Assembly: GCA_963764725.1 (NCBI GenBank) | Contig: CAVXTM010000011.1 | Location: 192,001-256,000, forward strand | Direction: 5' to 3' | DNA length: 64,000 nt | From: an uncultured Gammaproteobacteria bacterium | GTDB lineage: Bacteria; Pseudomonadota; Gammaproteobacteria; JACCXJ01 | In this document: piece by piece, positions 1-64,000 of the stretch | How positions within the stretch are numbered: the first letter of the stretch is position 1 | How the letters are laid out: each line of letters opens with the position of its first letter | Program-made: the position numbers and the translations under genes | Notes under the pieces: generated by a model | Database searches by the model: none | What the model saw: the letters and a program-made list of their open reading frames with translations, nothing else | What the model was told of the DNA's origin: nothing

Positions 1-1609
1 TTGTCGTCCAGCCAAAACGCGCATCGAGGTTCGTTAAGGGGGTAATACGGCGCGTCCAGATCGCCGCTGCGCCGAAAAGGCTTTGGTTCTCCCCGCTTAA
101 TTGAAAATCGCGGCTTTCGTCAAACACAGAAAGGGTGATCTGATTACGTTCGGTTTGAAAAACCACACCGCTTGACAGACGTCTGCTTACGAAAACCTCG
201 TTCGTCTGTGTCGGGATACCGCCGTCCGGCAGTACCGGATCCCCGGTTACTGGGTCAACTGGGCTAATATTGATCCCACGTGAAAGAACCGCGCGCTCAA
301 TCTGTCTATCGCGCACGGTTTCCGCTTCTTCATCGTATCGTAACAGCCAGGTTGTGCGTTTGGTTTGATGGCTTAGGTTAACGGCGTATTGGTTACCGAA
401 AAATCTTTTACCGTAAGTGGCTTCAAGTGTTGTTCTCGCGGATGGCGTCCAACGCCCGCCAATATTCCAGATAATTGTATTATCTATGGGCTCACTACTC
501 GCGAAACTATTTTTTTCGTAGCCGAGATCACCCAAGAAGCGAACGGACGGACGATAAACGTACTCCAAACGGCCGACTATCTGCTCAAACTCGGTGGTTT
601 CCCCGGTATCGTAATCGATCTGTTCATTCTCGTAGGTAAGCGTCCACGGAAACCGCAGGTAGCGGCTACCGCTCCTCACATCAGCGCGGTAAGTCAGTGA
701 TCGGCTGTCGTCAATACTAATGTCCCCATTGGTATCTGAAGCGCTGACATCATCGTAGGTGAAACGCACCTCGGCGTCCGCGAAATTCCCGAAGCGCCGT
801 AGCAAGTAAGGGGCTATGCTATAAGTCGTTACATTCTCGCGATCGCCAGTCACATTAATGTTGTCGTCGGCATCATTTAGAGCCGCTGCCGGACCAAAAT
901 TTGAGAACGCGCCGCGCCCCGTCGTTATTACGTTTTGCTGGGTAAGCGTGGTGTTTGCATCCAAAAATATTAACTGCTCGAATAGCTCCGCATTCAGCGA
1001 TGAAAAAAGCCTATGAAAGGTGTCGTCGAGCTCAGGGTTGCTCGCGTACAAGAGGTGCTGCAAATTGTAATTTAATTCAAAGGCTAATCGCCGCGTGTTA
1101 CCAAGCACTTGAACACCGGGTTTCAATACCGTAACGAAGTCATCCCGCGTCTCAGAACTCGTCAGATCGATATTATCCGTGTATGTCTCGCCAAGCCTAA
1201 ACTCCGGGACAATTGTCCAGCCAGGACGGATGGTGTAGGCCGCATCCGCGTACGCCGGCTGATCGGAGAATTCATCGAATGCTACGGGCGCGGTAATATG
1301 CTTTGGTGTTGCGTCGCGTACTCGGCGCTGGGATCCGACGGTATCCTGTGTTGCCTCGGACTCGGGCTGTGGGCCTGCTGCTGATGCGACGGGGCAATTT
1401 AAGACGAGCAAAATCACGTTGGCTGCGATAATCCCAACACTTTCGCCCACTCTCCGAATACGGCTTGGATAACCGCCTACCACCGGTTTAAAACAAGGAA
1501 TCTCTTCCTTACCTCCTGATTTTTTTTGCCTCCTAGGAAGCGCCATTCGACTGATCACGCGCTCAGGTCCTAGTGGCCTCAGATTTCGCGCATGCTTGTG
1601 GTGGGCCAT
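1..1609 (-). CDS. PEP-CTERM/XrtA system-associated outer-membrane beta-barrel protein (TIGR03016-like), runs off the left edge
   Basis: Absent from the ORF track (no stop in window). Manual translation of segments from ATG 1609: ...WTIVPEFRLGETYTDNIDLTSSETRDDFVTVLKPGVQVLGNTRRLAFELNY...WTRRITPLTNLDARFGW. The ETYTDN motif and the position after wza/wzz/kinase are typical. Start uncertain. Confidence 0.8.
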   Translation of the reverse strand, partial: MAHHKHARNLRPLGPERVISRMALPRRQKKSGGKEEIPCFKPVVGGYPSRIRRVGESVGIIAANVILLVLNCPVASAAGPQPESEATQDTVGSQRRVRDATPKHITAPVAFDEFSDQPAYADAAYTIRPGWTIVPEFRLGETYTDNIDLTSSETRDDFVTVLKPGVQVLGNTRRLAFELNYNLQHLLYASNPELDDTFHRLFSSLNAELFEQLIFLDANTTLTQQNVITTGRGAFSNFGPAAALNDADDNINVTGDRENVTTYSIAPYLLRRFGNFADAEVRFTYDDVSASDTNGDISIDDSRSLTYRADVRSGSRYLRFPWTLTYENEQIDYDTGETTEFEQIVGRLEYVYRPSVRFLGDLGYEKNSFASSEPIDNTIIWNIGGRWTPSARTTLEATYGKRFFGNQYAVNLSHQTKRTTWLLRYDEEAETVRDRQIERAVLSRGINISPVDPVTGDPVLPDGGIPTQTNEVFVSRRLSSGVVFQTERNQITLSVFDESRDFQLSGENQSLFGAAAIWTRRITPLTNLDARFGWTT

Positions 1610-1861
1610 ACCAAACCGGAAAGAAATGCTACAAACGATGGGGTAATGGATTAGGGGCAAGCGCTTCTCAGTTGGATATTTTGCCCATACCGTTCTCAAG
1701 CTATCGATTCTTGTGCCGGTAACCCATCGGTCTTGCAGTACGGCACTTCTGTATTAGGGATTAGTCCAATTCGCCGCCGAGCTATATCCCGGTACTCTGA
1801 TCGCTTGAGCGTAACTAGAAGTTTACTTACTACTCAATAAATTACAAGGTTTTTGTTAGAT

Positions 1862-2776
1862 TTATTCTCGAACACAGCGGACTTTTGCATACTGTTCGTA
1901 ATAAATGGTTTCTGAGCGGTCAAGGCTTTTATTCAAAACGAGACCAATATTCTTTGCAAATTCAATTTGTTTTAGCCCGGTAAGGAGCTCTTTCTCCGTT
2001 GTCTGCTCCTCGTGCACTACAACAACCACCTGCCCCATATGTCGCGCGAGCGCACTCGATTCGCTCGCCGCAAGTAGCGGCGGACTATCAAAGACAAAAA
2101 CGCAATCAGCAAACTGCCGGGCCATCATTTCTAATAGACTGATCATTCGTTGACTTGAAAATAGTTCAGCGACATTCGGCATTCCTGTCCCCGCTGGGAT
2201 GACGTGCAGTCCGCTAATGTTTGTTCCCACTAGAGCATCGAGCACTGTTAGGTTGGGAGTGACAAGTAGATCCGTCAGGCCTAGCTTTGCCTCTATCCCC
2301 AGAATTTCAGCTACGTTGCCTTTCGCAACATCGGTATCAACCAAAACGATTCTGCGGTCAACTTCCATCGCGAGGTTGATCGCAAGATTAACCGCTAAAA
2401 ACGTCTTACCTTCGTCGGTTCGTGAACTTGTAATCATGATCAAATTTCGGCAATGATCATTATGCAACACGTTCATCGTCTCAATCGACCCACTCAATAA
2501 TCGACTCTTTATATGACGTAACTCTAGAGCGATGCGGCTGCTTGGCTCATCGGGCGTTATCATACCCAGTTGCTTGAGCTTGTTAAAATCCAAGCTCGTT
2601 TGCTGTTTTGCAGTGAAGTGCGGCGAAAAATACTCCTCTAGCACAGGTGGGTGGGCGGTACGAGTGAAACCTGCATCTTGAACTACCGCGTCCAAGGCGG
2701 GTTCTTTGAAGAACTCCGAAACGGCTTTTTCGATTAGATTCATAAGGTCATCTGCGTACCTTAAACAGCCAGGCAT
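1862..2776 (-). CDS. Polysaccharide biosynthesis tyrosine autokinase (Wzc/CpsD-like kinase domain, XrtA-associated type)
   Basis: Walker A SSRTDEGKT, Walker A' VLVDTD, Walker B FVFDSPP, C-terminal Tyr cluster IYYEQY. Confidence 0.9.
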   Translation of the reverse strand: MPGCLRYADDLMNLIEKAVSEFFKEPALDAVVQDAGFTRTAHPPVLEEYFSPHFTAKQQTSLDFNKLKQLGMITPDEPSSRIALELRHIKSRLLSGSIETMNVLHNDHCRNLIMITSSRTDEGKTFLAVNLAINLAMEVDRRIVLVDTDVAKGNVAEILGIEAKLGLTDLLVTPNLTVLDALVGTNISGLHVIPAGTGMPNVAELFSSQRMISLLEMMARQFADCVFVFDSPPLLAASESSALARHMGQVVVVVHEEQTTEKELLTGLKQIEFAKNIGLVLNKSLDRSETIYYEQYAKVRCVRE

Positions 2777-2809
2777 TCCCTAACCGAGATTGATATTTCC
2801 GTGAAACTC

Positions 2810-4366
2810 TCATCCGCCAAAACCATATCCCGCTAAATTCATAAGCATATCAACCCTTAGCAAGTACATGGCGTTGAGCGTCACATAAAGCACCAGCAAC
2901 ACACCAATACCGAAAAAGAAAGAAACGTCTACAAACGGCTTGTACGATTTAAGTTTACCGGTTCCAGCGTTGTAAGATACGGTACCGAGTACGGGTATGC
3001 TTACTAGTTTTTCCAACCCCCTACGGGTATAAATCACCGGGTTACTGAGCGCGAGGGCCAACGCCAGCGCCACCCCGGATGCCACCGCGATTGCAAACAC
3101 CGCAGCATTGAAAACCAATCGACGGGGCCCAATCGGAGTCGTCGGTAATCTAGGCCATTCCAAAACCTTTACCTTCCCTTTTGCCGCCTTATCAGATAGC
3201 GTCGCGATCTCTAGCCCTTCCGCGAGCGTTCGGTATTTTCCCCGCTGCACGGTATAGTCTCGATTCAAATTTGCTAATTCCGCTTCGACCTGAGGTATAG
3301 CGATTACGTTTTGCTCCAGGGCATCACGGCGACGCTTATGCTCTGCAACACGCGCTCGTAATGCGGCGGCGTTCGCCTCGGCTTTACTGAGCTGAAGCTT
3401 TAAGCCCTGGTAGGCCGGGTTATAATCGAGAGAGTTTAGGTGTTGTTCGCCGGTGGAAGCTAGATTTCTTGCCTCATCAGAGGTTTTTGCGGTCAATTCG
3501 TCCAGTAACTTTTTGGCGGCGATCACGTCGGGGTGTTTATCCGTAAACTTCAGCTGCAGTTCAGTAAGTTTTGTCTGCTGCGCCTTTAATTGCTCAAAAA
3601 CAGGATTCTGAACACCGCCCGCCTCCAGTGCTTTAAAACTATTCAGCTGAGCCCGAATAGAACTTGCGCTAACTTCTGCCTCATTTAGTTCAAGCACGGC
3701 ATTTCTATATTGATTCCTTCCTTCTTCCAATCTGCCATAGTAGCTTCGCCCATCATCAGGCATCAAACCAATGTTCTTCTGTTTAAATTCTTTGAGCCTT
3801 TGTTCCGCTTCCTGCAGTTTTGTCTCGTTTTCTTTGAGCTGTTTTCTAATAAATCGCTGCGCGGTTTCCGCATCATTTTTGCTCGCTTTGGTGAGCGTTT
3901 CTATAAACATTTGGACCGTAGTCCGCACAATGGAACGCGCTACCCTCGGATCCGTGTGTTGGTACGCGATGTTATAAACACCCTGTTGATCAGCAGGCGA
4001 ATTAATCTCAAATGAGTCTTTTATTTTATTAATCACCGAATCAAATTTCGACAGCGTTACTTTGGTTTTATCGATACCTGCTACTGCCGCCAGCTTCTCC
4101 AAATTTGGCCTAACGAATAACGCGTGACGCATCATGATTGCCATTTCATCGGCTGCAGCGCTTTGAAGGGCAAGATCTTTAAGCAAAGGCTGCAATAGTG
4201 ATGTCTTTTCGATGTAGAGCACAGCTATCGATTGGTACTTGTTTGGAACTATCGCCACGCCAATCCATCCGATTAGACACACAACGAATGCGCAGATCAA
4301 AGCCAGCCAACGATGGCGCCATCCCATCCGTAGATAGGTCTTCGCATCTTCCAACATTTCGTGCAT
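2810..4366 (-). CDS. Polysaccharide chain-length determinant / co-polymerase (Wzz/Wzc-N, XrtA type)
   Basis: N-terminal TM after WRHRW, long coiled coil with FTDKHPDV motif, Pro-rich PRLPTTPIGP before C-terminal TMs, IPVLGTV. Confidence 0.9.
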   Translation of the reverse strand: MHEMLEDAKTYLRMGWRHRWLALICAFVVCLIGWIGVAIVPNKYQSIAVLYIEKTSLLQPLLKDLALQSAAADEMAIMMRHALFVRPNLEKLAAVAGIDKTKVTLSKFDSVINKIKDSFEINSPADQQGVYNIAYQHTDPRVARSIVRTTVQMFIETLTKASKNDAETAQRFIRKQLKENETKLQEAEQRLKEFKQKNIGLMPDDGRSYYGRLEEGRNQYRNAVLELNEAEVSASSIRAQLNSFKALEAGGVQNPVFEQLKAQQTKLTELQLKFTDKHPDVIAAKKLLDELTAKTSDEARNLASTGEQHLNSLDYNPAYQGLKLQLSKAEANAAALRARVAEHKRRRDALEQNVIAIPQVEAELANLNRDYTVQRGKYRTLAEGLEIATLSDKAAKGKVKVLEWPRLPTTPIGPRRLVFNAAVFAIAVASGVALALALALSNPVIYTRRGLEKLVSIPVLGTVSYNAGTGKLKSYKPFVDVSFFFGIGVLLVLYVTLNAMYLLRVDMLMNLAGYGFGG

Positions 4367-4413
4367 GGTTATTCGTCCAAGCTATACCGCAACAAAAACT
4401 GTCAGAACTACAA

Positions 4414-5139
4414 TCAAAACCAAGCTTCAGGAATGATTAGGACATCGCCGGGGTGCACTCTAACATTGGCACTCATGTCTCCCGTCTGTACAAGGTCTTC
4501 CAATCTGACTATCGTTTCGATCTTTTTGCCATTAACCGTCCTAACGAGTTTGGCGCTATTTCCGTCGGCGAAGGGCGTAAGACCTTGAACGAGGATCATA
4601 ACGTCTAATAAGGTCATATTATTCCGATAGGGTAATGCCTTGGGCTTGACTGCTTCACCGACCACCCTGATCTGTTCGGCGTATTGACCTACAAAACTAA
4701 CGACTGTAACGGTCACGATGGGATCGCGAATATATTCCGCAATCGCTGCCTTAATACCCTGAGCGAGTTGATTGGATGTCTTCCCACTGGCGACGATGTC
4801 CCCTCCAAGGGGCACGGCGATTTTGCCATCCGGCCGCACTGGAATGCCCTTGACCGAGACTTCAGGGTTTTGCCACACAAAGATGTTTAACTCGTCACCC
4901 GGACCGATCAGATACTCATAGTTCCGTTTCTCTGAATCATTTAACGTGATAGCAGATTTCTCAGAAAAAAAACTACAGGATGTAATAAGGACCGCACACA
5001 TAGACGCAACTAAACGAACGAATAATTTATGAAGCAATCGAAAGTACTCTTCGGGTGATGAACCATCAGAACGTCTTGTATTAATCTCGGGGTGGTGTTT
5101 TTTCGGCATGACGGCTATGCTATTTCTGTGGTTAAACAT
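4414..5139 (-). CDS. wza: Polysaccharide export lipoprotein (Wza/OPX family, XrtA type)
   Basis: Lipobox-like LITSC, YLIGPGDEL, VRPDGKIAVPL Poly_export motif, SLBB domain, C-terminal PEAWF. True start may be downstream. Confidence 0.88.
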   Translation of the reverse strand: MFNHRNSIAVMPKKHHPEINTRRSDGSSPEEYFRLLHKLFVRLVASMCAVLITSCSFFSEKSAITLNDSEKRNYEYLIGPGDELNIFVWQNPEVSVKGIPVRPDGKIAVPLGGDIVASGKTSNQLAQGIKAAIAEYIRDPIVTVTVVSFVGQYAEQIRVVGEAVKPKALPYRNNMTLLDVMILVQGLTPFADGNSAKLVRTVNGKKIETIVRLEDLVQTGDMSANVRVHPGDVLIIPEAWF

Positions 5140-5519
5140 AATGTGTCGAGAGACCGTATCCGTAATAGGATTTTAATGAATCGCTTGCCATAAACATCGA
5201 TCGCCGGGCAGGCTAATCACGAACAACGCGGTGCTCGCTTTTTACAAGAATTTAGTGTACCGAACACCCATTCTCAAGGGATCCTGTCGTCCATGCACGC
5301 CAGAAGAAAACTAGTCTTGAACGCAGACATCTGAAAAATCCCTTTAGAATCTCTCTAGCACTCTTTGCACAAATGACCACTCCAGCCGTTTGCGTCAGAA
5401 TTGGCAAATCCATCATCGGACAATACTACATTTGCTTTTTCACCCGTTCCAAGAACCAGTCCCCGCCGCCGCTTAAATACGTCCTCTTTCAATTCTAAGT
5501 CCGCTCCCCTCCATAGGCA

Positions 5520-5535
5520 AGCAAACTAAGGACCA
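5520..5535 (-). promoter_or_regulatory. Putative sigma-54 (-24/-12) promoter facing wza
   Basis: Minus strand TGGTCCTTAGTTTGCT = GG-N10-GC with TGG...TTGCT context. Motif only. Confidence 0.4.
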
Positions 5536-5971
5536 GTCACAGAACTCGATGCATTTCCAAGCGGTACGAATATATCGCAGCAGCGGTTCACCACCAAACG
5601 GACCCAATTTGCCGTTCAGACAACCGGGGCCACCTCAAACTATTGCAACATTCCGGAGGTTTCACAGTTGGCGGTTTTATTTGCCGTCCATTAGACGTGT
5701 GCGATCAACGACATTCAATACCCAAAAAAGGCTCCAGTATTTCCGAGTCCCAGCAGGGCCTGGCAGAGGCCTCGAGATTTAGGCGCTAAGCCCACTTGCC
5801 ACGCCGGCGTAGTGAAAGGCCGACTTATCGATAACGCTTGGCCGCCAAGAACGATTCGTCGTGAAATAACAACGCCGCCACCCCTACTAAAGTTCAAGCA
5901 TCGGACGCGGATACATGACAGGATCGAATCGTGTTGTTAGCAAGAGGGGATAGACAGCAAAGAAGTAGAGA

Positions 5972-6065
5972 GCACTGAAAAAGGCAAACCATCTGAAAGG
6001 ATGGCACGCAAAGCTACTGGCCTAAACCCCAATTGTCGGAGGGCATGGTCGCAGGGTTGCCAGGC
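5972..6065 (+). ncRNA. Cyclic di-GMP-I (GEMM) riboswitch aptamer
   Basis: GGCAAACC-ATCT-GAAA-GGAT-GG-CACGCAAAGC-TACTGG-CCTAAA...ATGGTCGCAGGGTTGCC matches the GEMM layout (P2 with GAAA tetraloop, ACGCAAAGC junction, CCTAAA receptor, GGTTGCC end). G at the G20-equivalent position indicates c-di-GMP rather than c-AMP-GMP. Confidence 0.9.
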
Positions 6066-6072
6066 GATCAAA

Positions 6073-6135
6073 CAGTACCTCCTGTGTGTGCTGGGCGTTT
6101 CGCTAGGCGCACATCGACAGTACAAGGAGGTACTG
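6073..6135 (+). promoter_or_regulatory. Riboswitch expression platform: RBS-sequestering hairpin
   Basis: CAGTACCTCCT (6073-6083) is the exact reverse complement of AGGAGGTACTG (6125-6135), which contains the SD of the ATG at 6137. Confidence 0.75.
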
Positions 6136-6263
6136 AATGTTTAGTATTACGTCACGCCTCAACATCACCAGAACTTTAGGTTCAATGGTGATGTTGGGAA
6201 TCATGTTATTTTTCTGTAGTACCTACGCCTACGCCGGCCAAGTCTCTTTGGCCTGGGATGCCA

Positions 6264-7649
6264 GAGAAATAGTCAAATGTTGTGTACGGAGCTAGGTTAG
6301 GCGGCGATTCTTTCGGGGTCTTCCCATAGGCCGTCTTTGAAAATAACTCCCTCGATGACTTGAGCGAGGCGGGGAATTCCATACAGTTTCCGCCAATGTC
6401 GCTCGGCACTTTTTACCAACATGAATACCATCGCCAAAATGCTTTCTCGAGACACGCAGCCGCGGGTTTTGTTGGTGCGCAGCCGGACCGTAGCAAAGGT
6501 GGATTCGATCGGATTCGTGGTCCGAAGATGGATCCAGTGCTCTGCCGGAAAATCGTAGAAGGCCAACAGTGACCCCCGATCTTTTTCCAAACACTCCGCA
6601 GCTTTCGGATACTTGGGACGGTAGAGGATCAGAAAGCGATCGAAGGCGCGCTCGGCCTCCTGCCGGGTGGCTGCCATCCAGATCTCCTGCAGCGCCGCCT
6701 TGGCCTTAGGTTGCTGGCTCTTGGGTAGCTTGTTGAGCACGTTGGCAGTCTTGTGTACCCAACAGCGTTGACCACGGGTCATGCCGAAGACTTGCGGTAA
6801 TGCCTTCCAGAATCCCAAGGCCCCATCGCCGGTGGCCAGATGCGGATCGAGCTTCAAGCCACGGGCTTTCAGATCCAATAGCACTTCCCGCCAGGACGCT
6901 TCACTTTCCCGATAGCCATCGGCGAGCGTCACCAATTCTTTCTTACCCTCAGCCGTCGCGCCGATCACCACCAGAATGCACTGGGCCGCATCTTCCAGCC
7001 GTACCCCGAAATGGATACCGTCAACCCATAGATACACATAGCGCCGGTTCGATAGATCGCGCCGTGACCAGCGCGCGTGCTCGTCTTGCCATACCGCCTT
7101 GAGCCGACCGATCGTGCTGGCCGACAAGCCCGGCGCCTCTCGCCCCAACAAAGCCGTCAGCGCCTCCTGAAAATCACCTGTCGAGATCCCCTTCAAGTAT
7201 AACCAGGGCAATAGTTCCTCCAGCGTCTTGGTGCGCCGTATATAGGGTGGCAATATCGAGGAGTTATACCGGATCGTCTTTTCCCGGTCCCGAACCCGCG
7301 GTATTTTCACCTCCACCGCTCCCACACCGGTTTGTATCGTCCGTCCCGGCAGATGACCGTTACGTACCACACGCTGGCGTCCTTCCGCCGTTTCCTGTCC
7401 CATGAAACCTTCCAGAAAAACCGCAACTTCCGCTTCAATCGCAGCCGCTAGCATCCGTTGGGCACCCGCCCGCAGAATCTCTGTGAGCGCATCCGCGACC
7501 GGAGCCGGCGTCCCTGGATTCTTCAACGCAATTACTTTATCTTCACTCATGGCGTATTCACTCCTTTCAGTAGGAATTGATGACCTTGAAGACCATCAAG
7601 AATACGCCGCCTCCTTTACTCCTTCATCCACAACTTTCAATCATAACTC
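6264..7649 (-). mobile_element. IS256-family insertion sequence, complete (1386 bp)
   Basis: Imperfect terminal IRs GAGTTATGATTGAAAGTTGTG / GAGAAATAGTCAAATGTTGTG; 9 bp TSD GGGATGCCA at 6255-6263 and 7650-7658. Confidence 0.95.
6297..7550 (-). CDS. IS256-family (mutator) DDE transposase
   Basis: YLWVDG, TGDGALGF, QRCWVHK, LRTTNPIES motifs; intact 417 aa. Confidence 0.95.
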   Translation of the reverse strand: MSEDKVIALKNPGTPAPVADALTEILRAGAQRMLAAAIEAEVAVFLEGFMGQETAEGRQRVVRNGHLPGRTIQTGVGAVEVKIPRVRDREKTIRYNSSILPPYIRRTKTLEELLPWLYLKGISTGDFQEALTALLGREAPGLSASTIGRLKAVWQDEHARWSRRDLSNRRYVYLWVDGIHFGVRLEDAAQCILVVIGATAEGKKELVTLADGYRESEASWREVLLDLKARGLKLDPHLATGDGALGFWKALPQVFGMTRGQRCWVHKTANVLNKLPKSQQPKAKAALQEIWMAATRQEAERAFDRFLILYRPKYPKAAECLEKDRGSLLAFYDFPAEHWIHLRTTNPIESTFATVRLRTNKTRGCVSRESILAMVFMLVKSAERHWRKLYGIPRLAQVIEGVIFKDGLWEDPERIAA

Positions 7650-9087
7650 GGGATGCCAACACCGAGCCTGCACTCGGGGGCTATCAACTCCATTACGGCC
7701 AAACTAGCGGTAATTACACCGCTAACGTCGATGTGGGTAACACGACCAGCTACACCCTCGCCAGTCTCCAAGATGGCGCAACCTATTACTTCGCCCTCAA
7801 GGCCCATGATACTACCAGGGCGATCTGGAACGGATTCTCCAACGAGGTCAGTAAAACCATTCCCGTATCGACCATCGCCCCAACGGCGAGCTTTAACGCG
7901 AATCCTACCTCCGGCATGGCACCCTTGACCGTCACCTTCGCCGATACCTCCACCGGTACTATCAGCACCCGGTCTTTGGACTTCGGCGATAGCAGCACGA
8001 GCACCGCCACCTCGGGTGCGAAAACCTATTCGACGCCCGGCCCTTATACCATGAGCTTGACCGTTACAGGTTCCGGGGGCAGCAGCACAGCGACTAAAAC
8101 GATTTCAGCAACCGCCGCAGCGCCCGTCGCTAGTTTCACGGCCAGCCCGACCTCGGGCACGGTTCCCTTAGCGATCAACTTCGCCAACAATTCCACCGGC
8201 AATGTGACCTCCTATTCCTGGAGTTTCGGCGACGGTAGCTCCAGTACCGTTCAGAACCCCACCCATACCTATTACACCGCTGGAACTTATCCAGTGAGCC
8301 TGACCGCAACCGGCCCGGGTGGACCCAGCACCCAGACCCAAACCGGTTATATCACGGTCTCCTCAGTGACAGGAGGAGGAAGTTCCACGGGGCTCGTGGC
8401 CGCTTACAACTTCGAGGAAGCGAGCGGTACGACTGTGGCCGATGCCTCCGGCAAGGGTAACCACGGTACCATTAGCGGTGCTTCTCGTATCAACTCGGGA
8501 CGGTTTGGTAGAGCCCTTTCCTTCGACGGGGTTAATGATTGGGTCACGATCAATGATGCCGCTTCCCTCGATCTCACCAACGGCATGACGCTTGAAGCCT
8601 GGGTCTATCCCACCGTCAACATGACCCAATGGGCAACAGTGATCCTGAAAGAGCAGTCTGGCGGCGGCCTGTACGAGCTCTACGCCAACGGCGACCAGAG
8701 TCAACCTCTGACCTCGGTCACGGTGGCAGGGCAGTATCAAGTGCTCTCCGGCGGGCCCTGGCTGTTCGCCAACCAATGGACCCATCTCGCGGCCACCTAC
8801 AATGGCACCACCGAGCGTCTCTACGTCAACGGCACCCAAGTCGCTCAACAGCCACAAACAGGCCCGATCGAGGTGTCGAGTGGTCCGCTGCGCCTAGGTG
8901 GCAATAGCATCTGGGGCGAGTTCTTCAAAGGCCGTATCGACGAGGTCCGTATCTATAACCGTGCCTTGAGTGCCAAGGAGATCCAAACCGATAGGGACAC
9001 CTCGGTCGCGACCTCCTCGCCCCCGGTCACCTTGGTGGGAACCAAGACCGTTGGGTCGGTGACTGACTCTAACCCCCAGGGTAAGCC

Positions 9088-10604
9088 CTGTCTATTGATC
9101 GGATGTTCTACATAGATCGAGGGCGAGCACGTGCGCCTCGACGCGCTCGGACAATCGAAACAGGCCGTACCAAATTGCTTGCCACCCGGGCCGACCGGAG
9201 CGCTGCGTGTTCATCCAACCGCCAAGCTTGGCGATGGCCCGGTAAGCCCACTCAGCGCTCGGCGGCTGAGCGGGCGGCGCCACTTTGTGGACGGTCATGT
9301 AGAGCACGCACCATTCCGTTGTGGTCAGCATCGTGTCACAGGGCTGCTGGGCCAGTGTGCGTTGGGGCTGTCCTTGCCGAGGCGTCGGCGGGTAGACCAG
9401 CTCTTGGAGCTGCAATAACCGGATTGCCACAAAGGCCAAGATGATCACGCCGCGTTCGAGATTGTTGGCCGAGCGCGGCCGCAGCTCCTCGACACGAGTC
9501 CCGGACTTCCAGGCTTTATGAAAGTCCTCTATCCGCCAACGACGGCTGTAGGTCCACAGAATGTTGAGTGCGTCCTCCCGCGTACTCACCGCTTCAGTCG
9601 TCAGCAGTAGCCACTCCAACGCCTCGACACCCGCGGGCGCAGCTTCTTCTCGGACCAACAACCCATAGCAGCGGATCGTGTCCTGCACACCCATGCGCGC
9701 CGGACAGACAGTCTCCACCGCTTTTGCGCGCAGCGATACTTGCGCGCGCCGCGCCGGTCGGCCACCGCGCTGCGGGATCTCAATCTCTTGCGTGCCCAGC
9801 CACGGCGCCTGCTCCAGCGTGATCCACAATCGCTGCGGAGCGCCCGATACGCTTCGGTCATGTGCAGCGCGCACCACGTAGCGACCACCCACCTGCTGCT
9901 GCCAAAGCAAATACTCGGTGATGTCGGCCTCCCGGTCGCACACCGAAATGACCCCGCCCGTACGGCTTGCCCGGCCCGTTGCCATTTGAAGCTCTCTTTG
10001 TCTTCGTACGCACGGCGCTTGCGCTGGTGCTTCTTGCCATGCTCCTCGACTGCCCGTTTCCAGCGCCGCTGTTCAATCAAACCCACCGTCGCACCACTGT
10101 CGCCATCGAGCAATACCACGCTGTGCACGATGAAACCCTTGTTCACCGCTTGCACATTGTTGCCGGTCGCGCCCAATTCTCCGGCCACGCTGTGCCGGTA
10201 GACCAACGATGTGCTGTCTTCCACCGCTAACAACACCTCGCAGGTGCCCGCACGGCGCACCGTCGCCTGAAATCCGCCTTCGGCTATCGCCCCAGGATCG
10301 ACCTCGTCATTGCGTAACAACCGATACATCCCTTCCGCCGCTGCCTCATCGCCATCACAGGCTTTGAGCAATGACGACCCGGCATGCCGCGCAAGATCCC
10401 CAGCCATCCTCACGAGTCGTGCGCTTCGACGCTTGTCACCCAGATCACTGCTCCCGAAATTCTCCCGCGCCCACTGTTCTGCATCGGTGACTACAAACAT
10501 CGTCTATCCCCCCGCGTGATGATGAAAATAACCGATCCGATCGGCTCACTTCATAAAAGTTCCACCGCGCCGCAGAGAACGCAAAAGATGTGTAGGAAAG
10601 TCAG
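9088..10604 (-). mobile_element. IS4-family IS50/Tn5-like element (1517 bp) with frameshifted transposase
   Basis: Ends CTGTCTATTGATCGGATGT (IS50 inside-end-like) and CTGACTTTCCTACACATC (outside-end-like); 10 bp TSD AGGGTAAGCC / AGGGTAAGGC (1 mismatch). Confidence 0.9.
9092..10500 (-). pseudogene. IS50-type transposase split by a frameshift near 9960
   Basis: Frame 1 LGDKRRSARL...VEDSTSL...KESFKW; frame 2 VISVCDREADI...YSRRWRIEDFHKAWKSG (IS4 YREK signature). Confidence 0.88.
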
Positions 10605-11179
10605 AGGGTAAGGCGGAGGCCTTCCGAACTACCGCGGCAACGACAGGATCGGTAACCAGTCTTTCGGTGTACCTGGATAGCGGTTCAACGGCCACCAAAC
10701 TCGTTGCTGGTCTCTACACGGATAAGAACGGTCATCCGGGCACTCTGCTCAAGCAGGGGACACTGAGCTCACCGGGGAGCGGAGGCTGGAAGAAAGTCTC
10801 CCTTCCTCCGGTATCGATTAATGCCGGTAGCAAATACTGGATCGCGCTACTGGGCACCGGTGGCAAGCTCTGGTTCCGCGATGCGGCCGGTGGCACCAGT
10901 CAACCCAGCGAGACGAGCGCCCAGACGCTCAGTACACTGCCGGGCACCTGGTCGACCGGTACCCCTTCTTCCTCGGGACCGCTGTCAGCGTATGGGGCTG
11001 GATACCCTTAAGCCTGTTCAGCGTGCTTCATAGTGTGACCATGTTGGTTTTTCAATACTGCTGACTTACTGACAAAGCTATACTAAATTACAGGTCCTGG
11101 GAGTAGTACCCGGCCCTGCTTCTTTTCTCTACGACCACGACGAATTCGACACTCCCCTCGGTATCTTAGAGATGCAGTC

Positions 11180-12198
11180 GAGTTATGATTGAAAGTTGTG
11201 GATGAAGGAGTAAAGGAGGCGGCGTATTCTTGATGGTCTTCAAGGTCATCAATTCCTACTGAAAGGAGTGAATACGCCATGAGTGAAGATAAAGTAATTG
11301 CGTTGAAGAATCCAGGGACGCCGGCTCCGGTCGCGGATGCGCTCACAGAGATTCTGCGGGCGGGTGCCCAACGGATGCTAGCGGCTGCGATTGAAGCGGA
11401 AGTTGCGGTTTTTCTGGAAGGTTTCATGGGACAGGAAACGGCGGAAGGACGCCAGCGTGTGGTACGTAACGGTCATCTGCCGGGACGGACGATACAAACC
11501 GGTGTGGGAGCGGTGGAGGTGAAAATACCGCGGGTTCGGGACCGGGAAAAGACGATCCGGTATAACTCCTCGATATTGCCACCCTATATACGGCGCACCA
11601 AGACGCTGGAGGAACTATTGCCCTGGTTATACTTGAAGGGGATCTCGACAGGTGATTTTCAGGAGGCGCTGACGGCTTTGTTGGGGCGAGAGGCGCCGGG
11701 CTTGTCGGCCAGCACGATCGGTCGGCTCAAGGCGGTATGGCAAGACGAGCACGCGCGCTGGTCACGGCGCGATCTATCGAACCGGCGCTATGTGTATCTA
11801 TGGGTCGACGGTATCCATTTCGGGGTACGGCTGGAAGATGCGGCCCAGTGCATTCTGGTGGTGATCGGCGCGACGGCTGAGGGTAAGAAAGAATTGGTGA
11901 CGCTCGCCGATGGCTATCGGGAAAGTGAAGCGTCCTGGCGGGAAGTGCTATTGGATCTGAAAGCCCGTGGCTTGAAGCTCGATCCGCATCTGGCCACCGG
12001 CGATGGGGCCTTGGGATTCTGGAAGGCATTACCGCAAGTCTTCGGCATGACCCGTGGTCAACGCTGTTGGGTACACAAGACTGCCAACGTGCTCAACAAG
12101 CTACCCAAGAGCCAGCAACCTAAGGCCAAGGCGGCGCTGCAGGAGATCTGGATGGCAGCCACCCGGCAGGAGGCCGAGCGCGCCTTCGATCAGTTTCT
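11180..12198 (+). mobile_element. IS256-family element, second copy, 3'-truncated but flanked by a 9 bp direct repeat
   Basis: Near-identical to 6264-7649 from IRL up to ...CCTTCGATC; GATGCAGTC at 11171-11179 and 12199-12207; transposase ORF 11279-12247 lacks the catalytic TTNPIE region. Confidence 0.9.
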
Positions 12199-12457
12199 GA
12201 TGCAGTCAACCGGACAGCGTAGTAGATCGGCACTCCACGCAAGCTGACTGCCGAAAAGCACGAATGCTTCTTCACTTCCGCTTGATTTAGGTTGTGTACG
12301 GCAGCCGAAAAACGCTCGTCCCCGCGAATTTGTGGCCGTTCTTGTGACGAACGGCACAGAATCAAAACGATTGTCACACGCTGAAGACAAACCTTGCCTT
12401 AAGGTGGCGCCCTCAAACGAAACAACGAAACAACCAAAACTCAGGGGAAGAAAGCGC

Positions 12458-14458
12458 ATGGTCTTTCGAGGCGTCATCTCATACCGTAGTTTTTTCGGGA
12501 CTGCTGAATTGCTAGTCATACTGGGAGTTGTATTTTTTTTCTGCTCCTACTCCGGCTATGTCCAAGCCGGCCAAGTCAGCTTAGCTTGGGGTGCCAGCCC
12601 CGGAGCAGCTGGCTATCAACTCTCCTATGGACCAAGCAGCGGTAACTACACCGGCAACGTCGATGCCGGCAATAACAATGTCAACGGTACGGTCAGCTAC
12701 ACCCTCACCCTGCAGGACGGCAAGTACTACATCGCAGCCAAGGCGTACAATAGCAGCAAAACGAGCTGGAGCGGATTCTCCAACGAGGTCGTTACGACCA
12801 TCTCCACATCGAGCACCGCCCCAACCGCTAGCTTTAGCGTGAAACCCACCTCCGGGGTGACCACCTCGTCTATTGTCACTTTTACCGATAGCTCGAGCGG
12901 CAACATTACCGGCCGGTCCTGGGATTTCAACGGGGACGGCACCATCGATAGCACCGCCATGAGCGGCGGCGCAACAACCTATACCAACCCTGGCACCTAC
13001 ACGGCTAGCCTTACTGTTACCGGCCCCGGAGGAAAGAATACCGCGACTAAAACCATCTTGGTGGAAGCAGCATCATCCGTATCACCGGTCGCAAATTTCA
13101 GCGCCACGCCCACCTCGGGCACGGCGCCCTTAAAGGTCAACTTCACCAATAGTTCTGCCAATGCGACATCCTATTCTTGGGACTTCAACGGGGACGGCAC
13201 CATCGACAGCACTTTGCAGAATCCATCGTACACCTACAACGCGGCTGGGACCTATACAGTCAAGTTGACTGCGACTGGTTCTGGTGGTGGTACGAATTCC
13301 ACAACCGGTAACATTACGGTCTCCCCAGGCGGCGGAAGCGCCTGTGGGGCTAACACTCGGCTAGTCGCCGCCTATGACTTTGAGGAAGCCAGCGGCGCCA
13401 CCGTGGTCGATGCCGCCAGCCAAGGCAACAAAGGAACCATCAGCGGCGCCACTCGAATAACCACGGGGCGCTTCGGCAAGGCCCTCTCCTTCGATGGCGT
13501 CAACGACTGGGTCACGATCAACGATGCCCCCTCCCTAGACCTCACCGCGTGCATGACGCTTGAGGCATGGGTCTACCCCACAGTCAACATGACCCACCAG
13601 GCAACGGTCGTTCTGAAACAGCAGCCTTCAGGTCTTGTGTATACTCTCCGCGCCAACTCCGATGCCAATCAGCCATCGATGGCTGTCCGGATCGGTGGGA
13701 GTTACCGTACCCTAAAAGGCGGGCCCGGGTCCTGGCTCCGAGCTAATGAGTGGAAACATCTCGCGGCCACCTACAATGGCACCACCGAGCGTCTCTACGT
13801 CAACGGCACCCAAGTCGCTCAACAGCCACAAACAGGCCCGATCGAGGTGTCGAGTGGTCCGCTGCGCCTAGGTGGCAATAGCATCTGGGGCGAGTTCTTC
13901 AAAGGCCGTATCGACGAGGTCCGTATCTATAACCGTGCCTTGAGTGCCAAGGAGATCCAAACCGATAGGGACATCTCGGTCGCGACCTCCTCGCCCCCGG
14001 TCACCTTGGTGGGAACCAAGACCGTTGGGTCGGTGACTGACTCTAACCCCCAGGGTAAGGCGGAGGCCTTCCGAACTACCGCGGCAACGACAGGATCGGT
14101 AACCAGTCTTTCGGTGTACCTGGATAGCGGTTCAACGGCCACCAAACTCGTTGCCGGTCTCTACACGGATAAGAACGGTCATCCGGGCACTCTGCTCAAG
14201 CAGGGGACACTGAGCTCACCGGGGAGCGGAGGCTGGAAGAAAGTCTCCCTTCCTCCGGTATCGATTAATGCCGGTAGCAAATACTGGATCGCGCTACTGG
14301 GCACCGGTGGCAAGCTCTGGTTCCGCGATGCGGCCGGTGGCACCAGTCAACCCAGCGAGACGAGCGCCCAGACGCTCAGTACACTGCCGGGCACTTGGTC
14401 AACCGGTACCCCTTCTTCCTCGGGACCGCTGTCAGCGTATGGGGCTGGATACCCATAG
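12458..14458 (+). CDS. Secreted FN3-like/2xPKD/LamG/C-terminal beta-sandwich protein (paralogue 2, intact, ~666 aa)
   Basis: Signal peptide ending YVQA-GQVSLAW, PKD motifs (SWDFNGDG), LamG (ALSFDGVNDWV, MTLEAWVYP, GRIDEVRIYNRALS). The ORF track starts at 12332; ATG 12458 fits the signal peptide better. Confidence 0.88.
   Translation: MVFRGVISYRSFFGTAELLVILGVVFFFCSYSGYVQAGQVSLAWGASPGAAGYQLSYGPSSGNYTGNVDAGNNNVNGTVSYTLTLQDGKYYIAAKAYNSSKTSWSGFSNEVVTTISTSSTAPTASFSVKPTSGVTTSSIVTFTDSSSGNITGRSWDFNGDGTIDSTAMSGGATTYTNPGTYTASLTVTGPGGKNTATKTILVEAASSVSPVANFSATPTSGTAPLKVNFTNSSANATSYSWDFNGDGTIDSTLQNPSYTYNAAGTYTVKLTATGSGGGTNSTTGNITVSPGGGSACGANTRLVAAYDFEEASGATVVDAASQGNKGTISGATRITTGRFGKALSFDGVNDWVTINDAPSLDLTACMTLEAWVYPTVNMTHQATVVLKQQPSGLVYTLRANSDANQPSMAVRIGGSYRTLKGGPGSWLRANEWKHLAATYNGTTERLYVNGTQVAQQPQTGPIEVSSGPLRLGGNSIWGEFFKGRIDEVRIYNRALSAKEIQTDRDISVATSSPPVTLVGTKTVGSVTDSNPQGKAEAFRTTAATTGSVTSLSVYLDSGSTATKLVAGLYTDKNGHPGTLLKQGTLSSPGSGGWKKVSLPPVSINAGSKYWIALLGTGGKLWFRDAAGGTSQPSETSAQTLSTLPGTWSTGTPSSSGPLSAYGAGYP
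13757..14454 (+). repeat. Copy 2 of 698 bp near-identical tract
   Basis: Matches 8783-9087 + 10615-11007. Confidence 0.9.
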
Positions 14459-14611
14459 GTGTGACGCAGCCATCCCAGGCAACCTGTCAGTTCCTCAACG
14501 GAGAAAGTCCTGACTGAGTTGTAAAGGCACAGAGCCGGGTAGCAAGACCCGGCGCTGTATGCATCCCTACAAGACGAGACGACGCCGAACAACGGAGAGG
14601 GGGGAGCAATC

Positions 14612-14841
14612 ATGCCAAGAGAGTCATCGCATCGCGGAGGCGCGCCCATAGAGTACTGTGGATATATTCGGTTATATCGCTTTTCTACACATTGCAGGCC
14701 CAAGCCGGCCAAGCCACATTGGTCTGGGATGCGAACATAGAATCCATACTGGGAGGTTATCAACTCTACTACGGGCAAGCCAGCCGTACGTACACCCCCA
14801 GCATCGATGTTGGCAATAAGACAAGCTATACACTCACTGGC
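14612..14841 (+). pseudogene. Truncated third paralogue of the FN3/PKD/LamG protein (signal peptide + partial FN3)
   Basis: ...LFYTLQAQA-GQATLVWDANIESILGGYQLYYGQASRTYTPSIDVGNKTSYTLTG aligns with paralogue 1; out of frame with ATG 14612; cut by an IS256 fragment. Confidence 0.8.
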
Positions 14842-15071
14842 AGACCTGTATCGTGCATCTCATTCATTACAGCATGCAGTTTGCGTCGTGGAAGGAGCGA
14901 AAAATGATCGCGGTGGCACTCAATTCCATCTACCAGGCCGAGACCGCTGAGGTGGGACGAGCTTGAGGCCTTCGTGGGGGCAGAAATACCCGGCCATCGC
15001 CCAAAGCTGGCGGCGTCACTGGGAAGAGGTTATCCCGTTCTTCGCTTTCCCGCCCGAGGTGCGGAAAATCA
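14841..15071 (+). mobile_element. Degraded IS256-family transposase fragment (different lineage from 6264-7649)
   Basis: QTCIVHLIHYSMQFASWKERK...KYPAIAQSWRRHWEEVIPFFAFPPEVRKI across frameshifts. Confidence 0.75.
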
Positions 15072-16252
15072 GGAACCTCTGCAAAAGTCCACGATCTGAT
15101 CGGTAGGCGCACCGAATACAATCGAGGACGATAATGAGCAAGCAGATGACACTGGGCACGGGTTTCGAGAAGTACAGCAAGACCACGCGTCGGGAGAGAT
15201 TTCTCACCGAGATGGACCGTATTGTGCCGTGGGGAGATCTGTGCGCACTGATAGCGCCGATGTATCCGAAGGGGGGTGATGGCCGTCCTCCGAAGGAACT
15301 GGAGATGATGCTGCGGTGTACTTTCTGCAGCAGTGGTTCAATCTCTCGGACCCGGGCGTGGAAGAAGCTCTCTACGACTCGGTGTCGATGCGCCGGTTTG
15401 CGGGCATCGACTTGGGGGAGATGCCGGTGCCCGATGAGTCCACGGTGCTGCGCTTCCGCCATTTGTTGGAGGCACATGGGCTGGGCGAGAAGCTGTTCGA
15501 GCAGGTGCATGGGTACTTGGAGCGCCAGGGCATCAAGATTGGCACCGGCACGATTGTCGATGCCACGATTATCAGCGCCCCGCCCTCGACCAAGAACAAA
15601 GACAAGTGCCGTGACCCGGACATGCATCCGACCAAGAAAGGCAATCAGTGGTATTTCGGGATGAAGCGCACATCGGTGTGGACAGTCAAACCAAGCTCAT
15701 CCACGCGGTGGTCGCCACCCCGGCCCATGTGCACGACTCGGTGTGTCTGCCCGATCTCTTGCACGGGGAGGAGACATGCGTCTGGGGCGACTCGGCCTAT
15801 CAGGGGCAGAGTGAGGTCATACGCAAGCACGCACCGAAGGCCACCGATTTCACCCATCGACGTTACCGTTATCCAACGGGCGAAGAACAAAACCAAGTCC
15901 AGCGTGCGCGCCAAGGTCGAGCACCCCTTTCTCATCATTAAGCGTATCTTCGGCTTCGTGAAGACCCGCTACAAGGGGTTGGCGAAGAGAGCCAGGCCCA
16001 AGGATGGGCCTGCTTGGCGCCCTGAGGATGGAGCGCACACCGCCTGTTCGTCACCTGTGCGCTGACCAATCTGTACCTGATGCGCCGGCGGCTGTGGCGA
16101 CTGACGGGGGCGTAGTGCGCCTACATTACGCCAAACGGGGCGAAAATGGCCCTCTGAACGATGAAAAACGGGCCTCCCGGCTTGCTTTTCCGTCTGAAAT
16201 CGATTCGTACGCAGCCCGCGCAACCATTCTTGATTACTTGTTCAGAGGTTCC
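15072..16252 (+). mobile_element. IS5-family element with multiply frameshifted transposase
   Basis: IRs GGAACCTCTGCAAAAGT / GGAACCTCTGAACAAGT; motifs YFLQQWFNLSDP, IVDATII, KKGNQWYFGMK, GDSAYQG, RAKVEHPF spread over several frames. Confidence 0.88.
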
Positions 16253-16257
16253 CTATA

Positions 16258-16425
16258 CGAAATGCACTCGGTCTCGTCGCGGCTAAATCCTCTTGCCGCG
16301 ACCGTCCCGCGCTCAGGCACACCACCTCGCTCTGGACTCGCATGTGCCTTCGCTCAATGACTCTACGCCGTCCATCTAGAATACCGCTATCTCGGGCTCC
16401 TCGCCTCAGCCTTCGACCTTCCATG
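16258..16425. repeat. ~170 bp non-coding structured direct repeat, copy A
   Basis: Roughly 85% identical by eye to 18346-18515. Confidence 0.85.
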
Positions 16426-16956
16426 GCCCGTCGGCAGTTGTTCAAGGAACTGAAAGGCACCTATCGCATTAATGTGGTGCCGAGCCGCCGACGCTGTGTC
16501 GTCGAGCCGTTCATCTCTGCTGCGCTGCTGACTTGCATGGCAGTCGTCAATTGTTAAGCGTGTCATCGGTCGGCAAAGGCGACTGCCTCTGCGTTCAGCG
16601 CGTCGTGCTCATCATAGTTCGCGCACCACGCAAGACGCGGAAGCTCTCGCGCGATGTGTCGAGATTACTCTTGCATGAGTCTCCGGTCCTAATCGACCGA
16701 CCGTCACTCATTCCCGCCATCGACAAAGGCATTCGTTGCCCAAGAGAACGCTACGGCTTTTGCCTATGGTAGTATTTCGGTGCGCAGTCCTCATCCCCTT
16801 ATGATATCATCGAAAGCTCTGCTTCCTTACCGACTGATAGTCACGCTCACTAGTATATCTGCAATTGTTAGCCAGTTGATATCTATAGTCCACCTGTTTA
16901 CCGGGCTCTCAATGATCCGTGCTCGTCGAAGCCACCTAATAGTTGATACAACCTAA

Positions 16957-18201
16957 ATGCGTCTCCTCGTTTATCCCCACGATCTTTCGATCGGCGGTAG
17001 CCAGATCAATGCGATCGATCTCGCCGCGGGTGTTTCCAAGGCCGGCCACGATGTGGTTGTCTATGGCATCCCAGGTCCGCTCGTCGAATACATCAAGCAG
17101 CGCGGCCTGCGCTTTCTCCCAGCCCGCCGCCTTAGGTACCGTCCGGCGCCGTCACGAATCGGACAATTAGCCGCTATCGCCTGCCGGCAGCGCCTTGATC
17201 TAATCCACACGTATGAGTGGCCGCCGTGCCTCGACGCTTACTACGGCGCGAATCTCTTTCTCGGCGTGCCGATATTGTGCACAGTGCTCTCCATGGCGGT
17301 GATGCCCTATGTTCCGGCATCGGTGCCGTTGATCATGGGCACTGCCAACCTTGGCGAAGAGGCTCGCAGAGTGCAGCGGAGTGATGTCTGGGTGCTCGAA
17401 CCACCAATCGACGTAGAGCGCGACCACCCTGGCATCGACGGCTCAAATTTCCGCCGAACCCACAGTGTGGCTGACAGAGAGCTCCTGATCGTAAGCGTTT
17501 CCCGACTTGCTGTTGATTTAAAGCTGGACGCACTTGTTCGGGCTATCGATGCTGCCGATCTACTCGCTGGTCGGCATCCTATAAGGCTTATTCTAGTAGG
17601 TGCCGGTCCCGCTCGTGAGGCACTGCACGAGCGGTCTAGGGCCGTAAATCTACGTTGGAAGCGCGAGGTCGTGAGCCTTCCTGGACCCGAGCTTGACCCG
17701 CGGTTCGCCTACGCCGCGGCCGACGTGGTAGTCGGCATGGGGAGTTCTGCACTCCGCGGGCTTGCCATTGGGAAACCCGTAGTGGTCCAAGGCGAAGAGG
17801 CTTTCTCGGAGGTGTTCGAACCAGCGAATCTTGAGTTGTTTCTCCGACAAGGCTTCTACGGGCAGGCAGGAGGCGCACCCAACGTTGGTCGCCTTGTCAA
17901 CCAACTCGACTGGCTGCTATCCAACCGGGAACGGAGGGAAAGTCTTGGCCGGTTCGGCAGGCAGGTGGTCACTGAGCGCTTCAGCCTTGAACGGGCAGTG
18001 CATGTGCAGCTCGACATTTACGAGCAAGTGCTCCGCAATCCTCCTCCCCGTTCTATCACGGACGCGCTGCGCTCGGCCGGTCGGGCTTTGATGCTTGAGC
18101 TGTCAAATCATAATCCGTGGCGGAAGCGGGAACACAGGACACGGGAACAAAAGCTCCTCGTCGGGGCATGCCGGGGATCATGGCCCCCCACAAAAGACTA
18201 G
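16957..18201 (+). CDS. Glycosyltransferase family 4 (GT-B)
   Basis: N-terminal IGGSQINAIDLA, GHDVVV, LAIGKPVV, ERFSLER. Confidence 0.85.
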   Translation: MRLLVYPHDLSIGGSQINAIDLAAGVSKAGHDVVVYGIPGPLVEYIKQRGLRFLPARRLRYRPAPSRIGQLAAIACRQRLDLIHTYEWPPCLDAYYGANLFLGVPILCTVLSMAVMPYVPASVPLIMGTANLGEEARRVQRSDVWVLEPPIDVERDHPGIDGSNFRRTHSVADRELLIVSVSRLAVDLKLDALVRAIDAADLLAGRHPIRLILVGAGPAREALHERSRAVNLRWKREVVSLPGPELDPRFAYAAADVVVGMGSSALRGLAIGKPVVVQGEEAFSEVFEPANLELFLRQGFYGQAGGAPNVGRLVNQLDWLLSNRERRESLGRFGRQVVTERFSLERAVHVQLDIYEQVLRNPPPRSITDALRSAGRALMLELSNHNPWRKREHRTREQKLLVGACRGSWPPTKD

Positions 18202-18345
18202 CGTTAAATACACTAAGCTTGTTGTCGGTAATCTCCATTATGCTTTAGTATTTCCACAACTCGCCGCGAAAGCTACGTTTTTGTGCGGCGACCCTCGTCT
18301 GTACATTTCGGCGATCCTGACCAGCGGCCGGCTAATTGGTGCCCC

Positions 18346-18515
18346 CGAAATGCAGTCGGTCTCGCCGCGGATAATTCCTCTTGCCGCGACCATGCTGCAC
18401 TCAGGCACACCACCTCGCTATGGGCTCGCACGTGCCTTCGTTCAACGACTCTACGCCGTCCATCTAGAGAGCCGGCTATCGCGGGGCCTCACGCCTCGGC
18501 CTTCGACCTTCCATG
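18346..18515. repeat. ~170 bp non-coding structured direct repeat, copy B
   Basis: Partner of 16258-16425; on the minus strand it begins ~16 nt after the stop of 18532-19911. Confidence 0.85.
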
Positions 18516-18531
18516 ACTCATTGGACGACAT

Positions 18532-19911
18532 CTACTGTATTTGTACTTTCAAATTTTGTGGCGGCGCTAACGGACTCGCACTGCTGCCGCCCGCAAACTC
18601 AAATGCCCCAATATCCCACGCAGAGCCTTGCGGGCGACCTGTTCCTTCATAGTCATTATCGAAACCGGTCAATGTCGTCCCCTTATCGAGCGCCGGGCTA
18701 TTTGACTGAAGATGAAAGTCATTCGCGCCCGCATTTACAAGCCTAGGATCACCACCGTTCATGCCCTGCGGATCATTGAAGCCGCTTACCGTTCCCCAAG
18801 TACCGATTCTCGCGATGTAGTTATTGCTCACCTGGATATTGGAACCGGTGCTTCCGACAGAGATGACTTGACCATAGCTATTAATACTACTTGCGGGAAT
18901 GAAGATATTGTTCTTAATCCGGGCGCCGCTGTAATTACTCTTTCCGCTTGCATCATAGAGATACATGATCAGCTTGTTGCTTGATCCCCCGTTGTAGATG
19001 GTGTTGTTATAAAAGCGAATGTTTGGGATTCCAAGGTTCGCCTGACCGGAGACACCGATGTAAACGTTGTTCCTGATGTCCCAGTTGCCTGTGTTGCTTG
19101 CACCGTTGTTTTCCGTCATGAACATTTGGAAATAGCCGCCGTTGCTGTTATTGATAAGATTTTTCTCAAAGACGATGTTGTTGGAGCCACCTCCGAACGT
19201 CTGAATGACATCCATGTGAGCAGACGATCCCGAGCTCATCGTGATGTCGTGAATGTAGTTGTTTCGGATAATATTGTTCGTCCCCCATGCGCGGAAAGCA
19301 TCAATGTCTTTCGCGGGTCCGATTTCGTTATTCTCGACGATTTGGTTGTCACCGCTGACAATGAATACCGGAAGGTCGTTGCTTGGTCCGGTCGATGAGT
19401 AATAGCGATTTCCGCGGATGGCGAGGTTGTCACCATCCCCCCGAACAATTCCCCATGACGCGCCGGTGTCGTGGATCGTGTTATTCAAGAGCTCACCGAA
19501 GCTTCCAGACCACGTCATCATAAATCCATCATTCGCTCCGGTCATTTCGAAGCCGTCAATGGTGACGTAATTGTGACTTACATTAAAAGTTCTCGTCGCT
19601 ACCGTCCCGTTTGCCTTGAATGTAATCCGGCTCCCTGCCGCACCGCTTCGTGCGGTGGTGACTTTTTCGTTGTAGGTCCCGGCAACGACAATCGCCGTGT
19701 CCCCTGCCACCATGGCACTCGCGGCTTTTCCAATTGTTTTCCATGGCTGGGACTGACTTCCCGCGTTGCTGTCACTCGCCTGGCTGTTGTTTCTGTCAAC
19801 GTAGTAAGTAGTTGCAGCCACCGCGTCGGTAGGAGCGCTAAAAATAAGGAGAACAAGCCACAGAAAAGCAGCAATGCTTGTGAGATTATTTTGAAAATTT
19901 TCGGTGTTCAT
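18532..19911 (-). CDS. Secreted right-handed parallel beta-helix protein (DUF1565/pectate-lyase-like fold) with choice-of-anchor-Q-like tail
   Basis: Signal peptide, TYYVD...ASDSNAGSQSQPWKTI, Asn-rich PbH1 repeats, DFHLQSNSPALDKG...WDIGAFEF. Confidence 0.85.
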   Translation of the reverse strand: MNTENFQNNLTSIAAFLWLVLLIFSAPTDAVAATTYYVDRNNSQASDSNAGSQSQPWKTIGKAASAMVAGDTAIVVAGTYNEKVTTARSGAAGSRITFKANGTVATRTFNVSHNYVTIDGFEMTGANDGFMMTWSGSFGELLNNTIHDTGASWGIVRGDGDNLAIRGNRYYSSTGPSNDLPVFIVSGDNQIVENNEIGPAKDIDAFRAWGTNNIIRNNYIHDITMSSGSSAHMDVIQTFGGGSNNIVFEKNLINNSNGGYFQMFMTENNGASNTGNWDIRNNVYIGVSGQANLGIPNIRFYNNTIYNGGSSNKLIMYLYDASGKSNYSGARIKNNIFIPASSINSYGQVISVGSTGSNIQVSNNYIARIGTWGTVSGFNDPQGMNGGDPRLVNAGANDFHLQSNSPALDKGTTLTGFDNDYEGTGRPQGSAWDIGAFEFAGGSSASPLAPPQNLKVQIQ

Positions 19912-20407
19912 ATGAAATTCCTGATTCAGAGTGATAGAAAAAGTATTTAAGTGTATTCGGCCCCATAGCGTGTGGGGGGCGAGACTAGCGACACGATGGC
20001 AACTGCCGATTTGCCTTTATTAAGTTAGCCAATGACATCATCGACCGAATCCGTATGTGCAGATGATCTCCTGTGCCATAGATCCTCCAGAGATCGCACT
20101 GCGCCGTAGACCTGGCAACGCGTTAAACGTTGTCGTCAAAAACGTCTTCATCCTGGCGTTTAAGGCCAATCTTTTGACGGACCCCTTAAATCAGCACGAC
20201 TAAGTATCTCGTGAGTTTAACGGTTGACCCGAAAATACTTCTCTGTGTTATGCCCCAAAATGTGTCTTGTGTCTCATTCTGAAGCAGAGCTCCGGCGAAT
20301 GAGGCGCCATTGGACCTTCTCCGGCTAACCAGCGAGCGGCCTAAAGCTACGGTCGTTCCAAGCATGCGGAGGTCACGTGGCGTGTCGCTATGCTCGTGAT
20401 GCATATC

Positions 20408-21133
20408 TGTTAGCGATGGAGTAAAAATGACCCACCGGCGATGATTGAAAATTCACGCACCTGCAGTAGCGTGGGCCCTTTTTGGGGTGGCCATGTTGAC
20501 ACAGGAGGAAGCGGTGGAATACACGCATTGGCACGGTAGGGTAAGAGTATTCGAGCGATTGCGCGCCTGCTTCGGGTTTCGCGTAACACCGTACGGCGGC
20601 GGCACCGGGAGGGGATGGTCGTGAGCTATGGCCCCTTGGCGCTGAGGCTGACGAAGTTGGCGGTATGAGAGCTATTTACGCGGGCGCATTGAAGCGGCGA
20701 AGCCTGGATCCCGGCGAGTGTGTTGTATGAGGAAGCGCGCGAGTTGGGGTACCGTGGTAGCATCAGCCAGTTGAGGCGCTATGTAGCGAGCTTAAAGCCG
20801 GTGGCGACGGACGAGCCTCTACATCGCTTTGAGACCGAGCCTGGACATCAGGTGCAGGTAGATTTTGTGGTGTTTCGTCGCGGTGTGGTCATGCCATTAT
20901 CGGCATTTATGGCGACGCTGGGATACAGCCGGGTGAGCTTTGTTGCGTTTGTCACCGATGAGAGGCTTGAGACGCTAATGGGTTGTCACGCGCGGGCGTT
21001 TGATTATTTTGGTGGCGTTCCACGGCAGGCGCTCTGCGACAACATGAAGACGGTGGTGCTGGCACGAGACGCCTATGGTCCGGGGCGGCGCCGGTTTCAT
21101 CCGGAATTTTTGGAGCCGATCGCTTACAAATGA
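20408..21133 (+). mobile_element. istA: IS21-family remnant (left end + decayed istA)
   Basis: End TGTTAGCG with internal repeats (AAAATGACCCA / AAAATTCACGCA); GYRGSISQL, RFETEPGHQVQVDF, LGYSR, FGGVP, DNMKTVV; stops and frameshifts upstream, truncated downstream. Confidence 0.85.
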
Positions 21134-21188
21134 CCGCCATCTACGCTAGTTCAGTGATAGCTGCCAACGACGCTCCAAGCGGACCGAT

Positions 21189-22040
21189 CTAGCTAAACCT
21201 AATTTGAAGCATTAGCCGGTCCGCGTGAGTCGGCGGAGACGCGCGGTGGTAGCAGGCGGCATCTTGGATGAACCCGGTGCCTGCCGGCCCCTCGATTATC
21301 AGCTCGTTCTCGCGGCCGAATCGTTGGTGAACCAGGGATTCGCTTGCGACCGCAGATCCGAACAGCATCCGCAATGACTTGCGGTTGTGCGACTTCCGCA
21401 TCATCACGTGTGCGCCGGAATATCGGTCGGTATCGAGAATGTAAAAGCTCGCATAGACGAAGTTGAGGCCGCCGACGTCGTAGTGATAATCGATCGCGCC
21501 TTGCTCTAGACACCGCCGCTCCTCGTCGGTGAAATCCGAAGCCAAGCTCCAAAAGAGTATCGGCGGGGCCGTCTTTGGCTCGTAACCGAGGTAGTTCCAC
21601 GCAATTGCTCGCACGACCGGATCTTCGACAATCGCGCGCACGGCGCCGCAGCTCATCGGATCGCGAACGGAGCCTGTCGGGGTTGGCCGGCCATCGGGCG
21701 TGCGCCCGCGGATAACATCATGGTGGAAAAAGGTCGGGCCGTCCGGATCGTGTCGTGCGAATAGCGGCGTGGATCGGCAAAACGTATCGATTTCACGGAC
21801 GATCGTCGCAGGAAGGCGGATTCCCAAAACGACCGCATCGTCGCGAATGGTTTTGACTGCTTGATCGACGTCTATATCGGGGAACAGCGTCTGCCGGCCC
21901 GAAATCTCCGGTGACACCCGAAATCCAGTTTTGCGGAGTTGACGAATGCGACTATAGCAAATACGGACGGCCCTGAAACGGCCAAAGACATATTGGAAAT
22001 CACCGCTTCTCAACCGTGAGAATATGCTCTTGACGTTCAT
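21189..22040 (-). CDS. Phytanoyl-CoA dioxygenase (PhyH)-like Fe(II)/2OG oxygenase
   Basis: HxD (YHYD)...H (CYHRA) facial triad, GPAGTG, terminal R (DRLMLQ); SD AGGAG before ATG 22040. Confidence 0.65.
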   Translation of the reverse strand: MNVKSIFSRLRSGDFQYVFGRFRAVRICYSRIRQLRKTGFRVSPEISGRQTLFPDIDVDQAVKTIRDDAVVLGIRLPATIVREIDTFCRSTPLFARHDPDGPTFFHHDVIRGRTPDGRPTPTGSVRDPMSCGAVRAIVEDPVVRAIAWNYLGYEPKTAPPILFWSLASDFTDEERRCLEQGAIDYHYDVGGLNFVYASFYILDTDRYSGAHVMMRKSHNRKSLRMLFGSAVASESLVHQRFGRENELIIEGPAGTGFIQDAACYHRASPPTHADRLMLQIRFS

Positions 22041-22219
22041 TATTCGCTCCTGGTTCTTGTGGATGAAGATCGCCGGCTTCCGCGATCCGTTTAACGCCTT
22101 CGCCGCTTGCCTCATCGAGACCGCCCAGGCCAACGGGCTTGAACCCACGCCTATCTCCGCCACTGTGACGTCGCCTAAAACACTGTGGATTGCCATTCTT
22201 TGTATGCATGTTGAAATAG

Positions 22220-23692
22220 TTAGCGCTGTGCTTGCAAGAACCAGGTCGTAGCCCCGTAACGGCCCAGCTTTCCTTCGATTCCATTCTTAGATGCATGATT
22301 GGACCATTGCACGGCAGTTACACCAAGACCTGCATTCTCTAGATATCCCTTCAACGTGTCAGGAGCAATTACTTGGATCCCGCCGTCCTCAAAAGCGCGC
22401 AACTTCCGATAATCTGCCTTGCCTAGCGCTTTTTTAGCGAGAACTCGAAGCGAGCCAAAGTTGGGGCCACTGATCACTAACATGCCGCCTTGGTGAACAA
22501 GACGAGCGCATTGCTCGACCACTTGCCCGGGATTGGGAAGTAGATGCAGCAGATTCGTAATGATTACACATTCGAAGGCCCGACCGTTCAACCTTCTTAA
22601 GCACTCGGCAAGCGTCCCATAATCCACATCGATTCCGAGACGGGCGGCCGTACCTCCAATTATCGAATCCAATGGTACAGCGGTGACCATTGCGCCACGT
22701 TTCTTTAACTCGGCTTCAGTCGCTCCCCACCCACATCCGATCGACAGGATGCCCTCAGCATTATTGGGCACCAGCGCTAGCAGTTCCGCGCTTGGTTCTT
22801 CATAATAACTTTTCGACCACTCCCGATTATGCATGCGAGACTCAACGGCGCAAAGGGTGCTCGCCGGATGTGCACCCTTGACAATTGACATCTGCGTTTG
22901 AATTAGCTCGTTACAGGCGGCCAGGGAGATTCCGACCTTACCTGCATACCGATTAGATAGGTGATGAATGAGAAAATCCTCCAGCGCCGAGATGCAAACT
23001 ACCTTACGAAATCCGCAACTGGTGTAAGGATCCGTTGCTGCAGTACATGCCAAGTCGTACGAGCCTTCGTACGGACTTTTAAGGAAACCGCCAGAATCAA
23101 TCGCCCTTCTTAACTGGCCCTGTGTTAAAATATAGCATGCGGCATGTGCATTAGATAATTCTCCCACTACGTAACCACCTCGCTGTTTAACCGATTCTGG
23201 TATCCAGTGAAAGCACCCGTGTACGTCGGGAAGGGAACGGGCGCCAGTTTTGTCCACCTCGTACCTGACAAAGCCAGCGATCTCATCGGGGGCCAAATCA
23301 GGTGTGGCCCGTAGAAACGCCTCAATGTTCCGTTCCGTTATCTCTATGTCATCCTCTGAATAGATAAACAGATCATACTGGTCGATGTTGCTCGCAAGAA
23401 TAGACTTATGTGCAAACGGCAAAGACCATGGGTCCCGTGAAGGTAAGCCAACGACAACTTCGACATTCGGACCTAATTCTTTTAGGGCGTTGGATACTAC
23501 GGCTATATCAACATCCATAGTCATTTGCCCATACCCAAGGATGACTCGTTTCAACAATTCAAGGTTCTTATTCCCATAACTGGCAATGACGACTAGCATT
23601 CGAAGCCTGTCGCCGTCCAGTTCCAAATCGGCATTCTTTAATTCATTCATGAGTAAGCACCTCGAAATCATCCCCTTACTATAGTCAACCAT
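22220..23692 (-). CDS. Fusion of a GT-A-like N-terminal domain and a class I SAM methyltransferase
   Basis: VVIASYG, YDLFIYSEDD (DxD-like); C-terminal ILSIGCGWG, FECVII, LHLLPNP. Confidence 0.75.
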   Translation of the reverse strand: MVDYSKGMISRCLLMNELKNADLELDGDRLRMLVVIASYGNKNLELLKRVILGYGQMTMDVDIAVVSNALKELGPNVEVVVGLPSRDPWSLPFAHKSILASNIDQYDLFIYSEDDIEITERNIEAFLRATPDLAPDEIAGFVRYEVDKTGARSLPDVHGCFHWIPESVKQRGGYVVGELSNAHAACYILTQGQLRRAIDSGGFLKSPYEGSYDLACTAATDPYTSCGFRKVVCISALEDFLIHHLSNRYAGKVGISLAACNELIQTQMSIVKGAHPASTLCAVESRMHNREWSKSYYEEPSAELLALVPNNAEGILSIGCGWGATEAELKKRGAMVTAVPLDSIIGGTAARLGIDVDYGTLAECLRRLNGRAFECVIITNLLHLLPNPGQVVEQCARLVHQGGMLVISGPNFGSLRVLAKKALGKADYRKLRAFEDGGIQVIAPDTLKGYLENAGLGVTAVQWSNHASKNGIEGKLGRYGATTWFLQAQR

Positions 23693-23990
23693 ACAATCCG
23701 CTATAAAAGACGTCCACCTTGCGAGTAAAAAGTACCAAGTGACCTCAGAATCATGGCCGATCGACAGATCGGCGCTGATTCAAGGACTACCTCTTCGGAC
23801 GAGCGCCCAGTAATGCGGGATCGACAAAAACACCAGTTTCGCTGGCAACATCGGTTAGCGTTGTCAGCGGTTACGAAGGTCAATCGCATCCACCATCCAA
23901 TCGAATGGGCCCACTTCTGACTTCAGAGATTGCCTAGACGTCGTGCAATAATCCTTTGAGCCCCCGAAATCCACTGTACAGCGGCATAAC

Positions 23991-24353
23991 TGGAGTTGAC
24001 CCGTTTCGTGGACACTTCATCTTTTGGGAGTCCACGATGTCGAAACGAAGAAGTGCATATCTGCTGGAGTTCTGGCGACAGATGGTCGAGTTGGTCGGGT
24101 CGGGCCGCAAACCAGGAAGAGCTGTCGCGGGAGTTTGAGCCGACGGCGCAGGCGATCCGTAACGGAGATGGCTATCTTCTTCGCGTTCATCGAGGGCTGG
24201 TATAACCCGCATCGTCGGCACTCGTCCATCGGTGGTTACTTGTCACCCGTCAACTACGAGAGGAGGATATGTCCAATACTGAACCCGCGACCATCGCCAA
24301 TGCACGGTTTGAATCCCAAGCCCTAAACCGTCCACGAAACGGGGGGAACTCCA
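23991..24353 (+). mobile_element. Internally deleted IS3-family element (MITE-like, 363 bp)
   Basis: TG...CA ends; IRs TGGAGTTGACCCGTTTCGTGGAC / TGGAGTTCCCCCCGTTTCGTGGAC; TSD TAAC; orfA start fused to integrase tail (FIEGWYNPHRRHSSIG). Confidence 0.88.
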
Positions 24354-24446
24354 TAACATTGCTTTCGTTACGCTTGGCAAGGGCTGTGGCACATAAGGTT
24401 CCGACGGTGCATGGCCTGGCGACCGGATCCCCTTTTGTCGAGTTTC

Positions 24447-25778
24447 CTATCTCGAGAAATGCGGTTGTACGCGATTTCTTGTTGAGCCAATCTTTTCTGT
24501 GGCTTTTTTATAGTCTTCGATGTATTCCTGCGAAATAGCCGAAATAGCTGCTAATTCCAAAAACCATAACACATAAATTTGATCGAAATATGTTATGCCG
24601 AGCCAAGTAACAATATGGACCAATACCGCGCAACCCAATCCCCATAGGAGATATTCAGTTTCATTTTGTGCCCGTAAAGTGCCGCGAACAATTGTCAAGG
24701 CTTGCCCAAGAACTCGAAATGTGCGGACAAGCAAAAGAATTAAAAGGGCCATCGCTAGAAGGCCGGCGTTTAACCCGAAGGCAAGGTATTTGTTAGTAAT
24801 ATCCGCTGCACCTGTAGCCTCAATTACAAACGGAAACCAGTGTATAGTCTGAGCGATGTCCATGCCGGCGAACCACCATTTATCAAGATTCTGAAAGGCC
24901 ACCTCCATCAGACGGGAACGATGCCAGCCACCACCTCCGGTTAATGAACTTATCCTTGCAGTTAAATACCATATTGGAGCCTTCATAACTATCGCTAGAC
25001 ACACAAACATGACGGCAACGATCCGTCTTAAATAAACCAGCTTCGTTCGTGCCACCCAGGATAGCCAACCCACTAAGCCCATAGCGGCGGCCCCTACCGG
25101 GCCGCCCGAGTTTGAGAAAAGGACAATCCCCAAGCACAAGCCAATTCCAGCACAAGCCCGGATACGATTTTTCCGTGTGAACATGAGCCCGATGTATAAC
25201 GGCAACACAGCCGCCCCAAGTGTGCCGAGCAACGATGGATGCCTAAAACTACCCATGCACCGAATCCTACCGCCACGTAATTCGAAGTTCCAAGTCCCTG
25301 CACCCATCAAAGCAAACGGATTTTTCTGCGTAAGCATCTCGACCGACAATAGTGCGACATAAGGAACGAGAATAATAACGAAAACACGTAAAAACCATAT
25401 CAGTTCCTCAATGTTTTTGATCAGTCCTCGGAAGGTAAAGTAACAAAACGAGGCATCGACTAGCGAACCGACCATCGCAACCTGGCCTACATCTGAACGT
25501 ATAAGAAAAACCAGCGTGGTAAATCCATAAAGCAAGAGTACGGATCGATCTATCGCATTCAGTTTGGACAACACAAACTCCTTGCGTACCACAACGCGGG
25601 AAAAGCCGGCGAGTTCCAGTAGCCTAATCGCGGTCAAATCCAGGCCAAGCACGTCAACCGCTTGTTGCTGGGTTACATACAGTACGCCTCCCATCATCCC
25701 AACCAAGGCCCATCGCCGGGGTGCAAACAAAATCACGACCGTCAGCAGAAATACAATGCTTGCCCCTATAGAATTCAT
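24447..25778 (-). CDS. wzy: Wzy/O-antigen-ligase-like polysaccharide polymerase
   Basis: ~11-12 TM segments, R..GSFRHP and GGWHR loop motifs; cluster context. Confidence 0.7.
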   Translation of the reverse strand: MNSIGASIVFLLTVVILFAPRRWALVGMMGGVLYVTQQQAVDVLGLDLTAIRLLELAGFSRVVVRKEFVLSKLNAIDRSVLLLYGFTTLVFLIRSDVGQVAMVGSLVDASFCYFTFRGLIKNIEELIWFLRVFVIILVPYVALLSVEMLTQKNPFALMGAGTWNFELRGGRIRCMGSFRHPSLLGTLGAAVLPLYIGLMFTRKNRIRACAGIGLCLGIVLFSNSGGPVGAAAMGLVGWLSWVARTKLVYLRRIVAVMFVCLAIVMKAPIWYLTARISSLTGGGGWHRSRLMEVAFQNLDKWWFAGMDIAQTIHWFPFVIEATGAADITNKYLAFGLNAGLLAMALLILLLVRTFRVLGQALTIVRGTLRAQNETEYLLWGLGCAVLVHIVTWLGITYFDQIYVLWFLELAAISAISQEYIEDYKKATEKIGSTRNRVQPHFSR

Positions 25779-25901
25779 ATTTTCTTTTTAGAGCCTATAC
25801 GAAAACTTTATAAGGGGACAGGAAGAACTCAATTGAGGAACACGCCAAAAGGAGATGAGCCATCTAGTGGCAAACCAGACGAGCGACCACTGAAGTCAAC
25901 C

Positions 25902-26894
25902 CTAGTCAGGAAGGTTTTTGTACCGCTCTGCGATTTCCCGCGGTAGACAATGCCAAGCGCTAGGAATTTCCTTTAGATATCCAAGAAACTCCTCATAGTG
26001 GTTTAGATGATCTTTTTCCATCAAATAGTCGGGATGTGTCAAAGTAAGGATCATGCCATGATTGGCGGCAAGCCATTTAGCTTTTTTCTTCCAGATTAAA
26101 ATGTTCTTTGCTCTTAATGTGTAAAACAATACATGGTCCTGCGGAACCGTGTACGGCAACTCAACAAATTTTCCCGCCATAAAGGGCCAAATGGACCCAG
26201 TTCCGCCCGGAAACGGCTGGTATGGGTCGTAATCGAAACATGAGGCGTCGTACAAAATATTCAAATGCTGTAGCCAATCCAAATTCCGATGGACCTGAGG
26301 TGACCTGAAACCTACGGCACCATATTTCTCAAGCGCCTTATTGATATACGCAGCCCGTTGCAAAAACCTCTGCTTCGAATAATACAAAGTGCCATCGTGG
26401 TTATAGCCGTGAATTCCGATCTCATTGCCAGTCCTAATTATCAAATCAGTTATTTCACGATGTAACCTGTATTTGTTAGCTACCAAGTTCCAGGAGCCTC
26501 TGAACCCGTACCTCTGCTCCAAGGCGATTACCTGTGGAATAAAATCGTATCCCTTTTGGGTTTCCACATCGTGTGTAAGAATGATGGACGTCGTGTAACT
26601 GTCGGGATACAGCGACGTGGTGAACTGACTCCAAGCCCTTTCATCGCTCTTTAGCAGTTCAACCAGATCCGCACAAATAAACTGAGGACGACATGTCGTG
26701 GCACGCGTATACCTGCTTTGGAGCCAATGCCTCACAAACAAAGGCATAAAAGGTCGGGCAACTCGATAATAGATTTTTTGAAGCGGCGAAAACCTGAGTT
26801 GAAAATCGTTCTCGGATAGATACGCACGTGAATCCGGGTGTGGGTGGTTCTTCAGATAAATAGCCAGCGTTTCCATGGCTAAGTTATCCCTCAT
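25902..26894 (-). CDS. Polysaccharide deacetylase (CE4-like)
   Basis: LTHDVET, EIGIHGYNHD, GFRSP, LTHPDY. Confidence 0.85.
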   Translation of the reverse strand: MRDNLAMETLAIYLKNHPHPDSRAYLSENDFQLRFSPLQKIYYRVARPFMPLFVRHWLQSRYTRATTCRPQFICADLVELLKSDERAWSQFTTSLYPDSYTTSIILTHDVETQKGYDFIPQVIALEQRYGFRGSWNLVANKYRLHREITDLIIRTGNEIGIHGYNHDGTLYYSKQRFLQRAAYINKALEKYGAVGFRSPQVHRNLDWLQHLNILYDASCFDYDPYQPFPGGTGSIWPFMAGKFVELPYTVPQDHVLFYTLRAKNILIWKKKAKWLAANHGMILTLTHPDYLMEKDHLNHYEEFLGYLKEIPSAWHCLPREIAERYKNLPD

Positions 26895-28048
26895 ACGGCA
26901 AAATACTTGTACAGCGCTTCACCGGCCAGCCGGCATACAAACGGCGGACTATGTCTGATGACGGGTTCGACCAGCTTGTGGTTCAGGACATCGAACAAAC
27001 CTGCGGAGGGGACTGTAGGGAAATACGAATAGGAAAGTTCCGTTTCCGTTGCACTCCATCCGCTTTTAAAATGTCTCAGCCCTTTGTTTGACGAGGCTGT
27101 TTTCCCAAAGTCGAACCTTAAAAACCCTTGCTGTTTGGCGTACAGCATTGTTTCCCAAAACATCAGGTGATTGGGCGACAAATCCAGGTAAGACGGATCC
27201 GATGCCCCATATTTATAAGCAATCGTTTCCTTAAACCCACAGAATACACCAGCACTCATATATTGCGTGTTATTACGGGTGAGCGATATAAATCCCAAGT
27301 TTTGTTCAATAATGTGCCTGTGAAACAGGGTGAAATATCTACGAGGTTGTATCGGCACTCCCTGCCTCTTGCGAGTTTTAAGGTGAAGCCAGTAAAAAAT
27401 ATCCATAGCTTCTACATCGCGACGTATCTCAGTTTTCAGGCCACTTTTCTGCGCCTTCTTAATGGGTCGTTGTACACGGAGCTTGAGTGACTTCAGGAGG
27501 TCTTTTGGCTCTCCCTCAATATTTGTTACGTGCAACCAATGCGTGTTGCGCAACGCAAATCCAGAGTCGGGCCCAAGCCCGCTACGAACTTCAATACGGG
27601 CCCTGTTCTGCATAGCCCCTGAGCGTACATGGTCCATCAATAGTTGCAACTCAGCAGGTGACGCACCAAGCGGTCCACAATAATCGGAAAACGGTAGACA
27701 AACCAGTTTTTTCCGAAACCCAGACCCCTTGACTTCACAAAACGGGATACCGGCCAGAATTGTTTGATCATGTTGCAGGCACATGGCAAATGTTTCGAAT
27801 TTATACTGATCATGAAGAAGGGTTAACCAGGCCGGATGATGAAAGATCCCGGCGTCCGGGTGAGAATGAATAAACGCATTCCACAAAGGGTTGGTCGCTG
27901 GGTCAATAACATGAATGCTTGCAGAGTTTGTGTCGTGCATCGTATTTCTACTTCGCTCATTTTCTCGATGCATTGCCCACTTCTCAGAAGATGAGGATCG
28001 GCTTTTTTGCTGGTCCATCTTACGTTGGTAGCAATGAGGCATAGGCAC
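26891..28048 (-). CDS. FemAB-related GNAT acyltransferase (XrtA-associated type); start probably 27940
   Basis: IFHHPAW, LPFSDYCGPL, FDFGKT, GLRHFKSGW. Confidence 0.85.
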   Translation of the reverse strand: MPMPHCYQRKMDQQKSRSSSSEKWAMHRENERSRNTMHDTNSASIHVIDPATNPLWNAFIHSHPDAGIFHHPAWLTLLHDQYKFETFAMCLQHDQTILAGIPFCEVKGSGFRKKLVCLPFSDYCGPLGASPAELQLLMDHVRSGAMQNRARIEVRSGLGPDSGFALRNTHWLHVTNIEGEPKDLLKSLKLRVQRPIKKAQKSGLKTEIRRDVEAMDIFYWLHLKTRKRQGVPIQPRRYFTLFHRHIIEQNLGFISLTRNNTQYMSAGVFCGFKETIAYKYGASDPSYLDLSPNHLMFWETMLYAKQQGFLRFDFGKTASSNKGLRHFKSGWSATETELSYSYFPTVPSAGLFDVLNHKLVEPVIRHSPPFVCRLAGEALYKYFAV

Positions 28049-29198
28049 TTGTCAAATTCAGTTTCTGAAGTTCCCAGGATAAAACGTTATTGAAATGGCT
28101 AAGGGTTCGTTCCCTTAAATCCTCGTATTCGTCCACTTTGTTATAAATCTCTACAACCTTTTGGGCAATTTCCTCGAACGTATTCACATGAATGCCAATA
28201 TCTTCCGTTGAATTCACTTGCTCCTTGAGTCGTAGTGAGCACACAGGCACTGCACAGCACATGTAATCCATCACCTTCATAGCTGTATGCAAGTGATTCT
28301 TAGGCAAATACCCCCAGGTTACCAAGCCAAAATCGAAGTTCTTAATAATTTCAAACGCCTGTGGTACTCGGACAAAGCCGTATAGATCAAACCTATCCTC
28401 CATACCACATTCTCTGATTTTTCGCCGAAGGTAACCCAATCCGGGGCCACTACCTATAATTGAAAATTTAAACTGTATTTTGTTTTTCGCTAAGGTCTTG
28501 GCTATTATAAAGAAATTGTCCAATCCTGCTGCTTCATCATCGGCCAGTACACCGAAATATCCAATGTTAATCATACCGGTGCGTTTCGACTTATCTATTT
28601 CGGTTATGCTTTTAAACACGATTGGGTTGCTGTTTCGTACTACGTGTATTCGTTTACGAGCGTTTTTTTGTCTTACATAGTCAGATATTGACCGATTAGT
28701 GGTAATAATCAAATCCGCAAATTGAATACTCAATAATTCAAAAGCTCTCAAAAAAAGCTCCAAAAACTTACCTAGTATCGTTTTGCTTGCGCTTTTGCCC
28801 TTGAATGTCTCAATGGAAAGATCGTGGACATCAAACGTAAGTTTTGTCCCGAATAGCTTAAGCCAGGAAATGATAGGAATGATAAAGTCAGGAGGGTTTG
28901 CAACGTGAATTACTTTAATTCTCTTAAGCAGGACAATGAACGGGACCAACAATGCGATCCAGGTCCCCGCTATCGAGTATTCCAAGAGAATAAATAATAA
29001 CGATTTAGCTTCAAAATGCGGATATCTGATGCACCTGACAGATTGAATACTCTCAGTAAACTTCTCCCCTTCTTGCCTTGGAGCTAGAACGTAGCACGAG
29101 TAAACGTCTGAAAGGGTGATGCATTCGTTATAGACTCTCGTATCACGCGGGAAATAGTCATTTTCAAGGACAAACAATACGCTCGTTTTTTTTCTCAC
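28020..29198 (-). CDS. Glycosyltransferase family 4
   Basis: LENDYFPRDTRV, IHVANPPD, FDVHDL, KVMDYM. Confidence 0.88.
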   Translation of the reverse strand: MRKKTSVLFVLENDYFPRDTRVYNECITLSDVYSCYVLAPRQEGEKFTESIQSVRCIRYPHFEAKSLLFILLEYSIAGTWIALLVPFIVLLKRIKVIHVANPPDFIIPIISWLKLFGTKLTFDVHDLSIETFKGKSASKTILGKFLELFLRAFELLSIQFADLIITTNRSISDYVRQKNARKRIHVVRNSNPIVFKSITEIDKSKRTGMINIGYFGVLADDEAAGLDNFFIIAKTLAKNKIQFKFSIIGSGPGLGYLRRKIRECGMEDRFDLYGFVRVPQAFEIIKNFDFGLVTWGYLPKNHLHTAMKVMDYMCCAVPVCSLRLKEQVNSTEDIGIHVNTFEEIAQKVVEIYNKVDEYEDLRERTLSHFNNVLSWELQKLNLTSAYASLLPT

Positions 29199-29610
29199 TT
29201 GGGCGGGACCAAGGGTCGGACCAACCTATCTTCCCCGAACAAGGGAGCCGTAGACTTTGCCAGATCAGATAGGAAGCGCACCGACAAATCAGATCTCAGT
29301 TCCAAATGTTCGAGTTGATGTCCTTGAGCTTTGTGGTAGTAGGCTTCGTTCGAGCGACGATGTAGCCGGAAAAGGCTGGGTTCGAAGAGCAACTCTAGGC
29401 CAAGCAGCAAGCTCACCACGCTCAAGCAATTGCAGCCCCGTCCGATCCTGCGGGATTGGATAGAAAGTCGCGAGGAGGCAAACGTGTCAGGATTCCGGTA
29501 TTCCGCCGGTTTCGTAAATTGACTGGATATAACGCAATTGGCCAACATTCATCATATGGCTAAGATTTGGCAGTTTCATGTCGCTTTCTCTTGAGATAGT
29601 GGTGGTACGC

Positions 29611-31599
29611 CTAGCCGGGATTTCTCACCAATGATCTGGACGCAGAGAGAAACAAACCGTCATGAGGGCCCTCGAAAACCGCTACCTCAGCAATCTGCGA
29701 TATTCCCGACAGGCGGGAATCAACGAACTCGCGATGCCAAAGTTCCAGAACCAAGAGCGAGAAGACGTGGTCAGACCAGGCTTGAGACAACCGGCTTTTC
29801 GTCAGGAAGCGCTCAAGGAACCTTGCCTTGAAGTACCCGCGGCGAAGGGTTGAGTTATCGAGAAGAATCTCCTTGGCGCGGTCAGCCAGATCGTTCTTGA
29901 GCCAGGAGGTGAACGGCACCGGAAATCCGGCCTTTTTTCGGTTCAGGATTTCCGGAGGCAACTCCTTCGAAAATGCAGCCTTCAAAACGCGTTTGGTGTT
30001 GCGCCCTTGAACCTTGTGGCTGGGGTGGAGTGAGGCCGCAAACTCCAGCACCTTGTGATCGAGAAGAGGGACGCGCAATTCCAGAGAGTTCGCCATGGTG
30101 ATCTTGTCCGCCTTCACTAGAAGGTTGTCAGGGAGCCACGTTTTCGTATCGACATAGAGCATCTGATCGAGCAGAGACCAGTCTCCGCCTGTGGGAAACA
30201 CCTCGGCGAGCAACTGATTGGAAGAAATGCCTCCGGTCTCGCGGAGAAAATCCAGAGTGAATACTTCGGCGGCATGTCGATGAAAATAATCCGATGGGTA
30301 GGAGGTCCGGCTGAAATAATGTTCAAACAAAGGTCGCCCCAATGCCTCGGCATACCGCTGTACGCGATGCATCGCAAAGATTCCGGCACCAAAACCCACG
30401 ACGGCCCCGAGTGGGCGAGCGAATGGTCCGAAAAGACCGGCAATCCGGTTCGAGCAGAGCATGTTCGGATAATTTGGATATCCGGCGAAAGCCTCGTCCC
30501 CACCTTCTCCGGACAAAAGGACTTTGACGTGGCTCCGCGCGAGTTTCGAAACGTAGTGGAGCGCCACCGCTGGCGGTTGACAGATGGTTTCTTCCATATG
30601 CCAAACGTACGACGGAAGAAAGTGCCAGAAGTCGTCTGCTGAAATGCTGATCTCATAGTGCTCAGTCCCGAAGCGTTCAGCCGCAATGCGCGCGTACGGG
30701 CGTTCGTCAACAACGTGAGCGTCGTCAAAACCGACGGTGAAACTTTTCACCCTCTTTGACGTTCCGTGTACGGCAAAGCTTAAGATGGCTGAAGAATCCA
30801 GTCCGCCGCTAAGCAATACGCCGACAGGCACATCAGCGATCATGTGGTCGCGAACGGTGGTACCGATCAAATCGTGTAGTTCTTCGACAACGGTATCAAA
30901 TGGTTTGGACCAACGGTCTTTGCTGAACTGGAGATCCCAATATTGCCGGATGCTCCAAATGCCCTTTTTGGCGAAAAGATAGTGGCCGGGCAGCAGCTTG
31001 TGCACCGAGCGAAAAAGGGTGTCTGCGCCAGGGACGTATTTAAGCGTAAGAAATCGCCGGATCATCAAGGCATCGATATCGCGAGAGATATTGGGGTTGG
31101 CGATGATCGATTTGACCTCGGAGGCGAAATATAGGTTGTCGCCTATTTGACAGTAGTATAGTGGTTTGATACCGACACGGTCGCGCGCCACGAACAAGCA
31201 TTGCTTTGATTTATCCCATATGGCGAAGGCGAACATGCCGCGGAGGAAGCGGAGACAGTCCGTCCCATGTTCCTCATACAAGTGAATGATGACTTCGGTA
31301 TCTGTTTGCGAACGAAATACATGCCCTCGCGAGATGAGGTGTCCGCGCAGCGCCTGAAAGTTGTAGATTTCGCCGTTGAAAACGATCCAGACGGTTTCGT
31401 CTTCGTTGGTCATTGGTTGGCCACCGCCGTCGACATCGATGATCGAGAGACGACAATGGCCCAGTCCGACAGTGGTATCGAGAAATATTCCGCACGAGTC
31501 CGGACCTCGGTGACCGATGGGAGCGAGCATGCGTTTGATTTCCGCGCGGTCCACGCAGTGCTGTGACGTAAGATGAAGTTTGCCGACGATGCCGCACAT
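29611..31599 (-). CDS. asnB: Asparagine-synthase-like glutamine amidotransferase (probable polysaccharide amidation)
   Basis: N-terminal MCGI, HRGPD, FNGEIYN, LSGGLDSS, SGEGGDE, ELRVPLLD. Confidence 0.92.
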   Translation of the reverse strand: MCGIVGKLHLTSQHCVDRAEIKRMLAPIGHRGPDSCGIFLDTTVGLGHCRLSIIDVDGGGQPMTNEDETVWIVFNGEIYNFQALRGHLISRGHVFRSQTDTEVIIHLYEEHGTDCLRFLRGMFAFAIWDKSKQCLFVARDRVGIKPLYYCQIGDNLYFASEVKSIIANPNISRDIDALMIRRFLTLKYVPGADTLFRSVHKLLPGHYLFAKKGIWSIRQYWDLQFSKDRWSKPFDTVVEELHDLIGTTVRDHMIADVPVGVLLSGGLDSSAILSFAVHGTSKRVKSFTVGFDDAHVVDERPYARIAAERFGTEHYEISISADDFWHFLPSYVWHMEETICQPPAVALHYVSKLARSHVKVLLSGEGGDEAFAGYPNYPNMLCSNRIAGLFGPFARPLGAVVGFGAGIFAMHRVQRYAEALGRPLFEHYFSRTSYPSDYFHRHAAEVFTLDFLRETGGISSNQLLAEVFPTGGDWSLLDQMLYVDTKTWLPDNLLVKADKITMANSLELRVPLLDHKVLEFAASLHPSHKVQGRNTKRVLKAAFSKELPPEILNRKKAGFPVPFTSWLKNDLADRAKEILLDNSTLRRGYFKARFLERFLTKSRLSQAWSDHVFSLLVLELWHREFVDSRLSGISQIAEVAVFEGPHDGLFLSASRSLVRNPG

Positions 31600-31644
31600 A
31601 ACGAGGTTGGGATTTAACGCAGTATTGTTTCCCTGGCGACGTTG

Positions 31645-32577
31645 CTAAGGCCACAAACTCCGCCGGAACGTTAGCGCGCGCCACTGTTGGATCCTCAAGT
31701 AACGAATCATGGCGGGGTCGGCGACTTTCGGGATCCGCTTAAGGTAACCCTTCATAAAGCCGTACCACAAGCCGAGGCCTTCCCTTATTCCAGCTGGCGA
31801 AGGCAGGCCAAGTGTCCGCTTCAGGCACTTGCAGGCCATAAAGACCGGGTGATAGCCGGCGATGTAGTTTGCGAGGCCGTTCTTTATCCAGTTAGCCCAC
31901 GAACCGTAGGCCCCTCCAGTTGGTCGGTGGTGGACCAAGTGAATGTGCCGGAATGTGAGCGTCTTCCAGCCGAGCATGTTGGCTTTGACGTGATCCACGG
32001 TGTCCCAACCCGGCGCCTGGATCAGGCCACCGATGGCGTCGAAGCACTGTCGGCGGTAAATCTTCGTCGGGCCCCGCACATGGAACGCTGGCTCGCCCTC
32101 GAATTCCGTTACCGGTCTACCGTTGACCACCCTGCAGCAAGTTCCGCCAGCAATCCCCAAGTTTACGTCGGCCTGAAACTCCCGCAGGCAGCTCTCGAAG
32201 TAGTCTGCTCCAAAGGACAAATCGCCGTCGAATTTCGCGATGAAATCCCAATGATCATCAGCCACAAGATCGTAACCGTCGTAGAAGGCTTCAATTACCC
32301 CACTCCCAGCTTGGCGGGATCCGCGGTCTTTCCTGTGAACGGCGACGATCCACGGGTGTTGACTTGCCGCTTCGTCGATTAGCGCACCAGTGCGGTCGCT
32401 CGATCCGTCGTCAACCAGCACCCATTTCCATGGTTTTACGGTTTGCGCACACATGCAAGCAATGGTCAGGGGGAGATATTCCTCCTCGTTCCGGATTGGT
32501 GAGACTACTACATACTTGGGACTTGAGGGTTTGGCTATCGACATAGGTTTGGCTCCAGACGTTGGGCAGCGATCCAT
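31645..32577 (-). CDS. Glycosyltransferase family 2
   Basis: VVSPIRNEE, VDDGSSD, KFDGD, PGWD. Confidence 0.9.
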   Translation of the reverse strand: MDRCPTSGAKPMSIAKPSSPKYVVVSPIRNEEEYLPLTIACMCAQTVKPWKWVLVDDGSSDRTGALIDEAASQHPWIVAVHRKDRGSRQAGSGVIEAFYDGYDLVADDHWDFIAKFDGDLSFGADYFESCLREFQADVNLGIAGGTCCRVVNGRPVTEFEGEPAFHVRGPTKIYRRQCFDAIGGLIQAPGWDTVDHVKANMLGWKTLTFRHIHLVHHRPTGGAYGSWANWIKNGLANYIAGYHPVFMACKCLKRTLGLPSPAGIREGLGLWYGFMKGYLKRIPKVADPAMIRYLRIQQWRALTFRRSLWP

Positions 32578-32630
32578 CGTTATGGCTTACAGCCGCGTTT
32601 CCGCAAGCGCGGCATTCGGGACTCTATGGG

Positions 32631-33473
32631 TCAATGCGGTTTGGCGGCAAAATAGATCGGCTCGCGGTCCAAGCCGTAGCGCGAAATATCGATCTCCGGG
32701 AAAAGCTCCTTAACGCTAACCGTCAACACTTGGAAGCCGTTGTTGGCCAAGCAGCGGGTAAAGCCCGTCTCGGAGTAGCGTCGCACGTGGCCGGTTTCCC
32801 GCGGGTTGGGTCGGCCATATTCAAGGGTGTCCGCCAACGAGTGGTCGATCGGTACCTGAAACACCGCCTGACCACCCGGCCGCAACACGCGAAAGACCTC
32901 ACGAACGGCCGCGACATCGGCCGGGACATGTTCCAAGACGTGGAAGCAAAGGAAATAGTCGCAGGAGTTGCTTTCGAAGCGCGTGGCGGCTAGGTCGCCC
33001 TTTTCCATCGCGAAGTTCTTCAGGTCGAAACTCAAGTAGTTCTTCTGTTGCTTGCGCCACAAGCAGTAGGCTTGAAAAGTGCGCACCGGAGCGACCTCGA
33101 TCACGGCCTTGTTGGGAGAGAAGAAATCGGTGCGAGTATCGAGCACGGCGGCGAGAGACCGGTAGCGATGGGTGCAGCTGCAACGGGGGCAATTTGAATC
33201 GAGATCGAAATACCCGGAACCAACATTTGGATAGAAACGGGACCCTTGCCATCCGCAGATGTTGCACTGCGCACGTTGGCGGCGGGTGAAGACATCGGCG
33301 GGCAGGAGCACCCCAATGCAAACAAGCCCACGAAGGGCGTCGCACATACCTTGCGGATGACCGTGGATAGCGCTCCATAGAAAGTAGCGCGACCAACGAT
33401 AGGCGAGGCGTAGATGACCCATGCGAAACGGGACCGTCGGAAGGGGGGGGTGAGGATGATAGGGTGTTTGCAC
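32631..33473 (-). CDS. Class I SAM methyltransferase with N-terminal Cys pairs
   Basis: CNICG...CPRC, EVAP, HVLEHV, RVLRPGG, GHVRRY. Confidence 0.85.
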   Translation of the reverse strand: MQTPYHPHPPLPTVPFRMGHLRLAYRWSRYFLWSAIHGHPQGMCDALRGLVCIGVLLPADVFTRRQRAQCNICGWQGSRFYPNVGSGYFDLDSNCPRCSCTHRYRSLAAVLDTRTDFFSPNKAVIEVAPVRTFQAYCLWRKQQKNYLSFDLKNFAMEKGDLAATRFESNSCDYFLCFHVLEHVPADVAAVREVFRVLRPGGQAVFQVPIDHSLADTLEYGRPNPRETGHVRRYSETGFTRCLANNGFQVLTVSVKELFPEIDISRYGLDREPIYFAAKPH

Positions 33474-33653
33474 GATGGAAAATCAAACCCGGATGCTATG
33501 AGATACGGACGGGAGGCGCTGACAATATTTGGGCGCCGGGCTTTCTACTCCGGACATCAGCCAGATGGATCATTTGACGAAGGACACCCAAACCAATAGG
33601 CTTCTGCCGAGCAAAATTCATTTTTTCCGCAGGATTCCTCACATTGCTACCGT

Positions 33654-34703
33654 TCAGAGACGGACAACCTCTTCAGGTTGATCATGTTTTCTTACCCAAA
33701 TCTCCAGCCCGATCCCCCAGCGAAGTACGCTGACCCATTTGACGACGGCTGCGCCCCATTCGCTTGTTCTGCGCCTGATCAACGCAATGGGGAAAAAGAC
33801 CACTAGGACTCCCAAACGAACGACTGCAGCACCCGTGAGCCCGAGGCGATAGCCCAGGCTGTAAAGATTACCGTGGGTTTTCCTTAACAGCCGAGTTACG
33901 GACTCGCGCACCATGACATTAGAGAAGCAGCTATAGCTGTGCTGCGTGCTTCCGCCGCCGTGGTGAACAATCTCCACTTCGGGAACGTGGTAGTTCGTAT
34001 ACCCCGCCGCGCGGGTTTTGTAACACAGGTCCACGTCTTCAGCGTACATGAAATAATCAGGACTAAATCCCCCAACGACGTCGAACACCTCCCGCTTAAT
34101 CATCATGCAGGCTCCTGAGAGGACCTCTACCGGCGCTGGTGAAATTGCGTCCTTGAAGGTCGCAGCTGACATCCATAAGCTGAACTTCGGGAAACAGCGT
34201 AGCAAGATCTCGGCATTGAGAACCTGGTTTAAAATTGTGGGGAAGGGCTGTACACAGCTCGTCTGCAGTGATCCATCACTGTTGAGTAAACGACAGCCGA
34301 CGATACCTGCATGCGACAGTTCACGAAGGCGAGCGTAAAGGTGTTTGATGGCATGACCCCGAACCTCGGTGTCGGGGTTCAGAAGCAACAGGACGGTTCC
34401 GTGAGCGTACTTCGCGCCAAGGTTGTTGGCGCGCGCGAATCCTACGTTGCGCTCACTCTGGACGAAGCGAACCTGGGGATACAGGAGTTGCAGCATTTCC
34501 CCACAGCCGTCGAAGGAAGCAGAATCTACCACGATGATTTCGTATTCGATGCCGAAAGTGTTATATAAAATTGAAGCGACGCAATTTCGGACATAGTCCT
34601 TCGAGTTCCAGTTAACGATAATGATAGAAAGGTCGACCGGCGTTTGAGTCATTTCTTGCCTCTGAGGCAGCGAGAGCGAATTGTTATCAGGATCCGATGG
34701 CAT
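33654..34703 (-). CDS. Glycosyltransferase family 2 (rhamnosyltransferase-like)
   Basis: IIIVNWNS, GFARANN, LLNPD, GACMM, YAEDVD. Confidence 0.9.
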   Translation of the reverse strand: MPSDPDNNSLSLPQRQEMTQTPVDLSIIIVNWNSKDYVRNCVASILYNTFGIEYEIIVVDSASFDGCGEMLQLLYPQVRFVQSERNVGFARANNLGAKYAHGTVLLLLNPDTEVRGHAIKHLYARLRELSHAGIVGCRLLNSDGSLQTSCVQPFPTILNQVLNAEILLRCFPKFSLWMSAATFKDAISPAPVEVLSGACMMIKREVFDVVGGFSPDYFMYAEDVDLCYKTRAAGYTNYHVPEVEIVHHGGGSTQHSYSCFSNVMVRESVTRLLRKTHGNLYSLGYRLGLTGAAVVRLGVLVVFFPIALIRRRTSEWGAAVVKWVSVLRWGIGLEIWVRKHDQPEEVVRL

Positions 34704-34749
34704 ACGCCTACTATGAAGACTCCATGCGACGCAACTGTTTCATTGCGTT

Positions 34750-34786
34750 CCCCTCATCCTAACCTTCTCCCGAAAGGAGAAGGGAC
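34750..34786. repeat. BoxC/REP-like palindromic element
   Basis: CCCCTCATCCTAACCTTCTCC-CGAAA-GGAGAAGGGAC: pyrimidine-rich tail plus hairpin resembling proteobacterial BoxC-type repeats; single copy in the window. Confidence 0.55.
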
Positions 34787-34833
34787 TGTAAGCGGCAGGA
34801 GACGTACCGCTGTTCGCAAGCTAGCCTTTCAGG

Positions 34834-34845
34834 CACGCTACCGCC
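34834..34845 (-). promoter_or_regulatory. ops element (RfaH loading site)
   Basis: GGCGGTAGCGTG, perfect ops consensus, intergenic, 100 nt after the rfaH-like stop. Confidence 0.85.
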
Positions 34846-34944
34846 ATGCGAAGCACTTACGCGTTTCGCGAAAACGGTACTCGATTTGTAGCTTAACCCT
34901 CACTACATCTGCAGCGTGTCGCGGGTAACTGCCCCGCTGACGTC

Positions 34945-35445
34945 CTACGCCCTGTGTAGCAGATCGCGGTCGACGCTGATGTAGTTTTTCCTGCCGAGCA
35001 AATTAAGTAAAATAACCACGCGTTCAGGGCCGGTTTCGGCTTCGAAGATAGCGTCCACGCCAGACATGGGCCCAGCATCAATCACGACCTCTTCTCCAGG
35101 CGCAATTGCAGGCGCCTTGTCAATATGTCGGCCGTCAGCGCGGTCGGCGCTATGCCTCAGCGACTCGACGATGTGATCATCCACCAGGGCCAACTCGTCC
35201 GCGAAGCGCACGAGCTTGGAAACGCCGGTTGTGTACCGGATCGGACCCGTATTATCACAGCCAAGAATCAAGCTCAAAAACAAGTAACGCGGAAACAGCG
35301 GTTCAATGCACTGCCTCCGCCGTCCCCGCTGCCGCCGGGGCTCGGCAATAAGAGGCAGATACACGTCGTAGCTTTGGCGTTCCAGGTTCTCTTCCGCGAC
35401 TCTTTCTTGTCGCGGTTTCGTACAAACAGCGTACCACTGCTTCAT
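34945..35445 (-). CDS. rfaH: Transcription antitermination factor RfaH-like (NusG paralogue), copy 2
   Basis: WYAVCTKPRQE, NLERQ, EPLFPRYLF, KOW (GEEVVIDAGP). ATG 35445 overlaps the epimerase TGA. Confidence 0.88.
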   Translation of the reverse strand: MKQWYAVCTKPRQERVAEENLERQSYDVYLPLIAEPRRQRGRRRQCIEPLFPRYLFLSLILGCDNTGPIRYTTGVSKLVRFADELALVDDHIVESLRHSADRADGRHIDKAPAIAPGEEVVIDAGPMSGVDAIFEAETGPERVVILLNLLGRKNYISVDRDLLHRA

Positions 35446-36437
35446 GCGCACGACCGCATACCCTTTTGTGACAGTCTCGTCTGCCCTGCACGCTCGTTTG
35501 ACCACCAGGTCACCAGCCTGCGCAGACCTTCTTCCAACGAGACCTGCGTTCTAAAGCCGAGCAAGTGCTCCGCCTTGCTAACACCAGCCAGCCTCCTCGA
35601 GACAGTGTTAACTTTTCGAGCAGGACCGTATTCTGGGGCGAGGGTCACGCCCATCACGCAGCCAAGGGTTTCGGCTAGCTCGTTCAGACTCGTTTCGGTT
35701 CCGCTGGCAACATTGATGACATCGTCGGTGATGGACGACTTGGCCGCCTCTAAGTTCGCCCTCGCCACGTCGTCCACAAACACAAAGTCCATGGTCTGCG
35801 TACCGTCGCCGAGAATCAAACAGGGTTGGCCTTTCGCCAAACGCTCCATCCATCGAATCATTACCTCGGTGTATACCCCAAACGCATCCATCCGAGGGCC
35901 ATACACGTTGAAGTAGCGTAGCGCCACATAATTCAACCCATACATCTCGTAAAAGCTGCGCAGAAGGCCCTCGCTATACAACTTGATAGCCCCATAGATC
36001 GTCCTATTATCGTAACCATGATGTGTTTCAAATGTCGGGAATTCCTCGGCCTGTCCATAGATGGAAGCCGAGGAGGCAGCAACAACACGCTTGACCTTGG
36101 CTGCGACCGCAGCCTCGAGAATATTTAATGTACCCGTGGCCAGGACATCATGCGCCAGCCGCGGGTCTTCCGCGCACTGGGTGATACGGATCGCGGCTTC
36201 GTGGAAAACAATGTCAATGCCTTCCATGACCTTCCGCACCAGACTCGTGTCGCGAATATCTCCCTCCACAATGGTCACCCTGCCGCTGGCCATAGCCGGT
36301 GCGATATTCTGCCGCCTGCCGCGAGTGAAGTTATCCAGGACGACAATTTCCTGAACACCGTCGGCGACCAGTTGGTCGGCAATATGAGACCCAATCAGTC
36401 CTGCACCACCCGTTATCAATGCTCGTCTATGGTCCAC
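35442..36437 (-). CDS. NAD-dependent epimerase/dehydratase (extended SDR)
   Basis: ITGGAGLIG, YGAIK (YxxxK), LRYFNVYGP. Confidence 0.92.
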   Translation of the reverse strand: MDHRRALITGGAGLIGSHIADQLVADGVQEIVVLDNFTRGRRQNIAPAMASGRVTIVEGDIRDTSLVRKVMEGIDIVFHEAAIRITQCAEDPRLAHDVLATGTLNILEAAVAAKVKRVVAASSASIYGQAEEFPTFETHHGYDNRTIYGAIKLYSEGLLRSFYEMYGLNYVALRYFNVYGPRMDAFGVYTEVMIRWMERLAKGQPCLILGDGTQTMDFVFVDDVARANLEAAKSSITDDVINVASGTETSLNELAETLGCVMGVTLAPEYGPARKVNTVSRRLAGVSKAEHLLGFRTQVSLEEGLRRLVTWWSNERAGQTRLSQKGMRSCA

Positions 36438-36606
36438 GCTACCTCTCCTTTCTAGGGCTTATTTCTGTCGTTCTCCCGCACATTACGCCATCCGTGGCAC
36501 TAAACCGGGCTGGCACATCAGCGATGTTCTGGCTTTTGCCCTGGTCACCTGGCGTGCGGTTCTAAAGGATGGCCTCAAGATCGGCGTTCTAATCATGCGT
36601 CCAGTC

Positions 36607-38199
36607 TTAAGGGACCGAAGATGAGAAACCGAATGGCGCGAGCAGCCGCTGTATAGGGCGCGGAATGCGGTCCGGGGAGATGAGAGTGAGCAGAACTCGA
36701 ATCGAATAAACACTACTCAGAATCACCGCCAATGTTCCGACGCCGGTCGCCAACAACGAGGGTAGCGCATAGAAGCCGCAGAACACCACCGTGATCAAGG
36801 TGAGGCAAAGCAGGCCCGTTTTTCTGTTCGCGGCCGACCAGCGAAACCCGCTGAGTCGCCGAACGATCGGGTAGATCAGAAGTCCGTGGAAAACATAAGA
36901 TCCAAAGAAAGCAATGCCGGCGCCGTTCAAACCGAACGATGTCACACATATCCACGCGAGACCGACGTTGACGACCGTCCAAGCCAGTTCGGTCCAGAAA
37001 AAGAGTTTTTGCGCGCCTTTTGCCAGGATAATGAAGCCCATCGGCCAGGTAATCACGCGGAGCGTCATTCCAAGGCATATCCAACGCAGGATTCCCACCG
37101 CCGGATCGAATTCGGCGGTATAGAACAAAGCGATTACCACGGGTGCAAATGTGAGGGTGGCTATCACACCCGGACCCGCCAACAGCAGGCTGACTCTGCG
37201 CCTGTTCGTTCACCAATCGGTTGCACTCGGTATTGTCCTTGGCGACGGCGGTCAAGCGGGGATAAAAGTCCGCTCCCATTGCCTGCAGAATGAACCCAAC
37301 ATACAGCCCGCCCAGAGTCCACGCCGATTGATAGAATCCGGCTGCTTCGAAACCGACCATGCGGAGCACAATGATGCGGACCGCGTAGGCGGCCCCCATC
37401 GTCAGAAGCCCACTTGCCATGAATGCGAAGCCGAGCTTCAACAGTGCGGCTGCTTCCTGCCCTGACTTGGGACGCCGTCATTGAAGGCGTCTGGATCTGT
37501 ACCTTCCGGCTGTACCACCATGAGGTGATGATCGTCATCGCGGCAACCGCTACGAGCGATGGCACCACCCCCTCTTCGCGCAAGGAAATACACCAGGGGG
37601 ATGCTGATGATCGTGCCGAAGAGTGTACCCAGTACCCCCATCTTGGCGAGATCAGAGATGCGCCGCATTCCTTGGATCAACGCCCCTTGACCGGCGGATA
37701 CACAACGGAAAAACACAGCGACTGACAGCAGGGCTACGGCCGCGGCGTGTTGATCGCTGCCAAACGTCACGCTGGACACCTGTCTGGAAAACACGACCAG
37801 TAAAACAGCGCCCAATATTCCGAGGACGATCGATGTTCGTCGCAGCACCATGGCGGTTCGCGCGATCCTCTCTGTGTCGCCCGAACCGACTGCTTCGGCA
37901 ATCTGGCGCACGCCACTGCTGTTGATGCCCATTCCGGCAATGCTCTGAGCAAGGTCGACGATCGATCCGTACAGGCCCATCAATCCGACCCCGGCCGGAC
38001 CCAGCAACACCGCCATAGCCTTGGTACGAACGATTCCAATTGCGACGTTCAGCACCGACGAGCCGCCGATCAATGCCGAGGACTTCAGAATCTGGCCGTA
38101 GGTATGCCTCTCAGCCGTGGCCACCTCTGCCGCCTGAGGCATATCTCGTAGCGAGGGAGCCGAAACCGGATTGGCCACGCTAGGCGGCGTCACTCCCAC
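36607..38199 (-). pseudogene. wzx: Wzx flippase (O-antigen translocase) with three apparent +1 frameshifts
   Basis: Four overlapping ORFs join into one multi-TM flippase (YGQILKSSALIGG, RTKAMAVLLGPAGVG, MGADFYPRLT); extra bases near 37584, 37461 and 37195. May be sequencing error. Confidence 0.85.
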
Positions 38200-39442
38200 G
38201 CTTCAGTCGCCTTCCACACGTACGCCGTGGCTCCACAGCGAAATCATCAATTGCCTGCTCATGCTTGGAAAAATTCCTACCGCACGCATCGATTCTGTTA
38301 GGTCCTAGGACCGTTTGGTAATCACCACGCTTCCCGTTTGTATACTGAGCTTCGATCCAGCCATGATAACTGCCATCCATCACGCCTCGCCACCACGCCT
38401 CATTGCCGAGGTACCAGTCGACGGTCTTCTTGAGCCCAGTCTCAAAGGCCTCTTGTGGCTGGAAGCCGAGTTGCTTTTGGATCCTTTCCGCATTGATCGC
38501 ATAGCGGCGGTCATGGCCCGGACGGTCTTTGACAAACTTGATCAATGACTGCGCGCCAATGCCCTTTCCCGCCGGCGAGTCGGGGAAACGTTGGTGCAAG
38601 CTGCCGTCACGGACAAAGGCCTCGTCTAATAAACGGCATATCGCGCTTACCGAAGCAATATTCGTACCCTCGTTCTGCCCGCCTATGTTATAGGTTTCCC
38701 CACCTACACCCCGCTCCAGTATGCATTCGATTCCCCGGCAATGGTCTTCGACGTACAGCCAGTCGCGTACGTTCATACCATCGCCGTATACGCAGATTGG
38801 TTGGCCGTCAAGAACATTGATGATGGTCAGCGGGACGAGTTTCTCTGGGAAATGATAGGGCCCATAGTTATTCGAGCAGTTGCTAATGGTGACTTCAAGA
38901 CCATAAGTTCGGTGATAGGCACGGACCAGGTGATCCGAGGCGGCCTTGCTGGCCGAATAAGGGGAGCTCGGATCATAGGGAGTAGTCTCCTTGAACGCGG
39001 GCGCAGTTGCAGACAAAGAGCCATACACCTCATCTGTGGACACGTGATGAAAACGATGCCTTACCGGTCTGCTAACGCCGTCTAACCAAACTCCCTTGGC
39101 CGCTTTCAAGAGGGTGTGAGTCCCAACGATGTTGGTTTCGATAAATGTATCGGGGCCGAGGATGGAGCGATCGACATGCGACTCGGCGGCGAAATGCACG
39201 ATAGTATCGATACGCGCTTCGCGTAGCAGACGCTCGACCAGGGTCTGGTCACCTATGTCGCCGCGTACGAATTCGTAATTATGGTTCGAGGCGATGGGTT
39301 TCAGGCTCTCAAGATTGCCCGCGTAGGTCAGCGCATCGACAACGATAATGCGGTTTTCGGGGTAGCGCTTTATCCAGTAGTGGACGAAATTCGCGCCGAT
39401 AAAACCCGCGCCACCGGTGACTAACAGTTTGCGATTATTCAT
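38180..39442 (-). CDS. rfbB: dTDP-glucose 4,6-dehydratase
   Basis: TGGAGFIG, HFAAESHVDRS, STDEVYG, YSASK, DRPGHDRRY; ~50 aa atypical C-terminal extension. Confidence 0.95.
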   Translation of the reverse strand: MNNRKLLVTGGAGFIGANFVHYWIKRYPENRIIVVDALTYAGNLESLKPIASNHNYEFVRGDIGDQTLVERLLREARIDTIVHFAAESHVDRSILGPDTFIETNIVGTHTLLKAAKGVWLDGVSRPVRHRFHHVSTDEVYGSLSATAPAFKETTPYDPSSPYSASKAASDHLVRAYHRTYGLEVTISNCSNNYGPYHFPEKLVPLTIINVLDGQPICVYGDGMNVRDWLYVEDHCRGIECILERGVGGETYNIGGQNEGTNIASVSAICRLLDEAFVRDGSLHQRFPDSPAGKGIGAQSLIKFVKDRPGHDRRYAINAERIQKQLGFQPQEAFETGLKKTVDWYLGNEAWWRGVMDGSYHGWIEAQYTNGKRGDYQTVLGPNRIDACGRNFSKHEQAIDDFAVEPRRTCGRRLKRGSDAA

Positions 39443-39529
39443 GGTTTAATCGAAGGTGAGAGTTCGGCAGAAGCTTGCTCTCACGTTGAGGGACAGGCTA
39501 AGACAGCCAGTGACCGAGCTTCCCTAATT

Positions 39530-40414
39530 TTAATCCTCAATCTCATTAAGATCCGCCAGCATCTTCCTCAATGAGGCGCGCCAGTGCGGCGGAATCGAGC
39601 CTAAGAGTCTCCGCGTTGAGGCATTATCCAACACACTATAGGCAGGACGGCGCGCGGCCGTGGGATAGTCGTCTGTGGCGATCGGTATGACTGGGATAGA
39701 ACGCGATAACAGGCCCAATTGCCGCCCCTCTTCCTGGATCGCTACGGCAAAATCGTACCAGCTGACCACACCCGCATCGGTCCAATGATGAAGGCCCGTG
39801 ATCTCTGGCTTAGTCGCTATAGCCCAGATACACTGGGCCAACCCTCTCGCCCAGGTCGGTGTTCCGATCTGGTCCGCAACGACCCTAATCTCGTCGCGCT
39901 CGCGCATCAAACGCAGCATCGTCTTGACGAAGTTGGTGCCATGACTCGAGTAAACCCATGCAGTGCGCAGGACCACTGCTTGCCCATTGCAGATTTCCAT
40001 CACCGCTCGCTCGCCACTGAGTTTACTCGCGCCGTACACCCCAAGGGGGTTTGGCGGATCATTCGGCTTGTACGGCGCGGAGCCATGACCATCGAACACG
40101 AAATCGGTAGAGATTTGTACGAGCCGAGCACGCGCTGCCCCGGCTGCAGTTGCCACATGAGCGGCACCGGTGGAGTTCACGGCATAGGCCCGCTCCGATT
40201 CTTGTTCGGCCTTATCCACCGCGGTATAAGCGGCGGCGTTGATAATGAGATTTGGGCTGATGGAACGTACCGAATGTCGCATGGCATCCGGGTCGCAAAC
40301 GTCAAGCTCCGCTCTCGTTAAGGCGGTAACCTGCCACTGCGGCGGAGCGGTCCTCACAAGCTCCCAGGTTAATTGTCCACCCCCGCCAGTGATGAGGACC
40401 TTCACGGGAAACAC
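39530..40414 (-). CDS. rfbD: dTDP-4-dehydrorhamnose reductase
   Basis: TGGGGQL, NAAAYTAVDKAE, STDFVFDG, YGASK, DQIGTPT. Confidence 0.95.
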   Translation of the reverse strand: MFPVKVLITGGGGQLTWELVRTAPPQWQVTALTRAELDVCDPDAMRHSVRSISPNLIINAAAYTAVDKAEQESERAYAVNSTGAAHVATAAGAARARLVQISTDFVFDGHGSAPYKPNDPPNPLGVYGASKLSGERAVMEICNGQAVVLRTAWVYSSHGTNFVKTMLRLMRERDEIRVVADQIGTPTWARGLAQCIWAIATKPEITGLHHWTDAGVVSWYDFAVAIQEEGRQLGLLSRSIPVIPIATDDYPTAARRPAYSVLDNASTRRLLGSIPPHWRASLRKMLADLNEIED

Positions 40415-40950
40415 TCGGCGTCTCTAAACAATAGTCCCGCTGCATCCTTCGCCGAGAGGTGCGGCAACCCGATACCGATTAGCGGCCAAGCAACTCCCAA
40501 CTCAGAATCATTCCAGCGTAAGCACCGCTCGTGCTGCGGTGCGTAGAAGTCGGTACACTTATAGAATACCTCGGCGCTAGCACTCGTCACATAAAAGCCG
40601 TGCGCAAATCCGGCCGGTGCCCATAGCATTTTTTTATTGTCAGCCGAGAGCCATTCGCCCACCCATTGCCCGAACGTCGGGGAGCGCTTACGCAGATCAA
40701 CGACGACATCGTAGATTTCACCAGCGACAACGCGAACAAGCTTGCCCTGTGTCTGTTGGATCTGATAATGAAGCCCGCGCAGCGTGCCTTGTACCGACTT
40801 ACTGTGATTATCCTGGACGAAATTCACCTCGATTGCGTGCTCGGCGAATTTCCGTGCATGCCAGGTCTCCATGAAGAATCCCCGGTGATCGCCGAAGACC
40901 TCGGGCTCAATGATGACGACATCGGGTATGCGTGCAGGCCCGAATTTCAT
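40402..40950 (-). CDS. rfbC: dTDP-4-dehydrorhamnose 3,5-epimerase
   Basis: [26 protein letters not shown]. Confidence 0.95.
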
Positions 40951-41837
40951 GAAAGCGCGCTCTCGTCCAGCACTTGCAGGAGATACTGGCCGTAACCGCT
41001 GTTGCGTAGCGGCTCTGCGAGCCGCCTCAGCTGCCCAGCATCAATGTAATTGAGGCGGTAAGCAATCTCTTCTGGGCACGCGATCTTGAGTCCTTGACGC
41101 TGCTCGATCGTCTCGATGAACTGCGCCGCGGTAAGCAGGCTCTCATGCGTTCCGGTATCCAACCACGCTGTCCCGCGCCCGAGGATCTCGACCTGCAGCT
41201 TGCCGCGTTCCAAGTAACGCGCGTTCACATCGGTTATCTCAAGCTCCCCGCGCGCTGAGGGCTTAAGCTCACGCGCGACGTTGACGACCGCATTATCGTA
41301 AAAATAGAGCCCGGTGACGGCGTAATTCGAGCGTGGATTGGCTGGCTTCTCCTGCAGTCCCATCGCACAGCCACGGTCGTCGAACTCCACCACCCCGTAG
41401 GCCTTTGGGTTTTGCACTCGATAGGCGAAAATCGTGCCTCCGGCTGGGCGATCGTTGGCCTGGCGCAAGGTCTCGGTGAGATCATGGCCGTAGAAGATGT
41501 TGTCCCCCAAGATCAGCGCGCAGGGATCGCCGCCGATGAAATGCCGGCCGATGATGAAGGCCTGGGCCAGCCCATCGGGCGAGGGCTGTTCTGCATAGGA
41601 AAAGCTCATGCCCCACTGGTTGCCATCGCCGAGTAGATGGGCATAAGCCGGCAGGTCGCGCGGTGTCGAAATGATCAAAACGTGACGGATACCCGCGAGC
41701 ATGAGGGTCGATAACGGATAATATACCATCGGCTTGTCGTAGATTGGCATGAGCTGCTTGCTGACTGCATACGTCAGCGGATAGAGCCGGGTGCCCGATC
41801 CTCCAGCGAGCACGATTCCCTTTCGACGTCCGTTCAT
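40947..41837 (-). CDS. rfbA: Glucose-1-phosphate thymidylyltransferase
   Basis: [44 protein letters not shown]. Confidence 0.96.
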
Positions 41838-41867
41838 CTAAGCCCGCTCGCATTCACAAGAGTTACT

Positions 41868-42142
41868 AGGACCTATCTCAAATTTGCCTACGCAGGATTG
41901 CTATTGTTGCAAGCTGAACAAAGCCTAAGAGATTCTCGGCATAATATTCCCATCGAACGAGGAGACGCCTTTGCCACTGAATCCAGGCGAAGAACCGTTC
42001 AACGAGCTAGCGTCGCAAACGGCGGGGTTTTGCGATTTCGAGCGGTGCTGCGCAATCATCTCGATGCCGTCTTTTTGGAGTCTCTCGTCGAGTTTATCAC
42101 TGTCATAGGCACGGTCGCCTATCAGGTTCTCGGGCTTCGCTG
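41868..42142 (-). mobile_element. IS5-family (IS427/IS1031-like) transposase 3' remnant
   Basis: Manual translation LIGDRAYDSD...VERFFAWIQWQRRLLVRWEYYAENLLGFVQLA; end TTTGAGATAGGTCCTAG. Confidence 0.75.
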
Positions 42143-42249
42143 CACTTAAAATGGTTGAATGTTTCGTTTCCCAATTCCTTTTGTTGAAAACTCGGAGATG
42201 CCCAGTGCAGCCTCAACGCCACGTTAAGAAACCGGTCTTGCGGCGGGCG

Positions 42250-43338
42250 TTAATGGGCGCCGATGGACTGGATCACCACCTTAACCGTCTTGATTAGGAT
42301 TTTTACGTCAAGCAAAAACGAGCAGCTTCGAATATATTGAAGATCGAGCCTCACCATGTCATCAAAGGACGTCTTACTTCGCCCCTCCACCTGCCAAAGA
42401 CCGGTGATACCGGGTTTTATCTCTAGAATTCGCCTGAGATGCCATGATTGGTATTGCTCAGCTTCGTAAGGAAGGGGTGGCCGCGGTCCAACCAGACTCA
42501 TGTCTCCCCTTAGCACATTGAAAAGCTGTGGAAGCTCATCAATGCTTTTTTTGCGAATGATTCTACCAATCCGGGTAACCCGTGGGTCAGATTGTATCTT
42601 GTACAATGGGTTTATCATGTCCCCTTGATTGATCTCTTCAAGCTTGCCGTTGATAAACTTTGTGATGTACTCTCGGTGGATTCGGTCATCCCCGCTGGAA
42701 TGCATGGATCGAAATTTGTAGAAGGTAAAAGGAACTCCCTTTCTACCCAAACGGATTTGCTTGAACAAAACGGGTCCTGGAGAAGTGGTTGTAATAAGCA
42801 ATGCCGTAATCAATATTACTGGCGACAATATTAGTATTGCAAGCAGAGAACCTACGATGTCAACGCCTCGTTTCAATAGATTCCGAAGCGAGATAGATTC
42901 TGTAGCATCCTCAAGAAAGAAAGGAGAAAGCGTTTCTGGATCCTGTTGTTCTGCTGAGAACCTATGAAAGATCTGATCAGGAAAAGTCGCGGTGACGATT
43001 GAGAAAGGAGGCTTTTCATGTCCGTTAAACAGCTTGCTAACACATTGTTCCGCCCCCTTCTCGGTGGTATCTGGAAAAATTACGCCTATGACATTGTCAT
43101 CGACGTATCCAATGATATCGGTTTCCCGTAGGTATTCCGGAAGCGGGGTTATAAATTCCTCAAAGTTATTCAGCTCATTACTCGTCTTGTTCTCAAAGTT
43201 GATAAGCGCAATAGTCAAAGGGGCCTTGGAGCGCTCTGCCCGGCGCCTCTCAATTCGCAAATGCTTCAGGAAGTAAGGCTTCGGAAGCAGCTTGGTCTGC
43301 AAGGAGCTTATCCTGTTATGTACGCTACGATGCGTCAT
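42250..43338 (-). CDS. Priming phosphoglycosyltransferase (Bac_transf) with N-terminal degenerate GGDEF-like domain
   Basis: C-terminal [47 protein letters not shown]; N-terminal residues 15-121 follow the GGDEF pattern with RETD (RxxD). Confidence 0.9.
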
Positions 43339-43492
43339 AGTGTGGTCGTCACGGCGTCACCATCGCGGCTGGAAGCGCGCGTCAAGTCCGAAACTGAAGA
43401 GTCGAGAAGCCCTTGGATTTGGAACTTATTACGATTCCGGCAATGTTGTATAATCCAGTTGAAGGCATGGAATGTACCAATGGCTTGGGTTT

Positions 43493-44677
43493 TCATGCAT
43501 GCAAGGCGTCACGCAACGCTTGCGCTACTCGCTCCTGCTGTTCAAAGCTCATTCCTGGGAATAAGGGCAAGATGATACATGTGTCCTGCGATTCTTCGCT
43601 GTGTCGCAGTCGCTGACAGGATCCTCCAGGGCAGTCACAATGTTTCGACTTACCGCTACAAGACCAGCTACCGGGTGGATAGGCAGCTTCTCGGTGCGAA
43701 CACATCACCCCACGGCGTGTCGCCACACCGGCATCTAACATCGACTGCATCACTTGCCGCTGATTCGATTCCTCCGGGAGACGAACACAAAAGCTTTGCC
43801 AAGTGCTTCGCGCCCAATCAGGCTCCGCTGGTAACCCCATTCCTGGTATCTCGGAAAGGAGGGATCTGTAACGGGAAGCCAGATCCCGACGCCTGTTAAT
43901 AAGTCCAGGTAAACGTCTCAACTGCTCACAGCCAATCGCTGCCTGAATATCAGTCATCCGGAAATTAAAACCAAGGTCAGGGTAGGCCTCTACAATCACC
44001 TCAGAAGAATTATGCCGTGTGGTATCCGGGACGCTCATGCAGTGCTGCCGTAAGAGCCTAAAGCGGTGATCCCAATCGGCATTGTTAGTGGTGAGCATTC
44101 CGCCCTCGCCGGTCGAAATGACCTTACGCGGGTGAAAGGAAAAACACGCGATATCCCCATGTGGCTTGCCTATCCGTTCCCAGCTGTCTCTGATACGGAT
44201 TTCGCTACCAATGGCGCAGGCCGCATCCTCGATAACAGGTAAGCCGTAGTGTGAAGCAATATCCAGAATCCTTGGAAGATCGCACGGCATACCCACTTGG
44301 TGTACGCAAAGAATCGCTTTAGTCCGTTCAGAGATAGCGGATTCGATCAGCGTAGGATCGATGTTAAAAGTTTCTGGGCAGATATCCACGAATACAGGTA
44401 TGGCGCCGCAATAGCGGATACTGTTGGCCGTCGCGATGAATGAATGGCTGACGGTAATAACTTCGTCTCCTGGCCTTACGCCAATAGCGACCAGTGCCAT
44501 ATATAAGGCAGTCGTACAGCTTGAAACAGCGCAGGCGTGCTTCCCTCCAACGTAGTCGGCAAAGGCTTGCTCGAACTTCGTTACGTAAGGGCCTTGGCTA
44601 ATCCAGCCAGATTGCAGCACCTTTGTAGCCGCTAAGATTTCCTCCTCACCAATCCAAGGCTTCGTTATTGGTATCAT
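43493..44677 (-). CDS. DegT/DnrJ/EryC1/StrS PLP sugar aminotransferase
   Basis: VSSCTTAL, IEDAACA, FSFHPRK, GEGGM. Confidence 0.93.
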   Translation of the reverse strand: MIPITKPWIGEEEILAATKVLQSGWISQGPYVTKFEQAFADYVGGKHACAVSSCTTALYMALVAIGVRPGDEVITVSHSFIATANSIRYCGAIPVFVDICPETFNIDPTLIESAISERTKAILCVHQVGMPCDLPRILDIASHYGLPVIEDAACAIGSEIRIRDSWERIGKPHGDIACFSFHPRKVISTGEGGMLTTNNADWDHRFRLLRQHCMSVPDTTRHNSSEVIVEAYPDLGFNFRMTDIQAAIGCEQLRRLPGLINRRRDLASRYRSLLSEIPGMGLPAEPDWARSTWQSFCVRLPEESNQRQVMQSMLDAGVATRRGVMCSHREAAYPPGSWSCSGKSKHCDCPGGSCQRLRHSEESQDTCIILPLFPGMSFEQQERVAQALRDALHA

Positions 44678-44717
44678 TATCGATAAGTTATCCCTAAATC
44701 CTTTGCGCTCTGGATAA

Positions 44718-45452
44718 TTAGCGTGTACGGTGCGAGGTCTGCCCGACTTCGTGTGCGCCGCGCCACCCTATCACTATGGCTGGAACTCCAGCCACCTTGG
44801 CGTAGTCCGGGACATCGTGCACCACGACAGCTCCGGCACCGACGATAGCACCTTTCCCGATTGTCACACCCGGCAAAATCACCGCGTTAGTGCCAATATC
44901 CGCCCATTCTTTTACCCGAACCGGCTTAATCACCAAGTCGGTATGAATAATAGGCACGTCAAGAGGCAACCCCGTATGAGCCGACCCTAACACTTTTGCA
45001 CCCGGGCCCCAACCAACATAATTCTCGAGGATAAGATCACGAGCGTCGAAGAAACTCTGTGGTCCAATCCAGACGTAGTCGCCTAGCTTACAACTGCCGT
45101 CATACCGTCCTTGAATGTAGGCTTGGCTGCCGATAAATACGCCGCTACCAAGCTCAAATGTTTCAGGATGTTTAAAGCCAACTCCCGGTTCAACGCGCAA
45201 TCCATCGCCGCATACACGGATAAGCGCGCGCCACAATACACGCCGCATGAGGGAGTCAAAGTTACCGTAACCTTGCGAAAACCGGCTGTATAAATTGAGC
45301 AAATCTTCGCGAGTATATTGTTCACGCAATTCACGAGCTAACTCGCAAGCGTACATTGGATCGGGTGCTAGCTTCTGGAGGCCATGGACGGCTTTTACTA
45401 GGCGAGTTCCGACCGAATTATCGCTCGCCATGCTGGGCCTCGTGCACCGCAT
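44718..45452 (-). CDS. Hexapeptide-repeat (left-handed beta-helix) acyltransferase
   Basis: ILPGVTIGKGAIVGAGAVV, VAGVPA; start probably 45431. Confidence 0.9.
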   Translation of the reverse strand: MRCTRPSMASDNSVGTRLVKAVHGLQKLAPDPMYACELARELREQYTREDLLNLYSRFSQGYGNFDSLMRRVLWRALIRVCGDGLRVEPGVGFKHPETFELGSGVFIGSQAYIQGRYDGSCKLGDYVWIGPQSFFDARDLILENYVGWGPGAKVLGSAHTGLPLDVPIIHTDLVIKPVRVKEWADIGTNAVILPGVTIGKGAIVGAGAVVVHDVPDYAKVAGVPAIVIGWRGAHEVGQTSHRTR

Positions 45453-46524
45453 TGGAAACGGCCTGAATTTGCTTTTCTCGTAACTCGGGAAACATCGGAA
45501 GAGATAACAACTCGGCCGCTGCTTTTTCTGTTACTGGAAGATCCCCTGCTCGATAACCATATTCCTGATAGGCTTTTTGCATGTGGACCGGTACCGGATA
45601 ATGAATTCCAGTCTGAACTCCCTTGGCCTGCAGCGTTTCTTGTAAACCGCTGCGCTTTGGCGTGCGCACGGCATAGACGTGGTAAACATGGCGGGCGAAA
45701 GGATGTTCCACTGGCAGCTGTACACCTGCATCTGCCAATCGCTCATTGTAAAAAGTAGCATGGTGGCGCCGCGCTTCGGTCCACGCCTCTAAATAGCGAA
45801 GCTTCACCCGCAGTATCGCCCCCTGGATCCCCTCCATGCGGTAGTTATAGCCCTTTAAGACATGATTGTACTTGGACTCCTGGCCCCAATCGCGGAGGAG
45901 GCGTATCACCCGCGCATACGCCTCGTTGTTCGTTACTACCATCCCCCCTTCACCACAAGCCCCTAAATTCTTACCGGGGTAGAAACTAAAACAGCCCAGA
46001 TCGCCGATAGAACCGATTCGCCGGCCATTGTATTCCGCGCCGTGGGCCTGCGCGGCGTCTTCGATAACGACTAGACCATGGCGTCGGGCGATCTTCAGGA
46101 TGGGGTCGAGATCTGCTGGATGACCGTGCAAATGTACTGGAATAATCGCTTTAGTCCTATTGGTAATGGCGCTCTCGACCTGAGTAACGTCCATACAAAG
46201 AGTTTCGGCATCAACATCGACGAAGATTGGTCGTGCCCCTGTATAGTCGATAGCCGCGACTGTCGCGACAAAAGTACAAGAAACCGTTATGACTTCGTCA
46301 CCAGGGCCGATTCCCGCTGCCAGCAACGCTAAATGGAGGGCGCTCGTACCACTGTTAACACCGACGCCATATTTCCCGCCGCTAAAGGCAGCAAATTCTT
46401 CTTCAAAGACCGCCACCTCACGCCCCAGCACGTATTGCGTGCTTGCTAAGGTAGCGTTGACTGCTGCTTGGATTTCGTTTTTAATACTCTCGTACTGCGC
46501 CTTAAGATCAATAAATGGAATCAC
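45418..46524 (-). CDS. DegT-family aminotransferase (WbpE/WlbC-like)
   Basis: IPFIDLKAQY, NSGTSAL, IEDAAQA, FSFYPGKNLG. Confidence 0.92.
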   Translation of the reverse strand: MIPFIDLKAQYESIKNEIQAAVNATLASTQYVLGREVAVFEEEFAAFSGGKYGVGVNSGTSALHLALLAAGIGPGDEVITVSCTFVATVAAIDYTGARPIFVDVDAETLCMDVTQVESAITNRTKAIIPVHLHGHPADLDPILKIARRHGLVVIEDAAQAHGAEYNGRRIGSIGDLGCFSFYPGKNLGACGEGGMVVTNNEAYARVIRLLRDWGQESKYNHVLKGYNYRMEGIQGAILRVKLRYLEAWTEARRHHATFYNERLADAGVQLPVEHPFARHVYHVYAVRTPKRSGLQETLQAKGVQTGIHYPVPVHMQKAYQEYGYRAGDLPVTEKAAAELLSLPMFPELREKQIQAVSNAVHEAQHGER

Positions 46525-46642
46525 GCGTTTAACCCTTCTTTAAAATTCATTTCGCATCTCGCCAGTACCTAGGCTGTAAACCCATCCAGCGACCGCAGAG
46601 GAGATCAATACAACCGTAACTTCCGCTCCTTCGACAGTAATT

Positions 46643-47713
46643 TTATGCAGCCTGGGTTCTGAAACTCGTTGACACGGTCTGCCGCCGCAAAACCCCGGGG
46701 ATTCCACCTACTTCCACCGGGCGGCCGCGTTCATTCATGGAACGAGTTGCCGCTTCCAAGACGCGTACGACCCTAACCCCTGCGTGCCCATCGCTGATCG
46801 AGGTTTCGCCTCGACTGATACAACGAACGAAGTGCTGCCCTTCGACTCGGAGTGCCTCAGTGATCTCTAGCTGAGGCGCCCACATGTCGCCCGTCCGATA
46901 CCCTACCATCGTGTTATAGAGCGCTTCCTTACTGCCGTTGACGGTAATCCCTTTGTCGTACACTTTTATCTTCTCACTGGGCTCCAGATCATCGTAAACG
47001 ATCATCTTTTGGCTTCCACCGATAAGTGTTCGACGCACTTTCACCGGTGCCAGCCAATTGACGTGTATATGAGCGATCGCATTTCCGTCAAAAAACAAGG
47101 TCAAGTAAGCGGTATTCGCGAGCGTTCCCGGAACGTGGTTCATTCCAGTTGCCGAGACTGCAATTGGTTTCAAAGGACATATGTAATCCATGATTGAAAG
47201 GTCATGAACTGCCAGGTCCCAGATCACATCAACATCGGGCCGAAACAAGCCGAGGTTAATTCTGGTCGAATCGTAATAATACAGGTCTCCGAGTTCACCA
47301 TTCGTGACAAGTTGGTGAATCTTTTGGACCGCGCTTGTGTAAACAAATGTATGATCGACATGCAGCAGCAGATTGCGCTTTTTGGCCTCCGCGACAAGGC
47401 TGGCCCCCTGTTCAGCGGTTTCCGTAAGCGGCTTTTCGATGAAGACGTGTTTTCCAGCGTTCAGCGCCCGTGAGGCCAACTCAAAATGACTGGATACCGG
47501 TGTCGCAATAACAATCGCATCGATTTCAGGATTCGATAACAGATCTCGATAGTCAGGGGTGATATGAACAGTTGGATATCGCGCTTTCACCAACTGTAGT
47601 CTTTGCTCCTCGAGATCACTAACGGCAACAACTTTGGCATCCGATACTTCCATGAAGTTGCGAACTAGGTTCGGACCCCAATACCCATATCCAATGAATC
47701 CCATCTTAATCAT
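46643..47713 (-). CDS. Gfo/Idh/MocA oxidoreductase (WbpB/WlbA-like sugar 3-dehydrogenase)
   Basis: IGYGYWG, IEKP, WDLAVHD. Confidence 0.9.
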   Translation of the reverse strand: MIKMGFIGYGYWGPNLVRNFMEVSDAKVVAVSDLEEQRLQLVKARYPTVHITPDYRDLLSNPEIDAIVIATPVSSHFELASRALNAGKHVFIEKPLTETAEQGASLVAEAKKRNLLLHVDHTFVYTSAVQKIHQLVTNGELGDLYYYDSTRINLGLFRPDVDVIWDLAVHDLSIMDYICPLKPIAVSATGMNHVPGTLANTAYLTLFFDGNAIAHIHVNWLAPVKVRRTLIGGSQKMIVYDDLEPSEKIKVYDKGITVNGSKEALYNTMVGYRTGDMWAPQLEITEALRVEGQHFVRCISRGETSISDGHAGVRVVRVLEAATRSMNERGRPVEVGGIPGVLRRQTVSTSFRTQAA

Positions 47714-47806
47714 AAGTAATTCCTTTTAATTAACAAAAATCGTTACCGGATCTTGTGTATCCTCACTCTTTCACTGCGCATTCCGACGATCATGAGTTCC
47801 AGCTAA

Positions 47807-47822
47807 GGCATTATTCATGCCG
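47807..47822 (-). promoter_or_regulatory. Possible internal sigma-54 promoter or palindromic site
   Basis: CGGCATGAATAATGCC = GG-N10-GC, ~95 nt upstream of 47713; palindromic, so orientation is ambiguous. Confidence 0.3.
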
Positions 47823-48134
47823 TTATTTTCTGCGCCTAAGGACCTCGAAAGCTGCTGCCTATTTCTAATTCACCGAAAACAAATACCGCGGGTCGAGAGA
47901 CCGGAAGGTCGCGCGAAGCGGGCGCAAGGGGGATTCATAGCTCTCTAAAACCTCGTGGAACAGCGACGAATGATCCGTGCCGCTCGGTTAGCACAAACTG
48001 GCTAAAAACTAACGGATCGAAAATTACCTACCAGTAAAGACGCGACACGAGGTATTCCGTGTTGTACTGGCCGACCTCGATATTACATATGTCGTTAAAC
48101 GGCAACGCGAAAACCATCGACGAACTCATGCGAG

Positions 48135-48686
48135 TTACTCGGTTTTTCGAGTATCGCCAATGACCTTCGCGGGTACACCGGCTACGATGGCATAATCTGG
48201 CACATCGCGGGTGACGACTGCGCCGGCGCCCACAAGAGATCCTTCTCCTATTGTAACTCCAGCCAGAATAGTGGCATTGCTACCTATCGCAGCACGTGTC
48301 TTTATTCGTGTACGAATCACTTCCCAATCGGCTTCCGTTAGTAGGCCACCCGCGGGATTAACAGCTTGTGGATAGATATCATTGGTAAACATGACACCAT
48401 GGCCAATAAATACCCCGTCTTCGATATCTACGCCAGCGCAAATGAATGTATGACTAGATATCTTGCACCTCGCGCCGACGGACGCGCCTTTTTGTATCTC
48501 GACAAAACTGCCGATCTTCGTGCCCGCGCCTACTATACAACCATACAAATTTACTAAGTCAGGGTGATGAATTACTACGCCTTCTCCAAGGCAAACATCT
48601 TTTGCAATCATGGTATTGTTTAACCGTCCGCTACTCTTTTGGTAAAATTTCGAGACCAGATCAACGCAAGTTGCTCTTAGATACAA
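48135..48686 (-). CDS. Hexapeptide N-acetyltransferase (WbpD/WlbB-like); start probably 48611
   Basis: VNLYGC, FVEIQK, KISSHTFIC, GHGVMFTND, VAGVPAK. Confidence 0.9.
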   Translation of the reverse strand: MYLRATCVDLVSKFYQKSSGRLNNTMIAKDVCLGEGVVIHHPDLVNLYGCIVGAGTKIGSFVEIQKGASVGARCKISSHTFICAGVDIEDGVFIGHGVMFTNDIYPQAVNPAGGLLTEADWEVIRTRIKTRAAIGSNATILAGVTIGEGSLVGAGAVVTRDVPDYAIVAGVPAKVIGDTRKTE

Positions 48687-48807
48687 ATCCTTCTTATTGC
48701 ACGCTGCTCAAAATATCCTGCCGTCCACCGGACTGCGCATTGAAGGCGGCGGATAATATTCCAAGCGGCGCGCGTTGTGTGTACCTGGTCAACGACTCAC
48801 ACCTTCC

Positions 48808-51800
48808 TTACTGATAGGTCACTTGAACCGCAACGCTGTCCAACGAAAAGTCGCGGGCCGTAGAGGAAGCCACGTCGATGATGCGAACCCTGAAATTGGC
48901 GTTGGAAAAATCACCCGCAGTCCAAGTTCGCCCCCAAGTATTCGTCGCACCGCCCAAGGTATATACAACGTTCGTCGTAGTCAGGTTTGTCGTACTCAGG
49001 GCCGTGGTCCACGTTGTGCCGCCGTCCGAGGAGAGCTGCACACACATCCTCGGGGCGTTCGCAGTGCTATCGACCCTCGCGTGTAGGCGGACCTCAATGC
49101 CCCTGATCGATGCCCCGCCCGGCACATTGAAGTTGTAGTTGAAGTAGTTGTGCTTGTCCTTGCCTGCGTTGGTACATGACGTATTCGTGTTCGTACCGCT
49201 GTTGGTGTCGATAGCAAACTGGTCATCTGCGATGTAGGCGTTAGTAGGAGCGGTCTGGAACCCGTTGTTGTCGCCACCGCTAACCGCTGCGTTAGCACTC
49301 GGGGCTAAGAAGCCCGTACTTGTAATCGGCGGAGCGGGCTGCACGGTCAGCGTAGTGTTCCCCGAGACGGCGCCCGAGGTCGCCGAGATAGTCGTGGTGC
49401 CAGCGCCCGTGCCCGCCGTTGCCAATCCCGCGCTATTGATGGTGGCCACCGCCGTGTTCGACGAGGCCCAGGTTACCTGAGTAGTTATGTTCTGGGTGCT
49501 GCTGTCGGAGTAAGTGCCTGTGGCCGTAAACTGCTGCGTTGCCGACGTTTGGATCGTCGGATTTGCGGGCGTCACCGCAATCGACGCGAGTGTCGGGGCG
49601 GTCCCTGGAATGAATACCACGTCCACCCAGTAATTGCTGGAGGCGAAGGTGTTGGTCGGGAATCCCCCCGCCCCGTACAGGTACACCCCGTTGCCCCCAC
49701 TCACGCCGTTCTGCAGCGCATGCAGCGGGGGGGTGTCAACACCGGTGGTGGTGAAGCCCCCTTCATTGAGCGCGTAGTGCCCGTTAGGGGCGTGGTACGA
49801 AACCACATAGACCGTGTTGGCCGTGATCGCCACCGGGCTCGAGAAGTTCACCTGCTGCCAGCCCGAGGCGGTCTCGTTCGTAAAGGTCGCCTGCGCTAGC
49901 AATGTCCCACCGCTGCTCCATAACTTACCTACATGCGTGCCGGTGTTCGTACTGCCCTTGTAGAACCGCACCCCGCACGCCGTGCCGTTGACATCCGAGC
50001 GGAACTTGACCCCCAACTCCACCGCCGAGGTGTCCGGATCTGCAGCCACCGCCGGAACCGCCGTCGCCGGCCAGATCGTGTTGCCGGTACAGGTGGCGGC
50101 GGTCGCGGTAGTAAACGACCACGTGTGGTTGGCGGCGAGCGCATTGCCAGCCACATCCTTCACCCGCGGATCGGTCGCTCCGCCCTTGACGGTGGCGGTA
50201 TAGGCCGTGGAGGCGGCTAATGCACTGGTCGGCGTCAGCGTCGCCGTGTTGGCATTGTAGCTGACCGTAGCCGGTACCAAGGCGTTGACTGAGTCCCGCA
50301 GCTCGAAGGTCGAGCCAGTGATGGTCAACTGGTCCATTGCCTCGCTGAAGGTAGCCGTGACGGTTGTCCCGGTACTCACACCTGTGGTGCCATTTCCGGG
50401 GGAGGTCAACGTCACGGTCGGCGCCGTCGTATCAGTTGTCTGCGTAGTGGCCGAAGCCGTGTTGGAGTAGCCACTGAAATTAGGCACCGCATCGGCCGCA
50501 CGTACCCTATACCGGTAGATCGTGCCCGCCGTAAGCCCAGTATCCGAAAAGGCCGTACCAGTCGGCGTCCCTATTCGGACAAAATTGGCGCACCCCGTGC
50601 CTTGACAACGCTCGACCTCATAACCGGTCACGCCCACGTTGTCCGTCGCGGCCGTCCACGTCAGATTGATCTGCGTAGTCCCTACCGCCGTTGCGGTAAA
50701 ATTCGTCGGATCCGTCGGCGGCATCGTGTCCGGTGGCGGAGGCGCACCCACCGGTGTATTCATGTCGGTTTGGATCTCGGCCGCCGTCAGCACGCGGCTG
50801 TAGATCCGGACTTCGTCGATTAGGCCCGCGAAATATTCACCCCAAATGGAATTCCCGCCGACGCGGAGCGGTGAGGTCGAACTGATTATCGAACCGCCAG
50901 CGGCTTGGCTACCGGCTTGCGCCCCATTGACAAAGAGCCGCAGCGTCGTGCCATCGTAAGTGACTGCGAGGTGTGTCCAGGTGTTGAGCGGAAGGCCGGT
51001 AGCACCGATCGCCTGGGCGTCTCCGCTGCCGGTATTTATATACGCTGAGGGACGCGGCGCGTTATCGTGAGCATATAACGTATAGGCGAGCCCACCGGGA
51101 CGCTCTTTCATGATTACGGTCTGCCAGCCACTAAGCGCACTGGGGTTTACCCAGGCCTCAAGCGTCATGGTGGTCGTGAAGTCAAGCGTCGCTCCATCGG
51201 CCACGGTGACCCAGTCGTTGGTTCCATCGAAGCTCAGCGCGTTATTAAAACGCCCCGACGTGCTCCAGGTCGCTCCGCTGATTGTGCCCGTATGCCCATT
51301 GCCGGTCGCGTCGCTTGCCGACGTACCGGAACCTTCAGCAAACGCATAGGCCGCCACGAGCTGGCCCGAACCCCCGCCGCCACCGCCCACGGTGACGTTT
51401 ACACCCGCCCCAGGCGTTCCGAGATTCCCGCTGTCGTCCACCGCACGGCTCCGAATCGTCACATTCCCCGATGCGCTTGGGAGCCAGGTAAAGCTCCAGT
51501 TGGAGCGGCCGTTGGCTGGAAACCAAGTTGATCCGCTATCGACCGAGACCTCGACACCACCGACCACACCGCCGCCCGCATCGGCCGCGGTACCGCTGAT
51601 CGTCGTCGGACTGCCCGCCGGAAGGTTCGAGCCGCTGGTTGGCGAGGAGATCGCGGAGCTAGGAGCGGTCGTATCGCTCGATGCGGTCGCGGGAACCAAG
51701 TCTGACTGCCGTGTGGCGGGCTGCACGCCCATGTCGGCAAATAGGTTTAGGGTCGCCTGGCGCATGCGGACGTCGGCTGCCGTATTGCCTCGATCGTGGT

Positions 51801-53337
51801 TGCTGTCCAGCCCCCAGGACCATTGAACAGTACCGGAGCCGAAAACCAGGGCGCCGCTATTATGGCGGTACAGAGTCAGATGATGCGTCGCCGTCCCCGA
51901 TCCGAAGGTAGACCCGAAGTCCAACAGCACCGGCGCATTCGGGACCACAGCGGTCGACATGTGGAACAGGCCAGCCGGCCGGAATCCGTTATCAATGTCT
52001 TCATCCCACTCGTAGCCCAATGTGCCGAACGGCAATGTGGCCGTGGCCCCTGCCGCGAGGTTTGCGATGCTGGTGTTGCGCCAGAAGCGCATCTTGCCGT
52101 CTTCCGCCGGCACCTGAATGGAGGTCGTGGCTCCGGCGTTTACCGTGAAAAGTGTTCCGGTCATGGCATTTTCCGGACGGCCGCCGTCCGCAGGCGGGCT
52201 GAAACGCGGGTCGCGCCACGTACCGGTCCAGGTGGGCGGATCCTGGGGATCGATCATAGCGTTGGCATGGGTCTCCTTGTAGCACACCAGCGTGCGATAC
52301 GGCGTCCCCGAACCATCGATGCTGTTTTCCCAGCGGGTCTTCCAGAACACCTCGTTTCCGCTGAAAAAACCTAAGTCTACGCCCGCGTTCCGAGCCGCTT
52401 CAACGTTCGTGCGCTGTGCATTAGACCAGTATTCGTCGTGGCCTACCGACAGGAAGAGCTTATGGTTGCGTATCAACGCGCCGCGACGATCGCTGTCGAC
52501 TCCGGTAGAGTAGCTGACGTCGTAACCATTGGCCTCCAGCCACCGGACCATCGGGTATTCGGCGTTGAATACCCAATCCTGGCCGTTATCGACGGCACGG
52601 GTGCTGAACGGCCGATTGTAGCTGACCTTGTAAGCGCGCCCGGCCGGCGATCCGGTATAGAGGCTATTACCGCCGTAATTGTTATATGCCTGCCAGGTCG
52701 TATCCGCGGTCTGGAACAGCACATCCGAGGTACTCGCATCATCGCGCACGATAAAGACGATGTGACTGGCTCCCCCGGTGCTCGTACGCACGGCCCTCGC
52801 AAAGTAGATCCCGGACGTAGCGTTAGCCGGCACGGCCCATGAAGCGGAGACCGCCCAATTACCGCAATCGATGAGTCCTGTGGTCGCATTCGTGAGACAG
52901 TTCGGTTGGTTTTGCGCCAAAGTAACTGAATCTGGCACGGTGGCGACCTTGCGAGCTCCCCTCCCACCGTAGTAGCCCATGCGGTAGATGTCGAGACGGT
53001 AAGCACCGGTCGTATTCGCATCGATCTTGAAGAACACGGTCTGGCCTCGATTGACACTGATCTCAGTAGCAAAACCCTGGATATTCGGATCACCGACACC
53101 GCTGATGTCCCACTCGCTCGACAGGTTGCCAACCTGGCAGTTTTCGGCCTCGATCGGGTTTGCCGGGACTGCACAACTCGCTGCTACCCGTGGTCCATAG
53201 GTACTCAGCAAGGAAGCGCAGAACAGCATTGCAAGATGGGCAAATCTACGGGGCATTTTGTTCTCCATTTCGTGCTCCAATCCTATCGCCGGTCTTAGGC
53301 GTTGTTGTTTTTCCATAAGCGCTTGCAGTCCTACCAC
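48808..53337 (-). CDS. Large secreted modular protein: dimethylformamidase-beta-like domain, Ig-like, LamG, FN3, SbsA-type Ig, DUF4082, Big_2, C-terminal jelly-roll
   Basis: Signal peptide after MPRRF; IYRMGYYGG, TWQAYNNYGGNSLY, GHDEYWS; LamG DEVRIY; VELGVKFRSD...NYWVDVVF (DUF4082). True start likely 53268 or 53256. Confidence 0.85.
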   Translation of the reverse strand: MVGLQALMEKQQRLRPAIGLEHEMENKMPRRFAHLAMLFCASLLSTYGPRVAASCAVPANPIEAENCQVGNLSSEWDISGVGDPNIQGFATEISVNRGQTVFFKIDANTTGAYRLDIYRMGYYGGRGARKVATVPDSVTLAQNQPNCLTNATTGLIDCGNWAVSASWAVPANATSGIYFARAVRTSTGGASHIVFIVRDDASTSDVLFQTADTTWQAYNNYGGNSLYTGSPAGRAYKVSYNRPFSTRAVDNGQDWVFNAEYPMVRWLEANGYDVSYSTGVDSDRRGALIRNHKLFLSVGHDEYWSNAQRTNVEAARNAGVDLGFFSGNEVFWKTRWENSIDGSGTPYRTLVCYKETHANAMIDPQDPPTWTGTWRDPRFSPPADGGRPENAMTGTLFTVNAGATTSIQVPAEDGKMRFWRNTSIANLAAGATATLPFGTLGYEWDEDIDNGFRPAGLFHMSTAVVPNAPVLLDFGSTFGSGTATHHLTLYRHNSGALVFGSGTVQWSWGLDSNHDRGNTAADVRMRQATLNLFADMGVQPATRQSDLVPATASSDTTAPSSAISSPTSGSNLPAGSPTTISGTAADAGGGVVGGVEVSVDSGSTWFPANGRSNWSFTWLPSASGNVTIRSRAVDDSGNLGTPGAGVNVTVGGGGGGSGQLVAAYAFAEGSGTSASDATGNGHTGTISGATWSTSGRFNNALSFDGTNDWVTVADGATLDFTTTMTLEAWVNPSALSGWQTVIMKERPGGLAYTLYAHDNAPRPSAYINTGSGDAQAIGATGLPLNTWTHLAVTYDGTTLRLFVNGAQAGSQAAGGSIISSTSPLRVGGNSIWGEYFAGLIDEVRIYSRVLTAAEIQTDMNTPVGAPPPPDTMPPTDPTNFTATAVGTTQINLTWTAATDNVGVTGYEVERCQGTGCANFVRIGTPTGTAFSDTGLTAGTIYRYRVRAADAVPNFSGYSNTASATTQTTDTTAPTVTLTSPGNGTTGVSTGTTVTATFSEAMDQLTITGSTFELRDSVNALVPATVSYNANTATLTPTSALAASTAYTATVKGGATDPRVKDVAGNALAANHTWSFTTATAATCTGNTIWPATAVPAVAADPDTSAVELGVKFRSDVNGTACGVRFYKGSTNTGTHVGKLWSSGGTLLAQATFTNETASGWQQVNFSSPVAITANTVYVVSYHAPNGHYALNEGGFTTTGVDTPPLHALQNGVSGGNGVYLYGAGGFPTNTFASSNYWVDVVFIPGTAPTLASIAVTPANPTIQTSATQQFTATGTYSDSSTQNITTQVTWASSNTAVATINSAGLATAGTGAGTTTISATSGAVSGNTTLTVQPAPPITSTGFLAPSANAAVSGGDNNGFQTAPTNAYIADDQFAIDTNSGTNTNTSCTNAGKDKHNYFNYNFNVPGGASIRGIEVRLHARVDSTANAPRMCVQLSSDGGTTWTTALSTTNLTTTNVVYTLGGATNTWGRTWTAGDFSNANFRVRIIDVASSTARDFSLDSVAVQVTYQ
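49339..50112. repeat. 774 bp near-perfect duplication, copy 1 (DUF4082 + Big_2 cassette)
   Basis: Matches 54150-54923 (offset 4811); one synonymous difference seen. Confidence 0.92.
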
Positions 53338-53618
53338 AGGCGCTATCGATGCCTAGTCGTCGTCTCCGTCAGCCACTCCGCTTAACGGAAGCCGAAGTCA
53401 TTAACGTAGGCGGTGGCGTCGAGGCTACTGACCACCATCTGCACCTCTACGCTTCGGTCATTCTGTTGTGCCGTACTACGGCACCTCTCCTTGTGCGGAA
53501 ACATGACGCTATTCCCTTTCTCCGAAATATAAAGCCCTCTGCTAGGGCGCGCACCGAAGGCAGCGGACAATGCTCCAAGCGGCGCGCTGTGCGTACCTGG
53601 TCACCACTCACACCTTCC

Positions 53619-56600
53619 TTACTGATAGGTCACTCGAACCGCTACTCTGTCCAACGAAAAGTCGCGGTCTATAGAGGAAGCCACGTTGATGATGCGAACC
53701 CTGAAATTGGCGTTGGAAAAATCACCCACAGTCCAGGTTCGCCCCCAAGTATTCGTCGCACTACCCAGGAAATATGCAAGCGTCGTCGTAGTCAGGGTTG
53801 TCGTACTCAAGGCAGTCGTCCACGTTGTGCCGCCATTCCAGGAGAGCTGCGCGCACATCCTCGGCGCGCCCGCAGCGCTGTCGACCCTTGCGGCCAGGCG
53901 GACTTCGATACCCCGGATGGCTACGCCACTCGGCACAATGAAGTCGTAGTTGTAGTAGTTGTGCTTGTCCTTGCCCGCGCCGGTACAAGACGTGCCTGTG
54001 CCCGTGCCACTATCGGTGTCGATAGCAAACTGGCTATCCTCGACATAGGCGTTAGCAGGAGCGGCGAACCCGTTGTTGTCGCCGGCACTGCTCGTAACCG
54101 CTGCGTTGGCACTCGGGGACCGGAAGCCGGTATTGATCGGGGGAGCGGTCTGCACGGTCAGCGTAGTGTTCCCCGAGACGGCGCCCGAGGTCGCCGAGAT
54201 AGTCGTGGTGCCAGCGCCCGTGCCCGCCGTTGCCAATCCCGCGCTATTGATGGTGGCCACCGCCGTGTTCGACGAGGCCCAGGTTACCTGAGTAGTTATG
54301 TTCTGGGTGCTGCTGTCGGAGTAAGTGCCTGTGGCCGTAAACTGCTGCGTTGCCGACGTTTGGATCGTCGGATTTGCGGGCGTCACCGCAATCGACGCGA
54401 GTGTCGGGGCGGTCCCTGGAATGAATACCACGTCCACCCAGTAATTGCTGGAGGCGAAGGTGTTGGTCGGGAATCCCCCCGCCCCGTACAGGTACACCCC
54501 GTTGCCCCCACTCACGCCGTTCTGCAGCGCATGCAGCGGGGGGGTGTCGACACCGGTGGTGGTGAAGCCCCCTTCATTGAGCGCGTAGTGCCCGTTAGGG
54601 GCGTGGTACGAAACCACATAGACCGTGTTGGCCGTGATCGCCACCGGGCTCGAGAAGTTCACCTGCTGCCAGCCCGAGGCGGTCTCGTTCGTAAAGGTCG
54701 CCTGCGCTAGCAATGTCCCACCGCTGCTCCATAACTTACCTACATGCGTGCCGGTGTTCGTACTGCCCTTGTAGAACCGCACCCCGCACGCCGTGCCGTT
54801 GACATCCGAGCGGAACTTGACCCCCAACTCCACCGCCGAGGTGTCCGGATCTGCAGCCACCGCCGGAACCGCCGTCGCCGGCCAGATCGTGTTGCCGGTA
54901 CAGGTGGCGGCGGTCGCGGTAGTCGCCGTCGCTATGTTCGAGTAGCCGCTGAAATTAGGCACCGCGTCGGCCGCACGCACTCGATACCGATAGGTCGTGC
55001 CCGGCGTCAGCCCACTGTCCGGATGGCTCGTACCGGCCGGGGTCGCCACTTCGACAAAATTGGTACATCCCGCACCTTGACACCGCTCTACTCGATAACC
55101 ACTGACTCCCACGTTATCGGTTGAGCCCGTCCACGTCAGATCGATCTGCGAGGTCCCTACCGCCGTCGCACTGAGATTGGTCGGATCCGTCGGAGGTGTG
55201 GTGTCCGGAGGGGTCCCACCGCTGGTCGTGAATACCACATCCACCCAATAGTTAGTGGCATTGAACGTGTTGGTCGGGAAACCACCCGCCCCATAGACGT
55301 ACACACCGTTACCCCCGCTCTCCCCGTCTCTCAGGAAATACAAGGGGCCGTTCTGAAAACCGCTGCTCGCGAAATAGTTACTGTCAAAAGCGTAACCTCC
55401 GTTCGGAGCATGGTACGAAGCGACGTAAACCGTATTGGGCGTGATCGCCACCGGCGCGCCGAAGCTCACCTGCTGCCAACCCGAGGCGGTTTCGCTGCTG
55501 AAGGTCGCCGTCGCTAGCTGTGTCCCGGACGCTGTCCACAATTTACCGATATGCGTACCGGTGTTACCGCTGCCCTTATAAAACCGGATGCCGGTGATGA
55601 AACCGCCCAAATCTGACCGGAACTTGACGCCGAGCTCGACGGCATTGGGATCGGACGCCGATGGATTCGCCGGCGTCGAACTGCTAAAGCCGCTACAGGG
55701 GCTAGTAGAGCAAGGTGCCGCTTCGGTCGTGAAAGACCAGGTAAAGTCAGAGACCATCGCATTCCCGCCAGCATCTTTCACTCCTGCCGCTTCACCTTTC
55801 ACGGTAGCCGTATAGATCGTTGACGCTAGTAAATTAGAGCTCGGGTCCAAGGTCGCAATACGAGATGCGCCGTTGTACGTTACCGTAGCGGCAACTAAGG
55901 TGCTTCCGGGTCCGCGTAACTCGAACGTACCGGTTCCGACTGTTCCAGAGTTCATGTCCTCGCTAAAGGTAGCGGTAACGGAATCTGCCTGGCTAACGCC
56001 GCTGGCACCGGCACTCGGAGAATGAGACACCACCGTGGGGGGCGTCGTATCTTGCGCGAAGCTTGCCGCGTAGGCCCCCGACAACGCGGAAACCACCGCA
56101 TAGCTCACGCCCTTGATGACCTCGGTCGTGAACGTAATTGAGCTGCCGTTACGCGTGATTCCTGTGAGAACGCCGGCGGTCAACACGCGAGGCACCAACG
56201 CTTGCAGCCCATTGGCCGCACTGTCCTGGGCGACGCTAAAGCTCAGGGTGTTCCCGCTCCAGGCGAACGTTCCGAACGAGGAGTTGTTGCGGCCATCCAG
56301 CCATGCCAGCATCTGCCGGCTCGACACGATTGGTACACCACGGGTGAGTGCCGAGGCGACCACCGCGTCCGCTACCGGCGATGTATTTAAGTCCGTATGC
56401 GCATTGACGGTATAGGCCCCATAGTAGCCTTCCGGACCCAGCGCCCGGTCCAATAGCGTATCGATCGTAAACGGATATTGCTGGTCCGACTCGTCCGTCA
56501 TCTGCGTGGTGGCATTGTAGACATCGACCAAGGTACCGTTGAGCTGGGCGAACCGCATGGGCATAGCCGAGCCGGTGAACAACCCCGGGCGGTTGAGGAC

Positions 56601-59600
56601 CCAGCCCGGAGGCCAAAAATAATAGTTCGTGTCGAGGCGGATCCCATGATTGAACTGAACGATCGCCCCGGTTACCCAGTCGCTCCACATGATACAGTGG
56701 TGGCGCTGCGTTATCGGCGGAGGAATACTTGGGTAATTACTAGTCCAGTCACTGATTTGTTGGGTATAATCATTCTCAAGCGATGCAGGTGTATAGTTGG
56801 TCGGGCAGTTGGCATTAATGTGCAGACCCACTTCAAAGCCGGCCGCGTTGAAGCCCGCCGCTTCTGCATTAGTCAAGGTCGGCGTATTCGGATATACATA
56901 CGAGGTGCCCCTTACACACTCCCAGTTGGCCACGGAGCAACCGGGCGGGCTTAACGAAATAAACTGATTGAATCGACCTTCGGTCCCCCCATTGCCGTGA
57001 TCGTCACCGGTCATGATGACCACCGCCTTCTCACCACGGGGGAAATACCAAAATCGCGGCAAGGGCTTCCGATCCAGATTCATGTGCAGGATCAGGTTTG
57101 CAAGCAGCCGCTGTTGCTCGTCCGCCTGCGGAATAGCGACCTTGTTCAGGTCTACCCAGTCCGGCTGCGGATCTCCATTGGCGTCACCGAAGAACTTGTC
57201 GTCCGAGCGGATAGGGTCGCTTCCGTCGCGTTCCTGCGCTGCCCACGCGGGGTTGCCCTGCCGCGTGTACACGATGGATGTTGCTAGATCATACGTGAAA
57301 GCCGCCGCCTGGCCGCCATTCGCCCCGATGCTACGCATCGTTACCGCAGGATTCGAGGTGGTTGTCGTCGCGTTAACATAGAGCGTCGCAAGGCTTGAGG
57401 CGCTGTTCAGCGTGTACCGATCCGCCGTACCGTGGAACTGGATGGTCTGGCCGACGATTCCGCTGCCGGGCGATTGGCTCGTATCGACAAGGAGGTAAGC
57501 ATTGGACAATGTAGCGCCTGCAGGGGAGATACCGAGCAGGCCCGAGAGCTGCGGATCGGGTCGCATCGCAATCAAATTGCCACCCGCGTTCACCCAGTCA
57601 GTGAACATCCCCACTTGAGCGACCGAAAGGGGCAAGGGCGCCAGGATGACCGCGTCGTAGCTTGCTAGGGTCGCGGCATTCACTGATGAGATATCGCTCA
57701 CGGAGAATAAATTGAGCCCCTCACTGCGCAGTATCTCCGCGTAGTACTTTCCGAAGGTGGAAGAGGCACCGGTGACAACCAATATGGGCCCGCCCGGTCC
57801 CTGGTTCGGATCGGGCAACTGCGCAGCAGCGCCAGGCACCAACCACTCTAAAACCGCGCCAAAGACCCCTTGCAACGAGAGAGTAGCGTTTCGCCTGGTG
57901 TCTGAATAGGTGCCCCGGCTAGAATCGGAGGGAATGAACAAGCCCAGAGTTTGTGATGCAGCGGAGGGTGCGGCTGAGGAGGACCTATTCTGTTGCAGAC
58001 GTTTAAGCGCTCTTCTTACCCTCAGCTTCTTGCCGGCGGAAACGTCCCACTCCGTAAGATCCTCATCCTCATCTCCCACAAATAAGCGGCCAGTCGGATC
58101 GAATGCAAGCGCATTGATGAATCGGTTGTGTCTCGGAAGGTCCCTACGCAGTTGGCCGCTTGCTACATCCCAGACCAGGATGCGCATGTCTTCTCCCGCA
58201 CTCACCACCGTCTGCCCATTGGGACTGATGGCGACCGCCCTAACGGGCGCCTGATGTCCTAGAAGACTTCGGATCTGTTGTCCGGTCGCTGCATTCCATA
58301 CCTTTACCTGAGTATCTTCGCCGGCACTCACGAGGACACTACCGTTTCGGCTAAAAGCGAGCGCATTCACCTCCTCCGAGTGGCCAAGGAGGGTCTTTAC
58401 AAGCTTGCCCGTCACCATATCCCACAGCAGCACACGGGCATCTGCATCACCGCTGGCCAATTGCTTTCCATCCCCGCTAAAAGCGAGGCTATTGACGAAA
58501 TTGGTATGCCCCAACAGGATCCCAGTTAGTTTTTCGGTAGCCGCGTCCCACAACAGGATCCTGGTGTCTTCGCCCGCGGCTGCGAGGATCTTGCCGTCCG
58601 GACTAGCGGCAATCGTTCTGATGGGATGCTCAGAACCTTGCAACACCTTGCTCTGTGTACCAGTTGTGACGTCCCAGAGCTGGACTTCCGTGTCCCGGCC
58701 GGCACTCACTAAACGGGTTCCACCTGCACCGAAAGCAATCCCAGTGACCCCGGCACCATGATGTGCGGCCAGCGCAAACCGTTCTGATCCGGTGGCATCC
58801 CATAGGCGAACCGCACTGTCTTCTCCGGCACTACCTACAAGCGCCCCGTCCGGGCTTACAGCGAGGGCGGTGATACCTTTCCAATTGCGTGCCCGGGCTC
58901 TCTTACGAGTGCCCCGTAGAGCCAAGTCAGCGACAGCGCGTGTCTGGCTTGCGCTGCTTTGATTTTGGAGTCCTGGATCAATAACAGGGGCCACTTCGGC
59001 AGCAGATGAACTGTTGACGGTATTAAGAGTTTTGCTACTGAAATCGGTAGTCTGGAAAGCCAACGGGTCGGATCCAAAACCCGAAATTTGGTGGGCAATC
59101 CGTTCCACCCCGCCTGCGAGGTCCCAGACTATAACCTGCCCATCGTTACTTACGCTCGCTAAAACTTGTCGATTGGGATTAAAAGCAATCTCGGCAACTA
59201 TGTCCTTATGCCCGACAAAGCGTTGGCGTAGCTTGCCACTTGCCACCTCCCATAATAGGATCTCGCTGTTATCACTCACTCCGGCTAACGTCCTACCGTC
59301 CGGGCTGAATGCAAAACCATGCAAAGCGGCATCGCCCCGGCTCAAGAGGGATAAGCGTTCTTCGCCAGATGTTACATCCAAGAGCTTGACTCGTGCGTCG
59401 ATTCCGCCAGTTGCGAGAATGGTCCCGTCGGGGCTAAAAGCAAGTCCGTTAATGGGGGCACGCTGACCGGTTAGAATTTGTTTATCATCACCGGACTCTA
59501 AGTCCCACACGCTGACGTTAGCCTCCTGGTCTACGCTGGCCAGTGTCATACTAACTGGACTAAACGCAAAACCGGTTACTGCGGTACGGCTAGTAAGAGT

Positions 59601-60293
59601 TACGAGTTCTTGACCTGATGTTGGATCCCATAGCCTGATTCTCTCGTCCTCACCACTACTGGCTAAGATAGTCGCATCCCGGGCAAAGGCGATTCGACTG
59701 ACGGCGTCGCCGCTAGACAATGTCCATCGCTGCGAGCGTGACTTTACATCCCAAATCAAAATCTGTTTGCCATCGGCAACACCGGCCAGGGATTCGCCAT
59801 CAGGGCTAAAGAGGAGGTGAGTAACGATACCGTTAGAGGCACCGCTTAGAATCCCGCGTACCTGTCCGGACGGCATGTCCCACAGTGTGATCGTATCTTC
59901 AAGCACGCAAGCCAGGGTTTTGCCATCTGGGCTAAACGCAAGGTCCGCAACGACCGAACCAAGCGGACCCGGTCCAATCAAACGTTGCTTACCCGACAGC
60001 AAATTCAGCAAAACGATTTGCCCATCATCTGTCGCGCTTGCTAAGGAATTACCATCAGGGCTAAACGCAAAGCGGTCGTGATTCGACCGCGTCACGCTTG
60101 TTGACGATACTGGAAGGATTGTGTTGGGATTTGCCGAGGCAACGTTGACTTCGGATACGAGTGCTAAAACGTAAATTAGCACCACTGTAAACACGAACAC
60201 CGTACCCGTGAGGCTAATTAGCCGGACTATGTGATTCCTTGTCATTTTCTTGTTCCTCCTAGGAAGCGGAATGTGTCCATAGTTTTGCGACAC
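53619..60293 (-). CDS. Giant secreted/anchored protein: two WD40 propellers, GATase-like + deacetylase-like barrel, Ig, DUF4082, FN3, DUF4082, Big_2, C-terminal jelly-roll
   Basis: N-terminal hydrophobic segment; ~14 FSPDG...LWD repeats; MTGDDH, EVGLH, QRHHC, DTNY; two VELGVKFRSD domains. SD AGGAGG favours ATG 60245. Confidence 0.85.
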   Translation of the reverse strand: MSQNYGHIPLPRRNKKMTRNHIVRLISLTGTVFVFTVVLIYVLALVSEVNVASANPNTILPVSSTSVTRSNHDRFAFSPDGNSLASATDDGQIVLLNLLSGKQRLIGPGPLGSVVADLAFSPDGKTLACVLEDTITLWDMPSGQVRGILSGASNGIVTHLLFSPDGESLAGVADGKQILIWDVKSRSQRWTLSSGDAVSRIAFARDATILASSGEDERIRLWDPTSGQELVTLTSRTAVTGFAFSPVSMTLASVDQEANVSVWDLESGDDKQILTGQRAPINGLAFSPDGTILATGGIDARVKLLDVTSGEERLSLLSRGDAALHGFAFSPDGRTLAGVSDNSEILLWEVASGKLRQRFVGHKDIVAEIAFNPNRQVLASVSNDGQVIVWDLAGGVERIAHQISGFGSDPLAFQTTDFSSKTLNTVNSSSAAEVAPVIDPGLQNQSSASQTRAVADLALRGTRKRARARNWKGITALAVSPDGALVGSAGEDSAVRLWDATGSERFALAAHHGAGVTGIAFGAGGTRLVSAGRDTEVQLWDVTTGTQSKVLQGSEHPIRTIAASPDGKILAAAGEDTRILLWDAATEKLTGILLGHTNFVNSLAFSGDGKQLASGDADARVLLWDMVTGKLVKTLLGHSEEVNALAFSRNGSVLVSAGEDTQVKVWNAATGQQIRSLLGHQAPVRAVAISPNGQTVVSAGEDMRILVWDVASGQLRRDLPRHNRFINALAFDPTGRLFVGDEDEDLTEWDVSAGKKLRVRRALKRLQQNRSSSAAPSAASQTLGLFIPSDSSRGTYSDTRRNATLSLQGVFGAVLEWLVPGAAAQLPDPNQGPGGPILVVTGASSTFGKYYAEILRSEGLNLFSVSDISSVNAATLASYDAVILAPLPLSVAQVGMFTDWVNAGGNLIAMRPDPQLSGLLGISPAGATLSNAYLLVDTSQSPGSGIVGQTIQFHGTADRYTLNSASSLATLYVNATTTTSNPAVTMRSIGANGGQAAAFTYDLATSIVYTRQGNPAWAAQERDGSDPIRSDDKFFGDANGDPQPDWVDLNKVAIPQADEQQRLLANLILHMNLDRKPLPRFWYFPRGEKAVVIMTGDDHGNGGTEGRFNQFISLSPPGCSVANWECVRGTSYVYPNTPTLTNAEAAGFNAAGFEVGLHINANCPTNYTPASLENDYTQQISDWTSNYPSIPPPITQRHHCIMWSDWVTGAIVQFNHGIRLDTNYYFWPPGWVLNRPGLFTGSAMPMRFAQLNGTLVDVYNATTQMTDESDQQYPFTIDTLLDRALGPEGYYGAYTVNAHTDLNTSPVADAVVASALTRGVPIVSSRQMLAWLDGRNNSSFGTFAWSGNTLSFSVAQDSAANGLQALVPRVLTAGVLTGITRNGSSITFTTEVIKGVSYAVVSALSGAYAASFAQDTTPPTVVSHSPSAGASGVSQADSVTATFSEDMNSGTVGTGTFELRGPGSTLVAATVTYNGASRIATLDPSSNLLASTIYTATVKGEAAGVKDAGGNAMVSDFTWSFTTEAAPCSTSPCSGFSSSTPANPSASDPNAVELGVKFRSDLGGFITGIRFYKGSGNTGTHIGKLWTASGTQLATATFSSETASGWQQVSFGAPVAITPNTVYVASYHAPNGGYAFDSNYFASSGFQNGPLYFLRDGESGGNGVYVYGAGGFPTNTFNATNYWVDVVFTTSGGTPPDTTPPTDPTNLSATAVGTSQIDLTWTGSTDNVGVSGYRVERCQGAGCTNFVEVATPAGTSHPDSGLTPGTTYRYRVRAADAVPNFSGYSNIATATTATAATCTGNTIWPATAVPAVAADPDTSAVELGVKFRSDVNGTACGVRFYKGSTNTGTHVGKLWSSGGTLLAQATFTNETASGWQQVNFSSPVAITANTVYVVSYHAPNGHYALNEGGFTTTGVDTPPLHALQNGVSGGNGVYLYGAGGFPTNTFASSNYWVDVVFIPGTAPTLASIAVTPANPTIQTSATQQFTATGTYSDSSTQNITTQVTWASSNTAVATINSAGLATAGTGAGTTTISATSGAVSGNTTLTVQTAPPINTGFRSPSANAAVTSSAGDNNGFAAPANAYVEDSQFAIDTDSGTGTGTSCTGAGKDKHNYYNYDFIVPSGVAIRGIEVRLAARVDSAAGAPRMCAQLSWNGGTTWTTALSTTTLTTTTLAYFLGSATNTWGRTWTVGDFSNANFRVRIINVASSIDRDFSLDRVAVRVTYQ
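54150..54923. repeat. 774 bp near-perfect duplication, copy 2
   Basis: Partner of 49339-50112. Confidence 0.92.
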
Positions 60294-60723
60294 CCTTCTG
60301 CTAAATTTAGAGAGCTGATCATTAGGTTGGAAGTTTATTTTGAGGCGGATTGATCCAGACTGCTTCTGGCGGGTGCGGCGCCTTGGGTGGTTTTCTCACA
60401 AAACGCTCCGGATGCGCCGCGTATGCTGCCAATAGCACTGCGCGCCGCGCCCGGATTAGAAACTGTCCTAGTGGCCGCTCAGCGGGAATCTCAGCTTAAT
60501 AGAGACAAATGGAGCATTGCCTCATTATGCGGAGATGCACCCGCAAGCATTGCGTGCTAGCGACAGTTAAAGGTCAACGGGAAAAATTTCTACCGTATGC
60601 CTGCCAGGCCGGGAGGATTAATCAAACGGCGTGCTAAGGAACCTAACCGTCTCTCAAAGCTGCCGGGCGAGACTCGATTGAAAGCAAAACCGTGAACGAT
60701 TTTGAACGAATTCGGTGCGAAAC

Positions 60724-60735
60724 AACGCTACCGCC
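60724..60735 (-). promoter_or_regulatory. ops element (RfaH loading site)
   Basis: GGCGGTAGCGTT, intergenic, 114 nt after the rfaH stop, preceded by two hairpins. Confidence 0.8.
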
Positions 60736-60848
60736 CTACAAAACGCCTCCGTGTTTCGTATAGCAGGTCCTTCTATAGGTTGTCGACGCTTCTTAGCTAC
60801 TCCGTCGACGGTTGAGGCGGAAAGAAAACGCCTCAGGTACACCTTAAA

Positions 60849-61358
60849 CTAAGCCAAGTCTAGCAGGTTCCGCGAGACCGTCGCAACAGTTTCCCGCCCC
60901 AACATCTTAAGCAGGATCATCACGCGCCCTTCTGCCGATTCACCCCATACGGTCGCCTGCAGATTAGCGAGCGGCCCCTTTTCAATCATCACGGTGTCGC
61001 CCCTCTGGAACGCCAGTCGCTTTTGGTTATGCAGACCGGTACGCGGATCGGCGGTGCTCTTTATAGAGTCAACAACTACGCCGGGAACAATAGCCGGCTC
61101 CTCTGTGAAACGCACGAAATTCTGTACACCGCTTGTATAGCGAACCGGCCCCATGTTGTCATAGCCGGGCCGGAGGCGTATGAACAGATAACGAGGGAAC
61201 AATGGCTCGATGATCTGTACCCAGCGTTCATATCGTCGGCGTTGTTGATAGATTAAAGGCAAATAGACTTCGTAGCCTTGGCGTTCGAGGTTTTCCTCGG
61301 CAACCGTTTCTTTTCTCGGTTTGGTGTGAACAAGGTACCAATTTTTTACGATATCCAT
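60849..61358 (-). CDS. rfaH: Transcription antitermination factor RfaH-like, copy 1 (head of cluster)
   Basis: WYLVHTKPRKE, NLERQGY, EPLFPRYLF, FVRF, KOW (RGDTVMIEKGP). Confidence 0.9.
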   Translation of the reverse strand: MDIVKNWYLVHTKPRKETVAEENLERQGYEVYLPLIYQQRRRYERWVQIIEPLFPRYLFIRLRPGYDNMGPVRYTSGVQNFVRFTEEPAIVPGVVVDSIKSTADPRTGLHNQKRLAFQRGDTVMIEKGPLANLQATVWGESAEGRVMILLKMLGRETVATVSRNLLDLA

Positions 61359-61771
61359 ATCTGCCGAATAGCGTTATCCAAAATACTACGGTCGCGTAGC
61401 TTGGCCGTATGCTAGGCAAGCGGTATACCATGTCATCTAACTGCGCGTACCAGTAAGGCACCGGGATATAAACGGCACTCGTTGGTCGGCGGGGAGTGGC
61501 AGTTTACTGTCGGACCATAACGACAGAATGCTTAATTTTTCCAAATTTCGCTCCTCGCGAGCGCTAACCCTTGCGTACCGTTGGATTTGGAACCTTCGAC
61601 GCGTTATCAGCACATTGTCGCGACTCGACAACGACTCCTAACGCGGTCACCTGTATATGAAAGGAGTAATTTCCGAGCCTCTAGGTTGCAAGCCTTGCCC
61701 CATCTCATGAGCCCAATTCCGCTGTCGCCGACTATGCGGGGGCATCACCGGGTTGTTGCTTCTGGCCGGGC

Positions 61772-62143
61772 TTGGCGTGCACACATGCCATTGCTCTTCG
61801 CTTGCTAGATCATGGACGGCGGCCCGAAGCTCGTCTGCTGCTGCGACACGGAAGTGACGGCTATGAGAGCGGCGGCGGTTGTGTCACGCACGCCGCGGGC
61901 ACGGCGGGAGGTTGTTGCGAGATTACACTGCCGCCCGCGGCGGATCTCGCGCCAATGACTCCTTTACCGCAGGGTCAGATCCTCACGCCGCTCGCCGCGG
62001 CGCAGATGCCGCCCATTGCGCCATCCGCGGCGATCTCTCCGCACCCGCATGACCGGTATCGGTGCCGGACTCGCGCTCGCCTAACGGCACTCTGGCTACC
62101 AGGCGTACAGACCTACCTCCACACAAACCGCTTCAGGACCTAA
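61772..62143 (+). pseudogene. Possible decayed small Cys-rich protein
   Basis: FAC*IMDGGPKLVCCCD in one frame, GGCV...GGCCEI...GVQTYLHTNRFRT in another; internal TAG and frameshift. Confidence 0.35.
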
Positions 62144-62517
62144 GACTCCTTCGTTGCTGACTTTGTCGGTGCGCGGCCGCGCTACTCAGGGTCGCGCGTC
62201 TACCAACCTGCTGAAGCAGGATGTGAAGTGGTCCACGATTTCTGTCGTTGGCCGGGTTCGCTGACCCTGGTCTTTTATGGCCTATCGCGGCCACTCCTGG
62301 GCGCGGTTGACGCGCCGTTTATCGGGCTCAGGGAAGCCTCCGCGGAGCAATTCGTGGCAGCGACCAGGACCAGTTGCGGTGTCCATCACCACGAAGGGCC
62401 CGGCATAAATCTGCCAGGAGAGGGTAGGGGAATCTCACCACTCGCGATCTTCCCCGGGGTTCGGGCATGTTATTCTCCGCAAGCTTAAAAACGTTAGCGC
62501 TCGGCGGAGGTGGCGGC

Positions 62518-62545
62518 GTCTCCGGTTCCGACTTGAACCGGAGAC
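62518..62545 (-). terminator. Strong hairpin after the small basic ORF (terminator-like, no U tract)
   Basis: GTCTCCGGTTC-6 nt loop-GAACCGGAGAC, 11 bp perfect stem. Confidence 0.45.
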
Positions 62546-62559
62546 ACCTGACTGGACTC

Positions 62560-62718
62560 TTATTTCTTAGATTTAGCGGAAGCGCGCTTGGCTGGAGCCT
62601 TTCTGCTGGCGGAGACCGGACGCTTGGCGCTTGTTGCGACCGCTTTCCTGCGGGCGGGGGCGGGTCGCTTGACCATCTTAGAAGCCGCCTTTGCCATCTT
62701 TTTCACTATCGTTGCCAT
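62560..62718 (-). CDS. 52 aa Lys/Ala/Arg-rich histone-H1-like small basic protein
   Basis: MATIVKKMAKAASKMVKRPAPARRKAVATSAKRPVSASRKAPAKRASAKSKK*; SD GGGAG upstream, hairpin downstream; below the ORF-track cutoff. Confidence 0.7.
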   Translation of the reverse strand: MATIVKKMAKAASKMVKRPAPARRKAVATSAKRPVSASRKAPAKRASAKSKK

Positions 62719-62931
62719 TGTCTATATATCACTCCCATGGACTCGTGTTAGGAATACCCCGCCGCGTAACCTGTGCGGCAGGCCCAAGTGCAGGAACAGG
62801 TCCCGCGTTTGCGTTCCCAATGGAAACGTGAATGGTTATCGTAGGTTACATCAATTTCTTGAATGCCGATGAAATAACAAGCGGTTAAGCTCGCTGAATC
62901 GGAGCGGGATCTTTCCATATCGCGCGTCGGA

Positions 62932-63678
62932 TCACGCGCTAGCTTCGTTGATCAAGAGGTCTTTTGCTTGATTGATCTTGGCGGCCAAATAGTCGGACCC
63001 GCCGCGGTCGGGGTGGAAGCGCAGAATAAGCCGCCGATGCGCGGCGATGACTTGAGCTTTGCTCGCCCCGGGCGCTAGGGCCAGGACCGCGTAGGCCTCC
63101 TCGGGTGTCATGGAAGCGCGGCCGGGCGGCGATTCGCGGCCAGCCTCGGCGTTCGCCGTGGTCTTCCATTCCTCGCCATAGACCCGCTCGAGGTAGCTTT
63201 GCAGTAACGCGGCCGAGTCCGCATCGTTGGCCCGGCAATGGTGGTAAATCTCCACGAGGTCCGCGAGGCTCAATGCGCTCAGCCTTGCGCCTGCGAAAGG
63301 GCCTGCCAAGACCTCGCCGTCGATTTCACCGCTACCGTGCTCCAGCCACATGCGCACGTAGTGGGCATCGACCGTCGATCGGCGGGCGTCGCCGCGAGCA
63401 CTACCTTGGGGGTGGATCTGCCGCCACAGGCGCTGTAATAGCGGGGCGAAGTGTAGCAAGGGGAGTAGCCGGATGGCCGCTGCCAGTAACGCGGCGAGTA
63501 GCGCCAACAGCCAATTCAGGTGCCCGGTGCCCGCCAAGAATAATAACACCACGGCCCCGAGGGCGAGGAGGACTTGCCGCAAATGCTGCGCGATGACCGC
63601 GGGCGGGGTGCGAAGAAACCAACGCCAACCGACAATCCCAACGAGGATCGCGACGAGCGCGAGGAGCACAAGACGCAC
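62932..63678 (-). CDS. Membrane protein with C-terminal DnaJ (J) domain
   Basis: N-terminal TMs; MTPEEAYAVL...HPDRGGSDYLAAKINQAKD. Confidence 0.9.
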   Translation of the reverse strand: MRLVLLALVAILVGIVGWRWFLRTPPAVIAQHLRQVLLALGAVVLLFLAGTGHLNWLLALLAALLAAAIRLLPLLHFAPLLQRLWRQIHPQGSARGDARRSTVDAHYVRMWLEHGSGEIDGEVLAGPFAGARLSALSLADLVEIYHHCRANDADSAALLQSYLERVYGEEWKTTANAEAGRESPPGRASMTPEEAYAVLALAPGASKAQVIAAHRRLILRFHPDRGGSDYLAAKINQAKDLLINEASA

Positions 63679-63683
63679 GGGCG

Positions 63684-64000
63684 CTAACCTTTGCGAACTT
63701 GGTGGGACAGTTGCAGGACGATGCCGCCGCGCTGCCGGCTAAAATCCTCCAGCGCGGCGCGCCCGCCGGCGGCATACACGGCGACGGCGCTCAGCAGGTC
63801 GCGCAGTTGCCGTGGACTGCTCGAGTCGAAACGGCAGTAGGCTCCGTTCGATAGGCGCGCGATATGCCGGAAGGCGCGCTCCGCGACCGGATCGTCGCCC
63901 TCTTGAAATACGAATGCGGGAATGCCGAGGATCCCCAGCTCTCCGGCGCGGTGGCACAGGCGGTCGCTGTCTTCCTCCATGCAATCGCCTACGAAGACCA
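63684..64000 (-). CDS. VWA-domain protein, C-terminal part (starts beyond the right edge)
   Basis: VFVGDCMEE, FVFQEG, IARLSNGAYCRFD, LLSAVAVYAAGG; this gene type commonly sits next to the J-domain gene. Confidence 0.75.
   Translation of the reverse strand, partial: VFVGDCMEEDSDRLCHRAGELGILGIPAFVFQEGDDPVAERAFRHIARLSNGAYCRFDSSSPRQLRDLLSAVAVYAAGGRAALEDFSRQRGGIVLQLSHQVRKG

Follow-up and report, generated by a model that had tools for sequence, protein, structure and literature searches.

RfaH serves as a model both of protein fold switching and of how an elongation factor is loaded at a specific sequence. In a 40-kb polysaccharide cluster of an environmental gammaproteobacterium (genome G000; 4.2 Mb, 59% G+C) an RfaH-like gene followed by an ops element occurs twice, which raises the question of why one cluster should hold two such units. 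A first-pass annotation of the window, i.e. the whole stretch of 64,000 nucleotides analysed here, proposed a mid-operon relay, and noted both the gene order and the ops-contact residues missing from the proteins. The units themselves are real: coordinates and motif matches place an intergenic, same-strand ops at +114 and +100 behind the two genes. All features described below are on the minus strand.

The first gene, rfaH1 (60849..61358), encodes an RfaH-family NusG paralogue of 169 residues (PF02357, NusG NGN, 1.9e-20). A weak candidate promoter, ATGACA-16-TAGCAT, stands upstream of it (61409..61436) and matches the consensus at 9 of 12 positions, in a scan whose site count is not above that of shuffled sequence. 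The first ops, ops1, is GGCGGTAGCGTT (60724..60735); it lies 113 nt from the rfaH1 stop and matches at 11 of 12 bases, with G12 replaced by T, a form seen again at 5 of 72 distinct linked sites. A pre-ops hairpin (TACGAAAC / GTTTTGTA; 60737..60760, MFE fold) ends 2 nt before ops1 and is included in the match of hairpin+ops model R1 at 60772..60716 (34.7 bits). Two further hairpins separate it from the rfaH1 stop (60782..60835; stems 60835-60829/60819-60813 and 60809-60803/60788-60782, read off the sequence). Loci L009, L010 and L011, from the same genus, have both; the changes seen in L011 are G-U-compatible. No T-run stands behind either hairpin.

The leader behind ops1 contains a 51-residue relic, recognised by translation only (60322..60477), which we take to resemble the C-terminal tail of a transposase or integrase; a Pfam search of the relic gave no match. 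About 190 nt of this leader are missing from L009. IS relics and transposases are present in the window. Directly after ops1 come two giant genes (48808..60293), of 2224 residues (WD40 propellers and DUF4082) and 1509 residues (DMFA2_C, LamG, Ig-like domains and DUF4082). The proximal sugar block (36713..48686) encodes acyltransferases, a GFO/IDH oxidoreductase, two DegT aminotransferases, a Bac_transf priming transferase, RmlA/C/D, a dehydratase and a flippase that is broken in at least two places. Gaps of 413-422 nt interrupt the array at 48135/47713, 42250/41837 and 29611/29198.

The second gene, rfaH2 (34945..35445; 166 residues, PF02357 6.4e-20), begins within the stop codon of a NAD-dependent epimerase gene (35442..36437; ORF 36437..35442). 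This ATG/TGA overlap (ATGA), on which the claim of translational coupling was based, was confirmed, and its 4 nt leave no room for a terminator before rfaH2. The second ops, ops2, is a perfect 12-mer, GGCGGTAGCGTG (34834..34845), 99 nt from the rfaH2 stop. Its hairpin (GCGAA.CGC / GTG.TTCGC; 34848..34869, MFE fold) ends 3 nt before it, and the model R1 match at 34882..34826 that includes this hairpin scores 43.5 bits. The ops 12-mer GGCGGTAGnnTG is on the non-template strand, both copies lying on the coding strand of the array. Behind ops2 follows the distal block (21189..34703): GT2, methyltransferase, GT2, asparagine synthase, GT4, FemAB-like protein, deacetylase, two unknowns and a methyltransferase, with 45-57% G+C against 59% in the genome. 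Between ops2 and the next gene there is a short hairpin repeat (34748..34787). In two metagenome runs its depth is 989 and 415, against no more than about 26 for the bins beside it; it has many loose ends and a weak, sub-threshold likeness to CRISPR-DR57 (17.7 bits).

rfaH1 and rfaH2 are the sole RfaH-type genes of the genome; there is one weaker NusG-family match, presumably the housekeeping NusG. The 11-mer GGCGGTAGCGT has five copies in the 4.2 Mb. Only ops1 and ops2 are intergenic, both inside this cluster, and the three others are within long ORFs, one of them antisense in an AcrB-family gene. When the whole genome is searched with the hairpin+ops covariance model, these two sites score 43.5 and 34.7 bits and the next one 23.7. 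Judged from sequence, the whole RfaH regulon appears to be this one cluster.

Both proteins consist of an NGN domain (PF02357) and a C-terminal domain of KOW size, and align over their full length to residues 1-154 of E. coli RfaH, whose chains are the best PDB match of each. They are 51% identical to one another. RfaH2 scores 150.7 bits against the NCBIfam RfaH equivalog TIGR01955, above its cut-off of 144.5, and RfaH1 stays 3.3 bits under this cut-off (141.2). For RfaH1 that family is nevertheless by far the top one, followed by UpxY. Unlike UpxY and LoaP, both proteins are below the cut-offs of the respective models: 86.2 (RfaH1) and 71.5 (RfaH2) for UpxY, NF033644, cut-off 100, and 37.6 and 48.4 bits for LoaP, NF033641, cut-off 125.

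Four side chains of E. coli RfaH, K10, H20, R23 and R73, contact ops (PMC5995543), and R16 and T72 have likewise been named for ops contact (PMC2871177). In alignments based on the structure matches, the equivalents of R16, H20 and R73 are V, N and S in RfaH1 and V, N and T in RfaH2, as first annotated, while K10, R23, Q24 and T72 are kept in both; V16 and N20 are thus shared by the pair. In RfaH2, H65-T66-T67 has become N-T-G. The full set of E. coli contact residues is therefore not present, and since two of the four side chains (H20 and R73) are replaced, ops recognition is here an assumption. However, the replacements are no peculiarity of these proteins: V16, N20 and S or T at 73 form the consensus of the clade and, in dozens of loci, are found together with a canonical ops. 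In E. coli, pausing at U11 was abolished when base 12 of ops was mutated to C (PMC5995543); ops1 has lost this base through G12T.

The AF2 models, run here on our own alignments, predict a beta barrel for both C-terminal domains. For RfaH1 the pLDDT is 88.8 overall and 81-87 in this domain; for RfaH2 it is 77.1 and 55-71, the latter being of low confidence. Both proteins keep the equivalents of E48 and R138; that of F130 is present in RfaH2 only, RfaH1 having V there. Taking the models as proof of monomorphism was rejected, given the missing E. coli control under the same protocol and the conserved E48 and R138.

In general, an ops behind rfaH is not an oddity of this cluster but the usual layout of the non-enteric RfaH clade. 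The spacing of ops downstream of cluster-encoded nusG paralogues was surveyed in 80 class-level and 71 metagenome loci, with kin that are not independent, and a downstream ops proved recurrent. Of the 80 class-level loci, 18 have a same-strand GGCGGTAGCGT no more than 900 nt downstream of rfaH and 5 have it upstream; none has it on the opposite strand. The 71 metagenome loci were chosen by similarity to RfaH2, and 19 of them have the ops core no further than 200 nt downstream. Of the 50 with at least 900 nt of downstream sequence, 29 have it within those 900 nt. The spacing has a tight mode at 49-150 nt in other loci; in many, ops is parted from rfaH by a gene for a wHTH regulator (~740 nt) or by ~420-470 nt.

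Each of the two units has its own counterparts. The rfaH1 orthologues of the same-genus loci L009 and L010 have ops 118-120 nt past the gene, and in L012 (Methylococcales), whose RfaH is 72% identical to RfaH2, the distance is 96 nt; the flanks are conserved too. Embedding of rfaH in co-directional arrays, 4-nt overlaps included, is common: 41 of 65 loci have a co-directional ORF running up to rfaH, and in 8 of these the two overlap by 4 nt. Two ops in one array are seen elsewhere (L097, L133 and L162). Two RfaH matches occur in 4 of 79 class-level RfaH-bearing genomes, and both are in one cluster only in G000.

A feature that is new here is a covarying hairpin ending 2 nt before nearly every linked ops. 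Of 72 distinct sites, 52 have its 3' end at exactly this distance; among 210 control GGCGGTAG sites the figure is 35. Its MFE is -10.1 kcal/mol, against -6.0 in shuffles. The covariation score is 0.266, compared with 0.129 in shuffles (0/500 reach 0.266) and 0.086-0.115 when the pairs are slid, in an alignment made with the covariance model and so biased towards the modelled structure. A MAFFT alignment of the 72 ops contexts had misplaced the 5' arms and was dropped in favour of it. Stem lengths vary, which leaves the inner helix only 52% paired.

As in Rfam JUMPstart (RF01707), a short structured element stands just ahead of GGCGGUAGCGUG, 5' of polysaccharide genes. Unlike in that family, the hairpin is larger here, with a median of about 9 pairs, and the conserved GCACUGCA box forms its 3' arm. 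JUMPstart is absent from the window at the gathering threshold; with a lax E-value ops2 scores 19.4 and ops1 18.6 bits, against a gathering score of 35. Among 18 further loci, L046 reaches 24.9 bits and the other 17 have no match at E<=1.

The sister genome G011 is syntenic over 35597-61637 of the window, the proximal sugar block included. Its co-directional array of ~44 kb makes do with one rfaH and one ops, which indicates that reloading in mid-cluster is not needed for length alone. The distal block has no nucleotide synteny with G011, and rfaH2 is absent from all eight other genomes of the genus (E<=1e-15), i.e. present in one of nine. Identity breaks on both sides of cassette 2, in G011 as well as in metagenome contigs, so this cassette sits at recombination junctions. 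It is 97-98% conserved in contigs from other samples, and in runs X1 and X2 cassette and epimerase come together (96-98% identity), with ~85% for the glycosyltransferase behind. The epimerase orthologue of G011 is 93% identical up to residue 280 only and has two in-frame stops; the difference may thus be due to a loss of cassette 2 in G011 and not to a gain in G000. An initial view that rfaH2 came in with the distal block was softened, since the truncated epimerase and the X1/X2 profile fit a loss in G011 or a junction just past ops2. On a mosaic reading, the cluster would combine a proximal block that is conserved with a distal block that can be exchanged.

Promoters between rfaH and ops would speak for separate transcription. 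No sigma-70 consensus was seen between either gene and its ops, which is weak evidence: in scans of 21001-62000 for sigma-70 promoters and intrinsic terminators, site counts were at or below those of shuffles, so that these scans say nothing on either. Among public runs, none had half of the query words, and three RNA runs had 5-7%. RNA run X18 gave 151-nt contigs on 34786-34936 and 35092-35240, from which transcript starts or ends, strand and continuity cannot be read.

With moderate confidence, we read the locus as two autonomous loading cassettes brought together by mosaic assembly, the second being a likely reloading point. Each rfaH, with a hairpin and an ops about 100 nt behind, would form a self-contained antiterminator plus loading site. 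If the system works as in E. coli, an RNA polymerase that has just passed rfaH would pause at ops, the hairpin likely lengthening the pause, and the paused polymerase is predicted to take up RfaH; the polysaccharide genes downstream would then be transcribed without Rho-dependent polarity. Cassette 2 may be a second loading point for polymerases that have lost RfaH or that began at internal promoters. Either paralogue can probably use either ops, because S/T73 is the only difference between their predicted DNA-contact residues.

A more speculative form of this reading, which we regard as rather doubtful, makes rfaH-hairpin-ops a translation-timed device for loading in cis. The hairpin, 12 nt behind the U11 pause position, would stabilise the pause at ops and so prolong it, keeping the polymerase ~100 nt beyond the rfaH stop codon until the trailing ribosome frees fresh, non-autoinhibited RfaH, which loads on the very polymerase that transcribed its gene. 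If true, expression of the distal block would, with two cassettes in series, hang on finished transcription and translation of the proximal part.

The relay first proposed goes further than our preferred reading, in that a polymerase loaded at ops1 could not span more than 40 kb and must reload at ops2 with RfaH2 from the same transcript. Its factual basis stands: the modules are on the same strand 26 kb apart, each is conserved as a unit (L009, L010, L012), rfaH2 is coupled to the epimerase, and no consensus promoter separates rfaH from ops. The three other arrays with two ops are in line with it, and the broken flippase just upstream would expose untranslated RNA to Rho. The requirement itself fares worse. 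The ~44-kb array of G011 has a single rfaH and a single ops, rfaH2 is confined to one of nine genomes of the genus, where it sits at recombination junctions, and only G000 among the 79 RfaH-bearing genomes has a one-cluster pair. Further, E. coli RfaH is reported to stay bound once recruited (PMC2871177). An obligate relay is thus unlikely, and the second cassette likely reflects mosaic cluster assembly rather than a required relay. Insulation of two polysaccharide systems is conceivable if each RfaH acts only at its own leader, in the manner of Bacteroides UpxY proteins, which are locus-specific and paired with UpxZ (PMC7593976). The 51% identity of the paralogues, the leaders that differ outside ops, the differing hairpin stems and the T12 of ops1 against G12 of ops2 would fit. 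However, the ops cores agree at 11 of 12 bases, the predicted DNA contacts differ only in S/T73, and both proteins are under the UpxY cut-off, so we hold this for very improbable.

Two separate transcription units remain to be weighed, with promoters missed by the sigma-70 scan in or after epimerase-rfaH2 or between each rfaH and its ops, which would make ops the leader signal of its own operon, served by RfaH in trans. The wHTH gene or the ~420-470 nt found between rfaH and ops in many loci point this way, since with so variable a separation direct read-through from rfaH is not a fixed feature. The 413-422 nt gaps of the array give room for promoters, and the region variable in X1 and X2 begins just past ops2; enterobacterial O-antigen loci have a comparable variable-region boundary at JUMPstart. 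Against this stand the 4-nt overlap before rfaH2, the rfaH-ops gaps of 99-113 nt, in which three hairpins are conserved and no promoter consensus is seen, and the tight spacing mode elsewhere, and we judge separate units to be improbable, if less so than the obligate relay. Decay would account for the pairing with no present role at all: rfaH2, ops2 or the proximal block would no longer function, as the flippase broken at two or more points, the IS relics and transposases and the low-confidence C-terminal domain of RfaH2 might suggest. Yet both rfaH ORFs are intact and retain the invariant residues of the clade, the perfect ops2 has an intact hairpin and the better model score, and its cassette is highly conserved in other samples, which leaves decay with very little probability.

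Compared with known systems, the locus shares with E. coli RfaH and its ops/JUMPstart leaders (rfa, rfb, hly, tra, kps) the NGN and KOW domains, the 12-nt ops, targets in the form of long polysaccharide and giant-protein operons, and the equivalents of K10, R23, Q24, T72, E48 and R138. E. coli RfaH, once loaded at ops, suppresses operon polarity and keeps NusG and Rho out. Its gene is, however, stand-alone and acts in trans on several unlinked operons; here the genes are in the target cluster, with ops behind the gene and not just in leaders far away. The predicted beta C-terminal domain also differs from the autoinhibitory alpha domain of E. coli RfaH, which can refold. Bacteroides UpxY, Myxococcus TaA and Bacillus LoaP likewise have their genes within, or as the first gene of, the polysaccharide or polyketide cluster presumed to be their target; none of them is known to use ops. 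The RfaH-like prfaH of IncX plasmids (Commun Biol 2025, PMC11880322) is co-transcribed with its target operon and has an ops-like site in the same unit. There, the site is upstream, between promoter and prfaH, an arrangement found in the 5 of 80 class-level loci mentioned above, while here it is downstream.

A further parallel is the class of putative monomorphic beta-RfaH homologues (bioRxiv 2026, PMC13015549), whose members are predicted to have a beta C-terminal domain, are encoded inside or beside long operons and have lost some ops-binding residues. RfaH1 and RfaH2 share the AF2 beta domain and the residue loss, and their genes lie within a long envelope-polysaccharide array. The preprint reports that its homologues were ops-independent in E. 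coli reporters and proposes cis recruitment without ops. In the present cluster and in most surveyed relatives a canonical ops with a hairpin stands right behind the gene, and this conserved ops argues, at the level of sequence, that ops matters in the native setting. Loading in cis, if true, would be the native version of the cis recruitment suggested for ancestral beta-RfaH, one that depends on ops.

By itself a two-cassette cluster is a modest curiosity. Of wider interest is a large environmental clade that does without two of the four side chains by which E. coli RfaH contacts ops, yet keeps a canonical ops and a covarying hairpin behind rfaH; a beta fold is predicted for the two of its proteins that were modelled, RfaH1 and RfaH2. 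This clade addresses how the ancestors of RfaH were targeted before autoinhibition evolved. The ~700-bp cassette is a portable test object for recruitment in cis versus trans, for a hairpin-stabilised pause and for the reading of ops T6 without H20 and R73. For annotation, such a cassette flags where a co-regulated polysaccharide block starts and where a recombination boundary is likely.

The genome (G000) has 4.2 Mb and 59% G+C, and within the window every gene relevant here is encoded on the minus strand. The first RfaH-family gene, rfaH1 (61358..60849, 169 aa), is followed by ops1 (GGCGGTAGCGTT, 60735..60724, minus strand), which starts 114 nt past its stop codon. The second gene, rfaH2 (35445..34945, 166 aa), is followed by ops2 (GGCGGTAGCGTG, 34845..34834, minus strand), which starts 100 nt past the stop, and its ATG overlaps the TGA of an epimerase ORF (36437..35442, minus strand). 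When the genes, the sites, the stop distances and the epimerase overlap were re-derived, the coordinates and spacings of the first-pass annotation proved correct. Both proteins match the NusG NGN domain of Pfam, and the NCBIfam RfaH model TIGR01955 gives 141.2 bits for RfaH1 and 150.7 bits for RfaH2 (cut-off 144.5), while the UpxY, LoaP and NusG models score far lower. The best solved relatives of both are E. coli RfaH chains, with an alignment spanning residues 1-154; between themselves the two paralogues are 51% identical.

RfaH1 and RfaH2 are the only products of RfaH-type genes in the genome; the one weaker NusG-family match, on contig 15, is presumably the housekeeping NusG. Over the whole genome the 11-mer GGCGGTAGCGT shows no enrichment: it has five occurrences, and its reversed pattern has nine. 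The three copies other than ops1 and ops2 sit within long ORFs, and the sole further exact ops 12-mer is antisense in an AcrB-family gene. A covariance model of hairpin plus ops, run over the whole genome, scores the two window sites at 43.5 and 34.7 bits and the next match at 23.7. The apparent RfaH regulon of the organism is the one cluster in the window.

The first-pass annotation had proposed a survey of the spacing between such paralogues and ops. This was carried out; in this clade, an rfaH gene that sits in a gene array and has ops behind it is the ordinary arrangement. Four of the eight other same-genus genomes have one match each to a profile of the two paralogues (E<=1e-15), a count that, like the ops match at locus L018, rests partly on unpublished data from one genome, G008. 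All four matches are of the rfaH1 type (86-93% identity where measured), and a second match at this threshold is found in none of the eight. In two same-genus loci, L009 (from the syntenic sister genome G011) and L010, ops lies 118-120 nt behind the rfaH1 orthologue. A counterpart of RfaH2 comes from a Methylococcales MAG (locus L012): it is 72% identical to RfaH2 and 49% to RfaH1, and its gene has ops 96 nt behind it, between a GFO/IDH-DegT pair and a Bac_transf gene. In the sister genome there is also an ops-like GGCGGTAGCGGG, with G and not T at position 11, about 1.8 kb upstream of the rfaH1 orthologue (L009 558-593, G011:C2 about 584; a weak covariance-model match of 15.1 bits); in the window itself none was found ahead of rfaH1.

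Further, we sampled 400 evenly drawn genomes of the class, 79 of which contain RfaH at E<=1e-25, and took 80 of the 81 matches outside our own genome with 900-nt flanks (8 had less than 800 nt downstream). GGCGGTAGCGT is present on the same strand within 900 nt downstream of rfaH in 18 of these 80 loci, upstream of it in 5 and on the opposite strand in none. Three modes appear among the downstream spacings: four loci fall at 80-149 nt (one of them carrying two ops), one at 367 nt and 13 at 671-836 nt. In the last mode an ORF of about 200-215 aa intervenes, which is a winged-helix regulator in all three loci tested (L021 1421-2017, L034 1401-2039 and L036 1402-2013). Three of the upstream sites show the order ops, an ORF of about 116 aa, rfaH, and here too the ORF encodes a winged-helix protein in both loci tested (L077 537-887 and L078 542-889). 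A winged-helix gene (HTH_24/MarR-like) accompanies rfaH in many other Gammaproteobacteria, in either order; these loci are probably the HTH-associated RfaH cluster CL4 of PMC7593976. Among 80 metagenome loci with RfaH 39-52% identical to RfaH2, the ops core is found within 200 nt downstream in 19 of the 71 that have at least that much sequence and within 900 nt in 29 of the 50 that reach so far, with modes at 49-210, 414-469 and 737-760 nt. A co-directional ORF ends between -120 and +40 nt from the RfaH match in 41 of the 65 loci with enough upstream sequence, a count that may include spurious ORF calls in G+C-rich DNA; in 8 loci it overlaps rfaH by 4 nt. All these survey counts are descriptive, because related loci do not count as independent and similarity to RfaH2 decided which metagenome loci were taken.

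The sequence directly upstream of ops is conserved between both window sites and their relatives. When the 32 nt ahead of each of 72 distinct linked ops sites are folded by MFE, a hairpin forms (median 9 pairs). In 52 of the 72 its final paired base stands exactly 2 nt ahead of ops G1, and in 68 it stands at -1 to -3, compared with 35/210 and 49%, respectively, at 210 other GGCGGTAG sites in the genome. The mean MFE is -10.1 kcal/mol at linked sites and -6.0 for shuffles. In the covariance-model alignment, which is biased towards the modelled structure, 73.7% of cells pair (62.7% in shuffles), and covariation scores 0.266; shuffles give 0.129 (none of 500 reaches 0.266) and sliding the pairs gives 0.086-0.115. 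Pairing in the outer helix is 91%, and all four of its pairs show changes on both sides; the inner helix is 52% paired and poorly aligned. G-U pairs occur in one orientation (27 of 74 sequences at one pair), which fits a structure in a single strand, either RNA or non-template DNA.

E. coli RNA polymerase pauses at ops U11 (PMC5995543). Taking this position, the base of the hairpin would be 12 nt behind the paused 3' end. Such a distance is the geometry of his-type, hairpin-stabilised pauses. By analogy the hairpin would lengthen the ops pause; the E. coli site itself is described as a class II pause that is backtracked and has no hairpin (PMC5995543). In the same paper a G12-to-C change in E. 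coli ops abolishes the U11 pause and leaves recruitment intact. A pause-prolonging hairpin may thus be most important at ops1, since G12T removes that base there. The element resembles the Rfam JUMPstart family RF01707 yet scores below its threshold of 35 bits (ops2 19.4, ops1 18.6); 18 further loci gave one match, at 24.9 bits, and none at the threshold. We file the element as a JUMPstart-like variant.

In HMMER alignments, E. coli R16, H20 and R73 correspond to V, N and S in RfaH1 and to V, N and T in RfaH2, as the first-pass annotation had read by eye, while K10, R23, Q24 and T72 are retained in both. Of the four E. coli side chains in direct contact with ops (K10, H20, R23 and R73; PMC5995543), two are therefore replaced in each paralogue; R70 is a candidate for reading ops T6 beside N20 and S/T73. 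Alanine substitutions of K10, R16, H20, T72 and R73 are reported to cause strong defects in E. coli RfaH (PMC2871177). The losses are not an oddity of these two proteins: in an alignment of 80 relatives the consensus is V at 16 and N at 20, no residue has a majority at 73, and conservation is 90% or more at K10, R23 and T72 and complete at Q24. As this clade carries canonical ops sites, the substitutions are the mark of a group that presumably recognises an unchanged ops through a pocket differing in part, and they are not evidence for a changed target.

Behind rfaH1-ops1, co-directional genes continue for about 40 kb, down to 21189. A leader of 431 nt separates ops1 from two giant genes (48808-60293, minus strand). 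According to Pfam, the 2224-aa product of the first has several WD40 propellers and two DUF4082 domains, and the second, of 1509 aa, has DMFA2_C, LamG, Ig-like and DUF4082 domains; giant proteins thus stand immediately behind ops1, not sugar enzymes, although the cluster is a polysaccharide one. Acyltransferases, a GFO/IDH oxidoreductase, two DegT aminotransferases and a Bac_transf priming transferase come next, then RmlA/C/D, a dehydratase, a flippase, the epimerase and rfaH2-ops2. The distal block behind ops2 runs to 21189 (minus strand) with GT2, methyltransferase, GT2, asparagine synthase, GT4, FemAB-like, deacetylase and methyltransferase genes; of two proteins lacking a Pfam match, one stands before the last methyltransferase and one after it.

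Some local features should also be recorded. The Wzx-like flippase (36713-38199, minus strand) is split over two ORFs, whose similarity to the intact 539-aa flippase of the sister genome ends at about residue 208 in the first piece and 82 in the second; it has at least two frame breaks and is either a pseudogene or affected by assembly errors. The ops1 leader contains a short open stretch (60322-60477, minus strand) ending in AHPERFVRKPPKAPHPPEAVWINPPQNKLPT and a stop, which to us resembles the tail of a transposase or integrase; a Pfam search of it gave no match. It is partly common to L009, whose leader lacks about 190 nt. Past the rfaH1 stop and ahead of the pre-ops hairpin come two extra hairpins (60782-60835, minus strand); neither is followed by a T-run, and both are kept in L009, L010 and L011 (all same-genus loci), with C-to-T changes in L011 that preserve G-U pairing. 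At the other end of the window, a c-di-GMP-I riboswitch (RF01051, 73.1 bits; 5973-6064, plus strand) is separated from a PKD/LamG gene (7577-9115, plus strand) by a Mutator-family transposase gene (6297-7550, minus strand). The sister-genome counterparts of 5782-6264 and 7679-9085 abut, so the IS seems to have severed the riboswitch from the gene.

The first-pass annotation had read the two modules as a relay, in which polymerase is reloaded at ops2, possibly in cis, to cross more than 40 kb. This reading is supported in part. Both rfaH-ops modules are real; the length of the array is not by itself a reason for the second. The sister genome is syntenic with 35597-61637 and 1563-14457 of the window, and its co-directional array, about 44 kb long, comes with a single rfaH and a single ops, the latter bearing T11. 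An obligate relay, in which array length demands reloading at the second cassette, is therefore improbable. Between 14457 and 35597 the sister genome has no nucleotide match except two short weak ones. The synteny break falls within the epimerase, whose orthologue (G011:C2 32652-33482, in locus L102) is 93% identical up to residue 280 of 331, has two in-frame stops and diverges beyond; it is a remnant at the junction that opens the sister's distal block.

Metagenome contigs from other samples carry the rfaH2-ops2 piece at 97-98% identity and the epimerase piece at 96%, but the glycosyltransferase behind ops2 at only about 85%; contig breaks fall near 34640, at a short repeat (34748-34787) and at 35463. 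Exactly at this last position, between the end of the epimerase and rfaH2, one contig (metagenome run X3) carries an additional 2 kb or so, which may be an insertion element in other strains; contigs of runs X1 and X2 also break there. The repeat is a hairpin beginning CCCTTCTCCTTTCGGGAGAAGG (34748-34787, minus strand), between ops2 and the GT2 gene, found on many contigs. Two metagenome runs cover it at depths of 989 and 415, with neighbouring bins at about 26 or less and many loose ends; it has a weak, sub-threshold likeness to CRISPR-DR57 and may be a REP-like element. The distal block has a G+C of 45-57%. Taken together, the sister-genome break and the contig breaks and identities place cassette 2 where a conserved proximal block meets a swappable distal one, with recombination junctions on either side. 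Gain by G000 and loss by G011 both fit. Two RfaH matches are found in 4 of the 79 RfaH-bearing class genomes, with both in one cluster only in G000, and two ops within the flanks in 3 of 160 surveyed loci (L097, L133 and L162). The two-cassette cluster is probably a mosaic variant of the common layout.

Beside the anatomy, its conservation and the junctions, which are observed, a mechanism may be inferred by analogy with E. coli RfaH and ops. Polymerase leaving rfaH would pause at the hairpin-ops element, take up RfaH and so become resistant to Rho-dependent polarity. Cassette 2 could then be a second loading point for polymerases that have lost RfaH or started at internal promoters, and either paralogue would probably serve either ops site. 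A candidate addition is loading in cis, where RfaH just made from the same transcript would load at the ops behind its gene; this fits the tight spacing mode of 49-150 nt, and less well the frequent variants with a regulator gene between rfaH and ops.

RfaH clusters CL2-CL8 are described as adjoining envelope genes, CL4 with an HTH regulator and CL7 within exopolysaccharide operons, and recruitment is stated to be known for E. coli RfaH only (PMC7593976). In the available literature we found no published statement of ops directly behind rfaH in non-enteric genomes, to which the supplements of PMC7593976 and PMC13015549 may be relevant. The nearest published case, PrfaH of IncX (PMC11880322), has an ops-like site upstream of the gene, whereas here ops is downstream. 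As far as seen, the rfaH-then-ops layout is common yet undescribed.

Finally, in AF2 models built from alignments of 80-82 relatives the C-terminal domain is predicted to be a beta barrel in both RfaH1 (mean pLDDT 88.8; C-terminal domain 81-87) and RfaH2 (77.1; 55-71). About 14% of RfaH homologues are termed 'monomorphic' in PMC13015549: they lie in or beside long operons, lack some ops-binding residues, and are ops-independent in E. coli reporters. With the predicted fold, RfaH1 and RfaH2 would join them by the criteria given there. Autoinhibition may still operate, since the equivalents of E48 and R138 are conserved in both proteins and that of F130 in RfaH2, and the beta fold is a prediction. 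The parts worth following are the hairpin-ops composite and its link to the beta-RfaH question: if the beta prediction is true, the conserved ops behind the gene would argue for native ops use.
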